In this document: piece by piece, positions 1 through 64,000 of the stretch
How the letters are laid out: each line of letters opens with the position of its first letter
How positions within the stretch are numbered: position 1 is the first letter of the stretch
Assembly: GCA_027064425.1 (NCBI GenBank)
Contig: JAMOPO010000003.1
Span: forward strand, 64,001-128,000
From: Methanobacteriota archaeon
GTDB taxonomy: Archaea; JAADCQ01; Methanopyri; Methanopyrales; Methanopyraceae
Direction: 5' to 3'
DNA: 64,000 nt
Program-made: the position numbers and the translations under genes
Notes under the pieces: generated by a model
Told to the model about the DNA's origin: nothing
The model's input: the letters and a program-made list of their open reading frames with translations, nothing else
The model's database searches: none

Positions 1-1
1 C

Positions 2-2806
2 GAGTTCCTCAGCGAGCTTCACGACTACCTGCTCAGCCTGCGAGGCGAGGCGTGCTTCTACGGGCTGCACACGCTGCTGGAGGACCTACCCGAGGACGTC
101 GCGCTGCAGGAGGCGACGATGATCTACGCGCCCCGCTTCGCCCCGTACCTGGCGGTCGTGACGGGGTTCGTGGGGAAGGCCACGCTGCAGGAGGTGTACG
201 AGCTGGCCGACGAGCGGCCCGAGCTGTACGAAAGGCTGAGGGAGGTCACGAGGAGGGTTCTGGAGAGGTTCCTGCGGCTGATCACGTCCAACCGGGCCCT
301 AGTTGAGAGGCTCGACGAGTGGGTGCGGCTCGTCGACGAGGGCGAGCTGAAGGACGACGCGAGCCTCCTCTCCCGGGCGGACGCGATCCTGCACGAGCCG
401 TCCGTGCGCTCGGCCCTGCTCTCCGCGTTCTCGGAGGCGCTGTCCGAGGAGGGCCTGGTCAAGGTAACCTCCGAGTACGACGAGGACCTGCTGAAGCTCC
501 TCGCCGGCGCTTACCGAGAGTACGTGCACGTGCTGCGGTCCGGGGAGTACGAGCTGCGAGGACTTCTAGCGTTCCTGAGCGGTGGCCACGTGCCCACCGG
601 TGGCCTCGGTGAGCCACTGTGGAACCCGAGGGCCTTCCCGGTGGGCCGCAACGGAGTCCCCTTCGATCCTCACACCCTACCCACCCCGGAGGCGTGGGAG
701 GTGGCCAAGCGACTCGTGGACGAGCTCCTCGCCCGGTACTACCGGCTGCACCACCGGTGGCCCGAGACGGTCACGGTCATCCTCTTCGCGGCCCACGAGC
801 TCACCTCGGGTGGCCTCGGGATCGCCGAGGTGCTCTACCTGCTCGGGGTCAAGCCGGTCTGGGACCCGGGCACCGGCAGGGTCGTGGCGCTCCGGGTCAT
901 CCCGCTGGACAAGCTGACGGTCCGGGTGGACGGCGTCCCGGTGCGCCGGCCCCGAATCGACGTGATCGCCCTCTGCACCGCCGTCATGACGTCGATCGAG
1001 CCCCTGATCCGCCTGCTGGCCCTGGCCTCCCGGATGGTCTGCCGACTCAACGAGCCGCCGGAGTGGAACTACCCGAGGAAGCACTACCTGCGGCTGGTCG
1101 AGGCGGGCGTCGAGGAGCGAATCGCGGCGACGCGGGTGTTCGGGGAGCCGCCCGGTGACCCGCAGGGTACGGGCGTCAACCGAGTCATCGAGTTCGGGTG
1201 GTCGGAGCTGACCGAGGGCCTGGGCATCTCCGGGTCCGGGACGCTGGACCAGCGCCTCCTGGGCAGAGTCGTTCAGTCGTTCGAGTCCCGCGTCGCGTAC
1301 GCGTTCGTCGTCGAGGGGCCGGACGGGACCGAGGTCCGGCTGGACGCGCTGACCGGGTACCGCGCCGCGCTCTCGGCCGTGAGGGCCTTCCGCCTGCTGG
1401 CCCGAACCGTGGACGTCGTCGTGGACCAGATCGTCAACGCGTTCAACGTGATCGACGTCAACGACTACTACTCCTGGGCCGGCGGCATGGCCGCCTACGT
1501 CCGGTGGCTGCGCGGCCGCGAGCCGCTGGTGTACTTCACCGTCGCCCGGAACCCGATGGCGGCGAGCGTTCAGAGCCTGGCCGAGCGGGTCTCCATCGAG
1601 GTCCGGACGGAGCTGCTGAGCCCGAGCTGGTGGCGCGCACTGATGGAGCACGGCCCGGACGTCGGGTGGCACGAGGTGGAGAAGCGCTTGGGGAACCTGA
1701 TCGGAGTCCTCTCGACCATGAGGCAGGCTCGGTCCGTCGGCGACGTTCTCTTGACGCGAATCGCCCGCACGATCGTGGCCATGCTCCGGGTCTACCGGCC
1801 GAACACCCCGCTGGGGTGGGCCAACGTACAGTCCGCACTGGCGTGGCTCGTCGAGGCCGCCAGGGTCGGGCTCTGGCACCCGGACAGGAGGACCCTAGCG
1901 GACGTCGTCCGTGCGTGGGCCGAGGTAACGGCCCGGTACGGCCCGTCCACGTGCCACCACACGAGCCCCAACCCAAGCACCGTCGCCTACGTCCAGCGCG
2001 TGGCGTCGATTCTCCACCTCGCGGACGTACAGCGCCTGCTGCCCAAGGTGGTGGCCGCCTACCGGAGCCTGGATAACCCCGAGATCGTGCGGCGGATAGC
2101 CTCGCTGGAGCGGGCGATACCACCGTCACCCCGGTCGTCCCCGGAGACCGTACCGACGACCGGGACGCCAGCGGTCGGAGCACCCGCGACGACAGCACCC
2201 GGCCGGCCCGCCCGCGGATCCGGATCACCCGGTCCCGGGTCGTCGGCACTCCGAGCCCGGGCGGTCATCAGGCCGACCTCAGCGACCGGTCGCGCAAGCT
2301 ACGGGACCGGGGCGCCCGGGGGCGGAGGCGTACGCGCCCTTACCAGAGCGATCGCGAGGGTAGTCGCCGAGACCGCGCGGGTCATCCGCACCGTGGAGTC
2401 TCCCCACCGGGTCGCGGCCAGCGTAGTCTCGCCCGCGCGCAGCATCCCGCCCCTCCCCGGGACGACGCCGGCAGGAACCCGCCGGGCCCGCGGTAGGCCT
2501 GGGGTACCCAGGAGTCGGGGCGAGTCTCGAGCTGAGCTTCCCTCAGCCTCCGGCGGCAGGATCCTCACCCGCGCCGCCTCGGGCACTCTAAGCTCGCTCG
2601 GCCCGGCGACGCGCTCGCGCGCGACGGCCGGTGGTAAGGCCCGGGGTGCCACTCGGCCCCCAGCAGCCCGGACGATGAGCCGGATGAGCTCGGCCGCGAC
2701 CCCGCCCCGGGAGATCTGGGAGTGGGTGCTGGCCCTGCTCCTGACGATCCTGGTCGCGTCGGTGGGTGCACTCTGGAAACGGGTTGAGAGCGCCGGGAAA
2801 TGGTGA
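2..2806 (+). CDS. CobN/Mg-chelatase subunit H-like protein, 5'-truncated by the window, with a C-terminal P/S/T/R-rich linker and TM anchor
   Basis: Frame 2 is open from the window edge (ELHDYL...GLHTL). CobN motifs PVGRN, LGVKPVWD, RPRIDV, RVFG..PG..GTG, DDYYSWAGG and TCHHTSPN are present. Ends in a hydrophobic helix followed by KR. Confidence 0.85.
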   Translation, partial: EFLSELHDYLLSLRGEACFYGLHTLLEDLPEDVALQEATMIYAPRFAPYLAVVTGFVGKATLQEVYELADERPELYERLREVTRRVLERFLRLITSNRALVERLDEWVRLVDEGELKDDASLLSRADAILHEPSVRSALLSAFSEALSEEGLVKVTSEYDEDLLKLLAGAYREYVHVLRSGEYELRGLLAFLSGGHVPTGGLGEPLWNPRAFPVGRNGVPFDPHTLPTPEAWEVAKRLVDELLARYYRLHHRWPETVTVILFAAHELTSGGLGIAEVLYLLGVKPVWDPGTGRVVALRVIPLDKLTVRVDGVPVRRPRIDVIALCTAVMTSIEPLIRLLALASRMVCRLNEPPEWNYPRKHYLRLVEAGVEERIAATRVFGEPPGDPQGTGVNRVIEFGWSELTEGLGISGSGTLDQRLLGRVVQSFESRVAYAFVVEGPDGTEVRLDALTGYRAALSAVRAFRLLARTVDVVVDQIVNAFNVIDVNDYYSWAGGMAAYVRWLRGREPLVYFTVARNPMAASVQSLAERVSIEVRTELLSPSWWRALMEHGPDVGWHEVEKRLGNLIGVLSTMRQARSVGDVLLTRIARTIVAMLRVYRPNTPLGWANVQSALAWLVEAARVGLWHPDRRTLADVVRAWAEVTARYGPSTCHHTSPNPSTVAYVQRVASILHLADVQRLLPKVVAAYRSLDNPEIVRRIASLERAIPPSPRSSPETVPTTGTPAVGAPATTAPGRPARGSGSPGPGSSALRARAVIRPTSATGRASYGTGAPGGGGVRALTRAIARVVAETARVIRTVESPHRVAASVVSPARSIPPLPGTTPAGTRRARGRPGVPRSRGESRAELPSASGGRILTRAASGTLSSLGPATRSRATAGGKARGATRPPAARTMSRMSSAATPPREIWEWVLALLLTILVASVGALWKRVESAGKW

Positions 2807-2809
2807 TCA

Positions 2810-4450
2810 TCAGAACGCAAACCAGCCGGGTAGGGCGTACGGGACGCTCGGCCTGCGACCCTTGAGGAACGCGTCCAGCGCCTCCTTTCTCCCCACTCCG
2901 GGCAGTCGTGAGAGCACGTCGGGCCCGTCCTCTCGCCGGATCGGGAGGGGGACGATCTCCACGGAACGTGCCGAGTGGCCGACCACGAGCCCGTCGATCC
3001 ACTCCCCGGGCTCCCGGTCGGCCGCGAGCCTGCACGCGATCGGGTACGACCCAATCTGCCGGGCGAACTCGGGCTTACGGGGTTCCACGCGGAGGCGCCG
3101 GAGGACGGTCCCTTTCGGGACGACGCGGCGGAGCAGTTTCGGATCGATCTCCTCCCGAACGAACCGCTTGAAGGCGGTCACCCGGTCCCGGTTCCGCTCC
3201 AGCCACCTGGTCCCGTGCCTCTCCATCTCCGTCCCGGGGAACGGGACGACGTTGCGCACGTTGATCCGCCGGACGATGAGGCCCCGCTCCACCAGCTCCT
3301 TCAGCGCGCGCTCGTCGGTCCGGTAGCGCTCGCGGTCCTCGCCGATCAGACCGCACACGATGTTGATCCCCGGGAGCACGTACGGGAGGCCGTTCCACCC
3401 GCGGACGCGGCCGATGGAGGCGACGATGCGGATGGCTCGGAACACCTCCTCCCTGGACCGCACGTTGAGGTTGTTGCGCTCGGCGACGCGCTCGTCGAAG
3501 GTCTCGACGCCGAAGGCGAGCACGTTACCTGGGGTCCCGTATCGGACGAGGAGCTTCGTGATCTCCCGGGACTCCTCCGGGTGCTCGGCGATGACCGCCG
3601 GGTTGGCGTTGTCCACGTGAAGCGTGACCAGGTCCGGCGCGACCGCGTTGATCCCTCTCAGCAGGCGGCGTAGGGCGTCCGGGTCGGGTTTGGGACGTTC
3701 GGTCTCACCGATCCCCCGGGCCATGTAGGAGTAGATGCAGGGCTGGCGACCGAGCCGGAAGTGTCGCACGCCGACCCGGTAGAGCGCCCTGACCTCCTCG
3801 ATGATGTGCTTGGGGGGCCGGAACTCGGGCCTCCCGTACCTTGGAACCTCGGTGCAGAAGGAGCAGCCGCCGCTGATGTACCGGGGGCAGCCGCGGTAGG
3901 TTTCCAGCTCGGCGATCACGGCGTCAGGGTAATCCACGTGCTCGCGGGCGGCGGGCGCCCCCTTGACCGCGTACTCTCGGAGCTCCTCGACCGCGCGCTC
4001 ACGCTCCGGGTCCACGGCCTCCGGTGAACCCTCGCGGACGAGGTCGTACACGACCGCCTCGACGTCCCCGGTGGCGACGAGATCGACGCCCTCCACCTCG
4101 GTCTCCGGCAGCTCGCCCCCGATTCGGCCGTGACCGGACTGCGCGGCCGGGCCGCCGAGGACGGTGATCGCGTCCACGTCCCGCAGTATCTCGAGCATCT
4201 CGTTCAGGTCCGCGGGCTCGGCGCCGAGGTACCGGCCCGGCGTGTGCACGCCGCAGATGCCCACGACCACGTCAAAGCGGTTGAGGTCGATCCTTCCCTC
4301 CCTCACCCGCTCGATGGGGACGTAGCGGACCTCGGAGGCGCCGGCGGCCCGGGCGGCCCCGTAGGCGTAACGCGGGTGGGTGCCCAGGTAGGGTGGGACG
4401 CCGAGTCCGGCGGGCTCGTCGGTGTACCCGTCGACGATGGCGACCCTCAC
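2810..4450 (-). CDS. Radical SAM protein with C-terminal HhH (COG1031-like)
   Basis: N-terminal DGYTDEPAGLGVPPY, cluster motif RGCPRYISGGCSFC, C-terminal LPGVG. Confidence 0.85.
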   Translation of the reverse strand: MRVAIVDGYTDEPAGLGVPPYLGTHPRYAYGAARAAGASEVRYVPIERVREGRIDLNRFDVVVGICGVHTPGRYLGAEPADLNEMLEILRDVDAITVLGGPAAQSGHGRIGGELPETEVEGVDLVATGDVEAVVYDLVREGSPEAVDPERERAVEELREYAVKGAPAAREHVDYPDAVIAELETYRGCPRYISGGCSFCTEVPRYGRPEFRPPKHIIEEVRALYRVGVRHFRLGRQPCIYSYMARGIGETERPKPDPDALRRLLRGINAVAPDLVTLHVDNANPAVIAEHPEESREITKLLVRYGTPGNVLAFGVETFDERVAERNNLNVRSREEVFRAIRIVASIGRVRGWNGLPYVLPGINIVCGLIGEDRERYRTDERALKELVERGLIVRRINVRNVVPFPGTEMERHGTRWLERNRDRVTAFKRFVREEIDPKLLRRVVPKGTVLRRLRVEPRKPEFARQIGSYPIACRLAADREPGEWIDGLVVGHSARSVEIVPLPIRREDGPDVLSRLPGVGRKEALDAFLKGRRPSVPYALPGWFAF

Positions 4451-4455
4451 GCGGG

Positions 4456-6948
4456 TTACCCCATGAACTGGTCGAGCGTCTTCTGCGAGGTGGTCTCGCC
4501 CACGATCTGGCTCCTGGAGTACCCCAGCGCCTTCATGATGCGCTCGACGGCCGGCAGGATCTGGTGCTCGATGTAGTAATCGATGTCCGGCTCCTTGCCC
4601 TCCTCCCGGGCCAGCTCGACCGGATAGGCCTTGTCGCTGACGCTGCCGGGCCCGCGGACGATCACGTAGCGTACGATGGTGCCGGGTTCGGGCTCGGTTC
4701 CCAGGCGCCGGGCGAGCCGCAGCGCGGCGCGAACGTGCGGGCCCTTCTGGACGTACTCGGAGGGCCTCTTCGTGAGCTGGGAGGTAACGGCGAGCTCGTC
4801 CAGATCCACCTCGCCCGAGCGCAGCCGGTCGAGCACCCGGTGGATCTCCTTGAGGGCCGCGTCCGGGTCGTTGTCCTCGAGGATGCGCTTGAGCACCCGG
4901 CGCTGGGTCTCGCGCGCGATCGGGGCCCAGTCCCGGCGCACGACCTCGAGTCCCTTCGTCACGATCTTGCCCTCGGTCGTGTAACCGGCGTACTTCTTCT
5001 TGGTCACGAACAGGATGCGCTCGTACACGTCCTCGAGCTCGAGCTCGACCGGCAGCCGCTCGTTCACGTACTCCAGGAACTCCTTCACGCGGTCGATGGT
5101 CTCGCTGAGGTCGGCGTCGGGCAGCTTGAGGAACAGGGAGTCCGTGTCACCGTAGACGACCTTCAGCCCGTACTTCTCCTCCGCGATCTCTCGGACCTTG
5201 CGGATGTAGTACCGGCCCCAGGCGGTCACGCTCTCCGCGCACTCCCGGCAGTACCAGCGCGCGTTGGCCCACCCCATGTAACCGTAGTAGCTGTTCGCCA
5301 GGACCTTGTAGGCCTGCTGTCGCACGTCGAGGAGCTTGTACTTCTTGGGCTCCTCGTCCGGGTCCACCTCGCGCAGCCGGGCCTTGTACTCCCGGCGCCG
5401 CTTGATCAGGCGCTTGACCAGCCGGGGAAAGAAGCCCTCGCGCTTCCGGCAGAACTTGTGGCCGACGCTCGGCGTGACGGTGGCCTCGGCGGGGTCGTCC
5501 GCCTCCTCGACCGTGACCTCCGGGCAGCAGTCGCAGTCGAACGTGTCGGGCGAGATGTTGTGGTGGACCATCACGTTGGGGTACAGGCTGGCGAAGTCGA
5601 CGCACACGACGTTCTCGTGCAGGCCGATCTCCGGCTCGAACACGATGGCTCCCTTGTAGGCCTCCCTCCGCCGCCGCTCGTACTCGTCCCGCGAGGGCTT
5701 GTTCGGCGCCAGGATCCCCTCGCGGCGCGCGAGGTACAGCGCCCGCCACTCCGCTAGCTGCCCGAAGCTGAACCGGACGGCGTCCGGCAGGGGCAGCCGG
5801 GTCAGGTAAGAGAGCTCCAGCTCGACCTGCGCGAGCTCGAGACCCAGCTCGAGCGTGTAGTGAGCGTCCTCCGCGGAGTACCGGAACAGCTTCTCCAGGT
5901 CCCCTCGCTTCCAGGCTTCATTGATCTCGTCCAGCTCCAGCTCCTCCTTGTCCACGCCGAGCACGTCCCGGACGGCCTCCTCCAGCGTGAACCGCTCCAG
6001 CTTGAGGTTCTTCTGGGCCGTGTGGTACAGGTCCACGTGCGCCCGACCAAAGATATCGGAGGCCTGCCGGGCCGCGCCCGGTCGGATGACGATGCCCCGC
6101 TTCCCGGGCGGTCGGGCGAGCCCGTCCACGTCCACGCCCAGCCGGTCCGCCCTCCGCTTCAGGTACGGGAGGTCGAACTCGTCGCCGTTGTAGGTGAACA
6201 CCACGTCCGGGTCGACCCGCCGGAACCGCTCAACGAACTCGCGCAGCATCGCGGCCTCAGACTCGCAGACGACGACCTCAGTCTCCACGCCGTCGACGGT
6301 GAACTCCGCCTCCTCCCCCTTCCACGTGAACACGTAGTTCTTCCGCTCACCGTCCGGCGTCCGGTACGAGAAGCTGATCGAGATCACCGGGCCGGACGAC
6401 TCCTTCGTGGTCGTCCCGGGCTCCGCCAGCACCTCGATGTCGAAGCTGGCCACCACCAGCTCGTCCAGCGGGTAGGGCCGGTGGTCCAGCTCCCGCGCCT
6501 CCTCCGCGTCCGCGAAGTAGGCCGGGAGTCCCGACCACGATCCCTCCTCCAGCCCGGACACGTCGATCTCGGACGCGGGCGGCACGTTCAGGTCAATGGC
6601 CGCGCGGCGCACGAACGGGATGTCCGCCTCGTACACCTCCTTGACGCCGTCCAGCTCCTTGACCTGCTCTCGGAGCTTCGGCACGACCTTGGGGTAGGTG
6701 ACCTCCACCCGGTACAGCTCGACCCGCTCGCCCGAGTACGGGTGGCGACGCTCGACCTCCTCGACCCTGACGACCCCGGAGAGGTCCTCCAGCCGGCTCG
6801 GATCGAACCCGTCCTCGGCCTCCACGTAGAAATAGGGTCGGAAGCCGCGGACTACGAGCGCGGCGGGCTCACCGTCCCGGAGCCGGCCCACGAATATCAC
6901 GTCCGGGTCGCCCTTACGGGCGTAGTCCACCCAGACGCTCCGGAGCAC
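4456..6948 (-). CDS. polB: Family B DNA polymerase (PolB3 type)
   Basis: Exonuclease motifs FDIE and YNGDEFD; polymerase motifs DFASLYP, KVLANSYYG, YGDTDS, KKKY; C-terminal PIP box QKTLDQF; no intein. Confidence 0.97.
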   Translation of the reverse strand: MLRSVWVDYARKGDPDVIFVGRLRDGEPAALVVRGFRPYFYVEAEDGFDPSRLEDLSGVVRVEEVERRHPYSGERVELYRVEVTYPKVVPKLREQVKELDGVKEVYEADIPFVRRAAIDLNVPPASEIDVSGLEEGSWSGLPAYFADAEEARELDHRPYPLDELVVASFDIEVLAEPGTTTKESSGPVISISFSYRTPDGERKNYVFTWKGEEAEFTVDGVETEVVVCESEAAMLREFVERFRRVDPDVVFTYNGDEFDLPYLKRRADRLGVDVDGLARPPGKRGIVIRPGAARQASDIFGRAHVDLYHTAQKNLKLERFTLEEAVRDVLGVDKEELELDEINEAWKRGDLEKLFRYSAEDAHYTLELGLELAQVELELSYLTRLPLPDAVRFSFGQLAEWRALYLARREGILAPNKPSRDEYERRRREAYKGAIVFEPEIGLHENVVCVDFASLYPNVMVHHNISPDTFDCDCCPEVTVEEADDPAEATVTPSVGHKFCRKREGFFPRLVKRLIKRRREYKARLREVDPDEEPKKYKLLDVRQQAYKVLANSYYGYMGWANARWYCRECAESVTAWGRYYIRKVREIAEEKYGLKVVYGDTDSLFLKLPDADLSETIDRVKEFLEYVNERLPVELELEDVYERILFVTKKKYAGYTTEGKIVTKGLEVVRRDWAPIARETQRRVLKRILEDNDPDAALKEIHRVLDRLRSGEVDLDELAVTSQLTKRPSEYVQKGPHVRAALRLARRLGTEPEPGTIVRYVIVRGPGSVSDKAYPVELAREEGKEPDIDYYIEHQILPAVERIMKALGYSRSQIVGETTSQKTLDQFMG

Positions 6949-6963
6949 GGCTCGATCCCCCGA

Positions 6964-7617
6964 TCACCGGATCCCGACGACGGTACAGAGGTAGCCGGGA
7001 TCCTCCGGTTCCTCGATCTTCTTCACCTCTTCCCCAGGGAAGCACAGCTCGCGGCACAGGTACACGTCGAACCCCTCCTCGAGGAGCCGCCGTATCCCGC
7101 GCTTGATCGGCTTGTACAGGATGACGGCGTCCACATCGTCCAGCCGGTCCGGGGGCTCGCGAGTGCACACCAGCAGCCGGTCGTTCCCCATAACCAGCGG
7201 TCTCCCGATCCGGACCGCGCACAGCAGTCCGGCCGGAATGCCCGGGATCAGCTCCACGTTCACGTCCGCTCTCAGCCACCTTACGACGTGCCAGAAGGTG
7301 GAGTAGAGCGTCACGTCGCCCAGGCTGCAGACGGCCACCTCCCCGTGCTCGCGGAGCAGCTCCTCGGCGATCCTCGCGGCCTTACGGTAAGCTTTTTCTC
7401 GCTCCCGCCTGTCGCGGGTCATCGGAGCCTGGTATCCCACGATCACCGCCTCGGGGTTCAGCGACTTGACCACCTCCGCTGCCCGGCTGGAGGCCCCGAC
7501 GAAGGGGACCATGACCACGGGCACCCGTCTGATCACCTCGGCCGCCCTGAGCGTCACCAGGTCGGGGTCGCCTGGGCCCAGCCCCACCCCGTAGAGGGTG
7601 GGCCTCCCCGTGCTCAA
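6964..7617 (-). CDS. cbiL: Cobalt-precorrin-2 C20-methyltransferase
   Basis: LYGVGLGPGDPDLVTLRA, LGDVTLYSTF, IPGI; start reassigned to TTG at 7617. Confidence 0.85.
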   Translation of the reverse strand: MSTGRPTLYGVGLGPGDPDLVTLRAAEVIRRVPVVMVPFVGASSRAAEVVKSLNPEAVIVGYQAPMTRDRREREKAYRKAARIAEELLREHGEVAVCSLGDVTLYSTFWHVVRWLRADVNVELIPGIPAGLLCAVRIGRPLVMGNDRLLVCTREPPDRLDDVDAVILYKPIKRGIRRLLEEGFDVYLCRELCFPGEEVKKIEEPEDPGYLCTVVGIR

Positions 7618-8170
7618 CCCGATCGACCCCGATCGGCTTCTCACCGAGGGCGTGCCGGGGCCGACGAAGCCGCCGGCGAAGTCGGTGATAATATCCCTCC
7701 TGCGCCCGCGGCCGGGGGAGCGCATCCTGGAGGTGGGGGCGGGCTCGGGCTCGATCACGCTGGAGCTGGCCAAGTGCGTGGGACCTTGGGGCGAGGTGAT
7801 CGCGGTGGAGCGGGACGAGGAGGCGCTGCGCTCGCTGAAGTCGAACCTCCGGGACTTCTGCGCGCTCGACCGGGTGAAGGTGATCGAGGGTGAGGCGCCG
7901 GACGCCCTCGAGGACGTCGGCGAGGTGGACGCGGCACTCGTCTCCGGCTCGGACCGTCTAGACGAGCTGCTCGACGACCTCCGCACCCGGGTCAGGAGTC
8001 GAATACTCCTCAACGCGGTGCTGCCCGAGACCTTCTCCAGGGCCACGGAGCGTCTGAGCGACTGGGAGGTCGCCTCGTTGTGCATGGTCTGGGGGGAGGG
8101 CAAGCGCGTGGTCAGGGGGACCCTGTTCTCCGGCATGCGGACGCTGTTCCTCGCCCTCTTCACCAGGTGA
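7610..8170 (+). CDS. cbiT: Cobalt-precorrin-6B C15-methyltransferase (decarboxylating)
   Basis: GPTK...S.LRP, SAM motif EVGAGSGSIT, LNAV..ET; alternative start at 7598. Confidence 0.85.
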   Translation: MLNPIDPDRLLTEGVPGPTKPPAKSVIISLLRPRPGERILEVGAGSGSITLELAKCVGPWGEVIAVERDEEALRSLKSNLRDFCALDRVKVIEGEAPDALEDVGEVDAALVSGSDRLDELLDDLRTRVRSRILLNAVLPETFSRATERLSDWEVASLCMVWGEGKRVVRGTLFSGMRTLFLALFTR

Positions 8171-8181
8171 GGGGTGTCAGG

Positions 8182-9162
8182 ATGCGCGGACCGGCGCCCG
8201 CGCTCTGCCTACTTCTCCCGCTCCTGTTAGCGCCGGGAGCGTGCGCGAGCGTCGGCGGCCTGGTTCCCGGGCACTATCACCTGGACCACGCCTACGACGC
8301 GTTCAACGGCCCATTGGGTGGGGACGTGGACGGCGACGGAAGGCTCGATGTGGTCTGGTGCGGGGAGGCGTGCGCGATAGATCTCTACAACCTGGGCGTG
8401 GCCGTGGGCTGGTGGTCCGGGGAGCCCGTGACCCCGCTCCAGTACGAGAGGCGCTCCGCCAGGGTGGAGCTGGAGGACGATAGCGCGGGCCTCCTGGAAG
8501 CGTTCCGGAGCCTCTCCGAGGACGCCCTGTCCAAGGTGTTCGACGTCAAGATCGTGGCGCTCCTGGGCGCTCCCCCGGACTACCACGCGGTGCTGGTCCT
8601 GGGAGCCGTCGAGCGGCGAGGAGAGAAGTACCTGGTGATCGACGACGAGTCGACGCGGGAGGTCGGGCGGCTGCTCGTGGTTCCACTCCGAGCCTTCGTG
8701 GAGAACCTGTGTCCGACCCTGCTCGAGTTCTTCGGGCCGGTCGCGGCGGTGAGCGAGCTATACTCCGTGGTGTCGCCCGCGATCAACCCGCTGACCTACG
8801 TGGCCGCCTCCAGGTCCGGGAGGCGGCTGACCGTGGTGACGTTAACCGGGCTCCCGAGCGACGTCCTCTGGGCCTTCGCGCGCAAGCTGTGGGAGGTGGC
8901 CCTCCGCGGTTACCCGGTGGCGGTGGCCGTCCGGCGGCCCTTCTTCTCCCTCCTGGACCGCTCCGGGATCGAGGTGATCGATTCCCGGCGCGGGCTGGAC
9001 GGGGGTAGGGTAACGCGCTCCGTGCCGAGGGTGGACCCTGGGGCCGGGCCCGCCGCCCCGCCGGGCATCCCGATACCCTTTACGAGTACCGTCGTGGGAG
9101 GGCTGGGCCTGCTGATCCTGCTGCTCGCCTACCTGGGCCTGGCGGCGCTGCCGCTGCCTTAG
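8182..9162 (+). CDS. Secreted, membrane-anchored protein with a probable C39/papain-like peptidase domain
   Basis: Signal peptide, DVDGDGRLD Ca-loop, WCGEAC, YHAVLVLG, YLVIDD, C-terminal PIP motif plus TM helix. Confidence 0.6.
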   Translation: MRGPAPALCLLLPLLLAPGACASVGGLVPGHYHLDHAYDAFNGPLGGDVDGDGRLDVVWCGEACAIDLYNLGVAVGWWSGEPVTPLQYERRSARVELEDDSAGLLEAFRSLSEDALSKVFDVKIVALLGAPPDYHAVLVLGAVERRGEKYLVIDDESTREVGRLLVVPLRAFVENLCPTLLEFFGPVAAVSELYSVVSPAINPLTYVAASRSGRRLTVVTLTGLPSDVLWAFARKLWEVALRGYPVAVAVRRPFFSLLDRSGIEVIDSRRGLDGGRVTRSVPRVDPGAGPAAPPGIPIPFTSTVVGGLGLLILLLAYLGLAALPLP

Positions 9163-11891
9163 GACTCCCAGAATCTCCGCGTCCTCAGGTACTTGAGGCG
9201 CTCCTTCAGCAGCTCCCGGTAGAACTCCGGCTCCCGGCCGTCCGTGCGGGAGAGCACTCGAGCGGCCGTCTTGGGCCCGATCCCGGGCACGGCCAGCGCC
9301 TCCAGCGCCTTCTCGCCGTACGACTCGATCAGGTCGGCGACCTGGCGCCACTTGTCGCCGTCCAGCAGCTCCTTGAGCTTCTCCTTCGACTTGGCCGCGG
9401 CCAGGTAGCTGGCCCCGCACTCCGGGCACTCGATGCCGTCCTTTGCGACCCTCTCCACGCTTCTACGCCCCTTCCATCCGCAGTTCGGACAGCCGAGCCA
9501 CAGCTTGCGCCGGCGCAGGTCCCGCTTGAGCGTCTCGACCTGGGCCGCCAGCAGCCCGGAGGTGACCCGGCCGACCTCGCCCAGTCCCTCCAGCGCGTGC
9601 TCGGCGAACGGCGATGGGCTCCTCGACTCCACCACCACGGCTCGGTCGCGCAGCTCCCTCGCGAGCTCGTAGGCCCTCGACACGTCGAGCTCCCGCTCGA
9701 CCTCGCTCACGGTCTCGTAGTACGGCGGCGTCCCCTTGAAGGCCTTGAGCAGCCGGCGCGGGGAGACGTCCCGGTAGTCGGCGTCGGGCTCGATCGCTCC
9801 GAACCTCTTCAGGACGTGGACGAGCCGGCGCTTGAACACCTCCGACTTCTCGACGATCCTCAGGGTCAGTGCCCGGAAGTCGCTCTCCGAGTCGGGCAGG
9901 TTCTCCAGGCACTCTCGCAGGAGCTCGGCGCTGAGCCCCGCGGCCTTATCCGCCGAGATGACGATCTTGTACGGGGTCGAGTAGGTCCGCACGGCCGAGC
10001 CCGTCCGTCCTGACAGCAGGGCGCCGAGCACCTTCTCCAGCGTCTTGTTCGCCCTCGTCCCGCCGTAGACGTGGATCACGATCGTCCCACCGAGGTCCTC
10101 GATCACGGGCCGGCCGGGCAGCGGGACCTTCGAGACCTCCCGCTGCCGCTGCACGAGCTCCGCCACGACCTTAGCCTCCCGTCGATCGAGGCCGAAGACC
10201 TCCGCCGCCGTCTCGACCGCCTCCGTGAACCCGTCCTCGAGGCTCTCCGCCACGGCCCGGATCTTCTCGCCGACCTCCCGGGCGACCTCGTAAGGCACCG
10301 GGATCTCCTCGCCGACCCAGGACGGGATCGCGCCCTCCACGGCCTCCGCGGGCGTGACGACGACCTCGTACCGGTCGTGGTCCACGTCCTGCACGATCCA
10401 GGGCCGGCCCGCGCAGATGAACTTGACACCGGGCTTGAGGTACTCCAGCACGAACGGCTCGTCCAGAACGCTCACGTGCCCGTCGTTCTCCGTTACCACG
10501 CGGTAGTGCCGCTCGTCCGGGATCATGCTGAGGTTCGAGTAGTAGTACTTCCAGGCGTCCCGCGTCCGGTACACGCGGTCCCCGCGCAGCCGTATCACCT
10601 CGATCTCGTCGAGGAACTCGGCCACCTCCCGGAGCGTGTCCTCGTCCAGGTGCCGGTACGGGTAGGCCCGCCGGAAGACCTTGAGTGCGTAGTCGAGCGT
10701 CACCTCGTGCCCGTCCAGGCAGAGTCCTACGAGCTGGTGCGCCAGCACGTCGAGGCAGCGCTCCGGGATCTCCGTGGGCTCCAGCTCGCCCGCGGTCGCG
10801 CGCCGACAGATCACGGCAGCCTCCATCAGGTCGTCCGGGTTGCTCGTGATCACGAGCCCCTCCGCCCGCTTACGCCGCCGGCCCGCGCGCCCCACCCGCT
10901 GCACGAGGCGCGTAGCCTGGCGGGGCGAGCCGTACTGGATCACGAGGTCCACGTGGCCGATGTCGATACCCAGCTCCAGCGAGCTCGTGCACACGAGGAC
11001 GTCCAGCTCACCGTCCTTGAACCGCTTCTCCACCTCGGTCCGCCGGTCCCGCGAGATCGAGCTGTGGTGGATCTCCACCTCGATGTCATCGAACTCCGTC
11101 TTCAGCCGGGTGGCCAGCAGCTCGGCCATCTGCCGGGTGTTCGTGAAGACGAGCACGGACTCCCGCTCCTGCGCCAGCTCGTGGATCAGCTCCAACCGCT
11201 CCTTGACCTCGTGCGGACCGGTCGGATGCGCCACGGACACGTCCAGGTACCGCTCGGCCTCCACCTCCAGGACCTCGACGTCCCGGTCGCCCACCAGGAA
11301 GCGGCCCACGCGCTCCGGTGAGCCGACGGCCGCCGAGAGACCGATACGCTGGAAGTCACCCGCGATCTCGGCGAGGCGCTCCAGCCCGAGCGTCAGCTGA
11401 ACGCCGCGCTTGTCCAGGGCGAGCTCGTTCACCTCGTCCACGATCACGTGCCGCACGTGCGAGAGGTGCTCCTGCATGCGCTTGCCGGGCAGGATGGCCT
11501 GGAGGGTCTCCGGGGTCGTGATGAGCACGTCCGGCGGCTCCTCAGCCTGGCGCCGCCGCTCGCTCTCGGGCGTGTCGCCGTGGCGGACCGCGACCTCCAG
11601 CCCCAGCTTCTCACCCCACCACTTGATGCGGCGGAGGATGTCCCGGTTCAGGGCCCGGAGCGGGGTGATGTACAGCGCCTTGATCCCCGGCTCGTCCAGC
11701 TCCCGGACCATCGAGAACACCGGAAGTATCGCCGTCTCCGTTTTCCCGGAGCTGGTGGGGGCGATCACCAGCACGTTCTTCCCTTTCATTATCTCGGGGA
11801 TCGCGACCCGCTGCGGGGGCGTGGGCTCCTCAAACCTTGAGTACACGACCTCCTGAACGTCCTCCGGGAGCGCCTCGAATCCCTCCGCCAC
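9159..11891 (-). CDS. lhr: Lhr-family SF2 helicase with C-terminal Zn ribbon and HhH
   Basis: APTSSGKT, YITPLRALNRD, DEVNEL..KRG, TSSLELGIDIG, QRVGRAG, IPSWVGE, CxxC...CxxC. Confidence 0.92.
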   Translation of the reverse strand: MAEGFEALPEDVQEVVYSRFEEPTPPQRVAIPEIMKGKNVLVIAPTSSGKTETAILPVFSMVRELDEPGIKALYITPLRALNRDILRRIKWWGEKLGLEVAVRHGDTPESERRRQAEEPPDVLITTPETLQAILPGKRMQEHLSHVRHVIVDEVNELALDKRGVQLTLGLERLAEIAGDFQRIGLSAAVGSPERVGRFLVGDRDVEVLEVEAERYLDVSVAHPTGPHEVKERLELIHELAQERESVLVFTNTRQMAELLATRLKTEFDDIEVEIHHSSISRDRRTEVEKRFKDGELDVLVCTSSLELGIDIGHVDLVIQYGSPRQATRLVQRVGRAGRRRKRAEGLVITSNPDDLMEAAVICRRATAGELEPTEIPERCLDVLAHQLVGLCLDGHEVTLDYALKVFRRAYPYRHLDEDTLREVAEFLDEIEVIRLRGDRVYRTRDAWKYYYSNLSMIPDERHYRVVTENDGHVSVLDEPFVLEYLKPGVKFICAGRPWIVQDVDHDRYEVVVTPAEAVEGAIPSWVGEEIPVPYEVAREVGEKIRAVAESLEDGFTEAVETAAEVFGLDRREAKVVAELVQRQREVSKVPLPGRPVIEDLGGTIVIHVYGGTRANKTLEKVLGALLSGRTGSAVRTYSTPYKIVISADKAAGLSAELLRECLENLPDSESDFRALTLRIVEKSEVFKRRLVHVLKRFGAIEPDADYRDVSPRRLLKAFKGTPPYYETVSEVERELDVSRAYELARELRDRAVVVESRSPSPFAEHALEGLGEVGRVTSGLLAAQVETLKRDLRRRKLWLGCPNCGWKGRRSVERVAKDGIECPECGASYLAAAKSKEKLKELLDGDKWRQVADLIESYGEKALEALAVPGIGPKTAARVLSRTDGREPEFYRELLKERLKYLRTRRFWES

Positions 11892-11937
11892 TTCCCCACC
11901 ACCCCCATCAAACCGTTCCAGCGCCGGGGCCCGGGCG

Positions 11938-13380
11938 TTGAGGTTCAGCGCCGCCCTGATCTACCCGGCCAAGCCGGAGGACATGAACCTGGGTACCGAC
12001 GACCTGTACCGGGCCGCGCGCCGGGCCCTCGAGCGGGTGACGGCGGGCGAAGCCGACCCCGGGGAGTTCCTCTCGGAGCGCCCGGACGTGGTCCTTGATT
12101 TCATCGTCAGGGAAGAAGGGCACTCAGAGGACGAGGTCTTGTTCATTCCGTTGGGTTACCGACGCATCGGGCACGAGCGCGGGTACCACCCGAAGGACAC
12201 GGAGTACTGCGCCCGACTTCTGGCCGAGTACGTCCGTCAGGTGTGGGGGTTCCGCGTGGAGGACCCAATCATCGTCCAGGGAGATCCCAACGACTTCAGC
12301 GTCTTCCGCGACGTGGAGTCGGTGCTCAAAAACCTTAGCGAGCGATCCGAGCTGAGGGGGAGCGAGGTCTACGCGGTGCTCGACACGGACACCTACCTGG
12401 AGTGGGCCGTGAGGCTCATCGGCGCCTCACTCTGGCGGGAGTTCCACGCGGTGCGCGTCGAGGGGGAGGAGATCAAGACGGAGCCGTCCCCGCTGATCTT
12501 GCCGGCCAAGATCATGAAGGACGTCCTCACTGAGCACGGCCTCTTCGAGGTCGCCGCCAACATCGCCGAGCAGTTCTCCGCGTACGACGACTCGGCCGAG
12601 CCCGACTACCTCCGGGCCCGGGACTGCGAGCTCAACTTTAACTACGACGAGGCCCTCGAGAAGTACCGCCGCGTCGTCCGATCGGCCCGGCTGGAGCGGC
12701 TCAGGCACGACGCCAGGCGCCGGCTCCGGAGGCTGGAGCGCACCCGCGACGACCCGCTGGCCCGCATCACCCATCACATGCAGGTCATCCTCGAGAGCGC
12801 CCGTTACCAGTGGATTCGAGGCGAGTACGGCGACTTCATCCTCCGGATGACCATGTTCCACGAGAACTACGCCCAGGCCGCCTACGCGGTGCTGCACCGA
12901 ACGCTCGCCGACGGGCCGGTCGAGGACACCGACCCCGAGCACCTGGCGCGGCTGATGGCCGACCTGCTCGAGAGCGACGAGGAGCTCCGGGACGAGGTCC
13001 TCCGGGGCCTCCACGACGGGGATTCAGAGTCGGTCCTCCGAGAGCTGCGCGGGGAGGAGGGTAGGGGCAGAGCCGTGCTCACGTTCCTCCTGCTGGTTCC
13101 CAAGGTGGTGTCCGCCGCGATTCGGCTCCGGAGAGTAAAGGAGGACGTCTTCGGACCGATCATGGACAGGCTCAAGGCGCTCTCCTGCTCAAAGCTCAGG
13201 GAGCTGAGGCACGCCTTCGTCCACCAGGGACGCGGGGTCTCGCGCCGAGACGTCGACCGGATCATTAAGGAGATGTCCAGGAGCACCCGGCGGGAGCTTC
13301 GGAGCGTCGGTGACCTGCTGGAGTACCTTAGGGAGGGGATCGACGCCATCGAGCGGGCGGTGCGGGAGGGGGAGGAATGA
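11938..13380 (+). CDS. Putative Csm6-like CARF-6H-HEPN ribonuclease
   Basis: CARF-like KDTEYCA..L...IIVQGDPNDF, helical middle region GEYGDFILR..FHE, HEPN motif RHAFVH. Confidence 0.6.
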   Translation: MRFSAALIYPAKPEDMNLGTDDLYRAARRALERVTAGEADPGEFLSERPDVVLDFIVREEGHSEDEVLFIPLGYRRIGHERGYHPKDTEYCARLLAEYVRQVWGFRVEDPIIVQGDPNDFSVFRDVESVLKNLSERSELRGSEVYAVLDTDTYLEWAVRLIGASLWREFHAVRVEGEEIKTEPSPLILPAKIMKDVLTEHGLFEVAANIAEQFSAYDDSAEPDYLRARDCELNFNYDEALEKYRRVVRSARLERLRHDARRRLRRLERTRDDPLARITHHMQVILESARYQWIRGEYGDFILRMTMFHENYAQAAYAVLHRTLADGPVEDTDPEHLARLMADLLESDEELRDEVLRGLHDGDSESVLRELRGEEGRGRAVLTFLLLVPKVVSAAIRLRRVKEDVFGPIMDRLKALSCSKLRELRHAFVHQGRGVSRRDVDRIIKEMSRSTRRELRSVGDLLEYLREGIDAIERAVREGEE

Positions 13381-14219
13381 CGTCTCGGTCCCTCGAGGTC
13401 GTGTTCCTGGGGACCGGGGGCGCGGTCGCCTCCCGCGACCGTAACCACCCCGGGATACTGGTCAAGCACGGAGGGACTAAGCTTCTGATCGACTGCGGTG
13501 AGAACGTGCAGCGCCAGGCGCTCCGGTACGGGGAGTCCCTTCACGACCTGGACGCCGTGCTGGTAACGCACCACCACACGGATCACGTGGCGGGGATCCC
13601 GCCGCTCGTCACCACCCTGGACATGCTGCACGACCGGAGGGTGCGTGTCCACGGGCCACCGACGGAGGGAGACGAGGCCGTGGACGTGACCGAGCTGGAT
13701 CAGGTGGAGTACAGGGAGGTTGAGCCGGGCGACGAGCTGAGGATCGGCGACCTCACCGTGCGCGTGTACGAGTCCGAGCACGCGGTTCCAACCGTCAGCT
13801 ACCGCATCGAGACGCCCAAGATCCCGGGAAAGGCCGACCCGGAGCTGATCAAGGAGGTGCCGCCGGAGGAGCGCCGCAGGGTTCTGCTGGAGGGAGAGCA
13901 CCCCTACGTGATCACCCGGCCGGGCAAGATCGCGGTCTACGTCACCGGCGACGGTAGGCCCGCGGACCCGGAGAACGTGCGCGGTTGCCAGCTGCTGATC
14001 CATGAGTCCTGCTTCGCTGACGAGGAGGACGCTCGCCGGTACTCGCACTCCACGCCTCGAGAGGCGGCTGAGGTGGCCCGGGAGGCCGGCGTGGAGCTGC
14101 TCGTGCTCACGCACCTGTCCCCAAAGGTGGAGGAGGAAGAGGCGCTTCGGCAGGCTCGGGAGGTCTTCCCGAACACGCTCGTGGCCGGCGAAGGGATGAG
14201 GGTGAGGGTGCGGAGGTAG
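13377..14219 (+). CDS. rnz: Ribonuclease Z
   Basis: FLGTGG, DCGE, THHHTDH, TGD, LIHES, HST, LTHLS. Confidence 0.9.
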   Translation: MTSRSLEVVFLGTGGAVASRDRNHPGILVKHGGTKLLIDCGENVQRQALRYGESLHDLDAVLVTHHHTDHVAGIPPLVTTLDMLHDRRVRVHGPPTEGDEAVDVTELDQVEYREVEPGDELRIGDLTVRVYESEHAVPTVSYRIETPKIPGKADPELIKEVPPEERRRVLLEGEHPYVITRPGKIAVYVTGDGRPADPENVRGCQLLIHESCFADEEDARRYSHSTPREAAEVAREAGVELLVLTHLSPKVEEEEALRQAREVFPNTLVAGEGMRVRVRR

Positions 14220-14279
14220 CCGTCGGCTACGGCCACACTCCGCATCACTGCTCGGGGTCCCGGCTGTCTCCTCATCCGG
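14220..14279 (-). ncRNA. Box C/D sRNA
   Basis: Minus strand reads ccg-GATGA-ggagacagccgggacc-CCGA-gca-GTGATGC-ggagtgtggccgtag-CCGA-cgg, with a terminal stem. Confidence 0.8.
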
Positions 14280-14280
14280 T

Positions 14281-15234
14281 CTACCCGACCAGTCCCCGGT
14301 CCGTCAGCTTCACTTTTACCTCAAACGGTGGCTTGTCGGGCGCGTCCTCGAGCGCGATCACTCGCTCCGTCCGGCCCTTGAACTCGATGCTGAACCGGTA
14401 GGTGGCGATGTGCTTCAGCACGGTGGGTGCCACGTCCTGCCACCGCTTACCGAACGCGTCCGGGTTCGCCTGCACGTGCGTCGTCACCAGGCCCAGCGCG
14501 TTGTTCCGGGTGCAGTACTTCAGCAGCGAGTTCAGGATCCTGGCCACCATCCTCGAGCGCTCCGGCAGCTTGTCGCGGGCTCCGTAGGGCCGGAACGGCT
14601 GCGAGATTGAATCGATCACGACGACCTTCGGGGACAGCTCCAGCGCCTCGCTGACGAACTCGCCCTCCTCTTCGTCGAAGTACTGCGTCAGGGCCGCCGC
14701 CTCCACGATCTGGCGCAGCACGAACCGGTCACCGATCTTCTTCTTCACGTCGTCCTCGTCGAACCCTCCGATCTCGAGCAGCCGCTGCGGACTGAACGCG
14801 TTCTCGGTGTCGATGTACAGCACCGACTCGCCCTCCTTCAGCACCCGGGCCGCCACCTGCATCGCGAACTGAGACTTGCCCGCGCCCGGCGGCCCGTAGA
14901 TGCCCACGATCGTCTTGGTCGGCAGCCCACCACCCATCTGCTCGTCGAAGCTGTCGATGCCGGTCGGGATGACGTCCCGCTCCGCCTCCTCCTCCATCAG
15001 CTCCGCCAGCGTCTTTGGCTCCGCGATACCCTTGCTCGCCTCCTTCCTCGCGTCCCGGACGATGTTCTTCGCCGTCTTCTCGCTGATCCCGAACGCCTCG
15101 GCGATCTCGCTCGGCTGCGAGGCGGCCAGGTCGTTCAGCGTCTCGATGCCCAGCGTCTCGTAGATCTCCTCGATCTGATCCTCGCTACGCCTCAGGTAGC
15201 GCGAGGTGACCTTCACAACGTCCTCCTCGACCAT
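14281..15234 (-). CDS. Divergent full-length RadA paralog
   Basis: N-terminal HhH domain, GPPGAGKSQ, YIDTENAF, VIDSI, QANPDAF, RadA-like C-terminus EDAPDKP...TDRGL. Confidence 0.85.
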   Translation of the reverse strand: MVEEDVVKVTSRYLRRSEDQIEEIYETLGIETLNDLAASQPSEIAEAFGISEKTAKNIVRDARKEASKGIAEPKTLAELMEEEAERDVIPTGIDSFDEQMGGGLPTKTIVGIYGPPGAGKSQFAMQVAARVLKEGESVLYIDTENAFSPQRLLEIGGFDEDDVKKKIGDRFVLRQIVEAAALTQYFDEEEGEFVSEALELSPKVVVIDSISQPFRPYGARDKLPERSRMVARILNSLLKYCTRNNALGLVTTHVQANPDAFGKRWQDVAPTVLKHIATYRFSIEFKGRTERVIALEDAPDKPPFEVKVKLTDRGLVG

Positions 15235-15268
15235 GACCCGTCACCCCCGCCCGGGGGCTTTTCCCGGA

Positions 15269-15337
15269 GATATTAAGCTTACCTCCGGTTGCGCCGGGGG
15301 CTGATATCAGCATCAGAAAGGTAAAAAACTATGAATA
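15269..15337. promoter_or_regulatory. Divergent promoter region with a central 12-bp palindrome
   Basis: TTAATA on the minus strand (~15271-15276), GCTGATATCAGC at 15300-15311, A-rich AAAAAACTATGAATA at 15323-15337 on the plus strand. Confidence 0.5.
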
Positions 15338-15367
15338 GAGCGACCCAGTCAATGACGCGTGCGCCCA

Positions 15368-15817
15368 CCTGACGGCCAACGCTCGCGTCAGGCGAGTCTT
15401 CCCCGCACACGCCTCGCCCCGAACCGCGAACCTCCGGCCGGCCAGCGTCCGCCACGTAGCCGCAGCGCGGTTTCCACGGCTTCGGAGGGGGACACCGGCG
15501 GGCCGGCCACCAGTACGGGCGGGAGCGCGCCCCGTGGCGCGGATCGGCGCCGACACGCTCTGAAGTCGTGCCACTAGTGCGAGGCCGGCAGGCTTTCGGG
15601 TGGCACTCGACCAGGGACCGCTCCCCGAGCCCCTCTCGTCAAGGCAACACGCACGCTGGTGTGGGTCGTGTGGCCGGGCAGGTCTCGGCGACGTCAGTAC
15701 GCGCCACGATCACCCGCGCGGCTCCGCCCGCAGAAGTTCAAAAACGACGAAAGGCGGTCGTCCGGTGGGTGGCGTCCGGTCACGCCGGCGGCCGCGCACG
15801 CGCGTTGGTCGTCAAGG
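15368..15817 (+). ncRNA. Candidate large structured ncRNA of unknown family
   Basis: No credible ORF; terminal 13-bp helix 15370-15382/15802-15814 plus several nested helices. Confidence 0.4.
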
Positions 15818-15841
15818 AGGGGAACGGCCCGCGCCCTTCCG

Positions 15842-15903
15842 CCGGGGATGAGGAACCTTTAGGCCACGGACGTGATGAAGACCGGTGCCGCTAGCCGACC
15901 CGG
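15842..15903 (+). ncRNA. Box C/D sRNA (first of a tandem pair)
   Basis: ccggg-GATGA-ggaacctttaggcca-CGGA-cg-TGATGA-agaccggtgccgctag-CCGA-cccgg. Confidence 0.8.
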
Positions 15904-15958
15904 CGATGAGGAACCATTCGGGCCCTGATCGAGTGATGAGGGGCAGGCGTACCGAGCC
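15902..15958 (+). ncRNA. Box C/D sRNA (second of a tandem pair)
   Basis: ggc-GATGA-ggaaccattcgggcc-CTGA-tcga-GTGATGA-ggggcaggcgta-CCGA-gcc. Confidence 0.85.
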
Positions 15959-16038
15959 CTCAGTTGCAGCCGTGCCGGTCATCGGCGTCAGCCTCACCCA
16001 ATGGGACCTCCCTCCTCATCGGCGTGGGGCCACCCCAC

Positions 16039-17322
16039 ATGCCCGGGGCGAGAACCCGTCGCTTCCATCGGGACCTGTACCTGGTTGAACCGGAGGCCGA
16101 CACCCTACCCGTGTTCCCGGGCGCCCTCTACGTGGCCAGGCCGCCCAGGGAGGAGGGGATTCGAGAGCTCCCAGAGACGGAGGATGAGCGCGGGAACGCC
16201 GTCCGCCCGTTCGTAGCGCTCGTTGACGGGCCCGTCGATGACCAGGTGAACGTGGACGGTGAGACTCTGAGAGTGCACCCCGAGGCCGTGATTCACCAGG
16301 ACCCTGACCAGCCCCTGGTCCTGACCGGCGTCGAGCGGGAGGGCGAGTACCTGGTCACCGCGGGCCTCCCGCTGAGAGCCTACCTCATGGCCCGGGAGTA
16401 CGCTCGCTGCGGGGCTCCCAGCCCGCACGACCTGTTTGAGGCGTTTTCGGTCCTCTACGACCCGATCATGGCGGCCGCCCTCACCCTGAACGTCCGCGGC
16501 CACGTGATGCTGCTGGGTGACTCCGGGACCCGCGAGCACGCTCTGCTCTACACCACGCCCCCGGACGAGCCCGGACCCACCCACGTCCCCGCCCCGGAGT
16601 GCACGCCCCGGGACGCGTCCGGGGCCCCGATCCATGCCCTGGGCGATCGCCCACCGGAGCTCTCGCGCCGGGAGTACTCGGACCTGCTCTCCCGGCTGCA
16701 GGTGATCGGCGGGATCCCGGAGCCTCCGGAGGTCGACGAGCGGACGCTGAGGACCATCCACGAGAGGGTGCGAGGTTGGCTCGTGGTGGCCAGCTCCATG
16801 CACTACCTGCGAACGATGCGGGAGGCGGAGGAGGCGGGTCGGCTGGTCGCCGAGGTGCTCAAGGACCGGAAGCTGCGTCGGGACCTGGCTGACGCCCACA
16901 AGCGGGCCGTGAGGGCGCTGGGCGTCCGTTACCCCACCCCGGCTTACACGCCCGACGCCCGAGTCCGGTGGGCCCGGGAGCTGGCCGGCATGGGCGGAGG
17001 CCGGGTCGTGGTCAAGGTCCTGGACTTCGCGAAGCGGGTCGCGCGCTCGCGGCTGCTGCTTCGGCTCTGGTCGGTGGCGGAGTCAGTCGTGCACCTGGGT
17101 GGACCGGAGGCCTGCGTCGACCTGGTGGAGATGGCGTACAGCTACACCGAGCACGACCCGCCCTCCGAGTACCCCCGGATCCTGCTGGCGCCCTGGCTGC
17201 ACGCGCTGGGTGACCCGTTCTACCGCCGGCTGGAGCGGGAGACCGTCCCGCCACCGAAGCTGGAGCTAGTGAGCGAGCCCGACCCGGAGGACCTCCTGAC
17301 CGAGTACGACAAACTGTTGTAG
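16039..17322 (+). CDS. Hypothetical protein, probable highly degenerate MCM-like paralog
   Basis: RGHVMLLGDSGTREHALLY resembles MCM HVLLVGDPGTAKSQLL; lid-like segment PAYTPDAR...FAKRVARSRL. Confidence 0.5.
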   Translation: MPGARTRRFHRDLYLVEPEADTLPVFPGALYVARPPREEGIRELPETEDERGNAVRPFVALVDGPVDDQVNVDGETLRVHPEAVIHQDPDQPLVLTGVEREGEYLVTAGLPLRAYLMAREYARCGAPSPHDLFEAFSVLYDPIMAAALTLNVRGHVMLLGDSGTREHALLYTTPPDEPGPTHVPAPECTPRDASGAPIHALGDRPPELSRREYSDLLSRLQVIGGIPEPPEVDERTLRTIHERVRGWLVVASSMHYLRTMREAEEAGRLVAEVLKDRKLRRDLADAHKRAVRALGVRYPTPAYTPDARVRWARELAGMGGGRVVVKVLDFAKRVARSRLLLRLWSVAESVVHLGGPEACVDLVEMAYSYTEHDPPSEYPRILLAPWLHALGDPFYRRLERETVPPPKLELVSEPDPEDLLTEYDKLL

Positions 17323-17323
17323 G

Positions 17324-17391
17324 GGCTCGGCGATGAGCCGCCCTGTCATCGGCCTCATCGGGCCTCCACAGCGCGGGACTTTCATCACGGC
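17324..17391 (-). ncRNA. Probable box C/D sRNA
   Basis: Minus strand reads GTGATGA-aagtcccgcgctg...CGATGA-cagggcggctcatcg-CCGA; the D' box is ambiguous. Confidence 0.55.
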
Positions 17392-17406
17392 GCGGGGTAC
17401 GCGGCG

Positions 17407-18324
17407 TTGGAGGCCTGGTCGGCCCTGGCGGTCATGGTCGGGTGCTTCGTGGGTTTTCATTACCTTTCCGAGCTCCTCGTGCGGGCGTCGGTGGCGATCG
17501 GCAGGAGACTGGACCTCTCCGAATCCGCCGTCGGTGCCACCCTCGCCGCCGCGGGAACCAGTGCCCCCGAGCTGGGCTCCTCCGTGGCATCCGTCCTGAT
17601 GGGACACTCCGATATCGGCGTGGGGACCGTGCTGGGCTCGGCCGTCTACAACGTGACGGTCATCCCGGCCGTCTCCGCCCTCGCCGCCGGCGGCCTGCTG
17701 CTGGACGAGAGCGTGTACCGGCGGGACGTGCTCTTTTACCTACTCTCCCTCGGGCTCGTGCTGGCCAGCATGTGGGACGGCGCGGTCACGCGATGGGAGG
17801 CCCTTACTTGGGTGGCCGCCTACCTCGCGTACCTGTCCTTAATGGGTGGGGGAGAGGAGGTTGAAGAGGGCTCCGAGATGTCGCCGAAGCGGGCGATCCT
17901 CGCCCTAACCGCCTCGATAGCGGGCATCGCCGTGTTCTCCGAACTCGTCGTGCGAGCGACCGTCGACCTGTGTCGGGCCACGGGGCTCGCCGAGTCCAAG
18001 GTGAGCTCGATTCTCAACGCCGTGGGCACCTCGGTCCCGGACACGCTCGCCTCCGTGCACGCCGCCCGGCGCGGGCTCGGTAGCATGGCCGTGGCCAACG
18101 CGGTGGGCAGCAACGTGTTCGACCTGCTCGTCTGCCTGGGCGTGCCCCTCTCCCTGAACCGGGCGACACCCGTGCGCGAGCACTTCGGGCTGCTCGCGGC
18201 GGGACTCACGGCCTGCGTCGTCCTGCTGTACGTCGTCCTCCGGGACCGGGAGTTGGACGCCCGGGAGTCCGTCGCGCTGCTCCTGGCCTACGCCGGCTTC
18301 GCCTGGCTCCTGGCGCTGGGCTGA
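17407..18324 (+). CDS. Na+/Ca2+ (CaCA, YrbG-type) antiporter
   Basis: Alpha repeats GTSAPE...GSAVYN and GTSVPD...GSNVFD. Confidence 0.9.
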   Translation: MEAWSALAVMVGCFVGFHYLSELLVRASVAIGRRLDLSESAVGATLAAAGTSAPELGSSVASVLMGHSDIGVGTVLGSAVYNVTVIPAVSALAAGGLLLDESVYRRDVLFYLLSLGLVLASMWDGAVTRWEALTWVAAYLAYLSLMGGGEEVEEGSEMSPKRAILALTASIAGIAVFSELVVRATVDLCRATGLAESKVSSILNAVGTSVPDTLASVHAARRGLGSMAVANAVGSNVFDLLVCLGVPLSLNRATPVREHFGLLAAGLTACVVLLYVVLRDRELDARESVALLLAYAGFAWLLALG

Positions 18325-18376
18325 CGGGGGACTTATGTACCCGGTCACCCACCGCACCGGCTGCCGGGGTGAGGGT

Positions 18377-19396
18377 ATGCGGCTGGAGGACTGGGAGGGG
18401 CGCTCCTGGGAGCGGGTGGAAGACGATACGATCCGGTGCCTGGTGTGCCCGCGTCGCTGCACGATCCCCGAGGGTGAGCGGGGCTTCTGCCGGGTCCGCG
18501 AGAACGATGGGGGCGTCCTAAAGCTCCTCACGCACGGCCGGGCCAGCTCCGCGGTCCCCGATCCGATCGAGAAGAAGCCGCTGTTTCACTACAAGCCGGG
18601 CACGGACGTGTTCTCTCTGGGGACCGTGGGCTGCAACTTCCGGTGCCGACACTGCCAGAACTGGCAGATCAGCCAGGCGGGTCCGGACGAGGTACCGCTC
18701 GAGGACTGGTCGGCCGACCGGGTCGTCAAGGGTGCTAAGAGGACCGGGTGTGAGAGCGTCGCGTTCACCTACAACGAGCCCATAATCAACCTTGAGTACA
18801 CGATCGAGGTCTTCGAGCGCTGCCGGGACGAGGACCTGGGCTGCGTGTACGTGACCAACGGGTTCGCGACGAAATCGACCGCGAGACTGCTAGGTGAAGT
18901 CCTGGACGCGGCCAACGTCGACTTGAAGGCGTTCACCGAGGAGTTCTACAAGGATGTCGCGAAGGGCGAGCTAAAACCGGTCCTCAGGACCTGCAAGGTC
19001 TGGAAGAAGATGGGCGTTCACGTGGAGCTGACCACCCTCGTGATCCCGGGTCACAACGATTCGGAGGAGGAGGCCCGCGAGATCGCGCGCTGGATCAGGA
19101 AGGAGCTCGGTCCGGAGACGCCCTGGCACGTGAGCAGGTTCCATCCCGACTACAAGATGTTGGACAAGCCACCCACGCCCGTGGACACGATCGAGCGCTT
19201 CGTGGAGATCGGGTACGAGGAGGGGCTGTACTACGTCTACGCGGGGAACGTCCCGGGACACAAGTACGAGCACACGTACTGCCCGGAGTGTAAACGGCCC
19301 GTGGTGAAGCGCCGCGGCTTCGCGGTCACGGAGATGCACGTGACGGACGACTTCCACTGCGAGTACTGCGATGCGGAGCTCCACTTCGTGACCTAG
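18377..19396 (+). CDS. amrS: AmmeMemoRadiSam radical SAM enzyme
   Basis: CLVCPRRC, DPIEKKPLFH, GCNFRCRHCQNW, FTYNEP, HVSRFHP. Confidence 0.9.
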   Translation: MRLEDWEGRSWERVEDDTIRCLVCPRRCTIPEGERGFCRVRENDGGVLKLLTHGRASSAVPDPIEKKPLFHYKPGTDVFSLGTVGCNFRCRHCQNWQISQAGPDEVPLEDWSADRVVKGAKRTGCESVAFTYNEPIINLEYTIEVFERCRDEDLGCVYVTNGFATKSTARLLGEVLDAANVDLKAFTEEFYKDVAKGELKPVLRTCKVWKKMGVHVELTTLVIPGHNDSEEEAREIARWIRKELGPETPWHVSRFHPDYKMLDKPPTPVDTIERFVEIGYEEGLYYVYAGNVPGHKYEHTYCPECKRPVVKRRGFAVTEMHVTDDFHCEYCDAELHFVT

Positions 19397-19400
19397 GTGG

Positions 19401-19465
19401 CGGGTCGGCCAATCGAGGCGTCTTCATCGCGCGAGGCTCCAGACGGCCCACACTCGTCATACCCG
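19401..19465 (-). ncRNA. Box C/D sRNA
   Basis: Minus strand reads cggg-TATGA-cgagtgtgggccgt-CTGGA...CGATGA-agacgcctcgattgg-CCGA-cccg. Confidence 0.65.
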
Positions 19466-19479
19466 GGGCGTGTAATCGG

Positions 19480-20298
19480 GTGAGCGTGAGGGCCTACCTG
19501 GAGCTCGCGCGGCCCATTAACTGCGCCATGGCCGCGGTGGGCGTGGTCATCGGGGAGCTGATCTCCGGCGCTCACGACCCGCTTAGGGCCGCACTGGCCC
19601 CGGTTGTGGCGGCGGTCGTCTGCGCGGGTGGGAACGCGATCAACGACTACTTCGACGCGGAGGTGGACGCCATTAACCGGCCCGATCGACCCATCCCCAG
19701 CGGCCGGGTCTCGCGCCGGGCCGCTCGCAGGTTCGCTCTGGGCTGCTTCGCGCTCGGGACGGGGCTCGCGGTCCCCATTAACCTCACGTGTCTGGGGATC
19801 GCGGCGGTGAACTCGGCCCTCCTGTACGCCTACTCCGCGAGGCTGAAGGGCACGCCGCTGGTGGGGAACGCGGTCGTCTCTTACCTGGTAGGCTCCTGCT
19901 TCCTGTTCGGGGCGGCCGTGGGTGCGCGACCGTCCCCGGCCGCGTGGCTGTTCCTGCTCGCGTTCCTGTCCAACTTGGTGCGGGAGGTGCTCAAGGACGT
20001 GGAGGACGTGGAGGGGGACGCGGCTCAGGACCTCAGGACGTTACCGGTCGTGTGCGGGGAACGGACGGCGCTGCTCGTGGCCGCCGGGCTGGGCGGGGTT
20101 CTCCTGGCCGTCACCCCGCTGCCCTACCTGAGGGGGGTGGTGGGTTGGCCCTACCCGGTGCTGGCGCTGCCGGCGGCTGGCATCATCTTCGGCGCGTCGG
20201 TCCTGGCGAGCCTGGGATGGGACGTGGGGAAGGCGCAGAGGGCGGTTAAGGGAGGGATGGTGCTGGGCCTGCTGGCGTTCCTGGCCCCGCTGGTTTAG
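19480..20298 (+). CDS. Digeranylgeranylglyceryl phosphate synthase (UbiA family)
   Basis: LARPIN, NDYFDAEVDAINRPDRPIPSG, REVLKDVEDVEGD. Confidence 0.9.
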   Translation: MSVRAYLELARPINCAMAAVGVVIGELISGAHDPLRAALAPVVAAVVCAGGNAINDYFDAEVDAINRPDRPIPSGRVSRRAARRFALGCFALGTGLAVPINLTCLGIAAVNSALLYAYSARLKGTPLVGNAVVSYLVGSCFLFGAAVGARPSPAAWLFLLAFLSNLVREVLKDVEDVEGDAAQDLRTLPVVCGERTALLVAAGLGGVLLAVTPLPYLRGVVGWPYPVLALPAAGIIFGASVLASLGWDVGKAQRAVKGGMVLGLLAFLAPLV

Positions 20299-21422
20299 TC
20301 GCCCTCCTCCAGGTCCTCGAAGCGGTCCTCGAGCTTCTTCAGCACGTCGGGCAGCGTGGTGTATTCCAGTTCCTCCTCGGACAGCAGGTGCGGCTGGAAC
20401 GGTCCGTGGCTGCGGATGTAGTCGGCGATCTCGTTCGCTAGCTTCCTAGCCCGCTCGAAGGCCGGGTCGTCGAAGAGGTCCTGCGGTCCGATCAGCTCGC
20501 CGTTCCTCAGCTGGAAGCCCAGCGCCATGATCCGCGGAGGACCGTCGAACCGAGTCGGGTGCGCCTCATCCTCTGAGACCGGCATCAGCGGGCCATTGTG
20601 GCTGCCTCGCATCCAGCCGGCCACCAGGTGCGGCATGGCGAACGGCTCCAGCACCTCACCCAGCGCCGGGAAGCCGCTCTGGCAGCGGACGATCGCGACC
20701 GGGTCGTCCTTGCCCACGTACTCGCCGGCGATCAGGTTGAGCCGCTCGGTGCTGGTGACCGCAGCGATCCGCTCCTCCTCCGGCTCGTCACCCTTCTTGT
20801 ACACGCGCTTGATGGCGTAGCGCTGGGTCTGGCCGATCAGCGCGAGCAGGTCGTACATCTCCTCCGGGCACTTCAGGATCACCTTCTTCTGGTCGATCAC
20901 GTCGTGCACCTCGAACTCGAACCCGTCGTGCATGCTCGGGTCCAGCACCAGGCCGGCCGTGTTGTTCGGGTCCGCGAAGATGCGGAACAGCGGCAGGTTG
21001 AACGCGCTCGGCTCCGTCTTGTCGCAGCAGAACACGACGATCGGCTCGCTGGGTCGCTCCACCAGCTCCATCTCGGCCGCGCCGGGGCCCAGGCCGCGCA
21101 CGTTGCCGCTGAACGCGTCGGACAGCAGGTCCTGACCGGCGCCGTACAGTTTCAGGTCCTTGGCGACCTCCGTCGCCTCCTGGAAGGCCTTCCACGCCAG
21201 CTCGTGCACCTTCTCGTCGTCGGGACCGCGCGTGTGGGTCATGATCAAGTCGATGTCATCGCCGCACCGGGTCACGTAGAAGTCGATGAGGATCTCGTCC
21301 TTCGCCTCCTCCAGCACGCCCTCACACGCCTCCAGCAGCTCCGGGTGCGCCTCCGAGTGGCCCGGGAACCCGCCCACGTCCGCCTTGATCACGCTGACGG
21401 TGATCTTCTCCTCCTCGGACAA
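20295..21422 (-). CDS. fbp: Fructose-1,6-bisphosphate aldolase/phosphatase
   Basis: SVIKADVG, YGAGQDLL, YVGKDDP, GWMRGSH; TTG start after GGGGTG. Confidence 0.96.
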   Translation of the reverse strand: MSEEEKITVSVIKADVGGFPGHSEAHPELLEACEGVLEEAKDEILIDFYVTRCGDDIDLIMTHTRGPDDEKVHELAWKAFQEATEVAKDLKLYGAGQDLLSDAFSGNVRGLGPGAAEMELVERPSEPIVVFCCDKTEPSAFNLPLFRIFADPNNTAGLVLDPSMHDGFEFEVHDVIDQKKVILKCPEEMYDLLALIGQTQRYAIKRVYKKGDEPEEERIAAVTSTERLNLIAGEYVGKDDPVAIVRCQSGFPALGEVLEPFAMPHLVAGWMRGSHNGPLMPVSEDEAHPTRFDGPPRIMALGFQLRNGELIGPQDLFDDPAFERARKLANEIADYIRSHGPFQPHLLSEEELEYTTLPDVLKKLEDRFEDLEEGD

Positions 21423-21471
21423 GCAGCACACCCCCAGCTCAGGTGAGTCGTGGTCGTTAAAAGCGGCACGG

Positions 21472-21831
21472 TCAGTCGCCCTGCAGCCGCATGATGGCCT
21501 CCGCCAGGTCCCCGTTCGTCTCCTCCAGCGCCTTCCTCGCCTCCTCTTCCGACACGCCGGCGCGCTCCGCCACCAGCCTGACGTCCTCCTCCGTGAACGG
21601 CTGCTCCTCCCGCTCCTCCTCCGGCTCCTCGCGCCGGGCCTTCCCGGCGACCTGGTAGAACTCCTGCCCCATCAGCTTCATCTTGACCACCTGAGGCTGG
21701 TCGAAGACCAGCCTCGAGCCGTCCTCGAGCTCCATGATGACCCGTTCAGCCTTCACCTCCTCCTGCTCCATCCCCATCTCTCGCATCAGCCGCTGGAGCT
21801 TCCTGGGATCGATCTTCCCGCCGGGGAACAA
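21472..21831 (-). CDS. nac: Nascent polypeptide-associated complex protein
   Basis: FPGG..DPRK..RLMREMG and C-terminal UBA EEDV.LVA...GDLAEAIM; TTG start inferred. Confidence 0.92.
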
Positions 21832-21875
21832 GCTCCAACCCCCCGGGTCGGAGGGAGCCGAGCCTAAAAATCCCC

Positions 21876-22331
21876 TCAGCCCAGCCCGCGCCGGACCCGT
21901 ACGGCCACCCCGTCCTCGAAGTACCTCATCTCCCAACCGGACAGCCGGGCCCGGCCCACCGCCAGCAGCTCGTCGTCCTCCGTCACGACCAGGCACTCGT
22001 CGCCCGGCCGCAGCTCCTCCCACCCCTCCACCGCGTACTCGCAGAACAGGTCCCGGCCCCGCCGGACGGCGTCGGCCCACTCCTCCGAGCACACCACCCG
22101 GTGCTCGGGAAACTCCGTCGCCCCGTGCAGCCGGCGCGCCCCCTCCGGCGCCAGCGACGCCAGCCCGTCGGACGCCCGGATCGTGCACAGGCGCTTCCCG
22201 TCCACGAACACCTCCCTGGGCCGGCCGCGGCGCACGCGCACCTCTACCTCCCCATCCAGCATGGCCTTGGCCACGGTCCTGCCGAACTGATACGCCAGGA
22301 TCCCCTCCACGATCCGGACGTACCGATCCAA
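21876..22331 (-). CDS. PUA-domain protein (archaeosine TGT C-terminal-like)
   Basis: [35 protein letters not shown]. Confidence 0.85.
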
Positions 22332-22345
22332 GCGGGGGCACCCCC

Positions 22346-23686
22346 GTGGACGCCTCCCGGATCCTGCGCCGGGCCGAGGAGCGCGCGGACGCCGCCATCG
22401 TGTACGAGCTCGAGACCGAGCGCACCGAGGTGGAGGCCGTGAACGGCGAGCTCCGCCGAGCGGACCCGGAGCGGCACCGAGGCGTCGCGCTGAGGATCCT
22501 CAGAGACGGTGCCTGGCGCGTGGCCCACTCCACGAAACCCAACGAGGAGGACCTCCTTAAGTCCGCCGTCCGGGCTCCGGGCCGCGGAACCGCCGACATA
22601 CCCGACGAGCCGCCCCAAGCGACCGGAAAACACGACTGGACGGGGCGCGTGCACCCGCTCGACGCCCTGGACGAGGTGGCCGAGCTGGCCCGGGAGCTCT
22701 CGAAAGAGACCCCACACGACTGCGAGATCCGCTGCGTTGCCAGCTCCTCTAAGTACCGAGTCCTGACCTCCTGGGGCACCGAGGCGGAGCTTCACCTGTA
22801 CCGAGTTTCCTACAGCGTGAGGGTCAGCGACCGGGGCGAGAACGGTCGAGAAGAATACTACGAGCGGGACGGTGCCACCGCCGCCGGTCCGGAGCGGTTC
22901 CTCGAGCGCTGCGAGCGCCTGCTCGACCGGGCCTCCCGCCGCCTTCGCGACCTTCTCGAGGCGGAGCCCGGCCCCGACCGGGCCGAGCGCGTGGTGATCG
23001 ACCCCGAGCTCCTCGGCGTCCTCGTGCACGAGGCGTTCGGCCACGCCACCGAGGGCGACCTCGTGGCACGGGGCGAGTCCATCCTCCGGGGCAAGATCGG
23101 GGAGCGGGTCGCGTCCGAGTGCGTCACGGTCGTGGACGACCCCACCGAGCCCGGCCCCTTCGGGTCCTATCCCTTCGATGACGAGGGGATCGAGGGCCGG
23201 TGCACGGTCCTCGTCAGGGAGGGCGTCCTCGAGTCCTACCTCACGGATCTCACCTCCGCGGCGGAGCTCGACGCGCCGCCCACCGGGAACGGCAGGATCG
23301 AGGCCTTGGGTGACCACGTGCAGACCCGGATGAGCGTGACGTACGTGGAGCCGGGGGACGCGGACCGGGAGGAGCTGTTCGAGGAGGCCGGGGACGGCGC
23401 GGTCTACCTGCTGGGCTCCAAGGGCGGTCAGACGGACACGGCCACGGGCCACTTCCAGTTCTCGGCCAAGCTGGGCTACGTTCTGGAGGACGGCGAGCCG
23501 GCCCGGCCCGTGCGCGACGTCGGGCTCACCGGGCACACGCTGGAGCTCCTCCGGGGCGTCGAGCTCCTCTCCAAGGACCTGCGCCTGCACGCGGGCTACT
23601 GCGGGAAGGGCGGGCAGCTGGTGCCCGTCTCCGACGGCGGCCCCCACGCGCTCGTCGAGGGGCCGTTCAACCTCAGATCGGGGTGA
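22346..23686 (+). CDS. tldD: TldD-family metalloprotease
   Basis: [35 protein letters not shown]; GTG start at 22346. Confidence 0.92.
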
Positions 23687-24921
23687 GAGGGTTGACCGAC
23701 CCGCTGGAGTCGATCGAGCCGGGTCGCGCCCTGCTGCTGGAGGTCGAGGTCGAGCGGGTCGAGCTCGAGCGGCTGGAGGAGTCGGGTGACCGGGTCAGCC
23801 GCTCCGAGACCACCACGCGGGTGGCCCGGGTGACCACCGACGACGGCCTCGGGGTGGCGGTCTCCACGGAGGGTGAGGACTACGCGGAGCTCGTGGAGCG
23901 CGCGAGGCGCACCGCCGAGGCGGGGGTTGGACACCCCGTCAGCTACCCTGAGGAGGTGCGGGCCCGCCGGGTCCGCGCCCACGACGAGAGGGCCACCGAC
24001 GTGGAGCGGCTGCGGGAGCTGCTGGAGACCGTGGAGGCGGAGGTACCGGGGGACGTCACCCTCTCCTCGGTCGCGGTCACGGGTACGCTCCGACGAGTCA
24101 GGGTCCGCGTCCCCGGCCAGGACTGGGTCGAAAGGCTGGAGTCCACGGTCTCCCTGACCGTCGACGTCGTCGGCGAGTTCTCCGGAGCGGCCTGGGACAC
24201 CACCGTCGGGCCCGACGACCTGAGCGCGGAGAGGCTCGCCGAAGAGGCCGTGGAGATGGCCGCCGAGGCCCCGGAGGTCAGCCCACCGGAGGGTGAGGTC
24301 CGCGCCGCGTTCGACCCGGTGGCGGTGGCCGACCTGCTCTCGTACACGCTGATACCGGCCCTATCGGGGCTAGAGGTGGCGAAAGGGACCAGCGCCTTCG
24401 ACCGGGAGGACCTGGGTCGCCGGGTGATCGAGGGCGACGTCGACGCCCTCAACGACCCCGTCAGGGACGGGTGGCCGGGATCTTACGGGTTCGACGATGA
24501 GGGGGTCAGGCCGGAGCGGGTGGAGCTGGTGCGCGACGGGAGGCTCCGGGCCCTTTACACGGACCTTTACTCGGCAGAAAAGCTCGGGCTGGACCCCACG
24601 GGCAGCGGCCTGGGCAGCCGACGCCCGGAGCCCGCCCCGGGGAACGTCCTGGTGCAGGGTGATGCCGGCGCGGAGGAGCTTTTGGAGGAGGCGGACCTGA
24701 TCGTAAGGAGGGTGATGGGAGCGCACACGGCGAGCCACGTCAGCGGGCGCTTCTCGGTTACCGGGCTCTGGGTGGAGGACGCGGACGGCCGGCGCGTGAA
24801 GCCCTGCTCGCTCCGCGGCAACGTGTTGTCGGACCTCCTCGCGGTCTCCCGCTGGGTCCGACGAGTCGGGTCCTTGGGCGCGCCTTACGCGCTGATGAGG
24901 TGCCGCGCGGGTACAAGTTGA
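23683..24921 (+). CDS. pmbA: PmbA/TldE-family partner subunit
   Basis: FDDEG, GAHTA..SGRFS, no HExxH; coupled to tldD. Confidence 0.8.
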   Translation: MRGLTDPLESIEPGRALLLEVEVERVELERLEESGDRVSRSETTTRVARVTTDDGLGVAVSTEGEDYAELVERARRTAEAGVGHPVSYPEEVRARRVRAHDERATDVERLRELLETVEAEVPGDVTLSSVAVTGTLRRVRVRVPGQDWVERLESTVSLTVDVVGEFSGAAWDTTVGPDDLSAERLAEEAVEMAAEAPEVSPPEGEVRAAFDPVAVADLLSYTLIPALSGLEVAKGTSAFDREDLGRRVIEGDVDALNDPVRDGWPGSYGFDDEGVRPERVELVRDGRLRALYTDLYSAEKLGLDPTGSGLGSRRPEPAPGNVLVQGDAGAEELLEEADLIVRRVMGAHTASHVSGRFSVTGLWVEDADGRRVKPCSLRGNVLSDLLAVSRWVRRVGSLGAPYALMRCRAGTS

Positions 24922-25083
24922 CCGGTACTCCACGCGCGAGTCGCGGGGAAACCGTCAACCCGGCCGCGGCGCACTATCTATTCTCTCCCTCCCCAACCCG
25001 GTACCGCCCCCGGTCCCGCGAGGCGGCGTCGGGGGGAGCCGAGCGTGGTATCCCCGTACCGCGTCTACACTTTACCAAGAGTT

Positions 25084-25557
25084 ATGGAACGGTTTTACGA
25101 GCCCAGATGGGGGCGGCGGGCCCGGCGGGAGGACAGGTGGTACTTCGGGGCCCTGGAGCTCGAGCCCCTGACGGAGGATGATCTGGAACTGAGGGAGATC
25201 GTGCTGAACGTTCCCGTCTCGGAGGCCAACCTGCTCACTGACAGGAAGTTCAAGAACCGGAAGCGTGACGCCGCGTACGCGTCGTTTCTGCTCCAACCCG
25301 GCCCGCACAAAGCCGACGCGCACGATCACGAGGTGAACAGCATACCTGTCTCCGTTCGCATCCCGTGGCCGAGGGACGTTGAGGCGCCGAGTGAAATCAG
25401 CCTGGTGCCCGGCTCGCTGACCGACCACCGCCGGTTCTGCTTCACCGTACCCTGCCCGCCCGAAACGGAGAGGTTTTCGGAGAAGGTGCTGGTCACCGCG
25501 GCGCTCTTCAGGACGCTGGCCCTCCGCGAGGACCTGGGCGCGCCCGTCCGCTACTGA
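25084..25557 (+). CDS. Hypothetical protein
   Basis: Only sizeable plus-strand ORF in the gap; alternative start at 25045; no recognised motif. Confidence 0.55.
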   Translation: MERFYEPRWGRRARREDRWYFGALELEPLTEDDLELREIVLNVPVSEANLLTDRKFKNRKRDAAYASFLLQPGPHKADAHDHEVNSIPVSVRIPWPRDVEAPSEISLVPGSLTDHRRFCFTVPCPPETERFSEKVLVTAALFRTLALREDLGAPVRY

Positions 25558-25597
25558 TAAGTCGCCCCGCGCCCCTCCCCGCTCGGGGCCCCCGTTC

Positions 25598-26989
25598 GTG
25601 CCTAAGGTGAGGATCGGATTCGAGGTCCACGTGCAGCTGGACACCGAGAGCAAGCTCTTCTGCCGGTGTCCCACGGACTATGAGGAGGCGGAGCCGAACG
25701 AGAACACTTGTCCCATCTGCACCGGCATGCCCGGTGCCAAGCCCCTGCCACCCAACCGCGAGGCCCTGCTTACCGCGCTGGAGATCGCCTACATGCTGGG
25801 CTGCAAGCCCGTGATCGGGAAACAGCTCTACTTCCAGAGGAAGCACTACGATTACCCGGACCTCCCGTCCGGGTACCAGAGAACGAGCACCCCCATCGCC
25901 GTCGACGGCGAGCTGGACGGCGTCCGCATCCGCGAGATCCACGTCGAGGAGGACCCGGGACGCTGGGACCCCTCCACGGGCCGCGTCGACTACAACCGCA
26001 GCGGCATCCCGCTCATCGAGATCGTCACGGAGCCGGACATGAGCTCGCCCGAGGAGGCGCGCGACTTCCTCCGCCGGCTACTCCAGGTTCTGCGCTACTC
26101 CGGGAAGGTGAAGGGTGACGGCGGGATCCGCGTCGACGCCAACGTGTCGGTCGAGGGTGGGGCCCGCGTCGAGATCAAGAACATCAACTCGATCAAGGGC
26201 GTGTACCGGGCGCTCAAGTTCGAGATTCAGCGCCAGCTGAACCTGCTGAAGCACGGCAAGGAGGTCCGGCGCGAGACCCGCGCCTACCGGGAGGATCAGG
26301 GCACGACCGTGCCGATGCGGGCCAAGGAGACGGCGGAGGACTACCGCTACATCCCGGACCCGGACATCCCGCCGTTCGAGATCACGGAGGACATGTGGGA
26401 AGAGGCGGTGGCGAGGGCGCCCGAGCCGCCGCACAAGCGTGCGGAGCGGCTGGTGGAGGAGTACGGGATCTCCAAGGAGGCGGCGGAGGCGCTGGTCACC
26501 GAGCGGGAGTGGGCCGACTTCTTCGAGGAGGTGGCGCAGAAGGCCCCGGACGACTGGGAGATCGAGTTCATCGATCAGTGGGTGCGGAAGGAGCTGAAGA
26601 AGATTCTCAACAAGAAGGAGCTCTCCTTCCGCGAGGCCAAGATCGAGCCGGAGGACCTCATCGAGCTGATGAAGCTGGTCCGGGAGGGCAAGGTCACCCG
26701 GCAGAACGCGCTGAACGCGCTCTGGGAGGCGGTAGACTCGGACAAGAGTCCGGTCGAGGTCATCGAGGAGGAGGGGCTCCTGCGAGTCAGCGACGAGGAG
26801 AAGCTGGCCGAGGTGGTGGAGGAGGTGATCGAGGAGAACCCGCAGGCGGTGAAAGACTACAAGTCCGGCAAGGAGGAGGCCATCCACTACCTCATGGGGC
26901 AGGTCATGCGGAAGACGCGCGGCAAGGCCGACCCGGACGTCACCATGAAGCTGCTGAGGGAGCGGCTGGGCGAGCCCGGCGAGGACTAG
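25598..26989 (+). CDS. gatB: Asp/Glu-tRNA amidotransferase subunit B
   Basis: GFEVHVQL, RKHYDYPD, DYNRSG.PLIEIVTEPD, DYRYIPDPD, C-terminal YqeY domain. Confidence 0.96.
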   Translation: MPKVRIGFEVHVQLDTESKLFCRCPTDYEEAEPNENTCPICTGMPGAKPLPPNREALLTALEIAYMLGCKPVIGKQLYFQRKHYDYPDLPSGYQRTSTPIAVDGELDGVRIREIHVEEDPGRWDPSTGRVDYNRSGIPLIEIVTEPDMSSPEEARDFLRRLLQVLRYSGKVKGDGGIRVDANVSVEGGARVEIKNINSIKGVYRALKFEIQRQLNLLKHGKEVRRETRAYREDQGTTVPMRAKETAEDYRYIPDPDIPPFEITEDMWEEAVARAPEPPHKRAERLVEEYGISKEAAEALVTEREWADFFEEVAQKAPDDWEIEFIDQWVRKELKKILNKKELSFREAKIEPEDLIELMKLVREGKVTRQNALNALWEAVDSDKSPVEVIEEEGLLRVSDEEKLAEVVEEVIEENPQAVKDYKSGKEEAIHYLMGQVMRKTRGKADPDVTMKLLRERLGEPGED

Positions 26990-27678
26990 CGCCGGCCCTC
27001 GCACCGGAGCACCAGGGTCGGCGTGTCGGGGAAGCGCTCCGCCCACACCCGCTCAAACGACTCCCTCAGCGCCTCGTGCAGCCGATCCTGCCACCCCGGA
27101 TCGCGGCCGGCGAAGACCGAAGCCGTCCCACCTCGCCGGACCCTCCTCGCCAGCTCCGCTAGAAACTCCCTCGAAAACAGGCGCGGGTTGCGCCGCGGGC
27201 AGGGCCCGCCATCGTGCACCAGGTGATCGAAGTAGCCCCGGGGCAGCTCGGGAACGACCTCCACCGCGTCCCCAAGGATCAGCCTGACCCTGTCGTCCCT
27301 GAGAGCCTCGGAGAACTCCTCGACCGGGTTCCGATACAGTGCTATGGCCAGCATCTTCGGATCGATCTCGATCGACACGAGCAGCTTGGGGTGACCCCAC
27401 TCGAGCGTCGCCCACGCCGTTCGACCCAGCCCGGTGCCGATCTCCAGGACCGCCCCGCGGGCCCGCTCGGGCCAGGCAATCACGTACCCCTTGACGCCCA
27501 TCTTGCCCACCTCGAAGCGATTTCTCCCGTGACCCAGTCCTCCCGTGCGGCTTTTAACGTACTGAAAAACCTCGGACTCCGAGAGCCCCTCGGCCCACTC
27601 CCTGTACCGAGCGGCCGCCTCGCGGGCCCGCTCATCCTCGCGCCGCAGCCACTCCTCGAAACCCGGGGGTGAGGACAC
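26986..27678 (-). CDS. Class I SAM-dependent methyltransferase (COG2521-like)
   Basis: VLEIGTGLG, SIEID, LGDA, FD.LVHD. Confidence 0.8.
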   Translation of the reverse strand: MSSPPGFEEWLRREDERAREAAARYREWAEGLSESEVFQYVKSRTGGLGHGRNRFEVGKMGVKGYVIAWPERARGAVLEIGTGLGRTAWATLEWGHPKLLVSIEIDPKMLAIALYRNPVEEFSEALRDDRVRLILGDAVEVVPELPRGYFDHLVHDGGPCPRRNPRLFSREFLAELARRVRRGGTASVFAGRDPGWQDRLHEALRESFERVWAERFPDTPTLVLRCEGRR

Positions 27679-27926
27679 TGTCCGAAGACCCCCTGCGCGG
27701 CTATGAGCCGGGCGTCAAGGACTACCTGGCCCGGTGCACGACGGATGAGGAGGCGCTGGAGGTGATCGAGTACCTCCGCAAGCGGGGCGAGCTGGACGAG
27801 GAGGAGGCGGAGAAGCTGGAGAGCAAGATTAAGAGGGAGGGAGTCCGGAGCATCGTGGAGCGGCGCGAGTTCGGGTACTATCTGGAGCGTTACTACGACC
27901 CGGACAAGAAGGAGTACCGAGGGTGA
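27669..27926 (+). CDS. DUF2095 family protein
   Basis: GYEP.V.DYL.RC.TDEEALEVI.YL..RGE...R.FGYY; start may be CTG at 27678. Confidence 0.8.
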   Translation: MRTLSEDPLRGYEPGVKDYLARCTTDEEALEVIEYLRKRGELDEEEAEKLESKIKREGVRSIVERREFGYYLERYYDPDKKEYRG

Positions 27927-28789
27927 CCGGCTTGACGGTGGAGCGCTCCCCGGCGGTGGCGGGCCAGTTCTATCCCGCCGACCCGGACCAGCTGAAGGAG
28001 ACCATCGAGGAGTGCTTCAAGCACGAGCTCGGGCCGGGCGACGTGCCCGAGGTCTCCTCCTCACCGTGCGAGGTGCCCGGCGCCGTCGTGCCGCACGCGG
28101 GTTACCAGTACTCCGGGCCCGTCGCCGCCCACGCGTACAAGGCGCTGGCGGAGGCGGGTACACCCGAGACGGTGGTCATCCTCGGGCCCAATCATACCGG
28201 GCTGGGCACCGCCGTGGCCACGATGACCTCCGGGCGCTGGAAGACCCCACTGGGCGCCGTGGAGATCGACTCGGAGTTCGCGCGGGAGCTGGTCGAGGAG
28301 TGCGGCGTGGTGGACGATGATCTGGAGGCCCACGTCCAGGAGCACTCCATCGAGGTCCAGCTGCCGTTCCTCGAGTACCTGTACGGGGACGAGTTCAGGT
28401 TCGTGCCCGTGTGCATGGCGATGCACGATCTGAAGACCGCCCGAGAGCTGGGCGAGGCGATCGCCAAGGTCGCCGAGGATCTGGACCGAAACGTGGTCAT
28501 CCTGGCGAGCACGGACCTTACGCACTACGAGCCCCATGACGTGGCCCAGGAGAAGGACGAGAAGGTAATCGAGAAGATCGTGGAGCTCGACGAGCAGGCG
28601 ATGGTTGAGGTGGTGGAGCGCCACAACGTCAGCATGTGCGGAGTGGGTCCGACGGCCGCCACGATCGTCGCGGTTAAGGAGCTCGGGGCCGAGCGGGGCG
28701 AGCTGCTGAAGTACGCCACGAGCGGCGACGTGACCGGGGACAGGTCCCAGGTGGTAGGCTACGCGGCCGTCGTCTTCCTGCCCGGGTGA
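27923..28789 (+). CDS. amrB: MEMO1 family protein
   Basis: PAVAGQFYP, PHAGY.YSG, GPNH, EHSIEVQLPFL, STDLTHY, SMCG. Confidence 0.93.
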   Translation: MTGLTVERSPAVAGQFYPADPDQLKETIEECFKHELGPGDVPEVSSSPCEVPGAVVPHAGYQYSGPVAAHAYKALAEAGTPETVVILGPNHTGLGTAVATMTSGRWKTPLGAVEIDSEFARELVEECGVVDDDLEAHVQEHSIEVQLPFLEYLYGDEFRFVPVCMAMHDLKTARELGEAIAKVAEDLDRNVVILASTDLTHYEPHDVAQEKDEKVIEKIVELDEQAMVEVVERHNVSMCGVGPTAATIVAVKELGAERGELLKYATSGDVTGDRSQVVGYAAVVFLPG

Positions 28790-29196
28790 GTAGCATGCTC
28801 CCCGTGGAGTGCGCCGAGCTCACGCTCACGGCCGCGCTCCTGGGAGCGGTCCTGCCGTACGAGGTCCTGCGCACCCTGGGTCGTGCCCCCCGAGCGCTGC
28901 ACGCCCTGGTACTCTCCGTCTCCCTCACCTCCCTGCTCCTGAGCCTGTGCGAGCGGTACGTGACCTGCCTGATCATGGCGTGCTCGATCCCAAAAATAGG
29001 GGTGGCGGGGCACTCCCTCCTGAGGCTGGGCTGGGTGATCTCCTGGCACGTCGCCGTGGCCGGGCCCGCCGGCACCCTCCGCGCGTTCCTCACCGTAAAG
29101 TCCCTTACGATCGACCTCGTGGCGGGTTTCGCGCTGGCGGTCGGCGGTATCCTGAACACGATCCGATGGATCGCGGGACTAACCCCACCGCTGTAG
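28786..29196 (+). CDS. Small integral membrane protein
   Basis: Hydrophobic ORF with a GTGA overlap on the MEMO gene; fills the gap to mcm. Confidence 0.55.
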   Translation: MSSMLPVECAELTLTAALLGAVLPYEVLRTLGRAPRALHALVLSVSLTSLLLSLCERYVTCLIMACSIPKIGVAGHSLLRLGWVISWHVAVAGPAGTLRAFLTVKSLTIDLVAGFALAVGGILNTIRWIAGLTPPL

Positions 29197-29209
29197 GGGA
29201 GGCTCCGAG

Positions 29210-31183
29210 GTGGAGTATGAGGAGGAATTCAGGGCGTTCCTGCAGGAGTCCGACACGTTCCTGAACTCCGTCGAGCGCGTGATCGACGAGTACCCGCGCT
29301 GGAGGACCGTCGTCGTCGACCTGGGGGAGCTGGACGAGCCTGAGGTGGCCGTGGACGTGGCCAAGAACGTCCTGGACGCCGTCCGCATCGTCCAGGAAGA
29401 GGCGATGAAGATCATCGAGCAGGAGCGGCCCGAGGTCAGCGGCGTCTGGGTGGAGTTCCGCTCCTCGCCCATCGAGATCCGGGCCCGGGACCTCAGCGTC
29501 GAGTTCAAGGACCGCCTGGTCACGGTCGAAGGCATCGTCCGCCGCGTAGACAACGTCGCCGCCGAGGTATCCCGGGTCACGGCCGAGTGCCCGCGGTGCG
29601 GCGAGCGGTTCGAGGTACGCAAGCGGGACTACCGGCCGGACGTCAAGTGCCCCAACTGCGGCGCGACCACCGACCCCGAGGAGCTGTTTTACACCGACTA
29701 CCAGGTCGCCATCCTTCAGGAGCCACCCGAGAAGATCGAGGGCACGGAGCAGCCCGCGACCGTCGAGGTTGAGCTGAGGTACGACCATATCAACCGGGTC
29801 AAGCCGGGCGACCGCGTTAAGATCACCGGAGTGCCCAAGGTCAGGCTCGACCGGGGGCGGCCGAGGCCCGGCGACACCGGCGAGATCGTGCTCGAGGCTC
29901 ACGGCGTCGAGCGGTCGGAGTCCATGCACTTCCCGGAGGAGATCAACTTCGGCCGGGAGGAGATCGAGGAGTTCCGACAGTTCGCCGAGTCGTCCCCGCT
30001 CGACGAGCTGGTCGAGGCCGTCGCCCCACACATTCACGGTCACGAGACCATCAAGCGGGCCGTCGTCCTCCAGCTCTTCTCCTGCGTCGAGGAGTCCAAC
30101 ATGCGCGAGCGCGTGCACGTCCTGATCGTCGGCGACCCCGCCACGGCCAAGTCGCAGATCCTCCAGCACGTGACCGAGAAGGTGGCCCCCAAGGGCGTGT
30201 ACGTGAGCGCGCAGCACGTGACCGGACCCGGACTCACCGCCGCGGCCGAGCGCACGGAGGATGGTTGGGCGCTGGAAGCCGGAGCGGTCGTGATGGCCGA
30301 CGGCGGGGTCATCGCCATCGACGAGCTGGACAAGGCCTCAAAGAGCGACCTGAACGCGCTCCTGGAGGCGATGGAGTCGGGCAAGGTGAGCGTGGCGAAG
30401 GCGGGGATCACGGCCACGCTGAACGCGCGCTGCGCCGTCCTCGCCGCCGCCAACCCCGAGGCCGGCCGCTGGCAGGGCGACCACCCCATCGAAGAGATCA
30501 ACCTCGACCCCGCCCTCCTCTCCCGGTTCGACGTGATCCTGTTCACGCGAGACGAGCCCGATCCGGACAAGGACCGCAAGATCGCGGAGACGATGATGGA
30601 GGCCTTCGAGGGCGAGTTCGACGACCTGAGCCGCCGCTACGATTTCTACAAGCGTTACATCCTGTACGCGACGACCGAGTACCCGAACGTGAGGATCTCG
30701 AAGGAGGCCCGGGAGAAGCTGTCCAAGTGGTTCGTCTCCGTGCGGCAGAAGGCCGCGGACATGGCGGATGAGGGCGAGATCCGGACCGTCCCCGTCACCC
30801 GGAGGCAGATGGGCGCCACCATCCGGCTGGCCCGGGCCGCCGCCCGGTTGAGGCTGTCGGACACGGTGGAACCGGAGGACGTGGAGGTGGCTCTATCCGT
30901 CATGGAAAAGTTCATGGAGGAGGTCATGCAGGAGGAGGGCGTCCTGGACGCCGACGTCATCGAGACCGGCCGTCCCAAGTCCGTGCGCGAGGCGCGGGAG
31001 TACGTGCTCCGGGTCGTGCGGAAGCTGTCCAAGGAGTACGAGGACGGCGTCCCGAAGAAGGAGATCGTCAAGGCGGTCAAGAACAGGGTGGACCGCGATA
31101 AGATCGAAGAAATATTGAACGATCTCGTCGAGGAGGGCGACCTGATCCAGCCCCGACCGGGAGTCTACGCCCCGATCAAGTAG
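29210..31183 (+). CDS. mcm: MCM replicative helicase
   Basis: C4 Zn finger, GDPATAKSQ, IDELDK, AAANP, LLSRFD, VTRRQ, C-terminal wH. Confidence 0.95.
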   Translation: MEYEEEFRAFLQESDTFLNSVERVIDEYPRWRTVVVDLGELDEPEVAVDVAKNVLDAVRIVQEEAMKIIEQERPEVSGVWVEFRSSPIEIRARDLSVEFKDRLVTVEGIVRRVDNVAAEVSRVTAECPRCGERFEVRKRDYRPDVKCPNCGATTDPEELFYTDYQVAILQEPPEKIEGTEQPATVEVELRYDHINRVKPGDRVKITGVPKVRLDRGRPRPGDTGEIVLEAHGVERSESMHFPEEINFGREEIEEFRQFAESSPLDELVEAVAPHIHGHETIKRAVVLQLFSCVEESNMRERVHVLIVGDPATAKSQILQHVTEKVAPKGVYVSAQHVTGPGLTAAAERTEDGWALEAGAVVMADGGVIAIDELDKASKSDLNALLEAMESGKVSVAKAGITATLNARCAVLAAANPEAGRWQGDHPIEEINLDPALLSRFDVILFTRDEPDPDKDRKIAETMMEAFEGEFDDLSRRYDFYKRYILYATTEYPNVRISKEAREKLSKWFVSVRQKAADMADEGEIRTVPVTRRQMGATIRLARAAARLRLSDTVEPEDVEVALSVMEKFMEEVMQEEGVLDADVIETGRPKSVREAREYVLRVVRKLSKEYEDGVPKKEIVKAVKNRVDRDKIEEILNDLVEEGDLIQPRPGVYAPIK

Positions 31184-31197
31184 CGGAGTGAGCGACC

Positions 31198-32016
31198 TTG
31201 AGCGAGTCAGAGGAGCTCTCCCGCCGGTACCCCGCGGTCCGCGTGCCCGCGGGCGTTCTCGCCCGGTCGACCCCCACTGACGACGGCTTCATCACGCCGG
31301 ACGGCGTGCGGTTCCACCGAGCCCTGGTGGTGGGCGTGGTCACGTCCAAGTACGTGGACGAGGACCGCGAGTTCGCCGTCCTCACGATCACCGACGACAC
31401 GGGCTCCGTGGACGTGTTCGCGTTCGAGGAGTGGTTCGAGTACGCCAGCGAACTGGAGCGCTGGACCGAGGTGAAGGTCGTGGGTCGGCCCATGGAACCG
31501 CGGGAGGAGGGTCGCTCGGTCCCGCTCCGGGCGGAGGTGATCCGGCCGGCCTCCTATCACGAGGAGCTCCTCCGCAGGTTGGAGTACGAGCTGCTGGTAT
31601 CCGAGGTCTCAAGCGAGGAGGTCGAGGCCGTCGAGGAGGTGGAAGAGGAGGAGCGAGTTGAGGTATCAGAGGGACCGGAGGAGGCTGAAGCGGAGGAGGA
31701 GATCACCGCGGAGACCGAGGCCGAGGCGACGGTCACGGAGGAAGAGGAGGGAGGCGAGGAGGAGGCCATCGAGGCGCGAGAGGGGGAGGAAGACCTGGCC
31801 GAGGTCGTCCGGAAAGTGTACGAGCGGCTGCTGGAGCACGAGGAGGACATGTTCTCGAAGCAAGATTTATACGAGATCATAGAGGAGGTCGCGCCCGACG
31901 CGGACGAGGAGTTCTGCGAGCGGGTGATCAAAGAGCTGGAACGGCGCGACCTCATCTTCCCCATCAAGCTACCCAGCGGCAAGCACTGGTCCGTGGTGGT
32001 GGAATGGGGGGTCTAG
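31198..32016 (+). CDS. RPA2-like OB-fold protein with acidic linker and C-terminal wH
   Basis: RALVVGVV, LTITDDTG, VKVVGRP, Glu-rich linker. Confidence 0.7.
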   Translation: MSESEELSRRYPAVRVPAGVLARSTPTDDGFITPDGVRFHRALVVGVVTSKYVDEDREFAVLTITDDTGSVDVFAFEEWFEYASELERWTEVKVVGRPMEPREEGRSVPLRAEVIRPASYHEELLRRLEYELLVSEVSSEEVEAVEEVEEEERVEVSEGPEEAEAEEEITAETEAEATVTEEEEGGEEEAIEAREGEEDLAEVVRKVYERLLEHEEDMFSKQDLYEIIEEVAPDADEEFCERVIKELERRDLIFPIKLPSGKHWSVVVEWGV

Positions 32017-32439
32017 TTGTTGGTCCTGGACTACGACTACGAGGAGCTGCTGGAGCGCGCCTACGAGCAGCTGCCTGAGGAGGTGCTCGAGGACCGGCGG
32101 TTCGAGATCCCGAAGCCCAAGGTCTCGGTGGAGGGCAAGACCACGATCATCAAGAACTTCAAGGAGATCGCGGACAAGCTCAACCGCGACCCGGAGCACC
32201 TCTCCCGGTTCTTCCTAAAGGAGCTGGGTACGGCCGGGCACATCGACGGCGACCGACTGGTGCTGCATGGCACGTACCACCCGAAGCTGATCGAGGAGGA
32301 GCTGAAGGAGTACGTGGAAGAGTTCGTGCTGTGCCCGGAGTGCGGCAAGCCGGACACGAAGCTGGTTCGAGAGGACCGTCAGTGGATCCTGAAGTGCGAG
32401 GCGTGCGGGGCGTGGTCCTCGGTCAGGAGGCTGAAGTAA
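32017..32439 (+). CDS. eif2b: Translation initiation factor aIF-2 beta
   Basis: YEELLERAY..LP, RFEIP, LNRDP.H, CPECGKPDT...CEACGA. Confidence 0.96.
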   Translation: MLVLDYDYEELLERAYEQLPEEVLEDRRFEIPKPKVSVEGKTTIIKNFKEIADKLNRDPEHLSRFFLKELGTAGHIDGDRLVLHGTYHPKLIEEELKEYVEEFVLCPECGKPDTKLVREDRQWILKCEACGAWSSVRRLK

Positions 32440-32440
32440 C

Positions 32441-32788
32441 ATGCCCTCCAAGGTGTCCATGAACGTTCAGGGGACCGCCGACACCCTCGTCATCGCCCTC
32501 TGCGACGAGGAGCTCCTCGGCAGGCGGCTCTCGGACGGTGGCCGGGAGGTCAAGGTCTCGGAGAGCTTCTACGGCGGGGAGCTCCTGGAAACCTCCGAGG
32601 CCGTCCGCCGCGTTCGGGAGCTCACGAGCGAGTTTCAGGACGAGAAGACGGTAACCATCAACGCCCTCGGCGAGCGAGCCTGCACGGTGGTGCTCAAGGC
32701 CCGCCTCGCACGGAGGGAGCAGGTCGGCGAGCTCGCGGGCGTCCCCCACGTTCAAGTCTACATCCTGCCGCGGGAGCCGGTTCCTTGA
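32441..32788 (+). CDS. DUF424 family protein
   Basis: ALCDEELLG, VSESFYGG, INALG, GVPHVQ. Confidence 0.88.
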   Translation: MPSKVSMNVQGTADTLVIALCDEELLGRRLSDGGREVKVSESFYGGELLETSEAVRRVRELTSEFQDEKTVTINALGERACTVVLKARLARREQVGELAGVPHVQVYILPREPVP

Positions 32789-33840
32789 AGGGTCTCCTCT
32801 GCACCACGGCCCCGGGACTGGAGGACATCTGCTCCGAGGAGCTCCGCGAGCTGACCGGGTGCAAGGTGAGGGAGCGACCCCTGGGCGTCCGCGGCCGGGT
32901 GGTCGTCCGCTGCCCCGAGGAGGAGGCCCTCGACCTGGCCCGCAAGATCAACTCCGAATCGCTGACGGTCCACCGCGTCGCGATCCTGCTGGGCGGGTTC
33001 GAGATCGAGCACCGCGATGAGCGCGGGCTGGACGAGATCCGGAAGGCCTGTCTCGACTTCCCCTTCGAGCGCTACATCACCGAGCAGGATACGTTCGGCG
33101 TGCGCCCCTCACGCCTTGGGGAGCACGACTTCACGAGCGTGGACGTGGGGGCCGCGGTCGGGGACGCCGTGATCGAGCGCGTAAAGCGGGAGGCCGGGTT
33201 CCGCCCCGAGGTGAACTTGGACGCTCCCTCGGTCATCATCCGGGCGGACGTGGTCGGGGACCGGGTGCTCGTCGGCGTGTGCACCACCGGGGACCGGTCC
33301 CTCCACCAGCGCGGGTACCGGGTGTACGACCACCCGGCCGCGCTGAACCCGGTCATCGCCCAGGGGCTGCTCAAGCTGGCCGGGGACCCCGACTCGATCA
33401 TCGACCCCACGTGCGGTGGGGCGACCATCCCCATCGAGGCCCTGCTCAGCGACCCGGACCGTGAGGCCGTCGGCGTCGAGAAGTTCAAGTCCCACTACGA
33501 GGGCGCCCGGCTGAACGTCCTCGCGGCCGGGGTCGATGCGGAGATCTACCTGGGCGACGCGACCCGGCTGTTCGACGAGGTACCCGAGCTTAGGGACCGC
33601 GAGTTCGAGGCGGCCGTGTTCAACCCGCCGTACGGGCTTAAGATCGCGAACCCCCGGGTGGTCGAGCGGCTGTACTACGGACTCGCCCGGGTGTTGTCCG
33701 ACCTGGTCGACGTGGTCGCCACGGTCACCCCGCGCCGCGACTGGATGGTCGAGGCGATGGAGGAGCACGGGTTCCAGCTGGACCACGAGCGATGGGCGCG
33801 TCACGGCGGCCTCGACGTCCGCATCTTGGTGTTCTCCTAG
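32785..33840 (+). CDS. trm14: THUMP-domain tRNA m2G6 methyltransferase
   Basis: TTAPGLED, H.FTSVD, SLHQRGYR.YDHPA, DPTCGGATI, NPPYG. Confidence 0.85.
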   Translation: MKGLLCTTAPGLEDICSEELRELTGCKVRERPLGVRGRVVVRCPEEEALDLARKINSESLTVHRVAILLGGFEIEHRDERGLDEIRKACLDFPFERYITEQDTFGVRPSRLGEHDFTSVDVGAAVGDAVIERVKREAGFRPEVNLDAPSVIIRADVVGDRVLVGVCTTGDRSLHQRGYRVYDHPAALNPVIAQGLLKLAGDPDSIIDPTCGGATIPIEALLSDPDREAVGVEKFKSHYEGARLNVLAAGVDAEIYLGDATRLFDEVPELRDREFEAAVFNPPYGLKIANPRVVERLYYGLARVLSDLVDVVATVTPRRDWMVEAMEEHGFQLDHERWARHGGLDVRILVFS

Positions 33841-34547
33841 TCGCTGGACTCGCGGAGCAGCTTCCGGATCACGTCCAGGAGCTCCCCCAGCCGGGAGATC
33901 TCGAAGTCGGGCACGTCCTCCTCGTTCTCCGGCTCCATGTCGCTGTACTTGCCCTTGCGAACGCGCACCGTCACCATCCCGACGCGATTCGCGCCGCGGA
34001 TGTCGTGATCCAGCCGGTCCCCGACGAACACGCACTCGCTGGGTTCAACTCCCAGCCGCTCGGCCGCCTCGGTGAAGATCCTCGGGTTCGGCTTCTCCAC
34101 GCCTATCTCCTCCGAGATGACGACCGCGTGGAAGAAGTGGTGCAGGCCGAGCCTGATCAGCTTCTCCCACTGCTTGACGGCCAGGCCGCTGGTCACGACC
34201 CCCAGCTTGAGCCCCATCTCCCGGAGCTTCATGAGGGTGGGGATGACGTCCGGGTAGGGCTTCAGGTAGGCGAACTTGGTGTCGTGGTACGCCACGACCG
34301 CCGCGGCCACGAGCTTCGGGTCCGGGTCGACCCCGATCCGCTTCAGGAGCAGGTCGAAGTGTCGCGGGTGATTCGAGCCGAACTCCTCGACGATCTCCTC
34401 CAGCTCCTCGTAGAGCTCCTCCTCCGTCATGTCCACGTCCAGACCGGCCTCTATCATCGCCCGGATGGCGTTCTTCCGGGCCGCCTCCGCCAGCTTGGAG
34501 GACGGGTACAGGGTGTCGTCCAGGTCGAAGAGCACGGCCTTGATCAT
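33837..34547 (-). CDS. HAD-family hydrolase (TIGR02253-like)
   Basis: FDLDDTLY, KQWEKLIRLG, KPNP, VGDRLDHDI. Confidence 0.9.
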   Translation of the reverse strand: MIKAVLFDLDDTLYPSSKLAEAARKNAIRAMIEAGLDVDMTEEELYEELEEIVEEFGSNHPRHFDLLLKRIGVDPDPKLVAAAVVAYHDTKFAYLKPYPDVIPTLMKLREMGLKLGVVTSGLAVKQWEKLIRLGLHHFFHAVVISEEIGVEKPNPRIFTEAAERLGVEPSECVFVGDRLDHDIRGANRVGMVTVRVRKGKYSDMEPENEEDVPDFEISRLGELLDVIRKLLRESSD

Positions 34548-34560
34548 GGGGGCTCGCCCC

Positions 34561-35307
34561 ATGCTGCTGCGGGTTGAGCCGGTCGAGATCGCGGGAGAGA
34601 TCCGACCGGGGGACGACCTCGGTAAGATCCTGGCGGAGGCGGCGGAGCCCGAGGATGGAGACGTTATCGCCGTCGCCCACACGGTCGTGTCCAAGGCCGA
34701 GGGCGCCCTCGTGGATCTAAGCGAGGTCGAGCCCAGCGACCTTGCGCGCCGCCTGGCCGAGCGGCTGGGTAAGGATCCTCGAGTGATGGAGGTGATCCTA
34801 CGGGAGGCCGAGGGTATCGTGAAGGTGGGCCGCGACGTGATCATCACCGAGGTCCGGGGCGGGATCGTCTGCGCGAACTCCGGGGTGGACGAGTCGAACG
34901 CTCCCCCCGGGCACGTAGTGACGCTCCCGGAGGACCCTGACAGGAGCGCGGACCGCATCCGCGAGAGGATCCGAGAGCTCACCGGCGCCGACGTTGGCGT
35001 GGTGATCACAGACACGCAGGGTCGCGCCTTCCGGGAAGGAGTGGTCGGGGTGGCGGTGGGCGCCTCCGGGATCCCGGTGCTGGCCGACCGGCGCGGTGAT
35101 CGCGACCTTTACGGGCGCGAGCTTCAGGTCACGGTCGTGGCCGTCGGCGACCTGATAGCGTCCGCCGCGGAGCTGGTCATGGGCCAGGCGGACGAGGGGA
35201 CGCCGGCGGCCGTGTTCCGGGGGCTCAAAGACAAGCTAAAGAGATTCGAGGGCCCCGAGCGGGCCTCGGCACTGGTCAGGGACCCCGAACGAGACCTCTT
35301 CCGGTGA
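34561..35307 (+). CDS. cofE: Coenzyme F420-0:L-glutamate ligase
   Basis: VVSKAEG, ANSGVDESN, LPEDPD.SA, DTQGRAFR, DLYGREL. Confidence 0.95.
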   Translation: MLLRVEPVEIAGEIRPGDDLGKILAEAAEPEDGDVIAVAHTVVSKAEGALVDLSEVEPSDLARRLAERLGKDPRVMEVILREAEGIVKVGRDVIITEVRGGIVCANSGVDESNAPPGHVVTLPEDPDRSADRIRERIRELTGADVGVVITDTQGRAFREGVVGVAVGASGIPVLADRRGDRDLYGRELQVTVVAVGDLIASAAELVMGQADEGTPAAVFRGLKDKLKRFEGPERASALVRDPERDLFR

Positions 35308-35320
35308 GGGGGTCTCGGCC

Positions 35321-36538
35321 GTGGCTCGGTACACCCTGGAGTGCGTGGAGTGTGGCCGCTCGTTCTCGGACGACACCCTGCTGAAGTGCCCGGAGTGCGG
35401 CGGGCTGCTGGAGGTCTCGCTGGACTACGACGAGATCGAGGTGGACCGCGAAACGTTGGAACGGCGCGACCTGGGCGTCTGGACGTTCCGGGAGCTGCTG
35501 CCGGTCTCCACGGACGACCCCGTCACGATGGGCGAAGGCGGCACCGGGCTGCACCCGTGCCCGCGGTTGGCCGAGGAGCTGGGCGTTCGGTCGCTCTACG
35601 TGAAGAACGAGGGTGAGAACCCGACGGGCTCGTTCAAGGACCGGGGGATGACGGTCGGGGTCACGAAGGCGGTGGAGCTGGGCGCCGAGGTGGTCGCGTG
35701 CGCGTCCACGGGTAACACCTCGGCCTCGCTGGCGGCGTACGCGGCGCGGGCTGGAATCACGTGCGCGGTCCTTCTCCCGGCCGGGAAGGTGGCGCTAGGC
35801 AAGCTCGCGCAGGCCCTGTTCCACGGGGCCCGGGTCGTGCCCGTGGACGGCAACTTCGACGACGCGCTGGCGGTCGTGAGGAGGCTGGCCGAAGAGGGCC
35901 TGGTTTACCTGCTGAACTCGGTGAACCCGTTCCGACTGTGCGGCCAGCGCACGATCGCCTACGAGATCTGCCTGCAGATGGACTGGAGCGTCCCCGACGC
36001 CGTGGTCGTCCCGGTGGGCAACGCGGGCAACATCAGCGCTATCTGGCAGGGCTTCCTGGACCTGTACGAGCTCGGGCTGATCGACGATTTGCCGAGGATG
36101 TACGGGGTTCAGGCTGAGGGTGCCCGCCCCGTCGTGGACGCCATCCGGTCGGGGAAGGAGGATATAGATCCCGACCCGGAGCCCGAGACGGTCGCGACGG
36201 CGATCCGGATCGGGAACCCGGTCAACGCCGTGAAGGCCCTCCGGGCCATCCGGAGCTCGGGCGGCTGGGCGGTGTCGGTCACCGACGACGAGATCCTGGA
36301 GGCGCAGCGGGAGCTGGCCACGACGGAGGGGATCTTCGTGGAGCCCGCCAGCGCGGCCTCCATCGCGGGCCTGCGGAAGCTGGTGGACCGGGGCGAGATC
36401 GACGAGGGGGAGGAGGTGGTGTGCGTGACCACGGGGCACGGACTCAAGGACCCGGAGATCGTCATGGAGACCTGCGAGCTTCCGGAGCCGGTGGAGCCCG
36501 ACCCGGAGCGGATCAAGGAGCGGCTGGGCCTCGGCTGA
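35321..36538 (+). CDS. thrC: Threonine synthase
   Basis: NPTGSFKDRG, ASTGNT, PVGNAGN, EPASA, TGHGLKD. Confidence 0.96.
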   Translation: MARYTLECVECGRSFSDDTLLKCPECGGLLEVSLDYDEIEVDRETLERRDLGVWTFRELLPVSTDDPVTMGEGGTGLHPCPRLAEELGVRSLYVKNEGENPTGSFKDRGMTVGVTKAVELGAEVVACASTGNTSASLAAYAARAGITCAVLLPAGKVALGKLAQALFHGARVVPVDGNFDDALAVVRRLAEEGLVYLLNSVNPFRLCGQRTIAYEICLQMDWSVPDAVVVPVGNAGNISAIWQGFLDLYELGLIDDLPRMYGVQAEGARPVVDAIRSGKEDIDPDPEPETVATAIRIGNPVNAVKALRAIRSSGGWAVSVTDDEILEAQRELATTEGIFVEPASAASIAGLRKLVDRGEIDEGEEVVCVTTGHGLKDPEIVMETCELPEPVEPDPERIKERLGLG

Positions 36539-36552
36539 CCCTCTCGCGGTCC

Positions 36553-36577
36553 AATCGTTATGAGTCCCATAACGATT
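36553..36577. repeat. 10-5-10 palindrome, copy A (3' of SRP RNA)
   Basis: AATCGTTATG-agtcc-CATAACGATT, perfect inverted repeat. Confidence 0.8.
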
Positions 36578-36586
36578 CCGCAGATG

Positions 36587-36918
36587 AACGGCGGCGGGCG
36601 CGCCGAGGGGTGGACCCGGTCCCCTCGGGGCCGGCTTCCCCCGGCCGACCTGCCTCCGGCGACCCCCGAGCGGCCGCGGGTCCGGGGTGGGCTGCTCCCT
36701 CTCGGGCCTGACCCGGTGCCCCGGCAAAGGCGGTGGCACGCCGCCCTCCGGCGGCGGCCCCGCCACCCCGGGCCCCCGGGGGGCCGGAGGGTCATCGGTC
36801 GGTCCGGGGGGGCCGGGCCCCCGAGGGGACCGGGCCGCCCCCTCGGCTTCGGCCCCCGCATGAGGCGGATTTCGGGTGACAGCGGACCGCCAGCCCGCCG
36901 GCCTAGCCCGCCGCCGTT
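36587..36918 (-). ncRNA. ffs: Archaeal SRP (7S) RNA
   Basis: Alu-domain GGGCTAGGCC...CCCGAAATC...ATGCGGGGGCCGAA; helix 8 TCAGGCCC-GAGA-GGGAGCAG; ends pair (AACGGCGGCGGGC/GCCCGCCGCCGTT). Confidence 0.93.
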
Positions 36919-36937
36919 GATCCCGGTGAGTCATCAC

Positions 36938-36950
36938 AATTTAACGGTTT
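36938..36950 (-). promoter_or_regulatory. BRE/TATA promoter for SRP RNA
   Basis: AAACCG-TTAAATT about 25 nt upstream of the SRP 5' end. Confidence 0.6.
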
Positions 36951-36956
36951 GGGTCG

Positions 36957-37436
36957 TCACTCGCGCGCCACGTACACGTACGCCTCGCACTCCCCGAGCG
37001 GCGTTTCGACGCGCTCCCTCCTCCGCTCGTACAGGGCGGGGTAACCCTCGTACCGGTCTATCTCGCGGATTTCCTCGTCACTGAGTCCCACCAGCAGCAC
37101 CCCGGAGACGCGAGACCCCTCCTTCTCGCGGATGGTGTTGTACCGGTTCCCCACGTCCTCCAGCGCGAGCTCGTAACCCTTCAGCACCGCCGGGTACACC
37201 ATGTAAGGGACCCGGCCGATGACGGACGCCACGGTTTCCGGATCCGTCAGCGTGCCGTAGGCGAACACGCGCTCCGGGGGCAAATCTTTAGGCACTTCAT
37301 CCTCCGGGCCGACGACGATCGCTTCCCCGCTGCTCTGGATGACGAACCGTAAGATGGCGCGCTCGTCTTCTTCCTCGTCCTCCTTCGGGAGGATCATCAG
37401 CCTGCCGCCGCGGCCCACGTACACGTGAACCTTCAC
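36957..37436 (-). CDS. Gamma-glutamylcyclotransferase (AIG2-like)
   Basis: VFAYGTL, IDRYEGYP.LYER, AYVY. Confidence 0.85.
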   Translation of the reverse strand: MKVHVYVGRGGRLMILPKEDEEEDERAILRFVIQSSGEAIVVGPEDEVPKDLPPERVFAYGTLTDPETVASVIGRVPYMVYPAVLKGYELALEDVGNRYNTIREKEGSRVSGVLLVGLSDEEIREIDRYEGYPALYERRRERVETPLGECEAYVYVARE

Positions 37437-37460
37437 ACGGCATCCCGGGGACCCGGTGCC

Positions 37461-39128
37461 GTGAGCGGGCTTATGCGTTTGTCGTTCAGACTACCTGGGG
37501 CGAGGACCTGCGCGGTAGCCTGGGCACTCGCGACGCTCGCAACGCTCGCGGCCTCTCCCCGGCTAACGGCGTACGCGCTCCTCCCCGTGCTAGGCTGCCT
37601 CTGCACGGTCCTCTCCGACCGGGTACGAGGCCGTGACGTGCCCGTCAACCGGTGGGTGTTCACCTGGGCGATCGCCGGCACGCTCGACCTGGTGGGAGCC
37701 GCTCTCGCGACCCTGGCACCCGCCGTCCTGGCGGCGGCTCGGGGACTCTCCTCCACGCTCCTGTCGCTGTCACTGCTCGGCACGGTCGAGCGGTCCCCGA
37801 TCAGGAGCGCCGCCGTCCTCCTCTACCTGGCGGCGAGCGCCATCCCGCTGTCGAGGGTGGCCAAGACGTCGCCGCTGCTCCCCCTCCTTCCATCTCTGAC
37901 CGGGTGGGTCATCGCCGCCCTCGCGATAACGGTCCTGGACACGGTCACCAAGGCCTCGCTGGGGATCGGTACCACGGAGGCGCTGGCGGAGTTTCTCAAG
38001 TTCAAGTCTGGCCGTAAGCACTCCCTGGACGCGATCTTCCGCCGGCTCAGCACGGTGACGCGCGTGACCGTCCCCGTGCGAGTCCTCGCCTTCCTAAGCT
38101 CCGGAAAGGTCGTAGGATGCTTCGTGATACCCTGGGTTCACCCGGGCCCGGTGGGGAAGATCGGGGGCGGAGACCTACCCGGTCGGATCGTGAGGAGGCT
38201 GCTCAAGCGGGGCGTGGTACCGCTCGTATTCCACTCCACGACCACGCACGACTTCAACCCAGTGGACCGTCGCGAGGCCGAGAAGGTCGTCGACGCGGTG
38301 GTCGAGCTGGTTCGGCGGGCGGAGGGCTCCCGCGGGTCCGCACGCGCGTCCCGGGCCGTGCGTGGGAGCGAGACGGACTCGATCGGCCAGGTGCTGGGGA
38401 ACCGGTTGTTCCTGGTCCTCTCCAAGTACCCTGAGCCCAGCGACGATATTGACCCCGCGACCGGCGTCTACATCGAGGCCAGGACGGGCGCGTGGGTGGT
38501 GGACGGTCACAACTGCTTCGGCGACCCCGAGGAGGGCCGCGTGCACGCGTTCTCCCCGGACTTCTGGCGGCTGCTGAACGACGCGCTCTCCATCTCGGAC
38601 CAGGTGGAGGCGACCACCGGCCTTCGAGCCGGGTTCGCTCACGCGGATCCGGAGCTGGGGCCGGAGTCAGGAGTGGGCAGCGGTGGAGTCTCGGTGGCGG
38701 CGGTGGAGGTGGACGATCATCGGACGCTGTACGTGGTCCTGGACTCGAACAGCATAGTCAGGGAGCTGAAGGAGCGCATCGAGCGGGAGCTGTCAGACCT
38801 TGCGGATGAGGTAGTGGTGTGTACCTCGGACTCGCACGAGGTGAACCCGCGCGGATATAACCCGGTTGGCGACGCGCTGGTGAAGGCGGACGAGGAGCTC
38901 GTCCGGGCCGTAAGGGAGGCGGCTGAACGGGCGGTTGACGGGCTCAAGCCCTGCGAGGTCGTGGAGCTGGAGGAGTGGGTCGAGGTCGCGGTCACCGGCC
39001 CGGGCAGCTTCCAGCAGCTGTCTCACTCCGTCAAGGTCGCCCAAAGGATGGTCAAGATACTCCTCCCCGCGGTCTTCCTGGGGGTGACGGTTCTTTCCAC
39101 GGTCACCGGGCTCTGGCTCCCGGGCTGA
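37461..39128 (+). CDS. DUF2070 family membrane protein
   Basis: TM N-terminus, VHPGP, H...THDFNP, DGHN, DSN, TSDSH; start uncertain (37425/37461/37473). Confidence 0.85.
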   Translation: MSGLMRLSFRLPGARTCAVAWALATLATLAASPRLTAYALLPVLGCLCTVLSDRVRGRDVPVNRWVFTWAIAGTLDLVGAALATLAPAVLAAARGLSSTLLSLSLLGTVERSPIRSAAVLLYLAASAIPLSRVAKTSPLLPLLPSLTGWVIAALAITVLDTVTKASLGIGTTEALAEFLKFKSGRKHSLDAIFRRLSTVTRVTVPVRVLAFLSSGKVVGCFVIPWVHPGPVGKIGGGDLPGRIVRRLLKRGVVPLVFHSTTTHDFNPVDRREAEKVVDAVVELVRRAEGSRGSARASRAVRGSETDSIGQVLGNRLFLVLSKYPEPSDDIDPATGVYIEARTGAWVVDGHNCFGDPEEGRVHAFSPDFWRLLNDALSISDQVEATTGLRAGFAHADPELGPESGVGSGGVSVAAVEVDDHRTLYVVLDSNSIVRELKERIERELSDLADEVVVCTSDSHEVNPRGYNPVGDALVKADEELVRAVREAAERAVDGLKPCEVVELEEWVEVAVTGPGSFQQLSHSVKVAQRMVKILLPAVFLGVTVLSTVTGLWLPG

Positions 39129-39129
39129 C

Positions 39130-40218
39130 GTGTACTGCACGGCGTTCGGACTCGGGTTCGGCCACGCCTCGCGGGTGCTGGGGATCACCCGGGAGCTGCT
39201 GAGGCTGGAGGCTGACGTCGTGCTGAGCTCCTTCGGGGAGGGGTGGAGGCTGCTCACCAGGGAGCTGCCCGACGCGACCGTGTACAGGATCCCGACGATC
39301 GAGATCTTCTCCCGCTCGGGCTCCTTCAGCGTAGTTCACGTGCTGAAGCGGCACCCCGATCTCCCGCTGCGGTTCTACGCCGGGCTCGAGCTGGACATGA
39401 GGATAATCCGGCGGCACGGCTGCCGGGTGGTAGTGTCCGACTGCCAGTTCCACGCGCTGGCGGCGGCGCGCCTGCTGGACGTGCCCGTCGTGCTGATCAC
39501 CAACCTCCTCCGGGTCCCGAACGCCGACCCGGCCTCGAGGCTAGTGAATTGGTTCCTGCGGGAGTTTCTCAGCCTGGCCGACGTCGTGATCGTCCCCGAT
39601 GCGCCCTTCGACGAGTCCACCGATCTCGACGCGGAGGTGGTCTGGGTGGGACCGATCCTCCGGGTCCGGCCGGACGAGCTCCCCGGCGAGCGGGAGATCA
39701 GGGAGCGCTTCGGTCTGCCTGAGGACACGCCGATCGTCCTAGTCACGGCCGGCGGTTCCCCGCACGGTAGACGGATCGTGGAGCTCGCCGTCGAGGGGAT
39801 CAGGCGACTCGAGGAGGATGTGTTCACGATCGTCGTGAGCAGCGGGCTGGGAGCCGAGATCCTGCGCGGGATTCCGGGCCGGGTCCTCAGCTACGTGGAC
39901 AACTTGATGGAACTGATCAAGGTGGCGGACGTGGTGGTCACTCACGGCGGGCACACCACCATCTCCGAGTGCGCCTGCCTAAGGACGCCGGTCGTGTCCA
40001 TCCCACTGCCCGGGCATCCGGAGCAGCTGATGAACGCCCGCCGGGTGGAGGAGCGGCGGCTGGGGGTCGCCCTGATGCCTGAGGACCTCTCGCCGGTCCG
40101 GGTGGCCGAGGCTATAAGGGATGCGATGGGCAGCCGGGTACCGCGGGCGCGATTGATGGACGGCAGGGGGGCGGAACGGGCTGCCCGCATCGTCCGGGAG
40201 GCAATGGACGCGCCGTGA
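39130..40218 (+). CDS. MurG-like GT28 glycosyltransferase
   Basis: GLGFGHASR, TAGGS, HGGHTTISE, P..HPEQ..NA. Confidence 0.85.
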   Translation: MYCTAFGLGFGHASRVLGITRELLRLEADVVLSSFGEGWRLLTRELPDATVYRIPTIEIFSRSGSFSVVHVLKRHPDLPLRFYAGLELDMRIIRRHGCRVVVSDCQFHALAAARLLDVPVVLITNLLRVPNADPASRLVNWFLREFLSLADVVIVPDAPFDESTDLDAEVVWVGPILRVRPDELPGEREIRERFGLPEDTPIVLVTAGGSPHGRRIVELAVEGIRRLEEDVFTIVVSSGLGAEILRGIPGRVLSYVDNLMELIKVADVVVTHGGHTTISECACLRTPVVSIPLPGHPEQLMNARRVEERRLGVALMPEDLSPVRVAEAIRDAMGSRVPRARLMDGRGAERAARIVREAMDAP

Positions 40219-40780
40219 GGTAGGCCGGCAGCTGATACACATCGGGTTCGGGCTGCTGTTCATGGTCCCCCTGCACCTGCTCGGCCCGATCAAGTTCTGC
40301 CTGTTCTTGCTCGCGATCCTCATCCCTGGTTTGGCCGTGTCCGCCTGCGTGCGCCGCGGGATTTACGTTCCGCTGATCACGGAGCTGGTGGAGACGTTCG
40401 AGCGACCAGAGGAGATGGAGCTGCCCGGGCAGGGCACCCTGCACTTCCTCACCGGCGTGCTGGTCGCGACCGCCATCGCCCGGCAGGTCCAGATCGTGGA
40501 CGTGGCGATCATCGTGCTGGCGGTGGGGGACGGCGTGTCCACGATCGTGGGGGTTCCGTTCGGCCGAACGCCGCTCCCCCACAACCCGGACAAGAGCTTA
40601 GAGGGCAGCCTGGCCGGCTTCGTCTCCGCGGCCGCGCTGGCCTCCATCTGGACGCGAGACCCGGCCGCGTCCGTGCTGGCCTCCCTAGTGGGGACCGCGG
40701 TGGAGACGCTGCCGGCGCTGAACGATAACGTCACCATTCCCATCGCCGTCTCTCTGTTCCTCCTCTGGTGGTGGTCCTGA
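40208..40780 (+). CDS. Polyprenol (dolichol/phytol) kinase-like membrane protein; non-canonical ACG start inferred
   Basis: EVGRQLIHI lies upstream of the first ATG (40262); GDGVSTIVG, KSLEGS, NDNVTIP. Confidence 0.8.
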   Translation, partial: TRREVGRQLIHIGFGLLFMVPLHLLGPIKFCLFLLAILIPGLAVSACVRRGIYVPLITELVETFERPEEMELPGQGTLHFLTGVLVATAIARQVQIVDVAIIVLAVGDGVSTIVGVPFGRTPLPHNPDKSLEGSLAGFVSAAALASIWTRDPAASVLASLVGTAVETLPALNDNVTIPIAVSLFLLWWWS

Positions 40781-41706
40781 TGAGACTGGCGATCACCGCG
40801 GCGGCCTCAGCCGCCGCCCTTGTCCTCGTGATGCTGTGGGGACCGGACTACCTTGCGCCCGCCGCGCTCATCCTGGAGGGGGGTAGCAAGCCGAAAGTGG
40901 TGGCGTTCTTGCTTCTGATGACCCTGACATCGGCCGCCGCGATCCTCCTCAGACTCCCCGATCGCAGGTGGGAGCTCGCACTCCTAATTCTCCCGTTCCT
41001 ATCGAACGCCCTCCACTGCGTCGGGGTGAGCTTGTCCGGGCTGCCGACGACCGTGGAGGTGTTCGTGTTCGACGGCACGAAGCTGGAGGGGGACTCGCCC
41101 TTCCACACCCACGTGGGCAAGTCTGCGGTCTCCACGGTGCTGCCCAGCTCCGCCGAGCCCGTCTCCGCGCACTCCGGCCGCTCGCTGTGCCGGGTTTACC
41201 CGGCGTCCGTCCGGGCCGCCGAGCTGGCGGTCGTAACCACCTCAGTGGTCCTCGCGGCCGCCGCCAGCCGCGGCCCGGTGACGTGCTTCGCCGGCTCCCT
41301 GCTGGCGATGAGCACGGTGGACGGGGGAGGATTCTCCCTTCCCTACATCAACGGGTGCTGGCTGATGGCCCTGACCGAGGCCGCTCGGGGAGGGAAGGTG
41401 GAGTCGGCGACGTTCGGCTTGGCAGCCCTGCTGTCCCCCTACGCCAAGATGGTGCTCGGGACTGAGGTCACGGCCCGGTACTACGGGTCGCGCTGGGACC
41501 GGATCCACGTGATCCCGGTGAACGTGCCCAAGCCGGTGCTGACCGAGGCGGGCGCCAGGCCGCTCGGACCCGGCGTTTACGCCATCAGGGCCCGAGACAG
41601 GTGCGCCTTCCTGCGCGGGCTCGAGCGCGGGCTGCGCGAGAGGAGGTGCCGGTGGGCCGAGGTCCTTCTGGTCCCAAACATCGGGGCGCACCTTACGACC
41701 GGCTGA
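40780..41706 (+). CDS. Hypothetical multi-pass membrane protein
   Basis: TGATG coupling to the upstream gene; several hydrophobic segments. Confidence 0.65.
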   Translation: MRLAITAAASAAALVLVMLWGPDYLAPAALILEGGSKPKVVAFLLLMTLTSAAAILLRLPDRRWELALLILPFLSNALHCVGVSLSGLPTTVEVFVFDGTKLEGDSPFHTHVGKSAVSTVLPSSAEPVSAHSGRSLCRVYPASVRAAELAVVTTSVVLAAAASRGPVTCFAGSLLAMSTVDGGGFSLPYINGCWLMALTEAARGGKVESATFGLAALLSPYAKMVLGTEVTARYYGSRWDRIHVIPVNVPKPVLTEAGARPLGPGVYAIRARDRCAFLRGLERGLRERRCRWAEVLLVPNIGAHLTTG

Positions 41707-42154
41707 CCCGACTCTCAACGAACTCCCTGAGAAGGTCTCTCTCAACTCCCAGGGCCTCGGCCAGCCTGTCCGTCGCCTCCCGGACGAAGTCCTCAACGAC
41801 CTCCTCCAGCTCCCGCTCCACCTCCTCCAACTCCTCCTCCAGTTCCTCAGAAGACCCGCTCAGCTTGGACTTCGACTTGCGCAGCTCCTCGTTGATGCGG
41901 TCCGCCCTCCGGCGGAGCTCGCGCACCTTCTGATCGACCTCCATCTCCCGCTCTACGACGCCGACGACCTCTTCGAAGTCGAACTCAGCCCGCACGATCC
42001 GCGTGAGCAGCCGGTCGAATTCGTCCTCCCCTAGGCGCCCTCGTAGGTGCTCGGTGAGCTCCTCCAGGAACCGCTCGACTCGGAGGGAGGTCTTCGGGTC
42101 CAGCTCTCGCAGCTTCCTGCCGAGCTCGGCCGGGTACGCCTTGAACGCTCTCAG
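41693..42154 (-). CDS. Hypothetical coiled-coil protein; CTG start inferred
   Basis: Coding-like frame extends 53 codons upstream of GTG 41995 to a CTG that overlaps the upstream stop. Confidence 0.7.
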   Translation of the reverse strand: MRAFKAYPAELGRKLRELDPKTSLRVERFLEELTEHLRGRLGEDEFDRLLTRIVRAEFDFEEVVGVVEREMEVDQKVRELRRRADRINEELRKSKSKLSGSSEELEEELEEVERELEEVVEDFVREATDRLAEALGVERDLLREFVESRVSRS

Positions 42155-43368
42155 CTCCCCTCACCCGCCCTGCGCTCCAGCTCCTCGATCCGAATGGGCA
42201 GCCGGTCCTCGGGGGATATCTTGCGGATGTACCTGCGCCTGAACCTCGGATCCTGCATCCGGCATCGGTCGCTCCAGCGCTTCCACTCCGGGTGCGAGGT
42301 GAGCCTCTTCCACGCCTTCTTGAGCCCTACCTCGCGCACGTTGCCGAACGAGATCGGGGTAAAGTCGCAGGGGGTTACCTCCCCGTCGTTGGTCACGTGA
42401 CACTGGACGTAGCCCGCGAAGCACCCCGACCCGTGCCGGCTGTTCACGTACGACATCACGGACACGCGCGGGCCCGACCGCTTGTCCCGGTTCCATCGTA
42501 GGTGCAGGTCAACGAGCTCCTCCCGGTGGCGCTTGGACAGGATGACGTCCTCCCGGTGGAGCAGGCGGCCGGTGGGCACGGCGTCGAACACGGTAACCTC
42601 GTGCACACCCAGCCGGGCGGCCAGCCTGAGGAGGTCCTCCACCTTGCCGGTCTCAACGGCCTCCGGGGTGGCGTACGTTGAAATGCCCACGAGCACGCCC
42701 GCATCCAGGCAGGCTCGAATACCCTCCAGGCACCGGTCGAAGAGCCCCGGAACCCCGCGCAGCTCGTCGTGCTCCTCCGGATCGGGGCTGTCGATGCTCA
42801 CGTGGACCGCGTAGACGCCCGCCTCGGCGAGCTCGTCGACCCGCTCCCGCAGGTTGTACCCCGCGGTGAACACCGCTGCGATCGCCTTGTCAGGGTCGAC
42901 GCTCGAGATCAGCTCGGGCAGATCCTCCCTCAGCAGCGGGTCACCTCCGGTGAAGGTCACGTTGTACGTGCCGAGGTCCAGAGCGTCCTCGATGACCTCC
43001 TTCCACTCCTTGGTGGACAGCTCCTTCCGGCTCCTCCGGGCCGCGCTGCAGTGCACGCAGTTGCACGGACACCTGGCGGTCACGGCCATGGTGATGGCCT
43101 CGGGGATCCGGCGCCTGAGCAGCTCGGACTTCAGCCTGGCCTTAATCAGCCGGATGAAAGCCTTGCTGGGGAGCGGGGGTAGGTACAGGGAGAAAACTAT
43201 CCTGTCCTCTAGGACGGCGGCCGGCTTCTCCTCCTCCAGGTGCCTGAGCAGCTTCTTGAGCGGGCTCAAGAGCCTCGCCAGCCGGCCCGAGAGCTCGAAG
43301 CTAACCTCTCCCTCGTTCACCACGGCCTCCAGCCTCACGCCCGGCTTATCGACCAGAGTCACTCGCAA
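42151..43368 (-). CDS. Radical SAM protein with SPASM/twitch domain
   Basis: CPCNCVHC, FTGGDP, GCFAG...GEVTPCDF, C-terminal CRM. Confidence 0.9.
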   Translation of the reverse strand: MRVTLVDKPGVRLEAVVNEGEVSFELSGRLARLLSPLKKLLRHLEEEKPAAVLEDRIVFSLYLPPLPSKAFIRLIKARLKSELLRRRIPEAITMAVTARCPCNCVHCSAARRSRKELSTKEWKEVIEDALDLGTYNVTFTGGDPLLREDLPELISSVDPDKAIAAVFTAGYNLRERVDELAEAGVYAVHVSIDSPDPEEHDELRGVPGLFDRCLEGIRACLDAGVLVGISTYATPEAVETGKVEDLLRLAARLGVHEVTVFDAVPTGRLLHREDVILSKRHREELVDLHLRWNRDKRSGPRVSVMSYVNSRHGSGCFAGYVQCHVTNDGEVTPCDFTPISFGNVREVGLKKAWKRLTSHPEWKRWSDRCRMQDPRFRRRYIRKISPEDRLPIRIEELERRAGEGS

Positions 43369-43374
43369 GGCGCG

Positions 43375-44448
43375 CTAGAGCCCCAGTCCGCGGTGAGGTA
43401 TCCGAATGTTGAGGATGAGCAGGGCCAGCGCCGCCAGCGTGACCGTGGTCACGATCTTGGAGGCGGCCTCCCGGCCCAGCACCTCGCGAAGCGCCTCCTC
43501 CAGGATCCTTCCCCCGTCCAGGGGCTTGATCGGCAGTAGGTTGGCCACGCCGACACCCAGGGACAGCAGCCCCAGCAGGTTCAGGAAGGCCAGCAGGTCG
43601 ATCGCGACCTCGGACACCCGGTAGCCACCGAAGTTGGGTATCACGTACACGCCCAGCACGGGCCTGCCCCGCCACAGCCTCACCTTAACGCGCTTGGTAC
43701 CCCGATCCGTCTTCACCGTGACCGTCTCGCCGGGCCTGTGACGGCCCACCTCGTTCCTAAGGTCCTGGATAGTGCTCACCTGTTTGCCCTCCACGCTAAC
43801 TATCCGCTCGCCCGGCTCGAGCGGGACGTCCTTGAACACCTTCCCGTGGACGATGACCCCGCTGCCCGCCAGTACGGGGGCGTAGGCGAGCAGGGTCACG
43901 AGCGCCCAGCAGACGAAGTACGTGAGCACGTTGAACGCCGGGCCGGCGCTCAGGATCTCGATGCGGTGCCTAAGCCGGGCCCGCTCGAACTCCTCCCGAT
44001 CCGGCTCGACGAACGCGCCGGGGAAGATCAGGAGCAGGAAAAACCCGACGCGCCGAATCCTGACACCGGTCAGCCGGAGCGCCACCGCGTGCCCCAGCTC
44101 GTGAACGATGAGTATGGTTGCGAGCGACACCGCCCCGGAGACCAGCGGTATCGTCACGCCCGGGAGCAGGGGCACGAACTCGCCACTCCCCGGTCCCGAC
44201 GTCGCGATCCCCCTCACCAGCAGGAACGTCGCCAGGCCGAGCCCGGCCACTCCTATCACCGGGGAGAGCTTAACCAGTACCCGGAGGATCACCCCCGACC
44301 GGCCGCTGACCAGCCGCTCCAGCCCGGGCACCCGGTCGGTGTACTTGTAGAGGACTCCCCACCGGAACTCCATTCCCAGGATCCTGCCCAGACCCGCGGC
44401 GACGGCGATCGCGATCGCCAGCGCCAGGATGGTGCTTACCTCCACCAC
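43375..44448 (-). CDS. Site-2 protease (M50) with PDZ-like insert
   Basis: HELGH, GAFVEP, SAGP, NLLPIKPLDGG. Confidence 0.92.
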   Translation of the reverse strand: MVEVSTILALAIAIAVAAGLGRILGMEFRWGVLYKYTDRVPGLERLVSGRSGVILRVLVKLSPVIGVAGLGLATFLLVRGIATSGPGSGEFVPLLPGVTIPLVSGAVSLATILIVHELGHAVALRLTGVRIRRVGFFLLLIFPGAFVEPDREEFERARLRHRIEILSAGPAFNVLTYFVCWALVTLLAYAPVLAGSGVIVHGKVFKDVPLEPGERIVSVEGKQVSTIQDLRNEVGRHRPGETVTVKTDRGTKRVKVRLWRGRPVLGVYVIPNFGGYRVSEVAIDLLAFLNLLGLLSLGVGVANLLPIKPLDGGRILEEALREVLGREAASKIVTTVTLAALALLILNIRIPHRGLGL

Positions 44449-44471
44449 AACGCCCCCAGGAGTGATCCACG

Positions 44472-45155
44472 ATGAAGGAGGTCAGGTACTCCGACGAGCG
44501 TTGGAAGCTTCTGGAGAAGCTCCGCGAGAAGGCCCGCCGAGTGGTCGAAACGCTCTCCAACCTGGGGCTGGAGGGCTGGGTGCACGGTAGCGTGGCTCGA
44601 GGTGACGTCAGGAAGGGCAGTGACGTGGACGTGTTCGTCCCCCAACCGGTGTCCCCACACACCGTTGACGCTCTGGTTGAGTCCGCCCCGTACGAGGTCC
44701 TTAAGATTGTGGCCACGCTGCCCACGCCCAGGGACTGCGTCCGGGTCAAGGTCAAGATGGAAGGCGACGTGGAGGTCACCGTCCCCATCACGACACCCTC
44801 GGACCGGGAGCTCGAGTTCTACGACTTCTCCGGTAAGCTGACACCCGAGGCGCTGGACCGGGACGAGCGCGTGCCCGGTGTCAACAAGCAGCTCAGGATG
44901 ATCGAGCCCCGGCCGTGGGGCCACGTCGAGTACTCCATTCTCGGTCGGGAAGGCGAGGTGGCCTCCAAGCTGGGGATCAGCGTGCAGCTCGTCAACGAGC
45001 GGATCAAGGCCCTCACGCGCAGGGATAAAGTAGGTGTCCAGGGGGTCCACGCCAAGGTCGAGGGTCGGCCGGGTGAGCCCACGGTCGAACTGCTCCGGCG
45101 GCTGGCCCGGAGCAACCCCAAGGCGGCGGAGAAGCTCTCGGACCTGGGGGTGTAA
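44472..45155 (+). CDS. Archaeal nucleotidyltransferase-domain protein (COG2413-like)
   Basis: HGSVARGDV..SDVD, EFY.F.G, RVPGVNKQL. Confidence 0.85.
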   Translation: MKEVRYSDERWKLLEKLREKARRVVETLSNLGLEGWVHGSVARGDVRKGSDVDVFVPQPVSPHTVDALVESAPYEVLKIVATLPTPRDCVRVKVKMEGDVEVTVPITTPSDRELEFYDFSGKLTPEALDRDERVPGVNKQLRMIEPRPWGHVEYSILGREGEVASKLGISVQLVNERIKALTRRDKVGVQGVHAKVEGRPGEPTVELLRRLARSNPKAAEKLSDLGV

Positions 45156-45157
45156 CC

Positions 45158-45781
45158 GTGGGAACCGTCACACCGGAGGATCCGCGCATCCGGTTGCTCC
45201 TGTCCTTCGTCGGTTACGCGAAGGATCGGGCGTCCTCCGGCGCCTACTCCGACGTGAACCGGCGCCAGCTATTGGAGGTCCTGGAGAAGCTTGAGTCCAA
45301 GCTGCAGGAGATCCGCTACTCGTACCTACCATCGAGCCAGGTCGCTGAGGAGCTCTCCGGGCTGCGCTCGGAGCTCGAGGACGCCGCGAATCCGGAGGAG
45401 CCCGACCTCCGCTGGCTGCTCGAGTACCTGGAGCACGCCGATCGCCTGTTCGAGCGCGAGGCCGAGGATGAGGCCGACGCCGTGCTGTGCACGGTGTGTG
45501 AGGTGCTGAGCGTGCGAGACCACCCGGAGGCCGACAACCTCTGGATCACGACCGTGAACGCCGGGGACTTCGGTAAGAGGACCGTGGTGACGAACCTCGA
45601 GGATGTGGATGAGGGGGACTCGATGGCGCTGGCCCTGCTCCCGCCGCGGGAGTTCATGGGGGTCGTCAGCGAGGGGATGTTCTGCGGTGAGGCCGAGGGT
45701 GACCCCGGAGAAATCATAGAGCCCCCTGACCGTGGCGAGGTCCGAAGCGCGGTGATGGAGTGGTTGGAGGGGGAGCGATGA
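45158..45781 (+). CDS. tRNA-binding (EMAP/OB) domain protein (COG2517-like)
   Basis: HPEADNL, VVTN, LLPPREFMGVVSEGMF. Confidence 0.85.
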   Translation: MGTVTPEDPRIRLLLSFVGYAKDRASSGAYSDVNRRQLLEVLEKLESKLQEIRYSYLPSSQVAEELSGLRSELEDAANPEEPDLRWLLEYLEHADRLFEREAEDEADAVLCTVCEVLSVRDHPEADNLWITTVNAGDFGKRTVVTNLEDVDEGDSMALALLPPREFMGVVSEGMFCGEAEGDPGEIIEPPDRGEVRSAVMEWLEGER

Positions 45782-46197
45782 CGATGGTTGACCCGGAGGA
45801 CCTGACCTACCGCGAAAAGCTCGTCCTGCTGGCCCTGTACGAGGAGTTCGACGGTGGCCCGGCCGGCGTGAAGAGGCTGGCGCCGGTGGTCCACATGGAC
45901 AAGACCAAGGTGGCGCGGGCGCTCAACGAGCTCGAAGAGAAGGGGCTGGTCGAGTTCGAGCACATGAAGGGCCGGTGGCTCACCGAGGAGGGCGAGAAGG
46001 TCGCTAAGGAGATCTCCAAGGAGATGGACCTTCCGAAGGACGAGGGACCGTACCAGTGCTCCGAGTGCGGTCGGAAGTACAAGCACCTGCGGCTGAAGTG
46101 CGCGGTCTGCGGTGGTGAGATCGAGGTCAACAAGGATCATCCAGACGCGGCCAAGGCGGAGTGGAACCTGGAGCGCGCTCGGAAGGGATACCTCTAA
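45778..46197 (+). CDS. wHTH transcription regulator with C-terminal Zn ribbon
   Basis: HTH..RALNELEEKGLV..LTEEG followed by CSEC...CAVC. Confidence 0.75.
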   Translation: MTMVDPEDLTYREKLVLLALYEEFDGGPAGVKRLAPVVHMDKTKVARALNELEEKGLVEFEHMKGRWLTEEGEKVAKEISKEMDLPKDEGPYQCSECGRKYKHLRLKCAVCGGEIEVNKDHPDAAKAEWNLERARKGYL

Positions 46198-46241
46198 TCC
46201 CTCCCCACGCGCCCGCGCAATCGTTCTTGGGGAGCTAACGT

Positions 46242-47891
46242 TTGAAGGAGCACTGGGCGGAGGTGAAGGCGCGGGAGGTTGAGAAGCACCTCGAGGAGCA
46301 CGGGTTAGAGGAGGTAGTCGTAGCGAGCGGCGCCTCGACCTCCGGCCGGCTGCACGTGGGCAACGCCCGGGACGTCCTCACCGCGGACGCCGTGGCCCGG
46401 GTGCTGGAGGAGCGAGGGCACGACGTTCGGGTGATCTGGGTCTCCGACGACGTGGACCCGCTGCGCAGGATCCCTCGGGACCTCCAGGACGAGCTCGACG
46501 AGGAGTACCTCGGCGTCCCCTACAAGGCCATCCCACTCGAGGACGGCACCCCTTACTCCGACCATTGGGCCGAGCGGTTCGTCCGCGAGCTGCGCGAGTT
46601 CGGCGTCGACGTCGACTGGGTATCCTCCGCCGAGCTGTACACGGAGGAGGAGTTCGCGGAGCTGGTCCGGCAGGCCGTGCGTGACTACTACGAGAACGGA
46701 CGACTCAAGTCCATCTTCCGCCGGTTCGGTCTCAAAGAGGCCCGCGTGTACATGCCCATCTGCGAGCGGTGCGGTCGCATCGCTACAACTCGGGTTAAGT
46801 CCATCGACGGATGGGAGATCGAGTACGTCTGCGAGGGTCGTCACCGCGTGGGCGACGCCGTGCTCGAGGGCTGCGGTCACCGCGGCAGGCTCGACCTCCG
46901 GACGCCGATCGAGGTGAACGACCTCGAGGTCCCTCCGGGCAAGCTGGGCTGGAAGGTGGAGTGGCCTACCAGATGGTACTACCTTGGCGTCGCCTGCGAG
47001 CCGTTCGGTAAAGACCACTACGTGTCCGGCGGGTCCTACGAGGTCGGCTCTGAGATCGTGGAGGAGCTCTTCGACTTCCCGGCCCCGGTGCCGGTGCCGT
47101 ACGAGTGGATCACGCTGGAAGGGAAGGCGATGTCCTCCTCCAAGGGGCACTACGCGACCCTGTCCGACTGGGCGGAGGTGTGCCACCGTGAGGTCCTTCG
47201 CTACTTCGTGCTCAGGAGCAAGCCGCTCAAGCACCTCGACCTCGACCTGAGGTTCGGGCTGCTCCAGCTCGTGGACGACTACGACGAGCTGGAGGCCAAG
47301 TACTTCAACGGCGAGGCGGACGAGCGGGAGCGCCGACTGTACGAGCTCACGCGCGTGGACGGCGTGCCCGAGGAGTGCCCACCGCACGTCCCGTTCCGGT
47401 TCTGCGCCGTCGTCGTTCAGGTGCTCGACATCCGAGGCGAGGTGGGCGAGGAGGAGCTAGAGCGGGCCGTCCGCGTGTTCCGCAGGACGGGGCATCTCGA
47501 GGAGGAGCCCGAGGGCTTCGGGCGTGAGTGGCTGAGGGAGCGGCTGGAGAAGGCGGCCCGGTGGGTGGACCGGTACGCGCCCGAGGAGGTCCGGTTCCGG
47601 GTGCGCGAGGAGCCGGAACCCGTGGAGCTGGACGAGGCGGAGCGCGAGTTCCTGCGGACCCTGCTGAGGCGGCTGGAGGAGGTCGAGTCCGAGGATCCGT
47701 CCGAGCTGCAGCGCGCGTTCTTCGACGCCGCCCGGGACGCCGGACTTAAGCCCGGCCGCGCCTTCCGGGCCTTCTACCGCGTAGTCATCGGGAAGGACAG
47801 GGGCCCGAGGGCCGGAACGCTCACAGCGGCCGTGGGGGTGGATCGGATTTCGGAGCTGATAAGGGGCTGCCTCGAGGCTTCCGGAGGCTAG
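46242..47891 (+). CDS. lysS: Class I lysyl-tRNA synthetase
   Basis: HWA, SG.LHVGN, KL.WKVEWP.RW, GKDH, MSSSKG. Confidence 0.96.
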   Translation: MKEHWAEVKAREVEKHLEEHGLEEVVVASGASTSGRLHVGNARDVLTADAVARVLEERGHDVRVIWVSDDVDPLRRIPRDLQDELDEEYLGVPYKAIPLEDGTPYSDHWAERFVRELREFGVDVDWVSSAELYTEEEFAELVRQAVRDYYENGRLKSIFRRFGLKEARVYMPICERCGRIATTRVKSIDGWEIEYVCEGRHRVGDAVLEGCGHRGRLDLRTPIEVNDLEVPPGKLGWKVEWPTRWYYLGVACEPFGKDHYVSGGSYEVGSEIVEELFDFPAPVPVPYEWITLEGKAMSSSKGHYATLSDWAEVCHREVLRYFVLRSKPLKHLDLDLRFGLLQLVDDYDELEAKYFNGEADERERRLYELTRVDGVPEECPPHVPFRFCAVVVQVLDIRGEVGEEELERAVRVFRRTGHLEEEPEGFGREWLRERLEKAARWVDRYAPEEVRFRVREEPEPVELDEAEREFLRTLLRRLEEVESEDPSELQRAFFDAARDAGLKPGRAFRAFYRVVIGKDRGPRAGTLTAAVGVDRISELIRGCLEASGG

Positions 47892-47893
47892 AC

Positions 47894-48973
47894 ACGGAGA
47901 ACGTCGTCCGCGGTGAGCTGCCCAAAGGCTGCCGGCTCTGCGTCAAGGGCGCCAAGCTGGTGGTCTTCATCACCGGCGAGTGCGAGCGGGGCTGCTGGTA
48001 CTGTCCCGTCTCCCCAGAGCGCAAGGGCCGGGACGTGATGTACGCCAACGAGCGGCCGGTGCGCGGCGAGCGGGACCTGCTGGAGGAGGCGGAAATTATG
48101 GACGCCAAGGGGGCCAGCCTGACGGGAGGCGACATCACCCTGCGGCTCGACCGCTGCGAGGAGGTGGTAACCACCCTGAAGGGCGAGTTCGGTGAGGACT
48201 TCCACGTCCACGCGTACGTGCCGGCGGAGTCCGTGAGCCGAGAGGCGCTCGACAGGCTCTCGGAGGCTGGCCTCGACGAGCTCCGGATCCACCCGTCCTT
48301 TAACGAGGACATCAACGAGCGGGCCGCCCGGTTGGCCTCAGAGTACGACTGGGACGCTGGATTCGAGATGCCCGCGATCCCCGGTCGGGAGGACTGGATC
48401 GTGGAGGTGGCGAGGCTGTCGGAGCGGCACGGGCTGGACTTCTTGAACGTTAACGAGCTCGAGTTCACCGAGTCGAACGCCGAGGAGCTCAAGGTGCGCG
48501 GGTTCAAGCGGGTGAGCGAGGACTCCGACGCCGTGCAGGGCAGCGAGGAAACGGCGATAAGGGGTCTCGCCAGGGCCGCGAAGGAGGTCTCCATCACGCT
48601 GCATTACTGCCCGTCCGTCGTTAAAGACTCCGTCCAGCTGCGCGAGCGGCTCAAGCGAACCGCCCTGAACGTGGCGGAGGAGCACGAGATGGTCGACGAG
48701 GACGGCCTGATCGTCCGCGGAGAGATTAGAGTGAAATCCGGCGACCCGGAGGACGTCGCCCGGGTGCTGACGGAGATCCTGGAGGTGCCGGAGGAGTGGG
48801 TGAGGGTGCGCACGGACCGGGTGGAGGTGAAGCCCGTAGTCCTGGAGGAGCTGGCCGACCTCCTGGACGACATCGCCGAGGCGGCCGGGTGCGAGCTCGA
48901 GGCCGTGATCGTTCGGGAGTACCCGACGTGGGACCGGACCGTGGTGGAGGTGTGGCCGGTTGGGGGTGAGTGA
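47894..48973 (+). CDS. Radical SAM protein (COG2108-like); non-canonical ACG start inferred
   Basis: Conserved GELPKGC..C.KGAK lies upstream of the first GTG (47960); CERGCWYCP, LDELRIHP, NELEF. Confidence 0.85.
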   Translation, partial: TENVVRGELPKGCRLCVKGAKLVVFITGECERGCWYCPVSPERKGRDVMYANERPVRGERDLLEEAEIMDAKGASLTGGDITLRLDRCEEVVTTLKGEFGEDFHVHAYVPAESVSREALDRLSEAGLDELRIHPSFNEDINERAARLASEYDWDAGFEMPAIPGREDWIVEVARLSERHGLDFLNVNELEFTESNAEELKVRGFKRVSEDSDAVQGSEETAIRGLARAAKEVSITLHYCPSVVKDSVQLRERLKRTALNVAEEHEMVDEDGLIVRGEIRVKSGDPEDVARVLTEILEVPEEWVRVRTDRVEVKPVVLEELADLLDDIAEAAGCELEAVIVREYPTWDRTVVEVWPVGGE

Positions 48974-49483
48974 GTGACCCGGAGGAGGGGGAGGATCTCG
49001 GCCCGGACGCTGCGGCACGTCGGCCGGGTCTGGCGGGTGGCGATGTACGCCGGCTCCGTCCTGACGATCCTGCTGATCGCCCTCCTCACCGTGACGTCCA
49101 TCAGCCAGTACAGCTACGAGGCCCAGGTCCTGCTGTTCGGTAACTACGCGGACCAGCTGAAGCACATCAACGCGGAGTACGAGCGGCTGAGAGTGGAGTT
49201 CATGAAGACCAACGAGAGACTTCGGACGCTGCGAGAGATGTACCCGATCCCGGGCCCGGAGCTGCACCGCGTCGAGAAGATCAGGGCTAAGGCGTCGCTG
49301 GAGCTCGCCTCCCTAAACGAGAAGCGCAAGGATGCGGAGTTCGCGGTGTACGTCATGCACGACCCGGCAACGTCGGACGTCAAGATCGGCGAGTGCCTGG
49401 CGGAGCTAAGGAGGGCCAGGATGGCCGTCAGGGCCTTCGCTAGGGCGGTCAACGAGCTTGAGAACAAGTACGCACGCGGCTGA
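48974..49483 (+). CDS. Membrane-anchored coiled-coil hypothetical protein
   Basis: Basic N-terminus, single TM helix, heptad-rich remainder. Confidence 0.7.
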   Translation: MTRRRGRISARTLRHVGRVWRVAMYAGSVLTILLIALLTVTSISQYSYEAQVLLFGNYADQLKHINAEYERLRVEFMKTNERLRTLREMYPIPGPELHRVEKIRAKASLELASLNEKRKDAEFAVYVMHDPATSDVKIGECLAELRRARMAVRAFARAVNELENKYARG

Positions 49484-50780
49484 CCGAGCGGAGGTCGAGC
49501 TGGGAGCCATCCACGAACGGCTCGACGTGAGGTTGGAGGACAGGCGCCTCAAGTTCACCCTGTACGACCTGATCGAGTTCGAGGTCGACCCCTCGGAGCT
49601 CGCCCGGATGGTCTCCGCCCTGCTCTCCCGGATCGAGCGGCGGCACGTACCGGCCAGCGTCGACGGGACCCGGGTCGCGGCATCCACCGACCGGAGAACC
49701 CTCAAGGAGGTCCTCCAGCAGCTGATCTCACGGCTCGCCGGGGAGGCCGGGACCCACGCTCACACCCGCCGCCGCCTGATTTACATTTCGGAATCCTCCG
49801 GCATCCCCCTCATCGGTCACTCCGCCTTCGGCATCATCGATCGGGGTACCAACGTGCTTCAGGTCCGCCCCATCACCGGGTGCAACCTCTGCTGCATCTA
49901 CTGCAGCGTGGACGAGGGGTGGGTGTCGCGCACCCGCTGGCGGGACTTCATGGTGGACCCGGACTACCTGCTGGACTGGTTCCGGGAGATCGCCGACTTC
50001 AAGGGGGAAGGGGTCGAGGCCCACATCGACGGACAGGGCGAGCCGACCCTGTACCCGTTCCTACCAGATCTAGTGCAAGGGTTGAAGGAGCATCCCAACG
50101 TCGACGTCGTCTCCATGCAAACCAACGCCGTCCCGCTGGACGAGGACTACGTCGACGAGCTCGTCGAGGCGGGCTTGGACCGGTTTAACGTCAGCATCAA
50201 CAGCCTGGACCCGAAGAAGGCGCGCGCGATGGCCGGCTCGAAGGACTACGACGTCCGGCACGTGATGCGAATCGCCGAGTACATCGCCAAGGAGACCCGC
50301 GCGGACGTGCTCCTGGCGCCCCTGTGGCTGCCCGGGTACAACGACGAGGACATCGTGGAGATCATCGAGTTCGCGGTCGAGATCGGGGCGGGCGAGCGGT
50401 GGCCACCGCTCGGGATCCAGAACTACCTGGAGTACCGGTTCGGTCGGAGGCCCAAGTTCTTGCGCAGGGTCGTCCCGATGAAGGAGTTTTACCGGTGGCT
50501 TCGAGAGCTCGAGCGTAAGACGGGGGTCAGACCGCTGGTGCTGAAACCCGAGCACTTCGGTACGGAACCGCGGAAGTCCCTCCCCAAGCCCTTCCGCCGC
50601 GGCGACAGGGTTCAGGCGGAGGTCGTGTCGGAGGGGCGCATTCGAGGCGAGATGATCGCCCGGGCCTCGGACCGCGTGATCGCGGTCCCGGACTCCGCCA
50701 AGAAATTAAGCGTGGGTGACGTCGTGGAGCTGCGGATAACTCGGGATAAGCACAACATCTTCGTGGGGGAGCTCGCGTAG
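49458..50780 (+). CDS. Radical SAM protein with TRAM domain (COG2100-like)
   Basis: PLIG..FGIIDRGTN, GCNLCCIYCSVD, AHIDGQGEP, C-terminal RDKHNI; start uncertain. Confidence 0.88.
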   Translation: MRTSTHAADRAEVELGAIHERLDVRLEDRRLKFTLYDLIEFEVDPSELARMVSALLSRIERRHVPASVDGTRVAASTDRRTLKEVLQQLISRLAGEAGTHAHTRRRLIYISESSGIPLIGHSAFGIIDRGTNVLQVRPITGCNLCCIYCSVDEGWVSRTRWRDFMVDPDYLLDWFREIADFKGEGVEAHIDGQGEPTLYPFLPDLVQGLKEHPNVDVVSMQTNAVPLDEDYVDELVEAGLDRFNVSINSLDPKKARAMAGSKDYDVRHVMRIAEYIAKETRADVLLAPLWLPGYNDEDIVEIIEFAVEIGAGERWPPLGIQNYLEYRFGRRPKFLRRVVPMKEFYRWLRELERKTGVRPLVLKPEHFGTEPRKSLPKPFRRGDRVQAEVVSEGRIRGEMIARASDRVIAVPDSAKKLSVGDVVELRITRDKHNIFVGELA

Positions 50781-50792
50781 GGGGGCGCTCGC

Positions 50793-51272
50793 ATGGCTGA
50801 GGAGACCGAGGAGAAGTCCTCGGAGGAGAAGGGAGAGGAGGACATCCCGGACTGGTGGGAGAAGGAGTGGGCGGAGTTCCGGTACCGCGGTTACACGCTG
50901 GACGAGCTGATGAAGATGCCGCTGGAGGAGTTCATCGAGCTCCTACCGGCGCGCCAGCGTCGCTCGCTGAAGCGTGGATTGCCGTCCAGGCACAAGAAGC
51001 TGCTGCAGAAGGTCCGGCGGGCCCGGAGGCTCCTGCGGCGCGGTAAGAAGCCGCCGGTGATCCGGACGCACTGTCGGGACATGATCATCCTGCCGGAGAT
51101 GGTCGGACTGACCATCGCCGTGTACAACGGTAAGGAGTTCAAGGAGGTCAAGATCGAGCCGGAGATGATCGGGCACTACCTCGGCGAGTTCTCGAAGACC
51201 AGGAAGAAGGTCGAGCACGGCGACCCGGGCATCGGCGCCACGCGGAGCTCACTCTTCGTACCGCTCAAGTGA
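50793..51272 (+). CDS. rps19p: 30S ribosomal protein S19 (uS19)
   Basis: [40 protein letters not shown]. Confidence 0.97.
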
Positions 51273-51953
51273 GGCCGCTGGGAACCGGAGCCGGACCCCG
51301 TACAGGGACACCCGGCCGCCGAGCTCCTGCACACGGCGTATCAGATTGAGCTCCATCCAGTCGTCGCGGACGCACAGCCACCGCTCCAGCAGTCCATCGT
51401 ACCCGGTGACCGCCCTGGCCTTCCCCACTCGAACGTCCTCCTCGCCCCTCAGCAGCCCCTTCAGCTCGTCTCCCACGCGGTTGACTGCCTTTTTCACGCT
51501 CCAGTCGTTGTCCAGATCGTACTCCCGGAGGTAGTACAGCGCGATTTTAAGTGGCTCCAGCGCCGAGCCGCCGCGCCACTTGATGGTCCGCTCCACGGAA
51601 GCCTCGGCGGTAACGGTCACCTCCTCCGCGTCCAGCTCCCGGGACTCCATCTCGCACTTTTCGAACTGGACCGCGATCACGGTCAAGAACTTTGAGTCTC
51701 CCAGCCGGCGCGCCCGGAGCCCGAACGTGTACCTGGCGTCATCGACGGGCCCGTCCACGAGCGAGTTCGTGGGCACGTCCTCGTCCCGGCGCGTCCAGAG
51801 CGTTAACGAGCACTCCACCTCGGAGTACTCCCGGGCGGGCGAGTGTGCGACCATCTCGGTCAGCGTCTCGTAAACGCTGACAACCTGGCCCTTGTCGAGC
51901 TCCAGAGCGTGACGCCGCGCCAGCTTCGCTCCCGTTTTATGGACCGTGATCAC
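51249..51953 (-). CDS. Hypothetical protein
   Basis: Fills the gap between rps19 and the B12 radical SAM gene; start inferred at GTG 51953/51956. Confidence 0.6.
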
Positions 51954-51975
51954 CACCCCCTGGGGAGGTCGGCTG

Positions 51976-53430
51976 TTGAGCCTCGACGTGCTCTTGGTGA
52001 ACCCGCCGGATGTCACGACTAAGTACGAGCGCTTCCTGGGGATCACGGCACCGCCCCTGGGGATGGCCTACATAGCGGCCGTGCTGGAGGAGGCAGGGTA
52101 CAGCGTTCGCATCCTGGACTGCCCGCCGCTGGAGATGAGCTGGGAGGAGTTCCGCAGGACCGTCCGGCGGCTGAAGCCTAAGATCGTATCCATAATGGCG
52201 ACGACCCCGATCATCAGCCAGGCCTACAAGGCCGCCAAGATCGTGAAAGAGGAGCTCGAGGACGCCATCGTGTGCCTCGGCGGTTACCACCCCACGTTCA
52301 TGGACGTGGAGTGCCTCCGGGAGTGCGAGCACGTTGACATCGTTGTTCGCCGGGAGGGAGAGTTCACCCTGCTCGACCTCGTCCGGGCCTTCATCGACGG
52401 GGTGAAGTCGCTCTCGGACATCCTCGGCATCACGTACCGGAGGGAGGACGACATCGTCCGGAACCCGGATCGGCCACTGATCCAGGACCTGGACGCGCTG
52501 CCGCTCCCGGCTCGGCACCTGCTTCCGATGGACCGGTACACGTTCTTCGGGACCAGGACGAGCGCGACCACCGTGATCACCAGCCGAGGGTGCCCCGTCG
52601 GCTGCGACTTCTGCGCCTCGTCCCAGATGCATGGCCGGAAGCTCCGCATGCACTCCGCCGAGCGCGTCGTATCGGAGGTGGCGCACGTCCACGAGCGCTA
52701 CGGCTCGGACATCATCGCCTTCGTCGACGACACCTTCACCTACGACCGGCGCCGGGTGGAGAAGATCTGCCGGCTGATGATCGAGGCCGGACTCGACGTA
52801 ACCTGGGGTTGCGCCGCCCGCGTGGACACCATCGACCGGGAGCTGCTCGAGCTGATGCGGGAGGCCGGCTGCTCCGTCCTGTTCTTCGGCGTGGAGTCCG
52901 GCTCCCAGGAGATCCTGGACAACGTGGGGAAGGGATTCACCGTCCGGCAGACGAAGCGGGCGTTCAAGCTCTGCCGGGAGATGGGCATCCGGACGGTCGC
53001 GTCCGCCGTCATCGGCCTGCCGGGCGAGACCCACGAGACCGCCCGGGCCACGATCAAGCTGCTGAAGGAGCTCGACCCGGACTACGCCGTGGTCTCCGTC
53101 GCCACCCCGTACCCCGGCACCAGGTTCTTCCAAGAAGTCATCGAGGAGGAGCTTCTGGTCGAGGAGGACTGGGACAAGTTCACCCTGATGGAGCCGGTGG
53201 CGGCCACCACCGAGCTCTCCCCGGAGGAGATCAAGCGGTACCAGCGTCGCGCCATGCTGGAGTTCTACCTGCGACCCCGCTACCTGCTCCGGCGCATCAA
53301 GGAGGATGGTCTGGACGCCATCCGCGTCGCCGGCACCATGATGGCCGAGGTGACGTTCAAGAAGCTGAAAGCCCTGATCTCGCGCCTCCCCAGCCCTAGG
53401 TTCTCACACCGTGAGGACTCGGACGAGTGA
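51976..53430 (+). CDS. B12-binding (class B) radical SAM enzyme
   Basis: LVNPP...PPLG.AYIAA, GGYHPT, EGE, SRGCPVGCDFC, GVESGS, PYPGT; TTG after GGAGGT. Confidence 0.9.
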   Translation: MSLDVLLVNPPDVTTKYERFLGITAPPLGMAYIAAVLEEAGYSVRILDCPPLEMSWEEFRRTVRRLKPKIVSIMATTPIISQAYKAAKIVKEELEDAIVCLGGYHPTFMDVECLRECEHVDIVVRREGEFTLLDLVRAFIDGVKSLSDILGITYRREDDIVRNPDRPLIQDLDALPLPARHLLPMDRYTFFGTRTSATTVITSRGCPVGCDFCASSQMHGRKLRMHSAERVVSEVAHVHERYGSDIIAFVDDTFTYDRRRVEKICRLMIEAGLDVTWGCAARVDTIDRELLELMREAGCSVLFFGVESGSQEILDNVGKGFTVRQTKRAFKLCREMGIRTVASAVIGLPGETHETARATIKLLKELDPDYAVVSVATPYPGTRFFQEVIEEELLVEEDWDKFTLMEPVAATTELSPEEIKRYQRRAMLEFYLRPRYLLRRIKEDGLDAIRVAGTMMAEVTFKKLKALISRLPSPRFSHREDSDE

Positions 53431-54379
53431 CGTACGCCCGGTACCCCATCGCGTCGATCAAGGCCGCCGCCGTCTCAGCCCGCGACTCGTCATCGAACAG
53501 GCCGATCGCGCACCCACCTCCACCGGCTCCAGTCACCTTGGCACCCAGCGCCCCCGCCCGCCGAAGCGCGTGCACGATCTCGTCCAGCTCCCGAGTCGAG
53601 ACGCCCAGCGCGGAGAGAAGGCCGTGGTTCACGTCCAGCAGCTCACCGAGCCTCCTCAGGTCTCCGGACTCCAAGGCCCCCTCCACCTTGAGAACCAAGT
53701 CACCGATGGCCTCCATCACCCGCTCTCCGACCGACCCCACCGAGTCCAGCAGCTCGGCGACCCGGTCGACCATCTCCCCGGTCCTCGACGGCCGGCCCGA
53801 GTACGCGATCACCAGGACCAGGTCCTCCGGGCAGTCCAGTCGCCTGAACTCGCGCCCCGTGATCGAGAGCACGCCACCGTAGGTAACGGTCGTCGGGTCG
53901 ACCCAGCTGGCCCTGCCCTGCACGTCCAGCTCAACCCGCCGGACGAGCTCGCGCAGCCGGTCCCGGCTCAGCTCTTCCCCCGAGAGGCTCGCCAGGGCGG
54001 CGATGACCCCGGCGCTCACCGCGGCCGACGTCCCCAGCCCGCTGGCCGGGGGCGCCTCGCCCCTAATCCTCACCTCCGCCGGCGGGGGCGAGAACTCCTC
54101 CGTGCACAGCCCGATGGCCGACGCCACGTAGCTGAGCTCCCTGCCCAGCCCCGGGGAGGACACCCGCCGAACGTCTCCGGACGGCGTCACCGTGGCTCGC
54201 ACCTCTCCCAGCGCCTGCTCGCCCAGCTCGGTCCGGACCGAAAACGCGTCTCCGTCGGACTCCTCGGCCTCCACCTCCACGTACAGCTCGACCGCGGCCG
54301 ATATGGCGGGGTGCCCGTACACCGCCGCGTGCTCTCCCGAGAGGATAACCTTCAATGGAACCCTGACGTGGGCACCCAA
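53396..54379 (-). CDS. mvk: Mevalonate kinase
   Basis: PLKVILSGEHAAVYG, PPASGLGTSAA, QGRAS, GAKVTGAGGGG; TTG start at 54379. Confidence 0.93.
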   Translation of the reverse strand: MGAHVRVPLKVILSGEHAAVYGHPAISAAVELYVEVEAEESDGDAFSVRTELGEQALGEVRATVTPSGDVRRVSSPGLGRELSYVASAIGLCTEEFSPPPAEVRIRGEAPPASGLGTSAAVSAGVIAALASLSGEELSRDRLRELVRRVELDVQGRASWVDPTTVTYGGVLSITGREFRRLDCPEDLVLVIAYSGRPSRTGEMVDRVAELLDSVGSVGERVMEAIGDLVLKVEGALESGDLRRLGELLDVNHGLLSALGVSTRELDEIVHALRRAGALGAKVTGAGGGGCAIGLFDDESRAETAAALIDAMGYRAYVTRPSPHGVRT

Positions 54380-54430
54380 CGGGCCCCACCCCTGAGCCCG
54401 CCGAGCGGCCTCGACCCCGGGTGATACGCC

Positions 54431-55261
54431 TTGCGGATCCCCCGAACGCTGGAACCCGTGGTTAGCGACGAGTTCGTCGAGAGCCTCGACGACCTGGTCG
54501 CCCGCATCAACGAGGCGGAGCTGAGCTCCGGCCTCATCCGGATCACCAAGCGGGTCGAGCGCGACCTGTACGACGCCATCATCCTCGTCCTGAACGGCGC
54601 GGTGGCGCACCTGCAGGTGGAGAACGTGACCTCCAGGGAGCGCTGGGAGGGGGAGGAGGCGCTGGACGTCCTCCGAGAGATCCTGGCGGACATCAGCCCC
54701 GAGGACCCCGCCGTCCTGGATATTTACCGCGGGCCGGGCCGAGAGGTCGAGTCCTTCGCCCGATACCAGCTGGGCGTGGAGGAGCTCGGCGAGTACGACC
54801 TGGCGTCGGTTATCATGGAGGCCTACGAGGAGGCGGGTGCCGCCGAGGGGGAGGAGAAGGTCGTAGAGTTCAGCGAGGAGGCGGAGGAGAAGCCGGAGGC
54901 CGAGGCCGGCGCTGAGGTCGAGGCTGAGGTTGAGGAGGGGGTCGAGAAGGAGAAGGAGAAGGAGGAGGTCGAGGAGCTGTCCCGAGAGGAGCTGCTCGAG
55001 AAGTACGGGATTAAGGAGCCCGACGAGTCCTTCGTCGAGTCGGTGCTGGAGGACATGACCGGGCCCTCCGAGGACCTTCACAAGCAGGTCGAGCGGGTGC
55101 TGCGAGGATACGGTATCACCATCTTCCAGCTGTCCGGGGTCGTCCTCGTGGACCCCCGCAGCGAGGAGGACGTCAAGCACATCGAGGAGGCTGTCGAGGA
55201 CATGAAGGAGGACCTCGGACTCAACGAGATCTCCGTCCGGATCCGCGGGAAAAACATTTAA
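54431..55261 (+). CDS. Acidic hypothetical protein, DUF2226-like
   Basis: SGLIRI, LDIY, SREELLEKYGIKEPDE.FV; SD GGGGTGA. Confidence 0.7.
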   Translation: MRIPRTLEPVVSDEFVESLDDLVARINEAELSSGLIRITKRVERDLYDAIILVLNGAVAHLQVENVTSRERWEGEEALDVLREILADISPEDPAVLDIYRGPGREVESFARYQLGVEELGEYDLASVIMEAYEEAGAAEGEEKVVEFSEEAEEKPEAEAGAEVEAEVEEGVEKEKEKEEVEELSREELLEKYGIKEPDESFVESVLEDMTGPSEDLHKQVERVLRGYGITIFQLSGVVLVDPRSEEDVKHIEEAVEDMKEDLGLNEISVRIRGKNI

Positions 55262-55262
55262 C
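55251..55262 (+). promoter_or_regulatory. BRE/TATA promoter of tRNA-Arg
   Basis: AAAACATTTAAA about 30 nt upstream of the tRNA. Confidence 0.65.
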
Positions 55263-55292
55263 CGCCCCCGACCGGAGGTGACACGGAGCGTC

Positions 55293-55370
55293 GGGCCGGC
55301 AGCTCAGTCTGGACAGAGCGCGGGCCTTCGGAGCCCGTGGTCCCGGGTTCAAATCCCGGCCGGCCCACCA
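55293..55370 (+). tRNA. tRNA-Arg(TCG), intronless, CCA encoded, C at position 8
   Basis: GGGCCGG-CA-GCTC..GAGC-G-CGGGC-CT TCG GA-GCCCG-TGGTC-CCGGG-TTCAAAT-CCCGG-CCGGCCC-ACCA. Confidence 0.97.
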
Positions 55371-55375
55371 GCCCG

Positions 55376-55400
55376 AATCGTTACGAAGTCCGTAACGAAT
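55376..55400. repeat. 10-5-10 palindrome, copy B (3' of tRNA-Arg)
   Basis: AATCGTTACG-aagtc-CGTAACGAAT. Confidence 0.8.
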
Positions 55401-55416
55401 CTTGGGGCGTCCCGCG

Positions 55417-55632
55417 TTGGACGAGCTCCGCGACCGGCTACAGGCCGGTCCGTTCGAGGTCGTGGCGGCCAAGCTGGAGGAGGTACTTCAGCGGCTCGAC
55501 CGACTCGAGTCCAAGCTCGATGAGCTGCTGGCCCGGGTGGAACGTTTAGAGCGGGAGCTGGGAGAGGAGGCCGGGGAGGGCGATGAGCGTACCGGAGAGC
55601 ATCGCGGTGATCGGGCTGGGAGTGGAGGGTAG
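55417..55632 (+). CDS. Small coiled-coil protein
   Basis: Leucine heptads KLEEVLQRLDRLESKLDELLARVERLE; overlaps the murD-like start. Confidence 0.65.
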   Translation: MDELRDRLQAGPFEVVAAKLEEVLQRLDRLESKLDELLARVERLERELGEEAGEGDERTGEHRGDRAGSGG

Positions 55633-56848
55633 GGCCTGCGCCAGGCGACTGGCCGAGTTGGGGATCAGGGTTTACGCCTCCGACCTCAGAACCGACGTGG
55701 ACACGTCCGACCTGGAAGAACTCGACAACGTGGAGGTGGACCTGGGGACCCACGATCTGGATAAGATCGCCGAGTGCGAGGCCGTGTACGCGTCCCCGAG
55801 CATCCCCGACGATGCCGAAATCGTTCGGAAAATCCGCGAGCTCGAGGTCCCGTTCCTCGAAGACGCGCTGACGTGGCCCGAAGAGGCCGACTTCATCGTC
55901 GTCAGCGGCACGAACGGCAAGACCACCACGGTTCACATGATCGGGCACCTGCTCGACGCCCTCGGTGTCGACCACCTGCTGGGCGGGAACGCTGGCGGCG
56001 GGTTCGACGGCTACGCGACACTCTACGTCCGCGCGGAGCTGGAGCGCCCGGACGTGGTCGTATGCGAGGTCTGCGATATGACCCTTGACTACTTCACCAC
56101 CCGAGCCCCCGGCTACGACGTGGCCGTGTTCCTGAACTTGGGGAGGGATCACCTCGACTACCACGGGTCGCTGGACCGGTACGCGGAGCGGGCGGCAAGG
56201 TTCTGCGACGAGGCCGAGGTGGCCGTGGTGAAGTGCTCAGGCCGCGAGCGTGACGTGGTGCGCTTGATGTCATCCGACCCCGTCTGCTTCGATCGACTCG
56301 ATGTGGAGCCGGAGCTGCGGCTCCGGGGCAGGTTCTACGAGCTGGACGCGAAGGCCGCGATCGCGGCGGTCTCCGAGGTCACCGGGGAGGACCCGGACGA
56401 GCTGGCCGACCTGCTGTCGGACTTCCGGGGCGTGCCGGGCAGGGTGAGGGAGTACAAGGTCGACGGGGGAGCGGTGGTGGTCGGGAAGACGGACAACCTC
56501 TCGGCGCTCCGGGCCGTCGTGCGGGATTACGGACCGCTCGACATCGTGTTCTGGGGCACCCCGAGACCGGGTGAGGACTACCGGATCCGCGGTCTGGGCC
56601 GGGTTCTCAAGGAGGCTGGCGTCGAGGAGGTACTGGTCTTTCCCGGCCTCTCGGAGGAGACCGTCCCGGACGTCCTCCGGGAGCTCGAAGGGTCGGGGTT
56701 GGAGGCCCGTGAGGTTCCCGCGGACGAGGTGGTCGAGCGGGCGCTGGAGGCGGCCAGAGAAGGGGCCCGGGTCGGCATACTAGGGAACGGTCAGCGCCGG
56801 ATCACCCGGATGCAGAGGGAGGTGGAGGAGGCGCTGGAAACGCAGTAG
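55583..56848 (+). CDS. MurD-like peptide ligase (pseudomurein pMurD type)
   Basis: VIGLGVEG, SPSIP, SGTNGKTTT, GGN.G, DHLDYHG, F.GVPGR. Confidence 0.88.
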   Translation: MSVPESIAVIGLGVEGRACARRLAELGIRVYASDLRTDVDTSDLEELDNVEVDLGTHDLDKIAECEAVYASPSIPDDAEIVRKIRELEVPFLEDALTWPEEADFIVVSGTNGKTTTVHMIGHLLDALGVDHLLGGNAGGGFDGYATLYVRAELERPDVVVCEVCDMTLDYFTTRAPGYDVAVFLNLGRDHLDYHGSLDRYAERAARFCDEAEVAVVKCSGRERDVVRLMSSDPVCFDRLDVEPELRLRGRFYELDAKAAIAAVSEVTGEDPDELADLLSDFRGVPGRVREYKVDGGAVVVGKTDNLSALRAVVRDYGPLDIVFWGTPRPGEDYRIRGLGRVLKEAGVEEVLVFPGLSEETVPDVLRELEGSGLEAREVPADEVVERALEAAREGARVGILGNGQRRITRMQREVEEALETQ

Positions 56849-56881
56849 CCTTTTGATCGTGCCCGCCCCCTCCCGACGGGG

Positions 56882-57634
56882 GTGCCGGGGGTGGGACGCG
56901 TCGAGTTCATCCGCGTGATGGACGAGGTGCCGGAGTGCGAGGTGCTGATCGAGGGGTACCCGGGCATCGGCATGGTAGGCGTAATCGCCGTGCGGCACAT
57001 GGTGATGGAGTTCGGGGCCGAGCCCGCGTTCGTGATGAAGACGGAGGACATGCCCACGGCCGCGATCGTGCACGACGGGCGCGTGTACCCCTCCGCGGGC
57101 CTGTTCGTGAGCGGTGAGGAGGGTCTCGCGTTCTTTTACTCCGAGCAGGCCGATCTGCGCCCGGGCATTGTCCAGGAGATCTCTGAGTCGGTGGCCGACC
57201 TCGCGCGCGAGGTGGGCGTGGAGACGATCGTATGCTTAGCCGGTATCAGGGCCCCGGAGCCGGAGGATGAGCCCAGCCTGTACTACGCCGCCACCTCGGA
57301 GCGGGCGGCCGAGCCGTTCAAGGACGTCGCGGAGCCGCTGGAGCGGGGCACGATCACCGGGGTCAGCGGTCCGCTGCTGCTCGAGGGGGACCTCCGCGGG
57401 CTGGAGGCCGTCTGCCTCCTCGTGGAGACCCCGGGGACGTACCCTGACCCCCGGGCCGCCTCCAAGGTGGTCGAGGCGCTGAACGAGGGGCTGGGGCTGG
57501 ACATTGATACCTCCAAGCTCGAGGAGGAGGCGGAGCGTATCGCCAAGGCGGTGGAGGAGACCATGGAGAGGATGCGCCGCGAGCGCGTGGAGGAGGAAGA
57601 GGAGGAGGCACCCACCGAGCGGATGTTCGTGTAG
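56882..57634 (+). CDS. PAC2-family proteasome assembly chaperone
   Basis: EGYPGIGMVG, PDPRAA, ID..KLEEEAE, C-terminal MFV. Confidence 0.88.
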   Translation: MPGVGRVEFIRVMDEVPECEVLIEGYPGIGMVGVIAVRHMVMEFGAEPAFVMKTEDMPTAAIVHDGRVYPSAGLFVSGEEGLAFFYSEQADLRPGIVQEISESVADLAREVGVETIVCLAGIRAPEPEDEPSLYYAATSERAAEPFKDVAEPLERGTITGVSGPLLLEGDLRGLEAVCLLVETPGTYPDPRAASKVVEALNEGLGLDIDTSKLEEEAERIAKAVEETMERMRRERVEEEEEEAPTERMFV

Positions 57635-57646
57635 GGTGGGTCGGCC

Positions 57647-58042
57647 TTGAGAATGCCCGCCATCACCGGTGTGAGCCCCCGAGTGCTCGAGCAGCTGGCC
57701 GCCGGTGGCAGCGTGCAGATCCTGATCAGGAGCAGCAACAACCTGGACGCGGTAAGGAAGCTCGAGCCGGGCGACTACGTGTTCGTGACCAGCGTTGGGA
57801 AGCGGGAGATGAAGGAGGGCGTCGAGGGGATCGTGGCCACTGTGAAGTCCATCCGGATCGTCCACGAGCGGCTCGTCTCGGGCGGGCCCGAGGAGGAACA
57901 CTTCGAGCGGGAGTTCGAGGCCGCGAGGATCGTGCTAACGAAATCGGGGCTCGGCAGCGTCCGGGAGGTGAAGGACTACGGGCTCGGGAAGCGCACCGAG
58001 GTGGAGGTAGAGCTGAGGTCGACGGTCTCAGAGGCCTACTGA
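57647..58042 (+). CDS. DUF473 family protein
   Basis: ITGVS...IRSSNN, PGDYVFVTS, EG.VA. Confidence 0.75.
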   Translation: MRMPAITGVSPRVLEQLAAGGSVQILIRSSNNLDAVRKLEPGDYVFVTSVGKREMKEGVEGIVATVKSIRIVHERLVSGGPEEEHFEREFEAARIVLTKSGLGSVREVKDYGLGKRTEVEVELRSTVSEAY

Positions 58043-58052
58043 GGGGTAGGGG

Positions 58053-58841
58053 ATGATCCGCTGGCTCGCGGCCTTCCTGGCGGCCCTTACGCTGCTGGCC
58101 CCTGCCATCATCGCCGTGCGCGACGCCGAGCAGGCGGCCGCGTACGCGAACTCGGTACGACAGCGAATGGGCTGGAAACCGCTGCCGCCGGACCTGCTCC
58201 CCTACTGCGACATGCTCGACGTGGTCACGTGCCGGGTCGGCGGCGTCCCCGTCGCCAAGCTCTTCATCTACCCGCCGCTCAGGCCGGTCACGATCCCCCG
58301 GGTGGCGCCGGGAGAGCGCGAAATCGACGTCGTGAGGGACATCGCCCGCTTCGTCTCCGACACCATGACGTACGACGTGTGCTCCGAGCCGTCGCAGTAC
58401 ACCCCGGACGTGCTCGAGAGGACCGTGGGTCAGCTGCTGCTCACCGGACACTGGCGGGGCGCGTGCGGCACGGCCGCGTACCTGTTCTCGTACCTGTGCA
58501 GGTGCTACGGCATCCCGACCCGGATCGTTCTGATCGAGCCCTCGGGCGTTCCCACCGTGGTACCCGGCACCCGGGTGGCACCGGCCCGAGTGATGCTTCA
58601 CGCCCAGGTTCAGGTGTGGGTGGACGGTCGATGGATCACCGTGGATCCCTCCGTCGGCATCGTGGGCGACTCCGACAAGCCCGTGAAGGGGAGCAGAGTC
58701 CGCCCGGACGGCACCGTGCTCCAGACGCCCGGAGTCCGCCGGTGGATGGTCGAGTCGCAGGGGCCGGTCGTCTTCTGGACGAACCTCACCGCCCTCGCCC
58801 GGTACGTTCTCCGGCTGTCCGAGGGCATCAGTGCTTCTTGA
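58053..58841 (+). CDS. Secreted transglutaminase-like cysteine enzyme
   Basis: Signal peptide; GAC...A.LF..LCR.YGIPTR; HAQVQVWVDGRWITVDPS. Confidence 0.85.
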   Translation: MIRWLAAFLAALTLLAPAIIAVRDAEQAAAYANSVRQRMGWKPLPPDLLPYCDMLDVVTCRVGGVPVAKLFIYPPLRPVTIPRVAPGEREIDVVRDIARFVSDTMTYDVCSEPSQYTPDVLERTVGQLLLTGHWRGACGTAAYLFSYLCRCYGIPTRIVLIEPSGVPTVVPGTRVAPARVMLHAQVQVWVDGRWITVDPSVGIVGDSDKPVKGSRVRPDGTVLQTPGVRRWMVESQGPVVFWTNLTALARYVLRLSEGISAS

Positions 58842-60657
58842 GGATCTCCTCGTAGATCCTTCGGACCTTCTTGATCGTGTCCGCATCCTCCGGGCCCAGG
58901 TCCTCCCTGACCCGGACCAGCCTCGGGAACCGCAGGGCGAACCCGGACGAGTACTTCGGGCTCTTTTGGATGTCCTCGAACTCGACCTCGAACACGATCT
59001 CCGGCTTGAACCGGACCTCGCGCCCGGACTCCTCGACCACCAGATCCTTCTCCTCGACGAACAGCTTGGTCAGTCGCTCGAGCGTCTCGTCGTCCATTCC
59101 CGTCCCGACCTTACCCACCTCTAGCAGCTTCTCCTTGTTCTCATCCCACACGGCCAGCAGGTACGAGCCGATCAGTCCCTTCCGCTTGCCCTTGCCCCAG
59201 ATACCACCGACGACCACGCAGTCCAGCGTCTCGAGCACCGGCTTGACCTTGAGCATCTTCTTCCCGCGGACGCCCGGCGTGTAGTCCGCGCTCAGGTCCT
59301 TCACCATCACGCCCTCGTGACCCATCTCCAGCGCCTCGTGGAACATCTCCGCCGCCTCCTTCGGGTCGTCGGTGATGAGCTGGTCCACGAGCATCACTTT
59401 GCCCTCCTGCTCGTTCACGATCTCCTCCAGGCGCCGGCGGCGCTCCTCGAACGGCGCGTCCACCAGGGACTCACCGTCCACGTACAGGCAGTCGAACAGG
59501 TACAGCTCGACCGGGATCTCGCGCCGGACCTCCTCGATGTCGTACTTCCGCTTGATCCGGTGCAGCAGCTCCTGGAACGGTCGCGGCTTGCCGGTCTCCG
59601 GGTCGATCGCGACCGCCTCTCCCTCCAGGATGAACTCGTCCGCGTCCACGCACTCCTTGACCGCCTCCACGAGGTCCGGCAGCGCGTGCGTCACGTCCTC
59701 GATCCGGCGCGTGTAGACGCGTACTTCCTCACCGTCCGAGTGCACCTGCACCCGGGCGCCGTCCAGCTTGATCTCAACCGCTCCCTTACCGCCCACCTCC
59801 GCCAGCGCCTCCTTCACGTTCCGCGCCGCCTGCGCGAGCATCGGCTTGATCGGCCGCATCGGCTTCAGGTCGATCTGCTTCAGCCCCTCCTCACCCTCCG
59901 TCGCCGCGACCTTGGCCACCAAGCCGATGTCGTTGGAGAGCATGTGCGCCCGCTCGACCAGCTTCTTGCTGACGCCGAACGCCTGAGAGATGGCCTCCTC
60001 GACCGTGTTCTCGCGCACGCCGGTGCGCAGCTCCTCCAGCACCTGCCGGACCAGGTACCGCGCCTCCTTCGGTCGGGCCCGGGCCAGCAGCCCCATCAGC
60101 AGCCTCATCTTCCGCTTGACCGCTCCCTCCCCCTCCACCTCCGCGACCTTTTCGAACGTCTCTCGCACCTCCTGAACGGTCAGCGGCTGCGAGGAGAATA
60201 GCGTGGACGTCTTCTTCCTCCTCAACAGCTCCTCGGCCACCGAGCCCAGGTCGCCCAGCTGCTTGAACAGCTCCGTCACCTCGGACTCGGAGGCGCCCGT
60301 CGCCTGCGCGATCGTCTTCTGCATCAGCTTGGTACCGATGCCCAGCTCCCGCGAGTCCCAGCCCGGGAAGACCTGGTTGGCCAGGAAGACGGCCACCGTG
60401 TCGAGCGCGTCCTCAGGGCACTGCCGCAGGAACTGAGCGATGAGCGCGATCTTCGCCTTTCGGGAGCTGATCCGCTCCAGCCGCTCGAACGCCTCCGCCA
60501 GCGAGGAGTAGTACACGTCCCCATCCGTGGTCTTAACCTCCAGGCTGGGCGAGGGCTCACGCTCCCTTCTCTCCTTCTCCTCCTTACCCTTACCCTTGGG
60601 AGGAGAGGTTATGAACGAGTCCAGCCTGCGCGAGCCCGGGGGGCGCGTCCGGGCCAC
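58828..60657 (-). CDS. lig: ATP-dependent DNA ligase
   Basis: EIKLDGARVQVH, EGE, FDCLY, EGVMVK, ALRFPRL.RVRED. Confidence 0.97.
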   Translation of the reverse strand: MARTRPPGSRRLDSFITSPPKGKGKEEKERREREPSPSLEVKTTDGDVYYSSLAEAFERLERISSRKAKIALIAQFLRQCPEDALDTVAVFLANQVFPGWDSRELGIGTKLMQKTIAQATGASESEVTELFKQLGDLGSVAEELLRRKKTSTLFSSQPLTVQEVRETFEKVAEVEGEGAVKRKMRLLMGLLARARPKEARYLVRQVLEELRTGVRENTVEEAISQAFGVSKKLVERAHMLSNDIGLVAKVAATEGEEGLKQIDLKPMRPIKPMLAQAARNVKEALAEVGGKGAVEIKLDGARVQVHSDGEEVRVYTRRIEDVTHALPDLVEAVKECVDADEFILEGEAVAIDPETGKPRPFQELLHRIKRKYDIEEVRREIPVELYLFDCLYVDGESLVDAPFEERRRRLEEIVNEQEGKVMLVDQLITDDPKEAAEMFHEALEMGHEGVMVKDLSADYTPGVRGKKMLKVKPVLETLDCVVVGGIWGKGKRKGLIGSYLLAVWDENKEKLLEVGKVGTGMDDETLERLTKLFVEEKDLVVEESGREVRFKPEIVFEVEFEDIQKSPKYSSGFALRFPRLVRVREDLGPEDADTIKKVRRIYEEILKKH

Positions 60658-60731
60658 GATCCACTCCCCCCGATCACCCGTGTTCGAGCCGTAAAAAACG
60701 CATTCGCGATCGGTCGGGCGGCACTCGCGCC

Positions 60732-61634
60732 ATGGTGATGGTGGAACGGGTGGTCCAGGCGTTCCCGCAGATGGAGCCGGAGGACTTCAAGGTCCTTCGC
60801 GCCCTGGAGCTCGAGATGCGCCACCACGAGTGGGTCCCGTTCGAGCGCCTGCTCGAGCGGACGGGGTTCGACGAGAAGGAGCTCGGCTACCGGCTCTCCC
60901 GGCTGGACCGGTGGGACATGATCATCCGAACGCGGCGTGAGACGGTCGGCTACCTCGGTTACCAGCTACGCCCGGAGGGGTACGACGCCCTCGCGCTCCG
61001 CGTCCTGGTGGAGGAGGGCATCATCGAGGGTCTAGGGCCCGAGATCGGCGTGGGCAAGGAGGCGGACGTGTACCTGGGCATCTCGCCCAAGGGCGTCGAG
61101 CTGGCGGTCAAGTTCAACCGGATCGGGCGGACGAGCTACACCAAGATCAAGCGCTACCGGGAGTACGTGAAGGATAAGCGCCACATCTCCTGGCTCTACG
61201 TCAACCGGCTGACCGCCGAGCGGGAGTTCGAGGCGCTCCTGCACCTGTACCCGGAGGGCGTGCCCGTGCCGCGGCCCGTTTACCAGAACCGGCACGTGCT
61301 GGTCATGACGAAGTTCGATGGAAAGGAGCTGGCGGAGACCCGCGTCGACGACCCGGAGCGGGTCCTCCGGGAGATCCTGGACGCTTACCATCAGGCCCTC
61401 GAGGTGGGAGTAGTCCACGGGGACCTGAGCCAGTTCAACATCGTGGTCGAGAACGACGGCAGCGTGCTCCTGATCGACTGGGCGCACTGGGTGGACCTCA
61501 GTCACCCGTCCGCGTCCGAGCTGATCGAGCGGGACGTCCGAAACGTGTGCGAGTACTTCCGGCGAAAGTACAGAATCTCGGTAGACTACCGGGAGTTCCT
61601 GCCGGATGAGGAGGTTTACGGGGATCGAGGGTAG
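60732..61634 (+). CDS. rio2: RIO2 kinase
   Basis: N-terminal wHTH, GVGKEADVY, HGDLSQFN, IDW. Confidence 0.93.
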   Translation: MVMVERVVQAFPQMEPEDFKVLRALELEMRHHEWVPFERLLERTGFDEKELGYRLSRLDRWDMIIRTRRETVGYLGYQLRPEGYDALALRVLVEEGIIEGLGPEIGVGKEADVYLGISPKGVELAVKFNRIGRTSYTKIKRYREYVKDKRHISWLYVNRLTAEREFEALLHLYPEGVPVPRPVYQNRHVLVMTKFDGKELAETRVDDPERVLREILDAYHQALEVGVVHGDLSQFNIVVENDGSVLLIDWAHWVDLSHPSASELIERDVRNVCEYFRRKYRISVDYREFLPDEEVYGDRG

Positions 61635-61750
61635 TCCCCGATGAGAGGGTGGCCCGTTACCGACGGCGGGTTGGCGGATCGGCGACACCTGCGCCCGTCT
61701 CGCAACCGTAAAAAGCGTCCGCCGGCGAGGGGCTGCCGGGGCGGCCGCGG

Positions 61751-62650
61751 ATGCCGATCGAGATCGACCTGGACTCCTGCCTGCTCTGCGAGGCCTGCGT
61801 CGCGGCCTGCCCGACCGGGGCCATCCGACGGGAAGATGACGACATGAACCACTGCATCGTGTGCGGAGCCTGCGCCAAGGCGTGCCCCAACGACGCGCTG
61901 GAGGTGGAGGACCTCGAGCGGGAGATCGACGGCGAGACGGCCGAGGTCAAGCGGATCGGCTGGCGGCCCGAGGAGTGCGAGAAGGAGGAGCCGCCGATCT
62001 GCGGTGAGCACTGCCCGCAGGAGATCCTGCGCATCGAGGACGGGTACCCCGAGCTGAAGGGCTTCTGCGTGATGTGCCTGCGGTGCATGGAGACGTGCCC
62101 GATCGACGCGATCGGCGTCAAGGGCGTCGTCGAGCCCAAGTCCGAGCCGCCGGAGCACCCGGAGGACAAGGAGGTGTACGTGCACCCGGACCGGTGCGTC
62201 GGCTGCGCCTACTGCGTGCAGGTCTGCCCGAACGACGCGATCGAGCTGGTTTCGACCGACGAGGAGTTCTTCAAGGCCGAGGAGAACGAGTGGTCCCCAG
62301 TGTACGTGGACCCCGAGACGCTCGAGCTCAAGCAGGGGCGTAAGGTCGCCAGGATCGATGAGGACAAGTGCGCCGGCTGCACCCTGTGCGCCCAAGTGTG
62401 CCCGTGGGGCGCGATCACGGCCTCGCGGGAGGTCCCGGTTCAGCCCCGGGAGGTCGAGAACGAGGTGGATGAGGATGCCTGCGTCGGCTGCGGGGTCTGC
62501 GCCGAGGTCTGCCCGGGCAACCTCATCGAGGTGGACGGAGTGGCCAAGGTGCCCGAGAAGTGCCCCGCGTGCAAGCTCTGCGAGCGAGCGTGCCCGGTGG
62601 ACGCCATCAAGGTCAACGTCACCTACGAGCGCGCCGGAACCATGAAGTAA
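61751..62650 (+). CDS. Polyferredoxin (MvhB-like)
   Basis: About 8 CxxCxxCxxxCP-type motifs; KGFCVMC..C...CP. Confidence 0.9.
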   Translation: MPIEIDLDSCLLCEACVAACPTGAIRREDDDMNHCIVCGACAKACPNDALEVEDLEREIDGETAEVKRIGWRPEECEKEEPPICGEHCPQEILRIEDGYPELKGFCVMCLRCMETCPIDAIGVKGVVEPKSEPPEHPEDKEVYVHPDRCVGCAYCVQVCPNDAIELVSTDEEFFKAEENEWSPVYVDPETLELKQGRKVARIDEDKCAGCTLCAQVCPWGAITASREVPVQPREVENEVDEDACVGCGVCAEVCPGNLIEVDGVAKVPEKCPACKLCERACPVDAIKVNVTYERAGTMK

Positions 62651-62681
62651 CGCCCCGTCCGCTCCCCCACCAGGGCGCTCC

Positions 62682-63476
62682 ATGAGGATCGGCTCGTACC
62701 AGCTCGGAGGCTCCTACCGCCCCGCGGTCTTCACGGACGACGGGGTGAAGGTGTACCAGGCCTCCTTCCGCGAGTTCCTCCAGGCCGCCCACTCCGGCGA
62801 TCTCGACGACCTAGACTACCAGCGAGTCCCCCTCCGCGAGGGCAGGATCGGTCCCCCGGTCCCCCGGCCGCCGAAGATCATCTGCTTCGGGCTGAACTAC
62901 CGGGAGCACGTCGAGGAGCTGCGAGAGATGGGAATGGAGGTCCCGGAGAAGCCGGTGATGACCATGAAGGCGCCCACCGCCGTCATCGGCCACCTGGACA
63001 CCGTCGTGATCCCGCGCGATGTGGGCCGCGTCGATCACGAGCTGGAGCTCGCGGTCGTGATCGGCGAGCGCTGCCGCCGAGTCTCCCCGGAGGAGGCTCG
63101 GGACGTTGTCTTGGGCTTCACGATCATCAACGACGTGACGGCCCGCGACGTCGAGCGGGAGGAGGGCCAGTGGGTCCGGGCCAAGAGCTACGACACGTTC
63201 GCGCCCATGGGCCCCTGGATCGAGACGGAGCTTGAGCCCGAGAGCCTGGACATGCGCCTCGAGGTCAACGGTGAGGTCCGGCAGCGGGCCAACACGGACG
63301 ACATGGTCATGGACCCGTACGAGCTCGTCGCGTACACCTCACAGGTGATGACGCTCGAGCCCGGGGACGTGATCGCGACGGGCACGCCACCCGGCGTCGG
63401 GCCCATGGAACCCGAGGACAAGGTCGAGCTGACCATCGAGGGCATCGGCACGCTGACTCACTACGTGGGCAGGTAG
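62682..63476 (+). CDS. Fumarylacetoacetate hydrolase family protein
   Basis: KIICFGLNY..H, DHELEL, NDVTARD, AKSYDTF.P.GP, TGTP.GVG. Confidence 0.93.
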   Translation: MRIGSYQLGGSYRPAVFTDDGVKVYQASFREFLQAAHSGDLDDLDYQRVPLREGRIGPPVPRPPKIICFGLNYREHVEELREMGMEVPEKPVMTMKAPTAVIGHLDTVVIPRDVGRVDHELELAVVIGERCRRVSPEEARDVVLGFTIINDVTARDVEREEGQWVRAKSYDTFAPMGPWIETELEPESLDMRLEVNGEVRQRANTDDMVMDPYELVAYTSQVMTLEPGDVIATGTPPGVGPMEPEDKVELTIEGIGTLTHYVGR

Positions 63477-63538
63477 GGTGTCGGCAATCCTGTCAGTCGT
63501 CATCCGCACGCTCAGCCCTGGCCGCTCGTCATCCACCC
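63476..63538 (-). ncRNA. Box C/D sRNA overlapping the tiaS stop codon
   Basis: gggtg-GATGA-cgagcggccaggg-CTGA-gcgtgc-GGATGA-cgactgacaggattg-CCGA-caccc. Confidence 0.85.
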
Positions 63539-64000
63539 TCCCGGATCGGGGAGGGCTCCAGCAGGCCCAGATCCACGAGGTACTCCGGCTTGGACAGGTG
63601 CCGCCGGGCCGCGGGGGGCGCCTCGTAAACCCGGCCCTCGACCAGCTCCCGAGGCACCTCCATCCGGACCTTGGCGTCCTCCGGCGCCCAGTCACCGCAG
63701 CGCCTGCACTTGAACCCTTTCCCCCGCCCGGCCGAGCTCATTCTCCGCTCACACCTACCGCAGATGGGTCGAATCTCCCGCTCCTCTCGGGCCAACTCCA
63801 ACGGGAGGAGCTTCTCAACGTTGATCGTCCTGGGATGCTTCGGCGTCTCGGGCCTCACCGCGCCCGCCACCCGGATGACGTCGCCCGGCCGCAGCGCCTC
63901 CACGACCTCCGTCAGCGGCCTCGCCGGGGCGAACGCCGCCAGGTCGACCCGGTTCCCGTCCTCGTCCTCGCACGGGACGACCACGTGTCCCCCGCGAATT
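63529..64000 (-). CDS. tiaS: tRNA(Ile2) agmatinylcytidine synthetase, C-terminal part (5' end outside the window)
   Basis: GGHV OB-fold, TINVEKL, CxxC..MSSAG...FKCxxC, RRHLSKP. Confidence 0.9.
   Translation of the reverse strand, partial: IRGGHVVVPCEDEDGNRVDLAAFAPARPLTEVVEALRPGDVIRVAGAVRPETPKHPRTINVEKLLPLELAREEREIRPICGRCERRMSSAGRGKGFKCRRCGDWAPEDAKVRMEVPRELVEGRVYEAPPAARRHLSKPEYLVDLGLLEPSPIREGG

Follow-up and report, generated by a model that had tools for sequence, protein, structure and literature searches.

In the window, the stretch of 64,000 nucleotides of a Methanopyri archaeon that was analysed here, an AT-rich palindrome occurs directly behind two genes for stable RNAs, the SRP RNA and a tRNA-Arg. 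What could such an element be doing at these places, and is it read in the transcript or in the DNA itself?

Two palindromes in the window

Both palindromes of the original prediction were found where it had placed them (Table 1), and copy A is indeed flanked by convergent genes. The stop codon of the PALP-family gene (+) is 14 nt away from it; the 3' end of the SRP RNA (-) is also 14 nt away by the Rfam boundaries, and not about 9 nt as had been estimated. By our own reading, the PALP-family protein resembles threonine synthase. Copy B begins 5 nt past the CCA of tRNA-Arg, and the predicted 4 nt is obtained if the preceding G is counted in. Further on, an SD-like GGGG (55404-55407) is located 3 nt beyond copy B, and there is no space for a promoter between this copy and the small ORF that follows.

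Table 1. Positions of the two dyad copies and of the genes next to them in the window.
Feature	Position	Strand	Remarks
Dyad copy A, AATCGTTATGAGTCCCATAACGATT	36553-36577		Arms AATCGTTATGA-GTC-CCATAACGATT
Dyad copy B, AATCGTTACGAAGTCCGTAACGAAT	55376-55400		Arms AATCGTTACGA-AGT-CCGTAACGAAT
Archaeal SRP RNA	36592-36913	-	RF01857, 123.4 bits, above the gathering score; copy A downstream
tRNA-Arg(TCG)	55293-55370	+	CCA genomically encoded; C at position 8; copy B downstream
PLP-dependent enzyme CDS, Pfam PALP	35321-36538	+	PF00291, E = 6.8e-85
Small coiled-coil-like ORF	55417-55632	+	Start at a TTG that is conserved in the retrieved sister genomes

In the window, no T-run is present 3' of either the SRP RNA or the tRNA-Arg, which agrees with the predicted lack of oligo-T at both. 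The AT-rich element was likewise correctly set in a GC-rich genome, as the genome (1.54 Mb) has a GC content of 67.8%. The orthologous site of copy A is kept in 5 of 5 sister genomes, and that of copy B in the 4 sister genomes whose locus was retrieved.

Position and conservation of the dyad

Across the genome, the palindrome is a dyad of 25 bp with the consensus AATCGTTAYGA-N3-TCRTAACGATT, a perfect 11-3-11 inverted repeat in which CGTTA ... TAACG forms the half-site core. With a threshold of 12 bits, the genome yields 110 sites and its reversed sequence none; the exact pattern is found at 7 sites and at 0 in the reversed control, and when as many as 3 mismatches are allowed, the window holds 4 matches, compared with none in 100 shuffles. 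The occurrence of the dyad is not due to chance. Its C21 is invariant, while the positions past it (26-50) are G/C-rich, without a U-tract after the stem. Neither a larger repeat unit nor a conserved flank was found around the dyad.

The core of this motif is not new. It was published in 2017 behind the tRNA genes of M. kandleri, and the available part of that account finds it at roughly half of the tRNA genes and proposes it as a signal for tRNA 3' maturation (PMC5217627). The published core, CGTTA-N9-TAACG, is present in both window copies and has 38 exact matches per strand in the genome. Here, a dyad stands behind all 35 tRNAs. In 32 of them it starts 4-8 nt past the annotated 3' end, in most cases precisely 5 nt beyond the encoded CCA, and in the remaining three it lies 8-13 nt past an Rfam end without CCA; three calls made by ARAGORN only (C15:145874, C15:250588, C57:86033), which have no CCA, Rfam support or dyad, were left out of this count. 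The dyad core CGTTA is located about 8-11 nt past the CCA, matching the published distance of ~10 bp.

The other stable RNAs are also followed by the dyad, at 11 nt for 5S, 14 nt for SRP RNA and 23 nt for RNase P RNA, and at larger distances behind 16S (83 and 275 nt) and 23S (133 and 396 nt). The idea of a 3' signal of stable RNAs therefore holds for every class found, but not as an exclusive one, for 52 protein genes carry the dyad as well, no further than 75 nt past the stop codon. They make up 56 CDS-site pairs, with the site 8-72 nt past the stop codon and a mode of 13-14 nt, as counted on the 1308 CDSs that a crude caller based on codon scores placed on 81% of the genome; its stops are reliable and its starts are not. 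Among them are the genes for the thermosome, McrB, McrA, AtpA and EF-1beta, as well as the ribosomal proteins S15, L7Ae, L32e, S10 and L10.

The dyad is found in 29 of 101 convergent, 45 of 387 tandem and 2 of 183 divergent spacers (0.73, 0.35 and 0.03 per kb, respectively), and the difference between convergent and divergent spacers is pronounced (Fisher p = 1.2e-12). The more 3' ends a spacer has, the denser are its sites, and the words most enriched after stop codons are 6-mers of the palindrome. The genome scan proposed with the original prediction has thus returned about 110 copies, placed strongly non-randomly with respect to 3' ends. Some of the copies lie within operons: a coding ORF starts within 45 nt downstream of 19 of the 56 oriented copies, and in 12 of these 19 (at least 12 of the 56) it is preceded by an SD-like G-run, with no space for a promoter. 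One of these copies, between mcrB and mcrD, is retained in 6 of 6 genomes.

Every genome of the genus (Methanopyri), six in all, contains the motif, and none of 35 genomes from other archaea does. When 185,579 species were scanned, 23 loci turned up, of which 14 belong to three Methanopyri/Methanobacteriota MAGs and 9 are single hits in unrelated bacteria. Within the genus, orthologous copies are retained while their flanks diverge, in all six genomes for the SRP RNA and mcrB-mcrD sites and in the five with a retrieved locus for tRNA-Arg. The spacer between CCA and dyad is uniform inside a genome and differs between genomes, being 5 nt in 15 of 19 copies in G000 and 7 nt in 12 of 15 copies in G004. 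As the viral contigs gave 0 matches to the motif, a viral or mobile origin was rejected.

RNA hairpin or DNA site

A consensus that is a perfect inverted repeat suggests a stem-loop at the RNA level, in which the transcribed hairpin blocks exonucleases or guides the 3' processing of tRNAs, rRNAs and mRNAs. For tRNAs this is the published speculation (PMC5217627), and it resembles the REP hairpins of bacteria, which stabilise the upstream mRNA in operons. A location past RNA 3' ends and inside operons (mcrB-mcrD) is more in keeping with a role in stabilisation or processing than with complete termination. The modal distance of 13-14 nt from stop codons equals the downstream footprint of the ribosome; it would also suit an element acting in the RNA and speaks against the DNA-level model. 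The pairing of the arms, however, does not bear the stem-loop out. Over the 110 sites, the mean number of arm pairs is 7.900 of 11, compared with 7.888 ± 0.082 when the arms are permuted (p = 0.46), and Watson-Crick pairing equals the expectation for independent arms at every mirrored position (all Fisher p > 0.09). Read in the sense strand, A·C combinations number 41 and G·U combinations 31; A·A, C·A and U·U mismatches are common in mid-stem, a perfect core is found at only 19 of the 110 sites, and no extension of the stem by pairing of the flanks was found. At positions 9/17, the 64 tRNA-linked sense copies of the genus have C-G in 21, U-A in 13, C·A in 24 and U·G in 6, and C·A makes up 12 of the 15 tRNA-linked copies of G004, with no U·G. 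In the orthologous mcr copies of G001, G002 and G004 the stem is broken, and yet CGTT/AACG is retained. Moreover, an AU-rich stem of 11 bp would be an odd choice at 68% GC, and a tRNA maturation signal does not account for the dyads of protein genes. Arm pairing is not under selection. The hairpin was rejected, since per-position covariation, arm permutation and the comparison of G·U with A·C by strand gave no signal, and we regard a stem-loop as unlikely. The compensatory T-A/C-G swap seen in the original prediction is real for copies A and B, but it vanishes as a tendency over the 110 copies, and with it, and with the C·A mismatch in most of the sense RNAs of G004, the option of a processing hairpin is disfavoured. 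As the arms vary independently and G004 carries these mismatches, the dyad is better read as a site in double-stranded DNA for a dimeric protein. The two other options of the original prediction, a roadblock terminator and a dimeric binding site, both act at the level of the DNA and are plausible.

A reading in the DNA is shared by another explanation, in which the dyad is the site of a chromosome-architecture or topology protein and not a terminator; it would serve as a boundary or insulator, or as a place where a topoisomerase is loaded or cleaves and so absorbs supercoiling behind heavily transcribed genes, much as gyrase binds BIME/REP elements in bacteria. The dyad does lie behind the genes that are transcribed most heavily (those of every stable RNA, mcr, thermosome, ribosomal proteins), copies inside operons are tolerated, and a motif restricted to one lineage would fit a protein with the same restriction; Methanopyrus has a topoisomerase V of its own. 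We know of no topoisomerase site that is a long dyad, however, and the ruler of 5 or 7 nt from the CCA, along with the minimum of 8 nt after stop codons, argues for coupling to the transcript end rather than a loose domain boundary, so that this explanation is about as improbable as the stem-loop. Still less probable are back-to-back BRE-like boxes read by TFB or by its second paralogue, for hand-over or recycling of the polymerase or as a decoy. The outward half-site GTAACGATT resembles the BRE and the first TATA bases of the genome's own tRNA promoters (consensus GAAACGTTT), with a best column correlation of 0.54 that 52 of 2000 column shuffles equalled, and the genome has two distinct TFB genes. 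But, once the choice of the best offset is allowed for, the resemblance is modest (p about 0.03), no TATA box or AT-rich box lies beyond either half, the spacers between divergent promoters are nearly without sites, and C21, invariant in the dyad, is A or C in promoters. To our knowledge, TFB without TBP does not bind DNA stably. A promoter as such was rejected by the spacer distribution and by the ordinary BRE/TATA promoters that the tRNAs have. The least credible of these explanations, with hardly any probability left to it, would make the dyad a REP/MITE-type palindromic repeat, mobile or selfish, that has gathered in 3' spacers by happenstance. A set of around 110 short palindromes outside genes, with an enrichment at 3' ends and between convergent genes, does recall bacterial REPs; the exact spacing to all tRNA ends, the orthologous copies kept over six genomes despite diverging flanks, the missing hairpin covariation, the lack of a longer repeat unit or conserved flank and the absence from viral contigs all stand against it.

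RNA contigs from the genus touch on the question of where transcripts end. Contigs from four small-RNA runs (X1-X4) were compared with the orthologous stretch (20 kb) of G002, where they barely cover the SRP RNA. Single A-tailed contigs end at L026:19671, within the dyad that follows tRNA-Arg (position 7/8), and at L026:449, which is 7 nt before the dyad on the SRP side, each from one contig in one run; small-RNA contigs cannot show RNA ends reliably. An end on the minus strand at L026:384, past the SRP-side dyad, likewise comes from one contig in one run, and none of the three is taken here as evidence.

A candidate DNA mark at gene ends

The explanation favoured here, which we would place slightly short of an even chance, is that the dyad is a gene-end element common to the genus, of a Methanopyrus type, that is read as double-stranded DNA by a dimeric, lineage-specific protein and probably acts as a leaky terminator. 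Two independently conserved half-sites would form the dyad for this putative DNA-binding protein, and the dyad would mark where transcription units end on their 3' side, as it stands behind every stable-RNA gene at a short, fixed spacing and likewise behind many highly expressed protein genes; between convergent genes, a single copy would serve both. The most likely action would be the halting or release of RNA polymerase, as a protein-dependent terminator or attenuator that is leaky, in a lineage in which no oligo-T terminators are seen and the cleavage factor TFS is lacking. The sequences themselves show how the dyad is distributed and spaced, that it is conserved in the genus and that its arms are not selected for pairing; from this we infer protein binding at the dyad, with termination as its outcome. 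In any case, the dyad cannot be the sole terminator because about 90% of the 3' flanks examined are without a copy. Since copies also lie inside operons, any stop must be incomplete; a strong terminator at mcrB-mcrD would starve mcrCGA, and therefore termination there is either partial or the function is a different one.

No enrichment of oligo-T was found after stop codons, as runs of T5 are present in 3.9% of 3' flanks and 5.2% of 5' flanks, and a run of at least five T is absent behind all 35 tRNAs; with T-runs not enriched at gene ends, an oligo-T terminator was rejected. TFS was not found in the genome, where the best match reached 21 bits against a cut-off of 64.75, and aCPSF1 is present. 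In agreement with the TFS result, M. kandleri is named as the only archaeon without TFS in the available part of PMC7289017. As for the reader of the dyad, a search for the Myb-type domain PF00249 found nothing up to E = 0.1 in this genome, which is 99% complete, and a Myb-type protein was rejected. A classical roadblock halts the polymerase about 12-15 nt before the bound protein, and this goes against the model. With a gap of only 5-7 nt between CCA and dyad, the tRNA would in that case be truncated, and therefore the polymerase must advance into the first half-site, a step not expected of a simple roadblock.

A bolder form of the DNA-mark reading can be put forward, though we consider it rather doubtful. 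In it, the Methanopyrus dyad and a dimeric protein specific to the lineage would have replaced oligo-T behind every stable-RNA gene and behind many strong genes for proteins and would stop polymerase arriving from either direction, as an archaeal counterpart of Reb1, TTF-I or mTERF; the ruler would have shifted by 2 nt genome-wide between species, and the half-sites may derive from the BRE. A genus with a conserved dyad and no T-tract at every stable-RNA end offers a direct handle on factor-dependent termination in archaea, and it comes with natural variants for dissecting the mechanism, namely the spacers of 5 and 7 nt and the asymmetric half-sites of G004. In the annotation of Methanopyri genomes, the dyad can also serve to pinpoint where genes end and to reveal RNA genes that have escaped annotation.

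Compared with the motif of 2017, as far as the available part of PMC5217627 describes it, the dyad has the same core, the same place ~10 bp behind tRNAs, the lineage restriction and the palindromic logo. It differs in being found behind 35 of 35 tRNAs, all other stable RNAs found and 52 protein genes, in a density that tracks 3' ends, in arms without covariation and in a spacer ruler specific to each genome. What is new here is the general role at gene ends and the reading at the DNA level, and the published guess of tRNA maturation is corrected by the dyads that follow protein genes. With bacterial REP/BIME elements it shares the number of about 100 short palindromes per genome and the location behind genes, in convergent spacers and within operons. 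Gyrase and IHF are among the DNA proteins that bind REP/BIME elements. REPs, however, are GC-rich hairpins with compensatory changes that are spread by RAYT transposases to variable positions, whereas the positions of the dyad are fixed and orthologous and its pairing is not selected.

In the available parts of the literature, archaeal termination is described as relying on oligo-T together with the general factors aCPSF1/FttA and Eta (PMC7289017, PMC13675443, PMC9371683), and no sequence-specific, DNA-bound terminator for Archaea is described in what was found. Like this canonical system, the present genome has aCPSF1, and the dyad sits where oligo-T tracts normally do; unlike it, there is no T-run at or past the dyad and no excess of oligo-T after stops. 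The roadblocks of Pol I (Reb1, Nsi1, TTF-I) and of mitochondria (mTERF) have asymmetric sites with Myb-like or mTERF readers, whereas the element described here is a dyad in a genome where no Myb domain was found, serves mRNAs too and lies only 5-7 nt from the RNA end. In both, a sequence-specific element stands behind stable-RNA genes with no long T-run; here it lies just past the RNA ends and, judging by the independence of its arms, would be read as duplex. In both, a structured RNA end is also located directly upstream of the block, and at the Pol I roadblock, a hairpin is known to help release, according to the available part of a 2026 review (PMC13675443).

Copies of the dyad behind RNA and protein genes

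The element is a 25-bp AT-rich inverted repeat with the core CGTTA...TAACG. In the original prediction, two such palindromes were described behind the SRP RNA and tRNA-Arg, with no oligo-T terminator after either; both were located accordingly (Table), and no T-run is present in either 3' flank in the window. Copy A, the SRP-side dyad, also starts 14 nt past the end of a PALP-family gene (counted from its stop codon), which lies on the opposite strand from the SRP RNA. With up to three mismatches allowed, the pattern gave four matches in the window vs none in 100 shuffles. A scan for further copies had been suggested, and they are plentiful in the whole genome (G000; 1.54 Mb, 57 contigs, 67.8% GC), of which the window is C3:64001-128000. 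Exact matches to the pattern number 7 (0 in a reversed control), and a fuzzy search finds 95 places. When the RNA-linked copies were used to build a symmetric weight matrix, 110 sites scored at least 12 bits, the cut-off used, vs none in the reversed genome. The observation is confirmed, and on far stronger grounds than could be known when it was made.

Dyad copies and associated stable RNA genes (window positions unless a contig of G000 is named)
Feature	Position	Strand	RNA 3' end to dyad	Basis or remark
Copy A of the dyad	36553-36577			Sequence inspection
Archaeal SRP RNA	36592-36913	-	14 nt (copy A end)	ARAGORN + Rfam placement
tRNA-Arg(TCG), CCA encoded	55293-55370	+	5 nt (copy B start)	ARAGORN + Rfam
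Copy B of the dyad	55376-55400			Sequence inspection
5S rRNA			11 nt	
RNase P RNA			23 nt	
16S rRNA			83 and 275 nt	Fragment at contig end
23S rRNA			133 and 396 nt	Fragment at contig end
Intron-bearing tRNA-like gene	C27:32047-32162	-	5 nt	116 nt; Rfam sub-threshold 'tmRNA', 29 bits

A copy lies 3' of all 35 tRNAs of G000 (ARAGORN and Rfam calls merged, three ARAGORN-only calls without CCA being dropped), and in most cases the CCA and the start of the copy are exactly 5 nt apart. The tRNA-like gene on C27 probably encodes an intron-bearing tRNA that escaped the tRNA finders. On C2, a copy also stands 24 nt behind a weak match to a C/D-box sRNA. With these and the other stable RNAs, the original prediction of a 3' signal was right in kind, but too narrow in confining it to stable RNAs. 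Using a crude codon-score gene caller (1308 CDSs, 81% of G000), 52 protein genes were found with a dyad 8-72 nt past the stop codon (mode 13-14 nt). Many are highly expressed by Pfam name; they include the thermosome, McrB, McrA, A-type ATPase subunit A and ribosomal proteins S15, L7Ae, L32e, S10 and L10, along with EF-1beta, rubrerythrin and an F420-hydrogenase subunit.

The density of the dyad rises with the number of 3' ends per spacer. Copies are present in 29 of 101 convergent spacers (0.73 sites per kb), 45 of 387 tandem spacers (0.35) and 2 of 183 divergent spacers (0.03; convergent vs divergent, Fisher p = 1.2e-12), and one of the two divergent copies stands behind an unannotated 67-codon ORF. 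No ordinary terminator is evident in G000: T5 runs are found in 3.9% of 3' flanks vs 5.2% of 5' flanks, and the 6-mers most enriched past stop codons all belong to the palindrome. That the palindrome is the organism's promoter type was ruled out, because the tRNAs have ordinary BRE/TATA promoters.

Several side observations were made. Dyads cluster in ORF-poor stretches of C2 (514, 1173, 2999, 3123, 3337), C48 (674, 891) and C15 (345499, 345596); these clusters probably mark unannotated small RNA genes, which fits the weak match on C2. At C15:289839-289868, a tRNA-like T-arm, acceptor 3' strand and CCA are followed by a dyad after 7 nt; no gene is called there by ARAGORN or by the Rfam tRNA model, and the locus may be a tRNA of unusual, split or intron-rich form. 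The C/D-box sRNA at window positions 15902-15957 (+; Rfam sR47, 41.5 bits) has no dyad behind it, and C/D sRNAs do not generally carry one. Many protein genes of G000 have a second, C-rich motif (~CCCYCACGCCCC) after the stop codon and before the dyad, as at C26:19972-20002, C15:42883-42915 and C5:10119-10138. At the mcrB site, G000 and the sister genomes G003, G004 and G005 keep this motif; in G001 and G002 it is degenerate. The octamer CYCACGCC occurs 360 times in G000, 15 of them within 20 nt past a stop codon vs about 3 estimated by chance.

DNA site or RNA hairpin

The main new result is the test between a DNA site and an RNA hairpin. A 'compensatory swap' between the two window copies had been taken as a sign of pairing; it is a coincidence of two copies, as the arms do not co-vary across the 110. 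At each mirrored position, pairing is no more frequent than for two independently conserved arms (mean pairs 7.900 vs 7.888 ± 0.082 after permuting right arms among sites; p = 0.46), and only 19 of the 110 cores pair perfectly. The evidence for a hairpin falls away further on the transcribed strand, where G·U is not favoured (31, vs 41 A·C), and the flanks add no pairing. Among the 64 tRNA-linked copies of the six genomes of the genus, positions 9/17 read in sense are C-G in 21, U-A in 13, C·A in 24 and U·G in 6. An RNA stem-loop is, therefore, unlikely. Because the arms are each conserved yet do not co-vary, they would instead reflect a symmetric protein dimer bound to duplex DNA. In G004 alone, C·A is found in 12 of 15 copies and U·G in none; here the halves are not equivalent, with TTACG nearest the gene and CATAA beyond, which makes the site polar relative to transcription.

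Possible roles of a putative dyad-bound protein

It is proposed that a putative dimeric, lineage-specific DNA-binding protein occupies the dyad and would halt or release RNA polymerase arriving from either side; aCPSF1, which is present in G000, could complete termination. Such a dimer would explain the symmetry, the single copy serving convergent gene pairs, the absent T-tracts and a distance to RNA ends that is short and fixed. Pol I terminators are read by Myb-type proteins, and none of these was found in G000. TFS, which rescues arrested polymerase, was also not found there (best match 21 bits, partial, at C15:25482-25592, vs a cut-off of 64.75). This absence agrees with the statement, in the accessible part of PMC7289017, that M. 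kandleri is the only archaeon without TFS.

Termination is held tentatively, at slightly less than an even chance, because of two difficulties. In 19 of 56 oriented copies, a coding ORF starts at most 45 nt downstream, and in 12 of these an SD-like G-run directly follows the dyad, leaving no promoter room. Copy B belongs to this class, with GGGG at 55404-55407 and then TTG at 55417, conserved in the retrieved sister genomes. Similarly, the dyad at C26:20003-20027 (orthologous loci L125-L129) is part of the mcrBDCGA operon, where it separates mcrB from mcrD and directly precedes the mcrD SD and start codon in 6/6 genomes. Such ORFs imply that the stop is leaky, as in an attenuator, or that the protein does something else. 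A topology or boundary protein on the dyad is given the same low probability as the stem-loop. The other difficulty is the gap of 5-7 nt between CCA and site: the polymerase must enter the first half-site before stopping, which a simple roadblock does not predict.

A TFB/BRE-like reading of the dyad was also considered and is quite improbable. The half-site read outward (GTAACGATT) resembles the BRE and first TATA bases of the organism's own tRNA promoters (GAAACGTTT), with a correlation of 0.54 that was reached by 52 of 2000 column shuffles, and two distinct TFB (TFIIB-like) genes are present (C52:163436-163990, -; C45:7890-8404, +, cut by the contig end). This similarity is modest and was given low weight.

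Directly behind copy B, a conserved coiled-coil-like ORF of 71-76 aa (window 55402-55632) overlaps the start of a 421-aa ORF (55583-56848). Both appear to depend on transcription from tRNA-Arg, because there is no promoter room after copy B. The CCA of tRNA-Arg(TCG) is encoded in G000, G003 and G005 and not in G001 or G002 (loci L018/L019 vs window 55367-55375); with or without it, the distance from discriminator base to dyad core is nearly equal (10-11 nt). Four small-RNA runs (X1-X4) include the orthologous region of G002, and their contigs were placed on 20 kb of it. Among the matches listed, single A-tailed contigs end within the first half-site behind tRNA-Arg, one contig ends 7 nt before the SRP-side dyad and one minus-strand end lies past it; such contigs cannot prove RNA ends, and none of them was counted as evidence.

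Conservation and the published motif

The 14-base core is found in 6/6 genomes of the genus, with 5 to 39 occurrences per genome, and in 0/35 other archaeal genomes from 29 families. A scan of 185,579 species, one genome each, gave 23 loci: 14 in three MAGs with the title Methanopyri or Methanobacteriota archaeon, and 9 single hits in unrelated bacteria, as expected by chance. The viral contigs scanned held no dyads. C at position 8 in 30 of the 35 tRNAs, a Methanopyrus hallmark according to the available part of PMC5217627, together with the MCR genes present in G000, points to the Methanopyrus lineage.

The SRP-side and mcrB-mcrD copies keep their orthologous places in 6/6 genomes, and the tRNA-Arg copy in the five where the locus was retrieved, while the flanks have diverged. 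The distance from CCA to dyad is uniform within each genome but not the same between genomes: it is 5 nt in 15 of 19 copies in G000 and 7 nt in 12 of 15 in G004. This concerted shift over dozens of loci speaks for a ruler-bearing machine that acts in trans.

In a study of M. kandleri small RNAs (PMC3695527), a search by terms through the main text and spreadsheet supplement gave no mention of the motif, 3' trailers or a terminator. The accessible parts of the termination reviews of 2018 (PMC7289017) and 2026 (PMC13675443) do not mention the motif, and Methanopyrus is absent from that of the 2026 review. Full-text literature searches gave one report of the motif and no binding protein. In 2017, a motif-discovery study described CGTTA(N)9TAACG about 10 bp downstream of roughly half of the M. 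kandleri AV19 tRNA genes; in the part available, PMC5217627 calls it M. kandleri-specific and speculates on a 3' maturation signal. The motif is thus already known. As far as the literature was searched, what is new is its general role at gene ends, the DNA-level reading, the genus-wide ruler and the copies behind protein genes. The dyad shares its core and its tRNA-downstream place with the motif in that part of PMC5217627, but stands behind 35/35 tRNAs here instead of about half, and the published motif thereby gains a new functional reading.

Follow-up and report, generated by a model that had tools for sequence, protein, structure and literature searches.

A radical SAM gene without a canonical start codon adjoins lysS

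The window, a 64,000-nt stretch of DNA, comes from a Methanopyrus genome with 68% GC (referred to below as G000). It carries lysS, whose product matches the lysyl-tRNA synthetase (LysRS) profiles Pfam tRNA-synt_1f (E 1.2e-112) and TIGR00467 (E 2.6e-115, profile positions 2-511 of 515), and a radical SAM gene that adjoins lysS on its 3' side (Table 1). The radical SAM frame is open from 47750, after a TAA at 47747-47749, and between 47750 and 47959 it contains no ATG, GTG or TTG, as the first-pass annotation of this DNA had claimed. ATT, ATC and ATA, which also belong to the full start set of NCBI table 11, are likewise absent upstream of GTG 47960, and the frame's earliest table 11 codon is CTG 47867. 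Gene callers begin the product (P0002, 337 aa) at GTG 47960.

The first-pass annotation had placed the start at an ACG just past the lysS stop, preceded by GGAGG, and had considered either direct initiation or C-to-U editing of this codon. Its coordinates for GGAGG, the lysS TAG and ACG were right, and the ACG is in frame with GTG 47960. The ACG is also truly genomic: it is not an assembly error, because other assemblies read ACG too. Logan contigs of runs X1, X2 and X4, all from one study, span 47894-47896 and list no difference at these positions; run X5, from a second study, covers only from 47930, and the comparison of runs was made on contigs. Of the five sequencing runs listed for this DNA, none is recorded as RNA. 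A sister species (G004, 87% identity) and the metagenome contig L078 likewise have ACG and lack a canonical start.

Table 1. Features at the lysS-radical SAM junction and comparable start sites elsewhere in Methanopyrus
Feature	Position	Strand	Basis
lysS, class I lysyl-tRNA synthetase	46242..47891	+	ORF; stop TAG 47889-47891
SD-like GGAGCTG, 8 nt upstream of CTG 47867	47852..47858	+	6/7 match to GG[G/A]GGTG
Radical SAM CDS as proposed, 368 aa	47867..48973	+	table 11 start; dN/dS 0.18; AlphaFold2 model
CTG, proposed start codon	47867..47869	+	first table 11 start; 5/5 species; substitution switch
Putative overlap of radical SAM frame with last lysS codons, 25 nt	47867..47891	+	two-frame substitution pattern
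GGAGG, encodes LysRS Gly-Gly tail, Arg-Arg in radical SAM frame	47883..47887	+	sequence
ACG, most likely internal codon Thr10	47894..47896	+	ACG in G000/G004, ACC in G001/G002, TCG in G003
G-C-x-x-C-x-x-G motif (G21, C22, C25, G28)	47927..47950	+	48/48 family members; upstream of GTG 47960
GTG, first canonical start of radical SAM frame	47960..47962	+	ORF listing; read as internal Val32
Radical SAM cluster motif C39-x3-C43-x2-C46	47981..48004	+	invariant alignment columns; PF04055
Stop-then-CTG/ATH cases	C27+60086, C15+341655, C3-120544, C27-116763		
Stop-then-CTG/ATH cases	G002 671444 and its G000 orthologue, G002 444743, G002 1189784		

Invariant cysteines lie upstream of the first canonical start

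The product has the CX3CX2C signature of radical SAM enzymes: C39, C43 and C46 (numbered, like all residues here, from CTG 47867) are invariant, and the Radical_SAM profile PF04055 is matched above its Pfam cut-off (E 2.2e-11; 44.7 bits against 29.5). It falls in a subfamily related to pyruvate formate-lyase activating enzyme, with both the G-C-x-x-C-x-x-G motif and a later invariant cysteine, C248, present; an assignment to PF26257 comes from precomputed annotation alone and was absent from our own profile scan. The cysteines of the N-terminal motif and C248 possibly form a second metal or cluster site. A search of solved structures returned only weak matches to MoaA (E 0.003-0.005), and a literature search for COG2108 as a radical SAM family found nothing. 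The AlphaFold2 model of the 368-aa form has a mean pLDDT of 96.4, and its first ten residues average 93.

An alignment of 48 family members bore out that a conserved N-terminal segment precedes the first canonical start, with G21, C22, C25 and G28 invariant in every member. As a canonical start would cost the protein two of these invariant cysteines, the alignment indicates that a start other than AUG, GUG or UUG is required. On this need the first-pass annotation was correct; its candidate for that start, ACG 47894, was not supported, given the ACC or TCG found in relatives and the synonymous changes upstream of it, both described below.

Could the protein nevertheless begin at GTG 47960, either as an N-terminally truncated enzyme of 337 aa or as the product of a gene losing function? 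GTG 47960 is the first canonical start, and automatic annotation gives 337 aa both for P0002 in the window and for the G004-like P0003. Such a protein, however, would lack C22 and C25, and the 22 codons between ACG and GTG evolve as coding sequence. They are conserved at the protein level relative to G004 (3 synonymous and 3 non-synonymous changes; dN 0.065 versus 0.090 in the remaining gene), and compared with G001 and G002 they show 9-10 synonymous and 4-7 non-synonymous changes. The strain variant in X4 differs by 7 synonymous and 2 non-synonymous changes, and in these 22 codons by synonymous changes only, both N-terminal-segment changes being synonymous. The gene as a whole has a dN/dS of 0.18 against G004 over 358 codons, a value that indicates purifying selection and argues against decay. 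A start at GTG 47960 is thus very unlikely.

ACG 47894 evolves as a threonine codon

A second possibility is that ACG 47894 is read directly by the initiator tRNA, perhaps helped by GGAGG and by termination-reinitiation at the lysS TAG. The geometry of GGAGG, six nucleotides and ACG is present in the sequence, GGAGG pairs perfectly with CCUCC at the 3' end of 16S rRNA (in G000, GGATCACCTCC), and the gap from the lysS stop to ACG is only about 2-3 nt (ACG begins 2 nt after TAG, CTG 22 nt before it). In G003, a start and a stop overlap as TTGA almost at this point. The idea that orthologues would keep the codon held for the closest species, G004, and for L078, but not for G001 and G002 (both ACC) or G003 (TCG). 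This is the behaviour of a Thr/Ser position with synonymous variation, and the codons upstream of it also evolve as coding sequence in the radical SAM frame. GGAGG is not conserved either, being GAAGG in G004, GAAGA in G001 and G002, and GGGAG in G003.

Nor does GGAGG resemble the ribosome-binding site that the genus uses. Among 408 aligned canonical starts, in which ATG, GTG and TTG are used about equally, the consensus was GGGGGTG (GG[G/A]GGTG), about 7 nt before the start. GGAGG itself occurs 15,550 times in the genome without a peak of ATG, GTG or TTG after it, and was rejected as a ribosome-binding motif in favour of this empirical one. The preferred GGGGGUG site contains G-U. In the genus register, GGAGG leaves 4 nt before ACG where the optimum is 7; of 407 aligned starts, 10 have a spacing of 4 and 52 a spacing of 7. 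Genome-wide, ACG shows no positional enrichment after GGGGTG. It lies opposite SD-supported starts in none of 227 cases when G002 starts were compared with G000 and in 1 of 230 in the reverse comparison, and start-less genes show no excess of it (2/37 in G000, 1/14 in G002). ACG is also outside the table 11 start set, and starting there would give an N-terminus shorter than that of any family member shown: before the 'GS/N' column of the family, the ACG start leaves 1 residue and the CTG start 10, where the members shown have at least about 6. Direct initiation at ACG 47894 therefore appears unlikely, and the codon is most likely an ordinary threonine codon.

The first-pass annotation had pointed to the same arrangement at 40208. 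It is literally there (GGAGG 40197-40201, ACG 40208-40210), but the geometry is not distinctive: the window contains 24 copies of GGAGG-N6-ACG (7.9 +/- 2.6 in shuffled sequence), most of them within coding sequence, and 581 of the 15,550 genomic GGAGG sites in G000 carry ACG at that spacing. In the two closest relatives, G004 and G005, the codon opposite the ACG at 40208 is GAT, and over the stretch examined they too have no canonical start.

Editing of the message would be another way to use this codon. In plant organelles, C-to-U editing of ACG to AUG creates start codons, and Methanopyrus edits tRNA C8 to U8 with CDAT8; deamination of C 47895, perhaps by a CDAT8-like enzyme, would likewise turn ACG into AUG. 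The tRNA-Arg at 55293-55370 in the window indeed has C at position 8 (55300), as had been claimed, and the DNA reads ACG in several assemblies. The likeness to plant organelles lies in a genomic ACG at a place where a start codon is imaginable. Here, however, no relative has ATG at this position (ACG, ACC, ACC and TCG in G004, G001, G002 and G003, respectively), the ACC and TCG codons could not be converted to AUG by editing, and ACG behaves as a Thr codon. The other ACG, that at 40208, corresponds to GAT in G004 and G005, ACG was not found opposite canonical starts of the sister genome, and the coding-type pattern upstream makes a start at ACG 47894 unnecessary. We know of no mRNA-editing machinery in archaea. 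These comparisons lend no support to mRNA editing at ACG 47894, which we regard as extremely improbable.

Substitutions in two frames point to CTG 47867

Coding-type substitutions in the radical SAM frame set in at CTG 47867. Compared with G004, G001, G002 and G003, the nine codons of this frame before CTG show no synonymous and 2, 2, 3 and 6 non-synonymous changes, respectively, whereas from CTG up to ACG the synonymous/non-synonymous counts are 2/1, 2/0, 2/0 and 2/3; this switch is seen in a small sample of about nine codons, with 4-5 substitutions among related, non-independent genomes. Both changes relative to G001 and G002 between CTG and ACG are non-synonymous in lysS, and the LysRS tail varies across the five species (GG, EG, ED, ED, GS). 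In the radical SAM frame, the Arg codon at 47882-47884 is CGG, AGA, CGA, CGA or AGG across the five species (four different Arg codons) and the Leu codon at 47888-47890 is CTA, CTG, CTA, CTA or TTG (three Leu codons). As the three codons before the lysS stop vary synonymously in this frame, translation would begin further upstream than ACG.

Upstream of CTG, the lysS frame itself is unusually conserved at synonymous sites: over approximately the last 23 codons, 17 of the 19 amino-acid-identical degenerate codons are fully identical, against 51% overall. Some other constraint must therefore act there, and it could add to the conservation downstream of CTG too. RNA structure at the lysS 3' end was considered and rejected. 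RNAalifold gave a hairpin that pairs the two synonymous-conserved blocks with each other, with compensatory change in only 3 of 27 pairs, and the single-sequence fold did not outperform shuffled sequences (z +1.1), 176 of 200 of which were at least as stable.

CTG 47867 is present in all five species compared (G000, G001, G002, G003 and G004), although it is partly fixed by the Gly-Cys codons of lysS, which leave only its first base free. Of the eight metagenome loci, the close ones are only L078, which is G004-like, and L079 and L080, which are G003-like. Two other orthologues, P0004 and P0007, have an annotated Met where the CTG lies; this may only reflect the annotators' choice of the longest ORF, and a search for their DNA found it neither in the six genomes used nor among the eight metagenome loci. 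CTG 47867 is a table 11 start preceded at a functional spacing by a ribosome-binding motif, GGAGCTG, but the match is imperfect, with an internal C mismatch (6/7) and a spacer of 8 nt that is one off the optimum of 7, and in the G-rich G000 the background frequency of matches of at least 6/7 is 7.8% per codon. In G001, G002 and G003, canonical TTG or GTG codons lie nearer the lysS stop, none with a well-spaced SD; these codons could be the real starts in those three species.

Taken together, these sequence comparisons suggest that the radical SAM gene probably starts at CTG 47867, within the 3' end of lysS. GGAGCTG would then serve as a ribosome-binding-like element, and the initiator tRNA would pair with CUG despite the first-position mismatch and insert Met; among 35 tRNA genes found with aragorn in G000, there are two Met(CAT) and none with the CAG anticodon that an initiator-like tRNA matching CUG would carry. 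If CTG 47867 is the codon used, the product would begin (M)PRGFRRLDTENVVR and retain the invariant CxxC in its 368 aa. ACG 47894 would be its Thr10, and GGAGG would be coding sequence for the LysRS tail and for Arg6-Arg7 of the radical SAM protein.

Other routes into the frame seem less plausible. The start might be a different non-cognate codon close to the lysS stop, such as CTA 47888, or it might be CTG 47918, or the frame might be reached by a -1 frameshift that fuses LysRS to the radical SAM protein. The position of CTA 47888 is occupied by CTGA in G004 and TTGA in G003, a start overlapping the lysS stop, and gene 2 of the window has GTA in G000 where relatives have TTG or CTG. But CTA is two positions away from AUG, and CTA, CTG and TTG all encode Leu, which is what an internal residue would show; CTG 47918 is CCG in G004. 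For a frameshift there is a single formal X XXY YYZ heptamer in the lysS frame, GGGCCCG at 47801. The radical SAM codons between it and CTG, at 47840-47866, change only non-synonymously and are probably untranslated in that frame, which argues against a fusion from 47801, and LysRS is complete without one. The frameshift was rejected on this pattern, and this group of alternatives as a whole is quite improbable.

CTG is enriched in Methanopyrus genes that lack a canonical start

Counted genome-wide behind an SD, as the first-pass annotation had suggested, the codons CTG and ACG fared differently: CTG was enriched in start-less genes and ACG was not. In genes whose conservation extends upstream of every canonical start, CTG with an SD match of at least 6/7 was the most enriched codon in both genomes examined, at 10/57 against a background of 547/6825 in G000 (p=0.014) and 5/26 against 132/3364 in G002 (p=0.003), with 64 codons tested and p uncorrected. 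In individual cases the CTG or ATH follows an in-frame stop by 0-5 codons (Table 1), and the SD is perfect in some and down to 5/7 in others; at G002 481999, an ATC aligns to ATA in G000. When G002 was scanned for sites that combine a perfect SD, a stop close upstream and a long ORF, 26 emerged, and CTG was their most frequent codon (4). The same scan of G000 returned 187 'start-less' matches and was too noisy to use, since a GC content of 68% produces many spurious long ORFs. Conserved extensions upstream of the first start, found in 280 of 1485 pairs, were mostly an artefact of open alternative frames over upstream genes; after filtering, 20 remained, which include two tRNA genes, a SelD with a TGA selenocysteine codon and one probable wrong frame.

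These patterns are compatible with a relaxed start selection in Methanopyrus, a tentative reading to which we give somewhat less than an even chance. Under it, AUG, GUG and UUG would each account for about a third of starts, and about 1% of conserved genes, among them the radical SAM gene and two others in the window, would start with CUG, AUC or AUA, and perhaps with GUA or ACG as well, behind GGGGGUG, the lineage with 68% GC having eroded canonical starts that its relatives kept.

Relation to known start sites and implications

Rare CUG starts, as listed in table 11, resemble the proposed radical SAM start in that a near-cognate NTG stands behind an SD-like element where a canonical start is absent. 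CTG starts are very rare in comparative data: one survey reconstructed 2 switches to CUG among 61,358 AUG starts (Belinky et al. 2017, PMC5622118). In contrast, Methanopyrus would have several such starts, CTG among them, beside ATG, GTG and TTG in about equal use, and the start proposed here would lie within the upstream gene, overlapping it by 25 nt. The arrangement may also recall the translational coupling of overlapping genes: in all five species the radical SAM gene has its start region within lysS or at its very end, with a TTGA overlap in G003 and a CTGA overlap in G004. Among the literature matches listed, none was on the topic of Methanopyrus start codons by title or abstract, and none was relevant to archaeal non-canonical CUG starts; in the portions available, the literature on the Shine-Dalgarno sequence and initiation codon of Methanopyrus kandleri does not address the question.

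For annotation, gene callers shorten this radical SAM enzyme to 337 aa and thereby lose two invariant cysteines, and at least a dozen Methanopyrus genes, two others in the window among them, are probably misannotated in the same way. Structural or functional work on such proteins would begin from the wrong N-terminus. If the CUG and AUH starts are true, Methanopyrus would lend itself naturally to work on how a hyperthermophilic archaeon sets its start-codon fidelity.

Results

Conserved N-terminus ahead of the first canonical start

The gene that follows lysS in the window, part of contig C3 of the Methanopyrus genome G000 (57 contigs, 1.54 Mb, 67.8% GC), encodes a radical SAM protein (PF04055 match, 44.7 bits) of a widespread archaeal subfamily named 'pyruvate formate-lyase activating enzyme-like' in sources. 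Its frame is open from 47750 and has its first ATG/GTG/TTG at GTG 47960, where automatic gene calling begins the protein (P0002, 337 aa). The first-pass annotation had placed a family-conserved segment upstream of this GTG, and alignment of the window protein with 47 homologues picked from the best 120 listed bore this out: G21, C22, C25 and G28 (numbered from CTG 47867; DNA 47927-47950) are invariant in 48/48 sequences, and the same holds for the radical SAM cysteines (C39, C43, C46) and for C248 further along. The first canonical start is thus preceded by an invariant CxxC, and a truncated protein from GTG 47960, which would lack this motif, is highly unlikely.

Compared with the orthologue of the sister species G004 (87% identical), dN/dS was 0.18 over 358 codons, with dN of 0.065 in the 22 codons from ACG to GTG vs 0.090 in the remainder. 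A strain variant in sequencing run X4 carries seven synonymous and two non-synonymous differences, the two that fall in the N-terminal segment both being synonymous. On these comparisons, the gene is not decaying. It does need a non-canonical start.

ACG 47894 as a candidate start

GGAGG and the ACG behind it stand where they had been reported (table), and the ACG is no assembly error, being covered by contigs from one study (runs X1, X2 and X4) with no difference listed and read likewise in G004 and in the metagenome contig L078. Coverage by run X5, of a second study, begins at 47930, past the site. The first-pass annotation had taken this codon as the start, used directly or edited to AUG. 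Although kept in G004, it is ACC in G001 and G002 and TCG in G003, with ATG at this position in none of the relatives, and the counterpart of GGAGG in other species is GAAGG, GAAGA or GGGAG. Aligned to the genus Shine-Dalgarno (SD) register, GGAGGCT leaves just 4 nt before ACG, and an ACG start gives one residue before the family 'GS/N' column, vs at least about six in the members shown. Opposite 227 SD-supported canonical starts of the sister species G002, G000 showed 158 canonical codons, 23 gaps, five CTG and no ACG; the reverse comparison yielded ACG once in 230. Non-conservation, off-register SD, genome-wide counts and the too-short N-terminus disfavour ACG 47894, and we regard direct initiation there as rather unlikely. 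C-to-U creation of start codons occurs in plant organelles; nothing in the analysis points to such editing of the ACG into AUG, which is extremely improbable here. CDAT8 is a tRNA editor. The tRNA-Arg(TCG) at 55293-55370 (+) does have C at position 8 (55300), as first noted, in line with the C8 tRNA genes known from Methanopyrus; it is without bearing on the mRNA question. The need for a non-canonical start survives from the earlier interpretation, and the ACG gives way to the better-supported CTG 47867.

Start signals in Methanopyrus

To describe start sites in the genus, stop-to-stop ORFs of G000 and G002 (complete contig, 1.42 Mb, 58% GC) were compared by blastp, giving 1485 non-overlapping best pairs. 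Of the 1268 pairs of at least 150 bits, 408 share an aligned canonical start; in G000 these are GTG (152), TTG (138) and ATG (118), near equal thirds. The ribosome-binding signal is a G-run, GGGGGTG by consensus, whose end lies about 7 nt ahead of the start (spacer from the end of GGTG: 7 in 52/407 starts, 6 in 28/407, 4 in 10/407). As the 16S rRNA 3' end is the usual GGATCACCTCC despite this consensus, and so ends in CCUCC, the preferred pairing has a central G-U, not the A-U of GGAGG. No start-codon peak was seen behind the 15,550 copies of GGAGG in G000, and GGAGG-N6-ACG occurs 24 times within the 64-kb window. After GGGGTG, enrichment at spacers 6-7 is seen for TTG and ATG, and in G002 also for GTG; no peak is visible there for ACG, CTG or ATC, whose coding background is high. 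A literature search of limited scope found nothing on Methanopyrus start-codon usage.

Evidence for CTG 47867 as the probable start

In the radical SAM frame, CTG 47867 is the first start codon of NCBI table 11, and all five species keep it. GGAGCTG, a 6/7 match to GG[G/A]GGTG, lies 8 nt upstream, and the annotated Met of the orthologues P0004 and P0007 coincides with its position. An AlphaFold2 model built from the alignment had a mean pLDDT of 96.4 (93 for the first ten residues), which is weak support, since homologues inform those columns.

We next read the end of lysS in both frames across five species, an argument from few substitutions among related genomes. Read in the radical SAM frame, the nine codons that precede CTG 47867 show no synonymous change at all (synonymous/non-synonymous: G004 0/2, G001 0/2, G002 0/3, G003 0/6; lysS frame: 1/1, 2/1, 2/1 and 0/4). 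From CTG onward the pattern is reversed. Four species share the five codons CTG CCT CGA GGC TTC; Arg 47882-84 is CGG, AGA, CGA, CGA and AGG, Arg 47885-87 is AGG, AGG, AGA and AGA (Glu in G003), Leu 47888-90 is CTA, CTG, CTA, CTA and TTG, and Thr 47894-96 is ACG, ACG, ACC and ACC (Ser in G003). The two changes in this stretch relative to G001 and G002 leave the radical SAM residues as they are but are non-synonymous for LysRS, whose last two residues are GG, EG, ED, ED and GS. This is the expected product of a translated radical SAM frame begun at CTG; TTG in G003 and ACG in G000 are then ordinary Leu and Thr codons. Radical SAM translation would then begin at CTG 47867, upstream of the invariant CxxC. 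Overall, this codon is the best-supported non-canonical start and probably the true one.

Synonymous sites of lysS are strikingly conserved over ~12 codons upstream of the variable pair preceding CTG: 17/19 amino-acid-identical degenerate codons show no difference at all over roughly the last 23 codons, vs 187/369 (51%) in the whole gene. This stretch (47823-47860, +) holds a perfect GGGGGTG at 47834-40, which at 26 nt is too far from CTG and has no start codon at proper distance; a predicted hairpin pairing the stretch with sequence after CTG was not statistically supported. Start routes for the gene other than those considered here have a small probability.

Start-less genes elsewhere

Filtering for in-frame conservation with G002 that extends at least 10 codons ahead of the first canonical start, at 50% identity or more and in the best codon-usage frame, left 20 of 218 G000 candidates. 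Inspection removed two tRNA genes, one TGA-selenocysteine SelD and one probable wrong frame. Many of the remainder have a G-run SD followed 6-9 nt on by CTG, several with an in-frame stop close upstream (table). With looser criteria, 30 genes of G000 and 22 of G002 remained after the exclusions; among them, CTG behind an SD of at least 6/7 was the most enriched codon in both genomes (G000, 10/57 vs background 547/6825, p=0.014; G002, 5/26 vs 132/3364, p=0.003; both uncorrected for 64 codons), and ACG was at background (2/37 and 1/14). Because the p values are uncorrected, the two gene sets have orthologues in common and the SD cut-off is permissive for a G-rich genome, the enrichment is suggestive of CTG starts in other Methanopyrus genes.

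The SelD-like gene on contig C15 (- strand, outside the window) is conserved through an in-frame TGA (…LHG-TGA-ACKLPQGDLE…), with eight synonymous changes and one non-synonymous change after it (G002 orthologue, reverse strand, 1402674-1403628); we take the motif to resemble selenophosphate synthetase with TGA-encoded selenocysteine. Aragorn found 35 tRNA genes in G000, among them tRNA-Sec and tRNA-Leu with anticodons GAG, TAA and TAG. The list, from which intron-containing or split genes may be missing, holds no tRNA-Leu with anticodon CAG, although CTG outnumbers every other Leu codon by a wide margin.

Within the window, the second ACG example of the first-pass annotation, ACG 40208, does lie in a start-less gene; against its use as a start, it aligns to GAT in the two closest relatives, G004 and G005 (ATT in G002, ACT in G001, GAA in G003). 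In G000, a conserved RE-x-GRQLIH precedes any canonical start of this gene, and the stretch examined in G004 and G005 likewise lacks a canonical start. Opposite the TTG start of G001 and G002 stand CTG in G004/G005, ATA in G003 and GTA 40220 in G000. A G-run followed after 9 nt by CTG (40181) occurs in 6/6 genomes, but inside the glycosyltransferase gene that lies upstream, and conservation of the residues that follow it is poor. In a third start-less gene, on the - strand, an in-frame TGA (42163-61, within GCGGGTGA) is followed by GGG GAG CTG, 7 nt from the SD; this CTG is a candidate start, with the first canonical start 53 codons beyond it. In its G002 orthologue, a TTG stands a few codons past the aligned position.

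Features of the window and start-less cases in G000 and G002
Feature	Position	Strand	Remarks
lysS, class I lysyl-tRNA synthetase	46242-47891	+	stop TAG 47889-91
GGAGG	47883-87	+	sequence reading
ACG	47894-96	+	sequence reading
Proposed radical SAM start	CTG 47867	+	368-aa ORF
CTP-transferase-like membrane protein gene	40157-40780	+	first canonical start ATG 40262; contains ACG 40208
Third start-less gene	candidate CTG 42152-42154, down to ~41696	-	SD and in-frame stop
G000 case	C27+60086		TGA GAG GCT CTG behind perfect GGGGGTG; upstream of invariant-looking VYGCAAN
G000 SD+CTG-type cases	C15+341655, C3-120544, C27-116763		
G002 case	671444		TAG CTG behind perfect SD; next canonical start 66 codons downstream
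G002 case	444743		same type, SD with non-canonical start
G002 case, ArgD-like (from N-terminal sequence)	1189784		same type
G002 case	481999		SD+7+ATC; aligned to ATA, equal spacing, in G000

Discussion

Prokaryotic CTG starts are in table 11 and accepted but rare, and CTG 47867 would be of the same kind. Among 61,358 starts, Belinky et al. 2017 (PMC5622118) reconstructed just two switches from AUG to CUG. The main value of the CTG 47867 assignment would lie in correcting the annotation and in being one instance of relaxed start-codon use across the genus.
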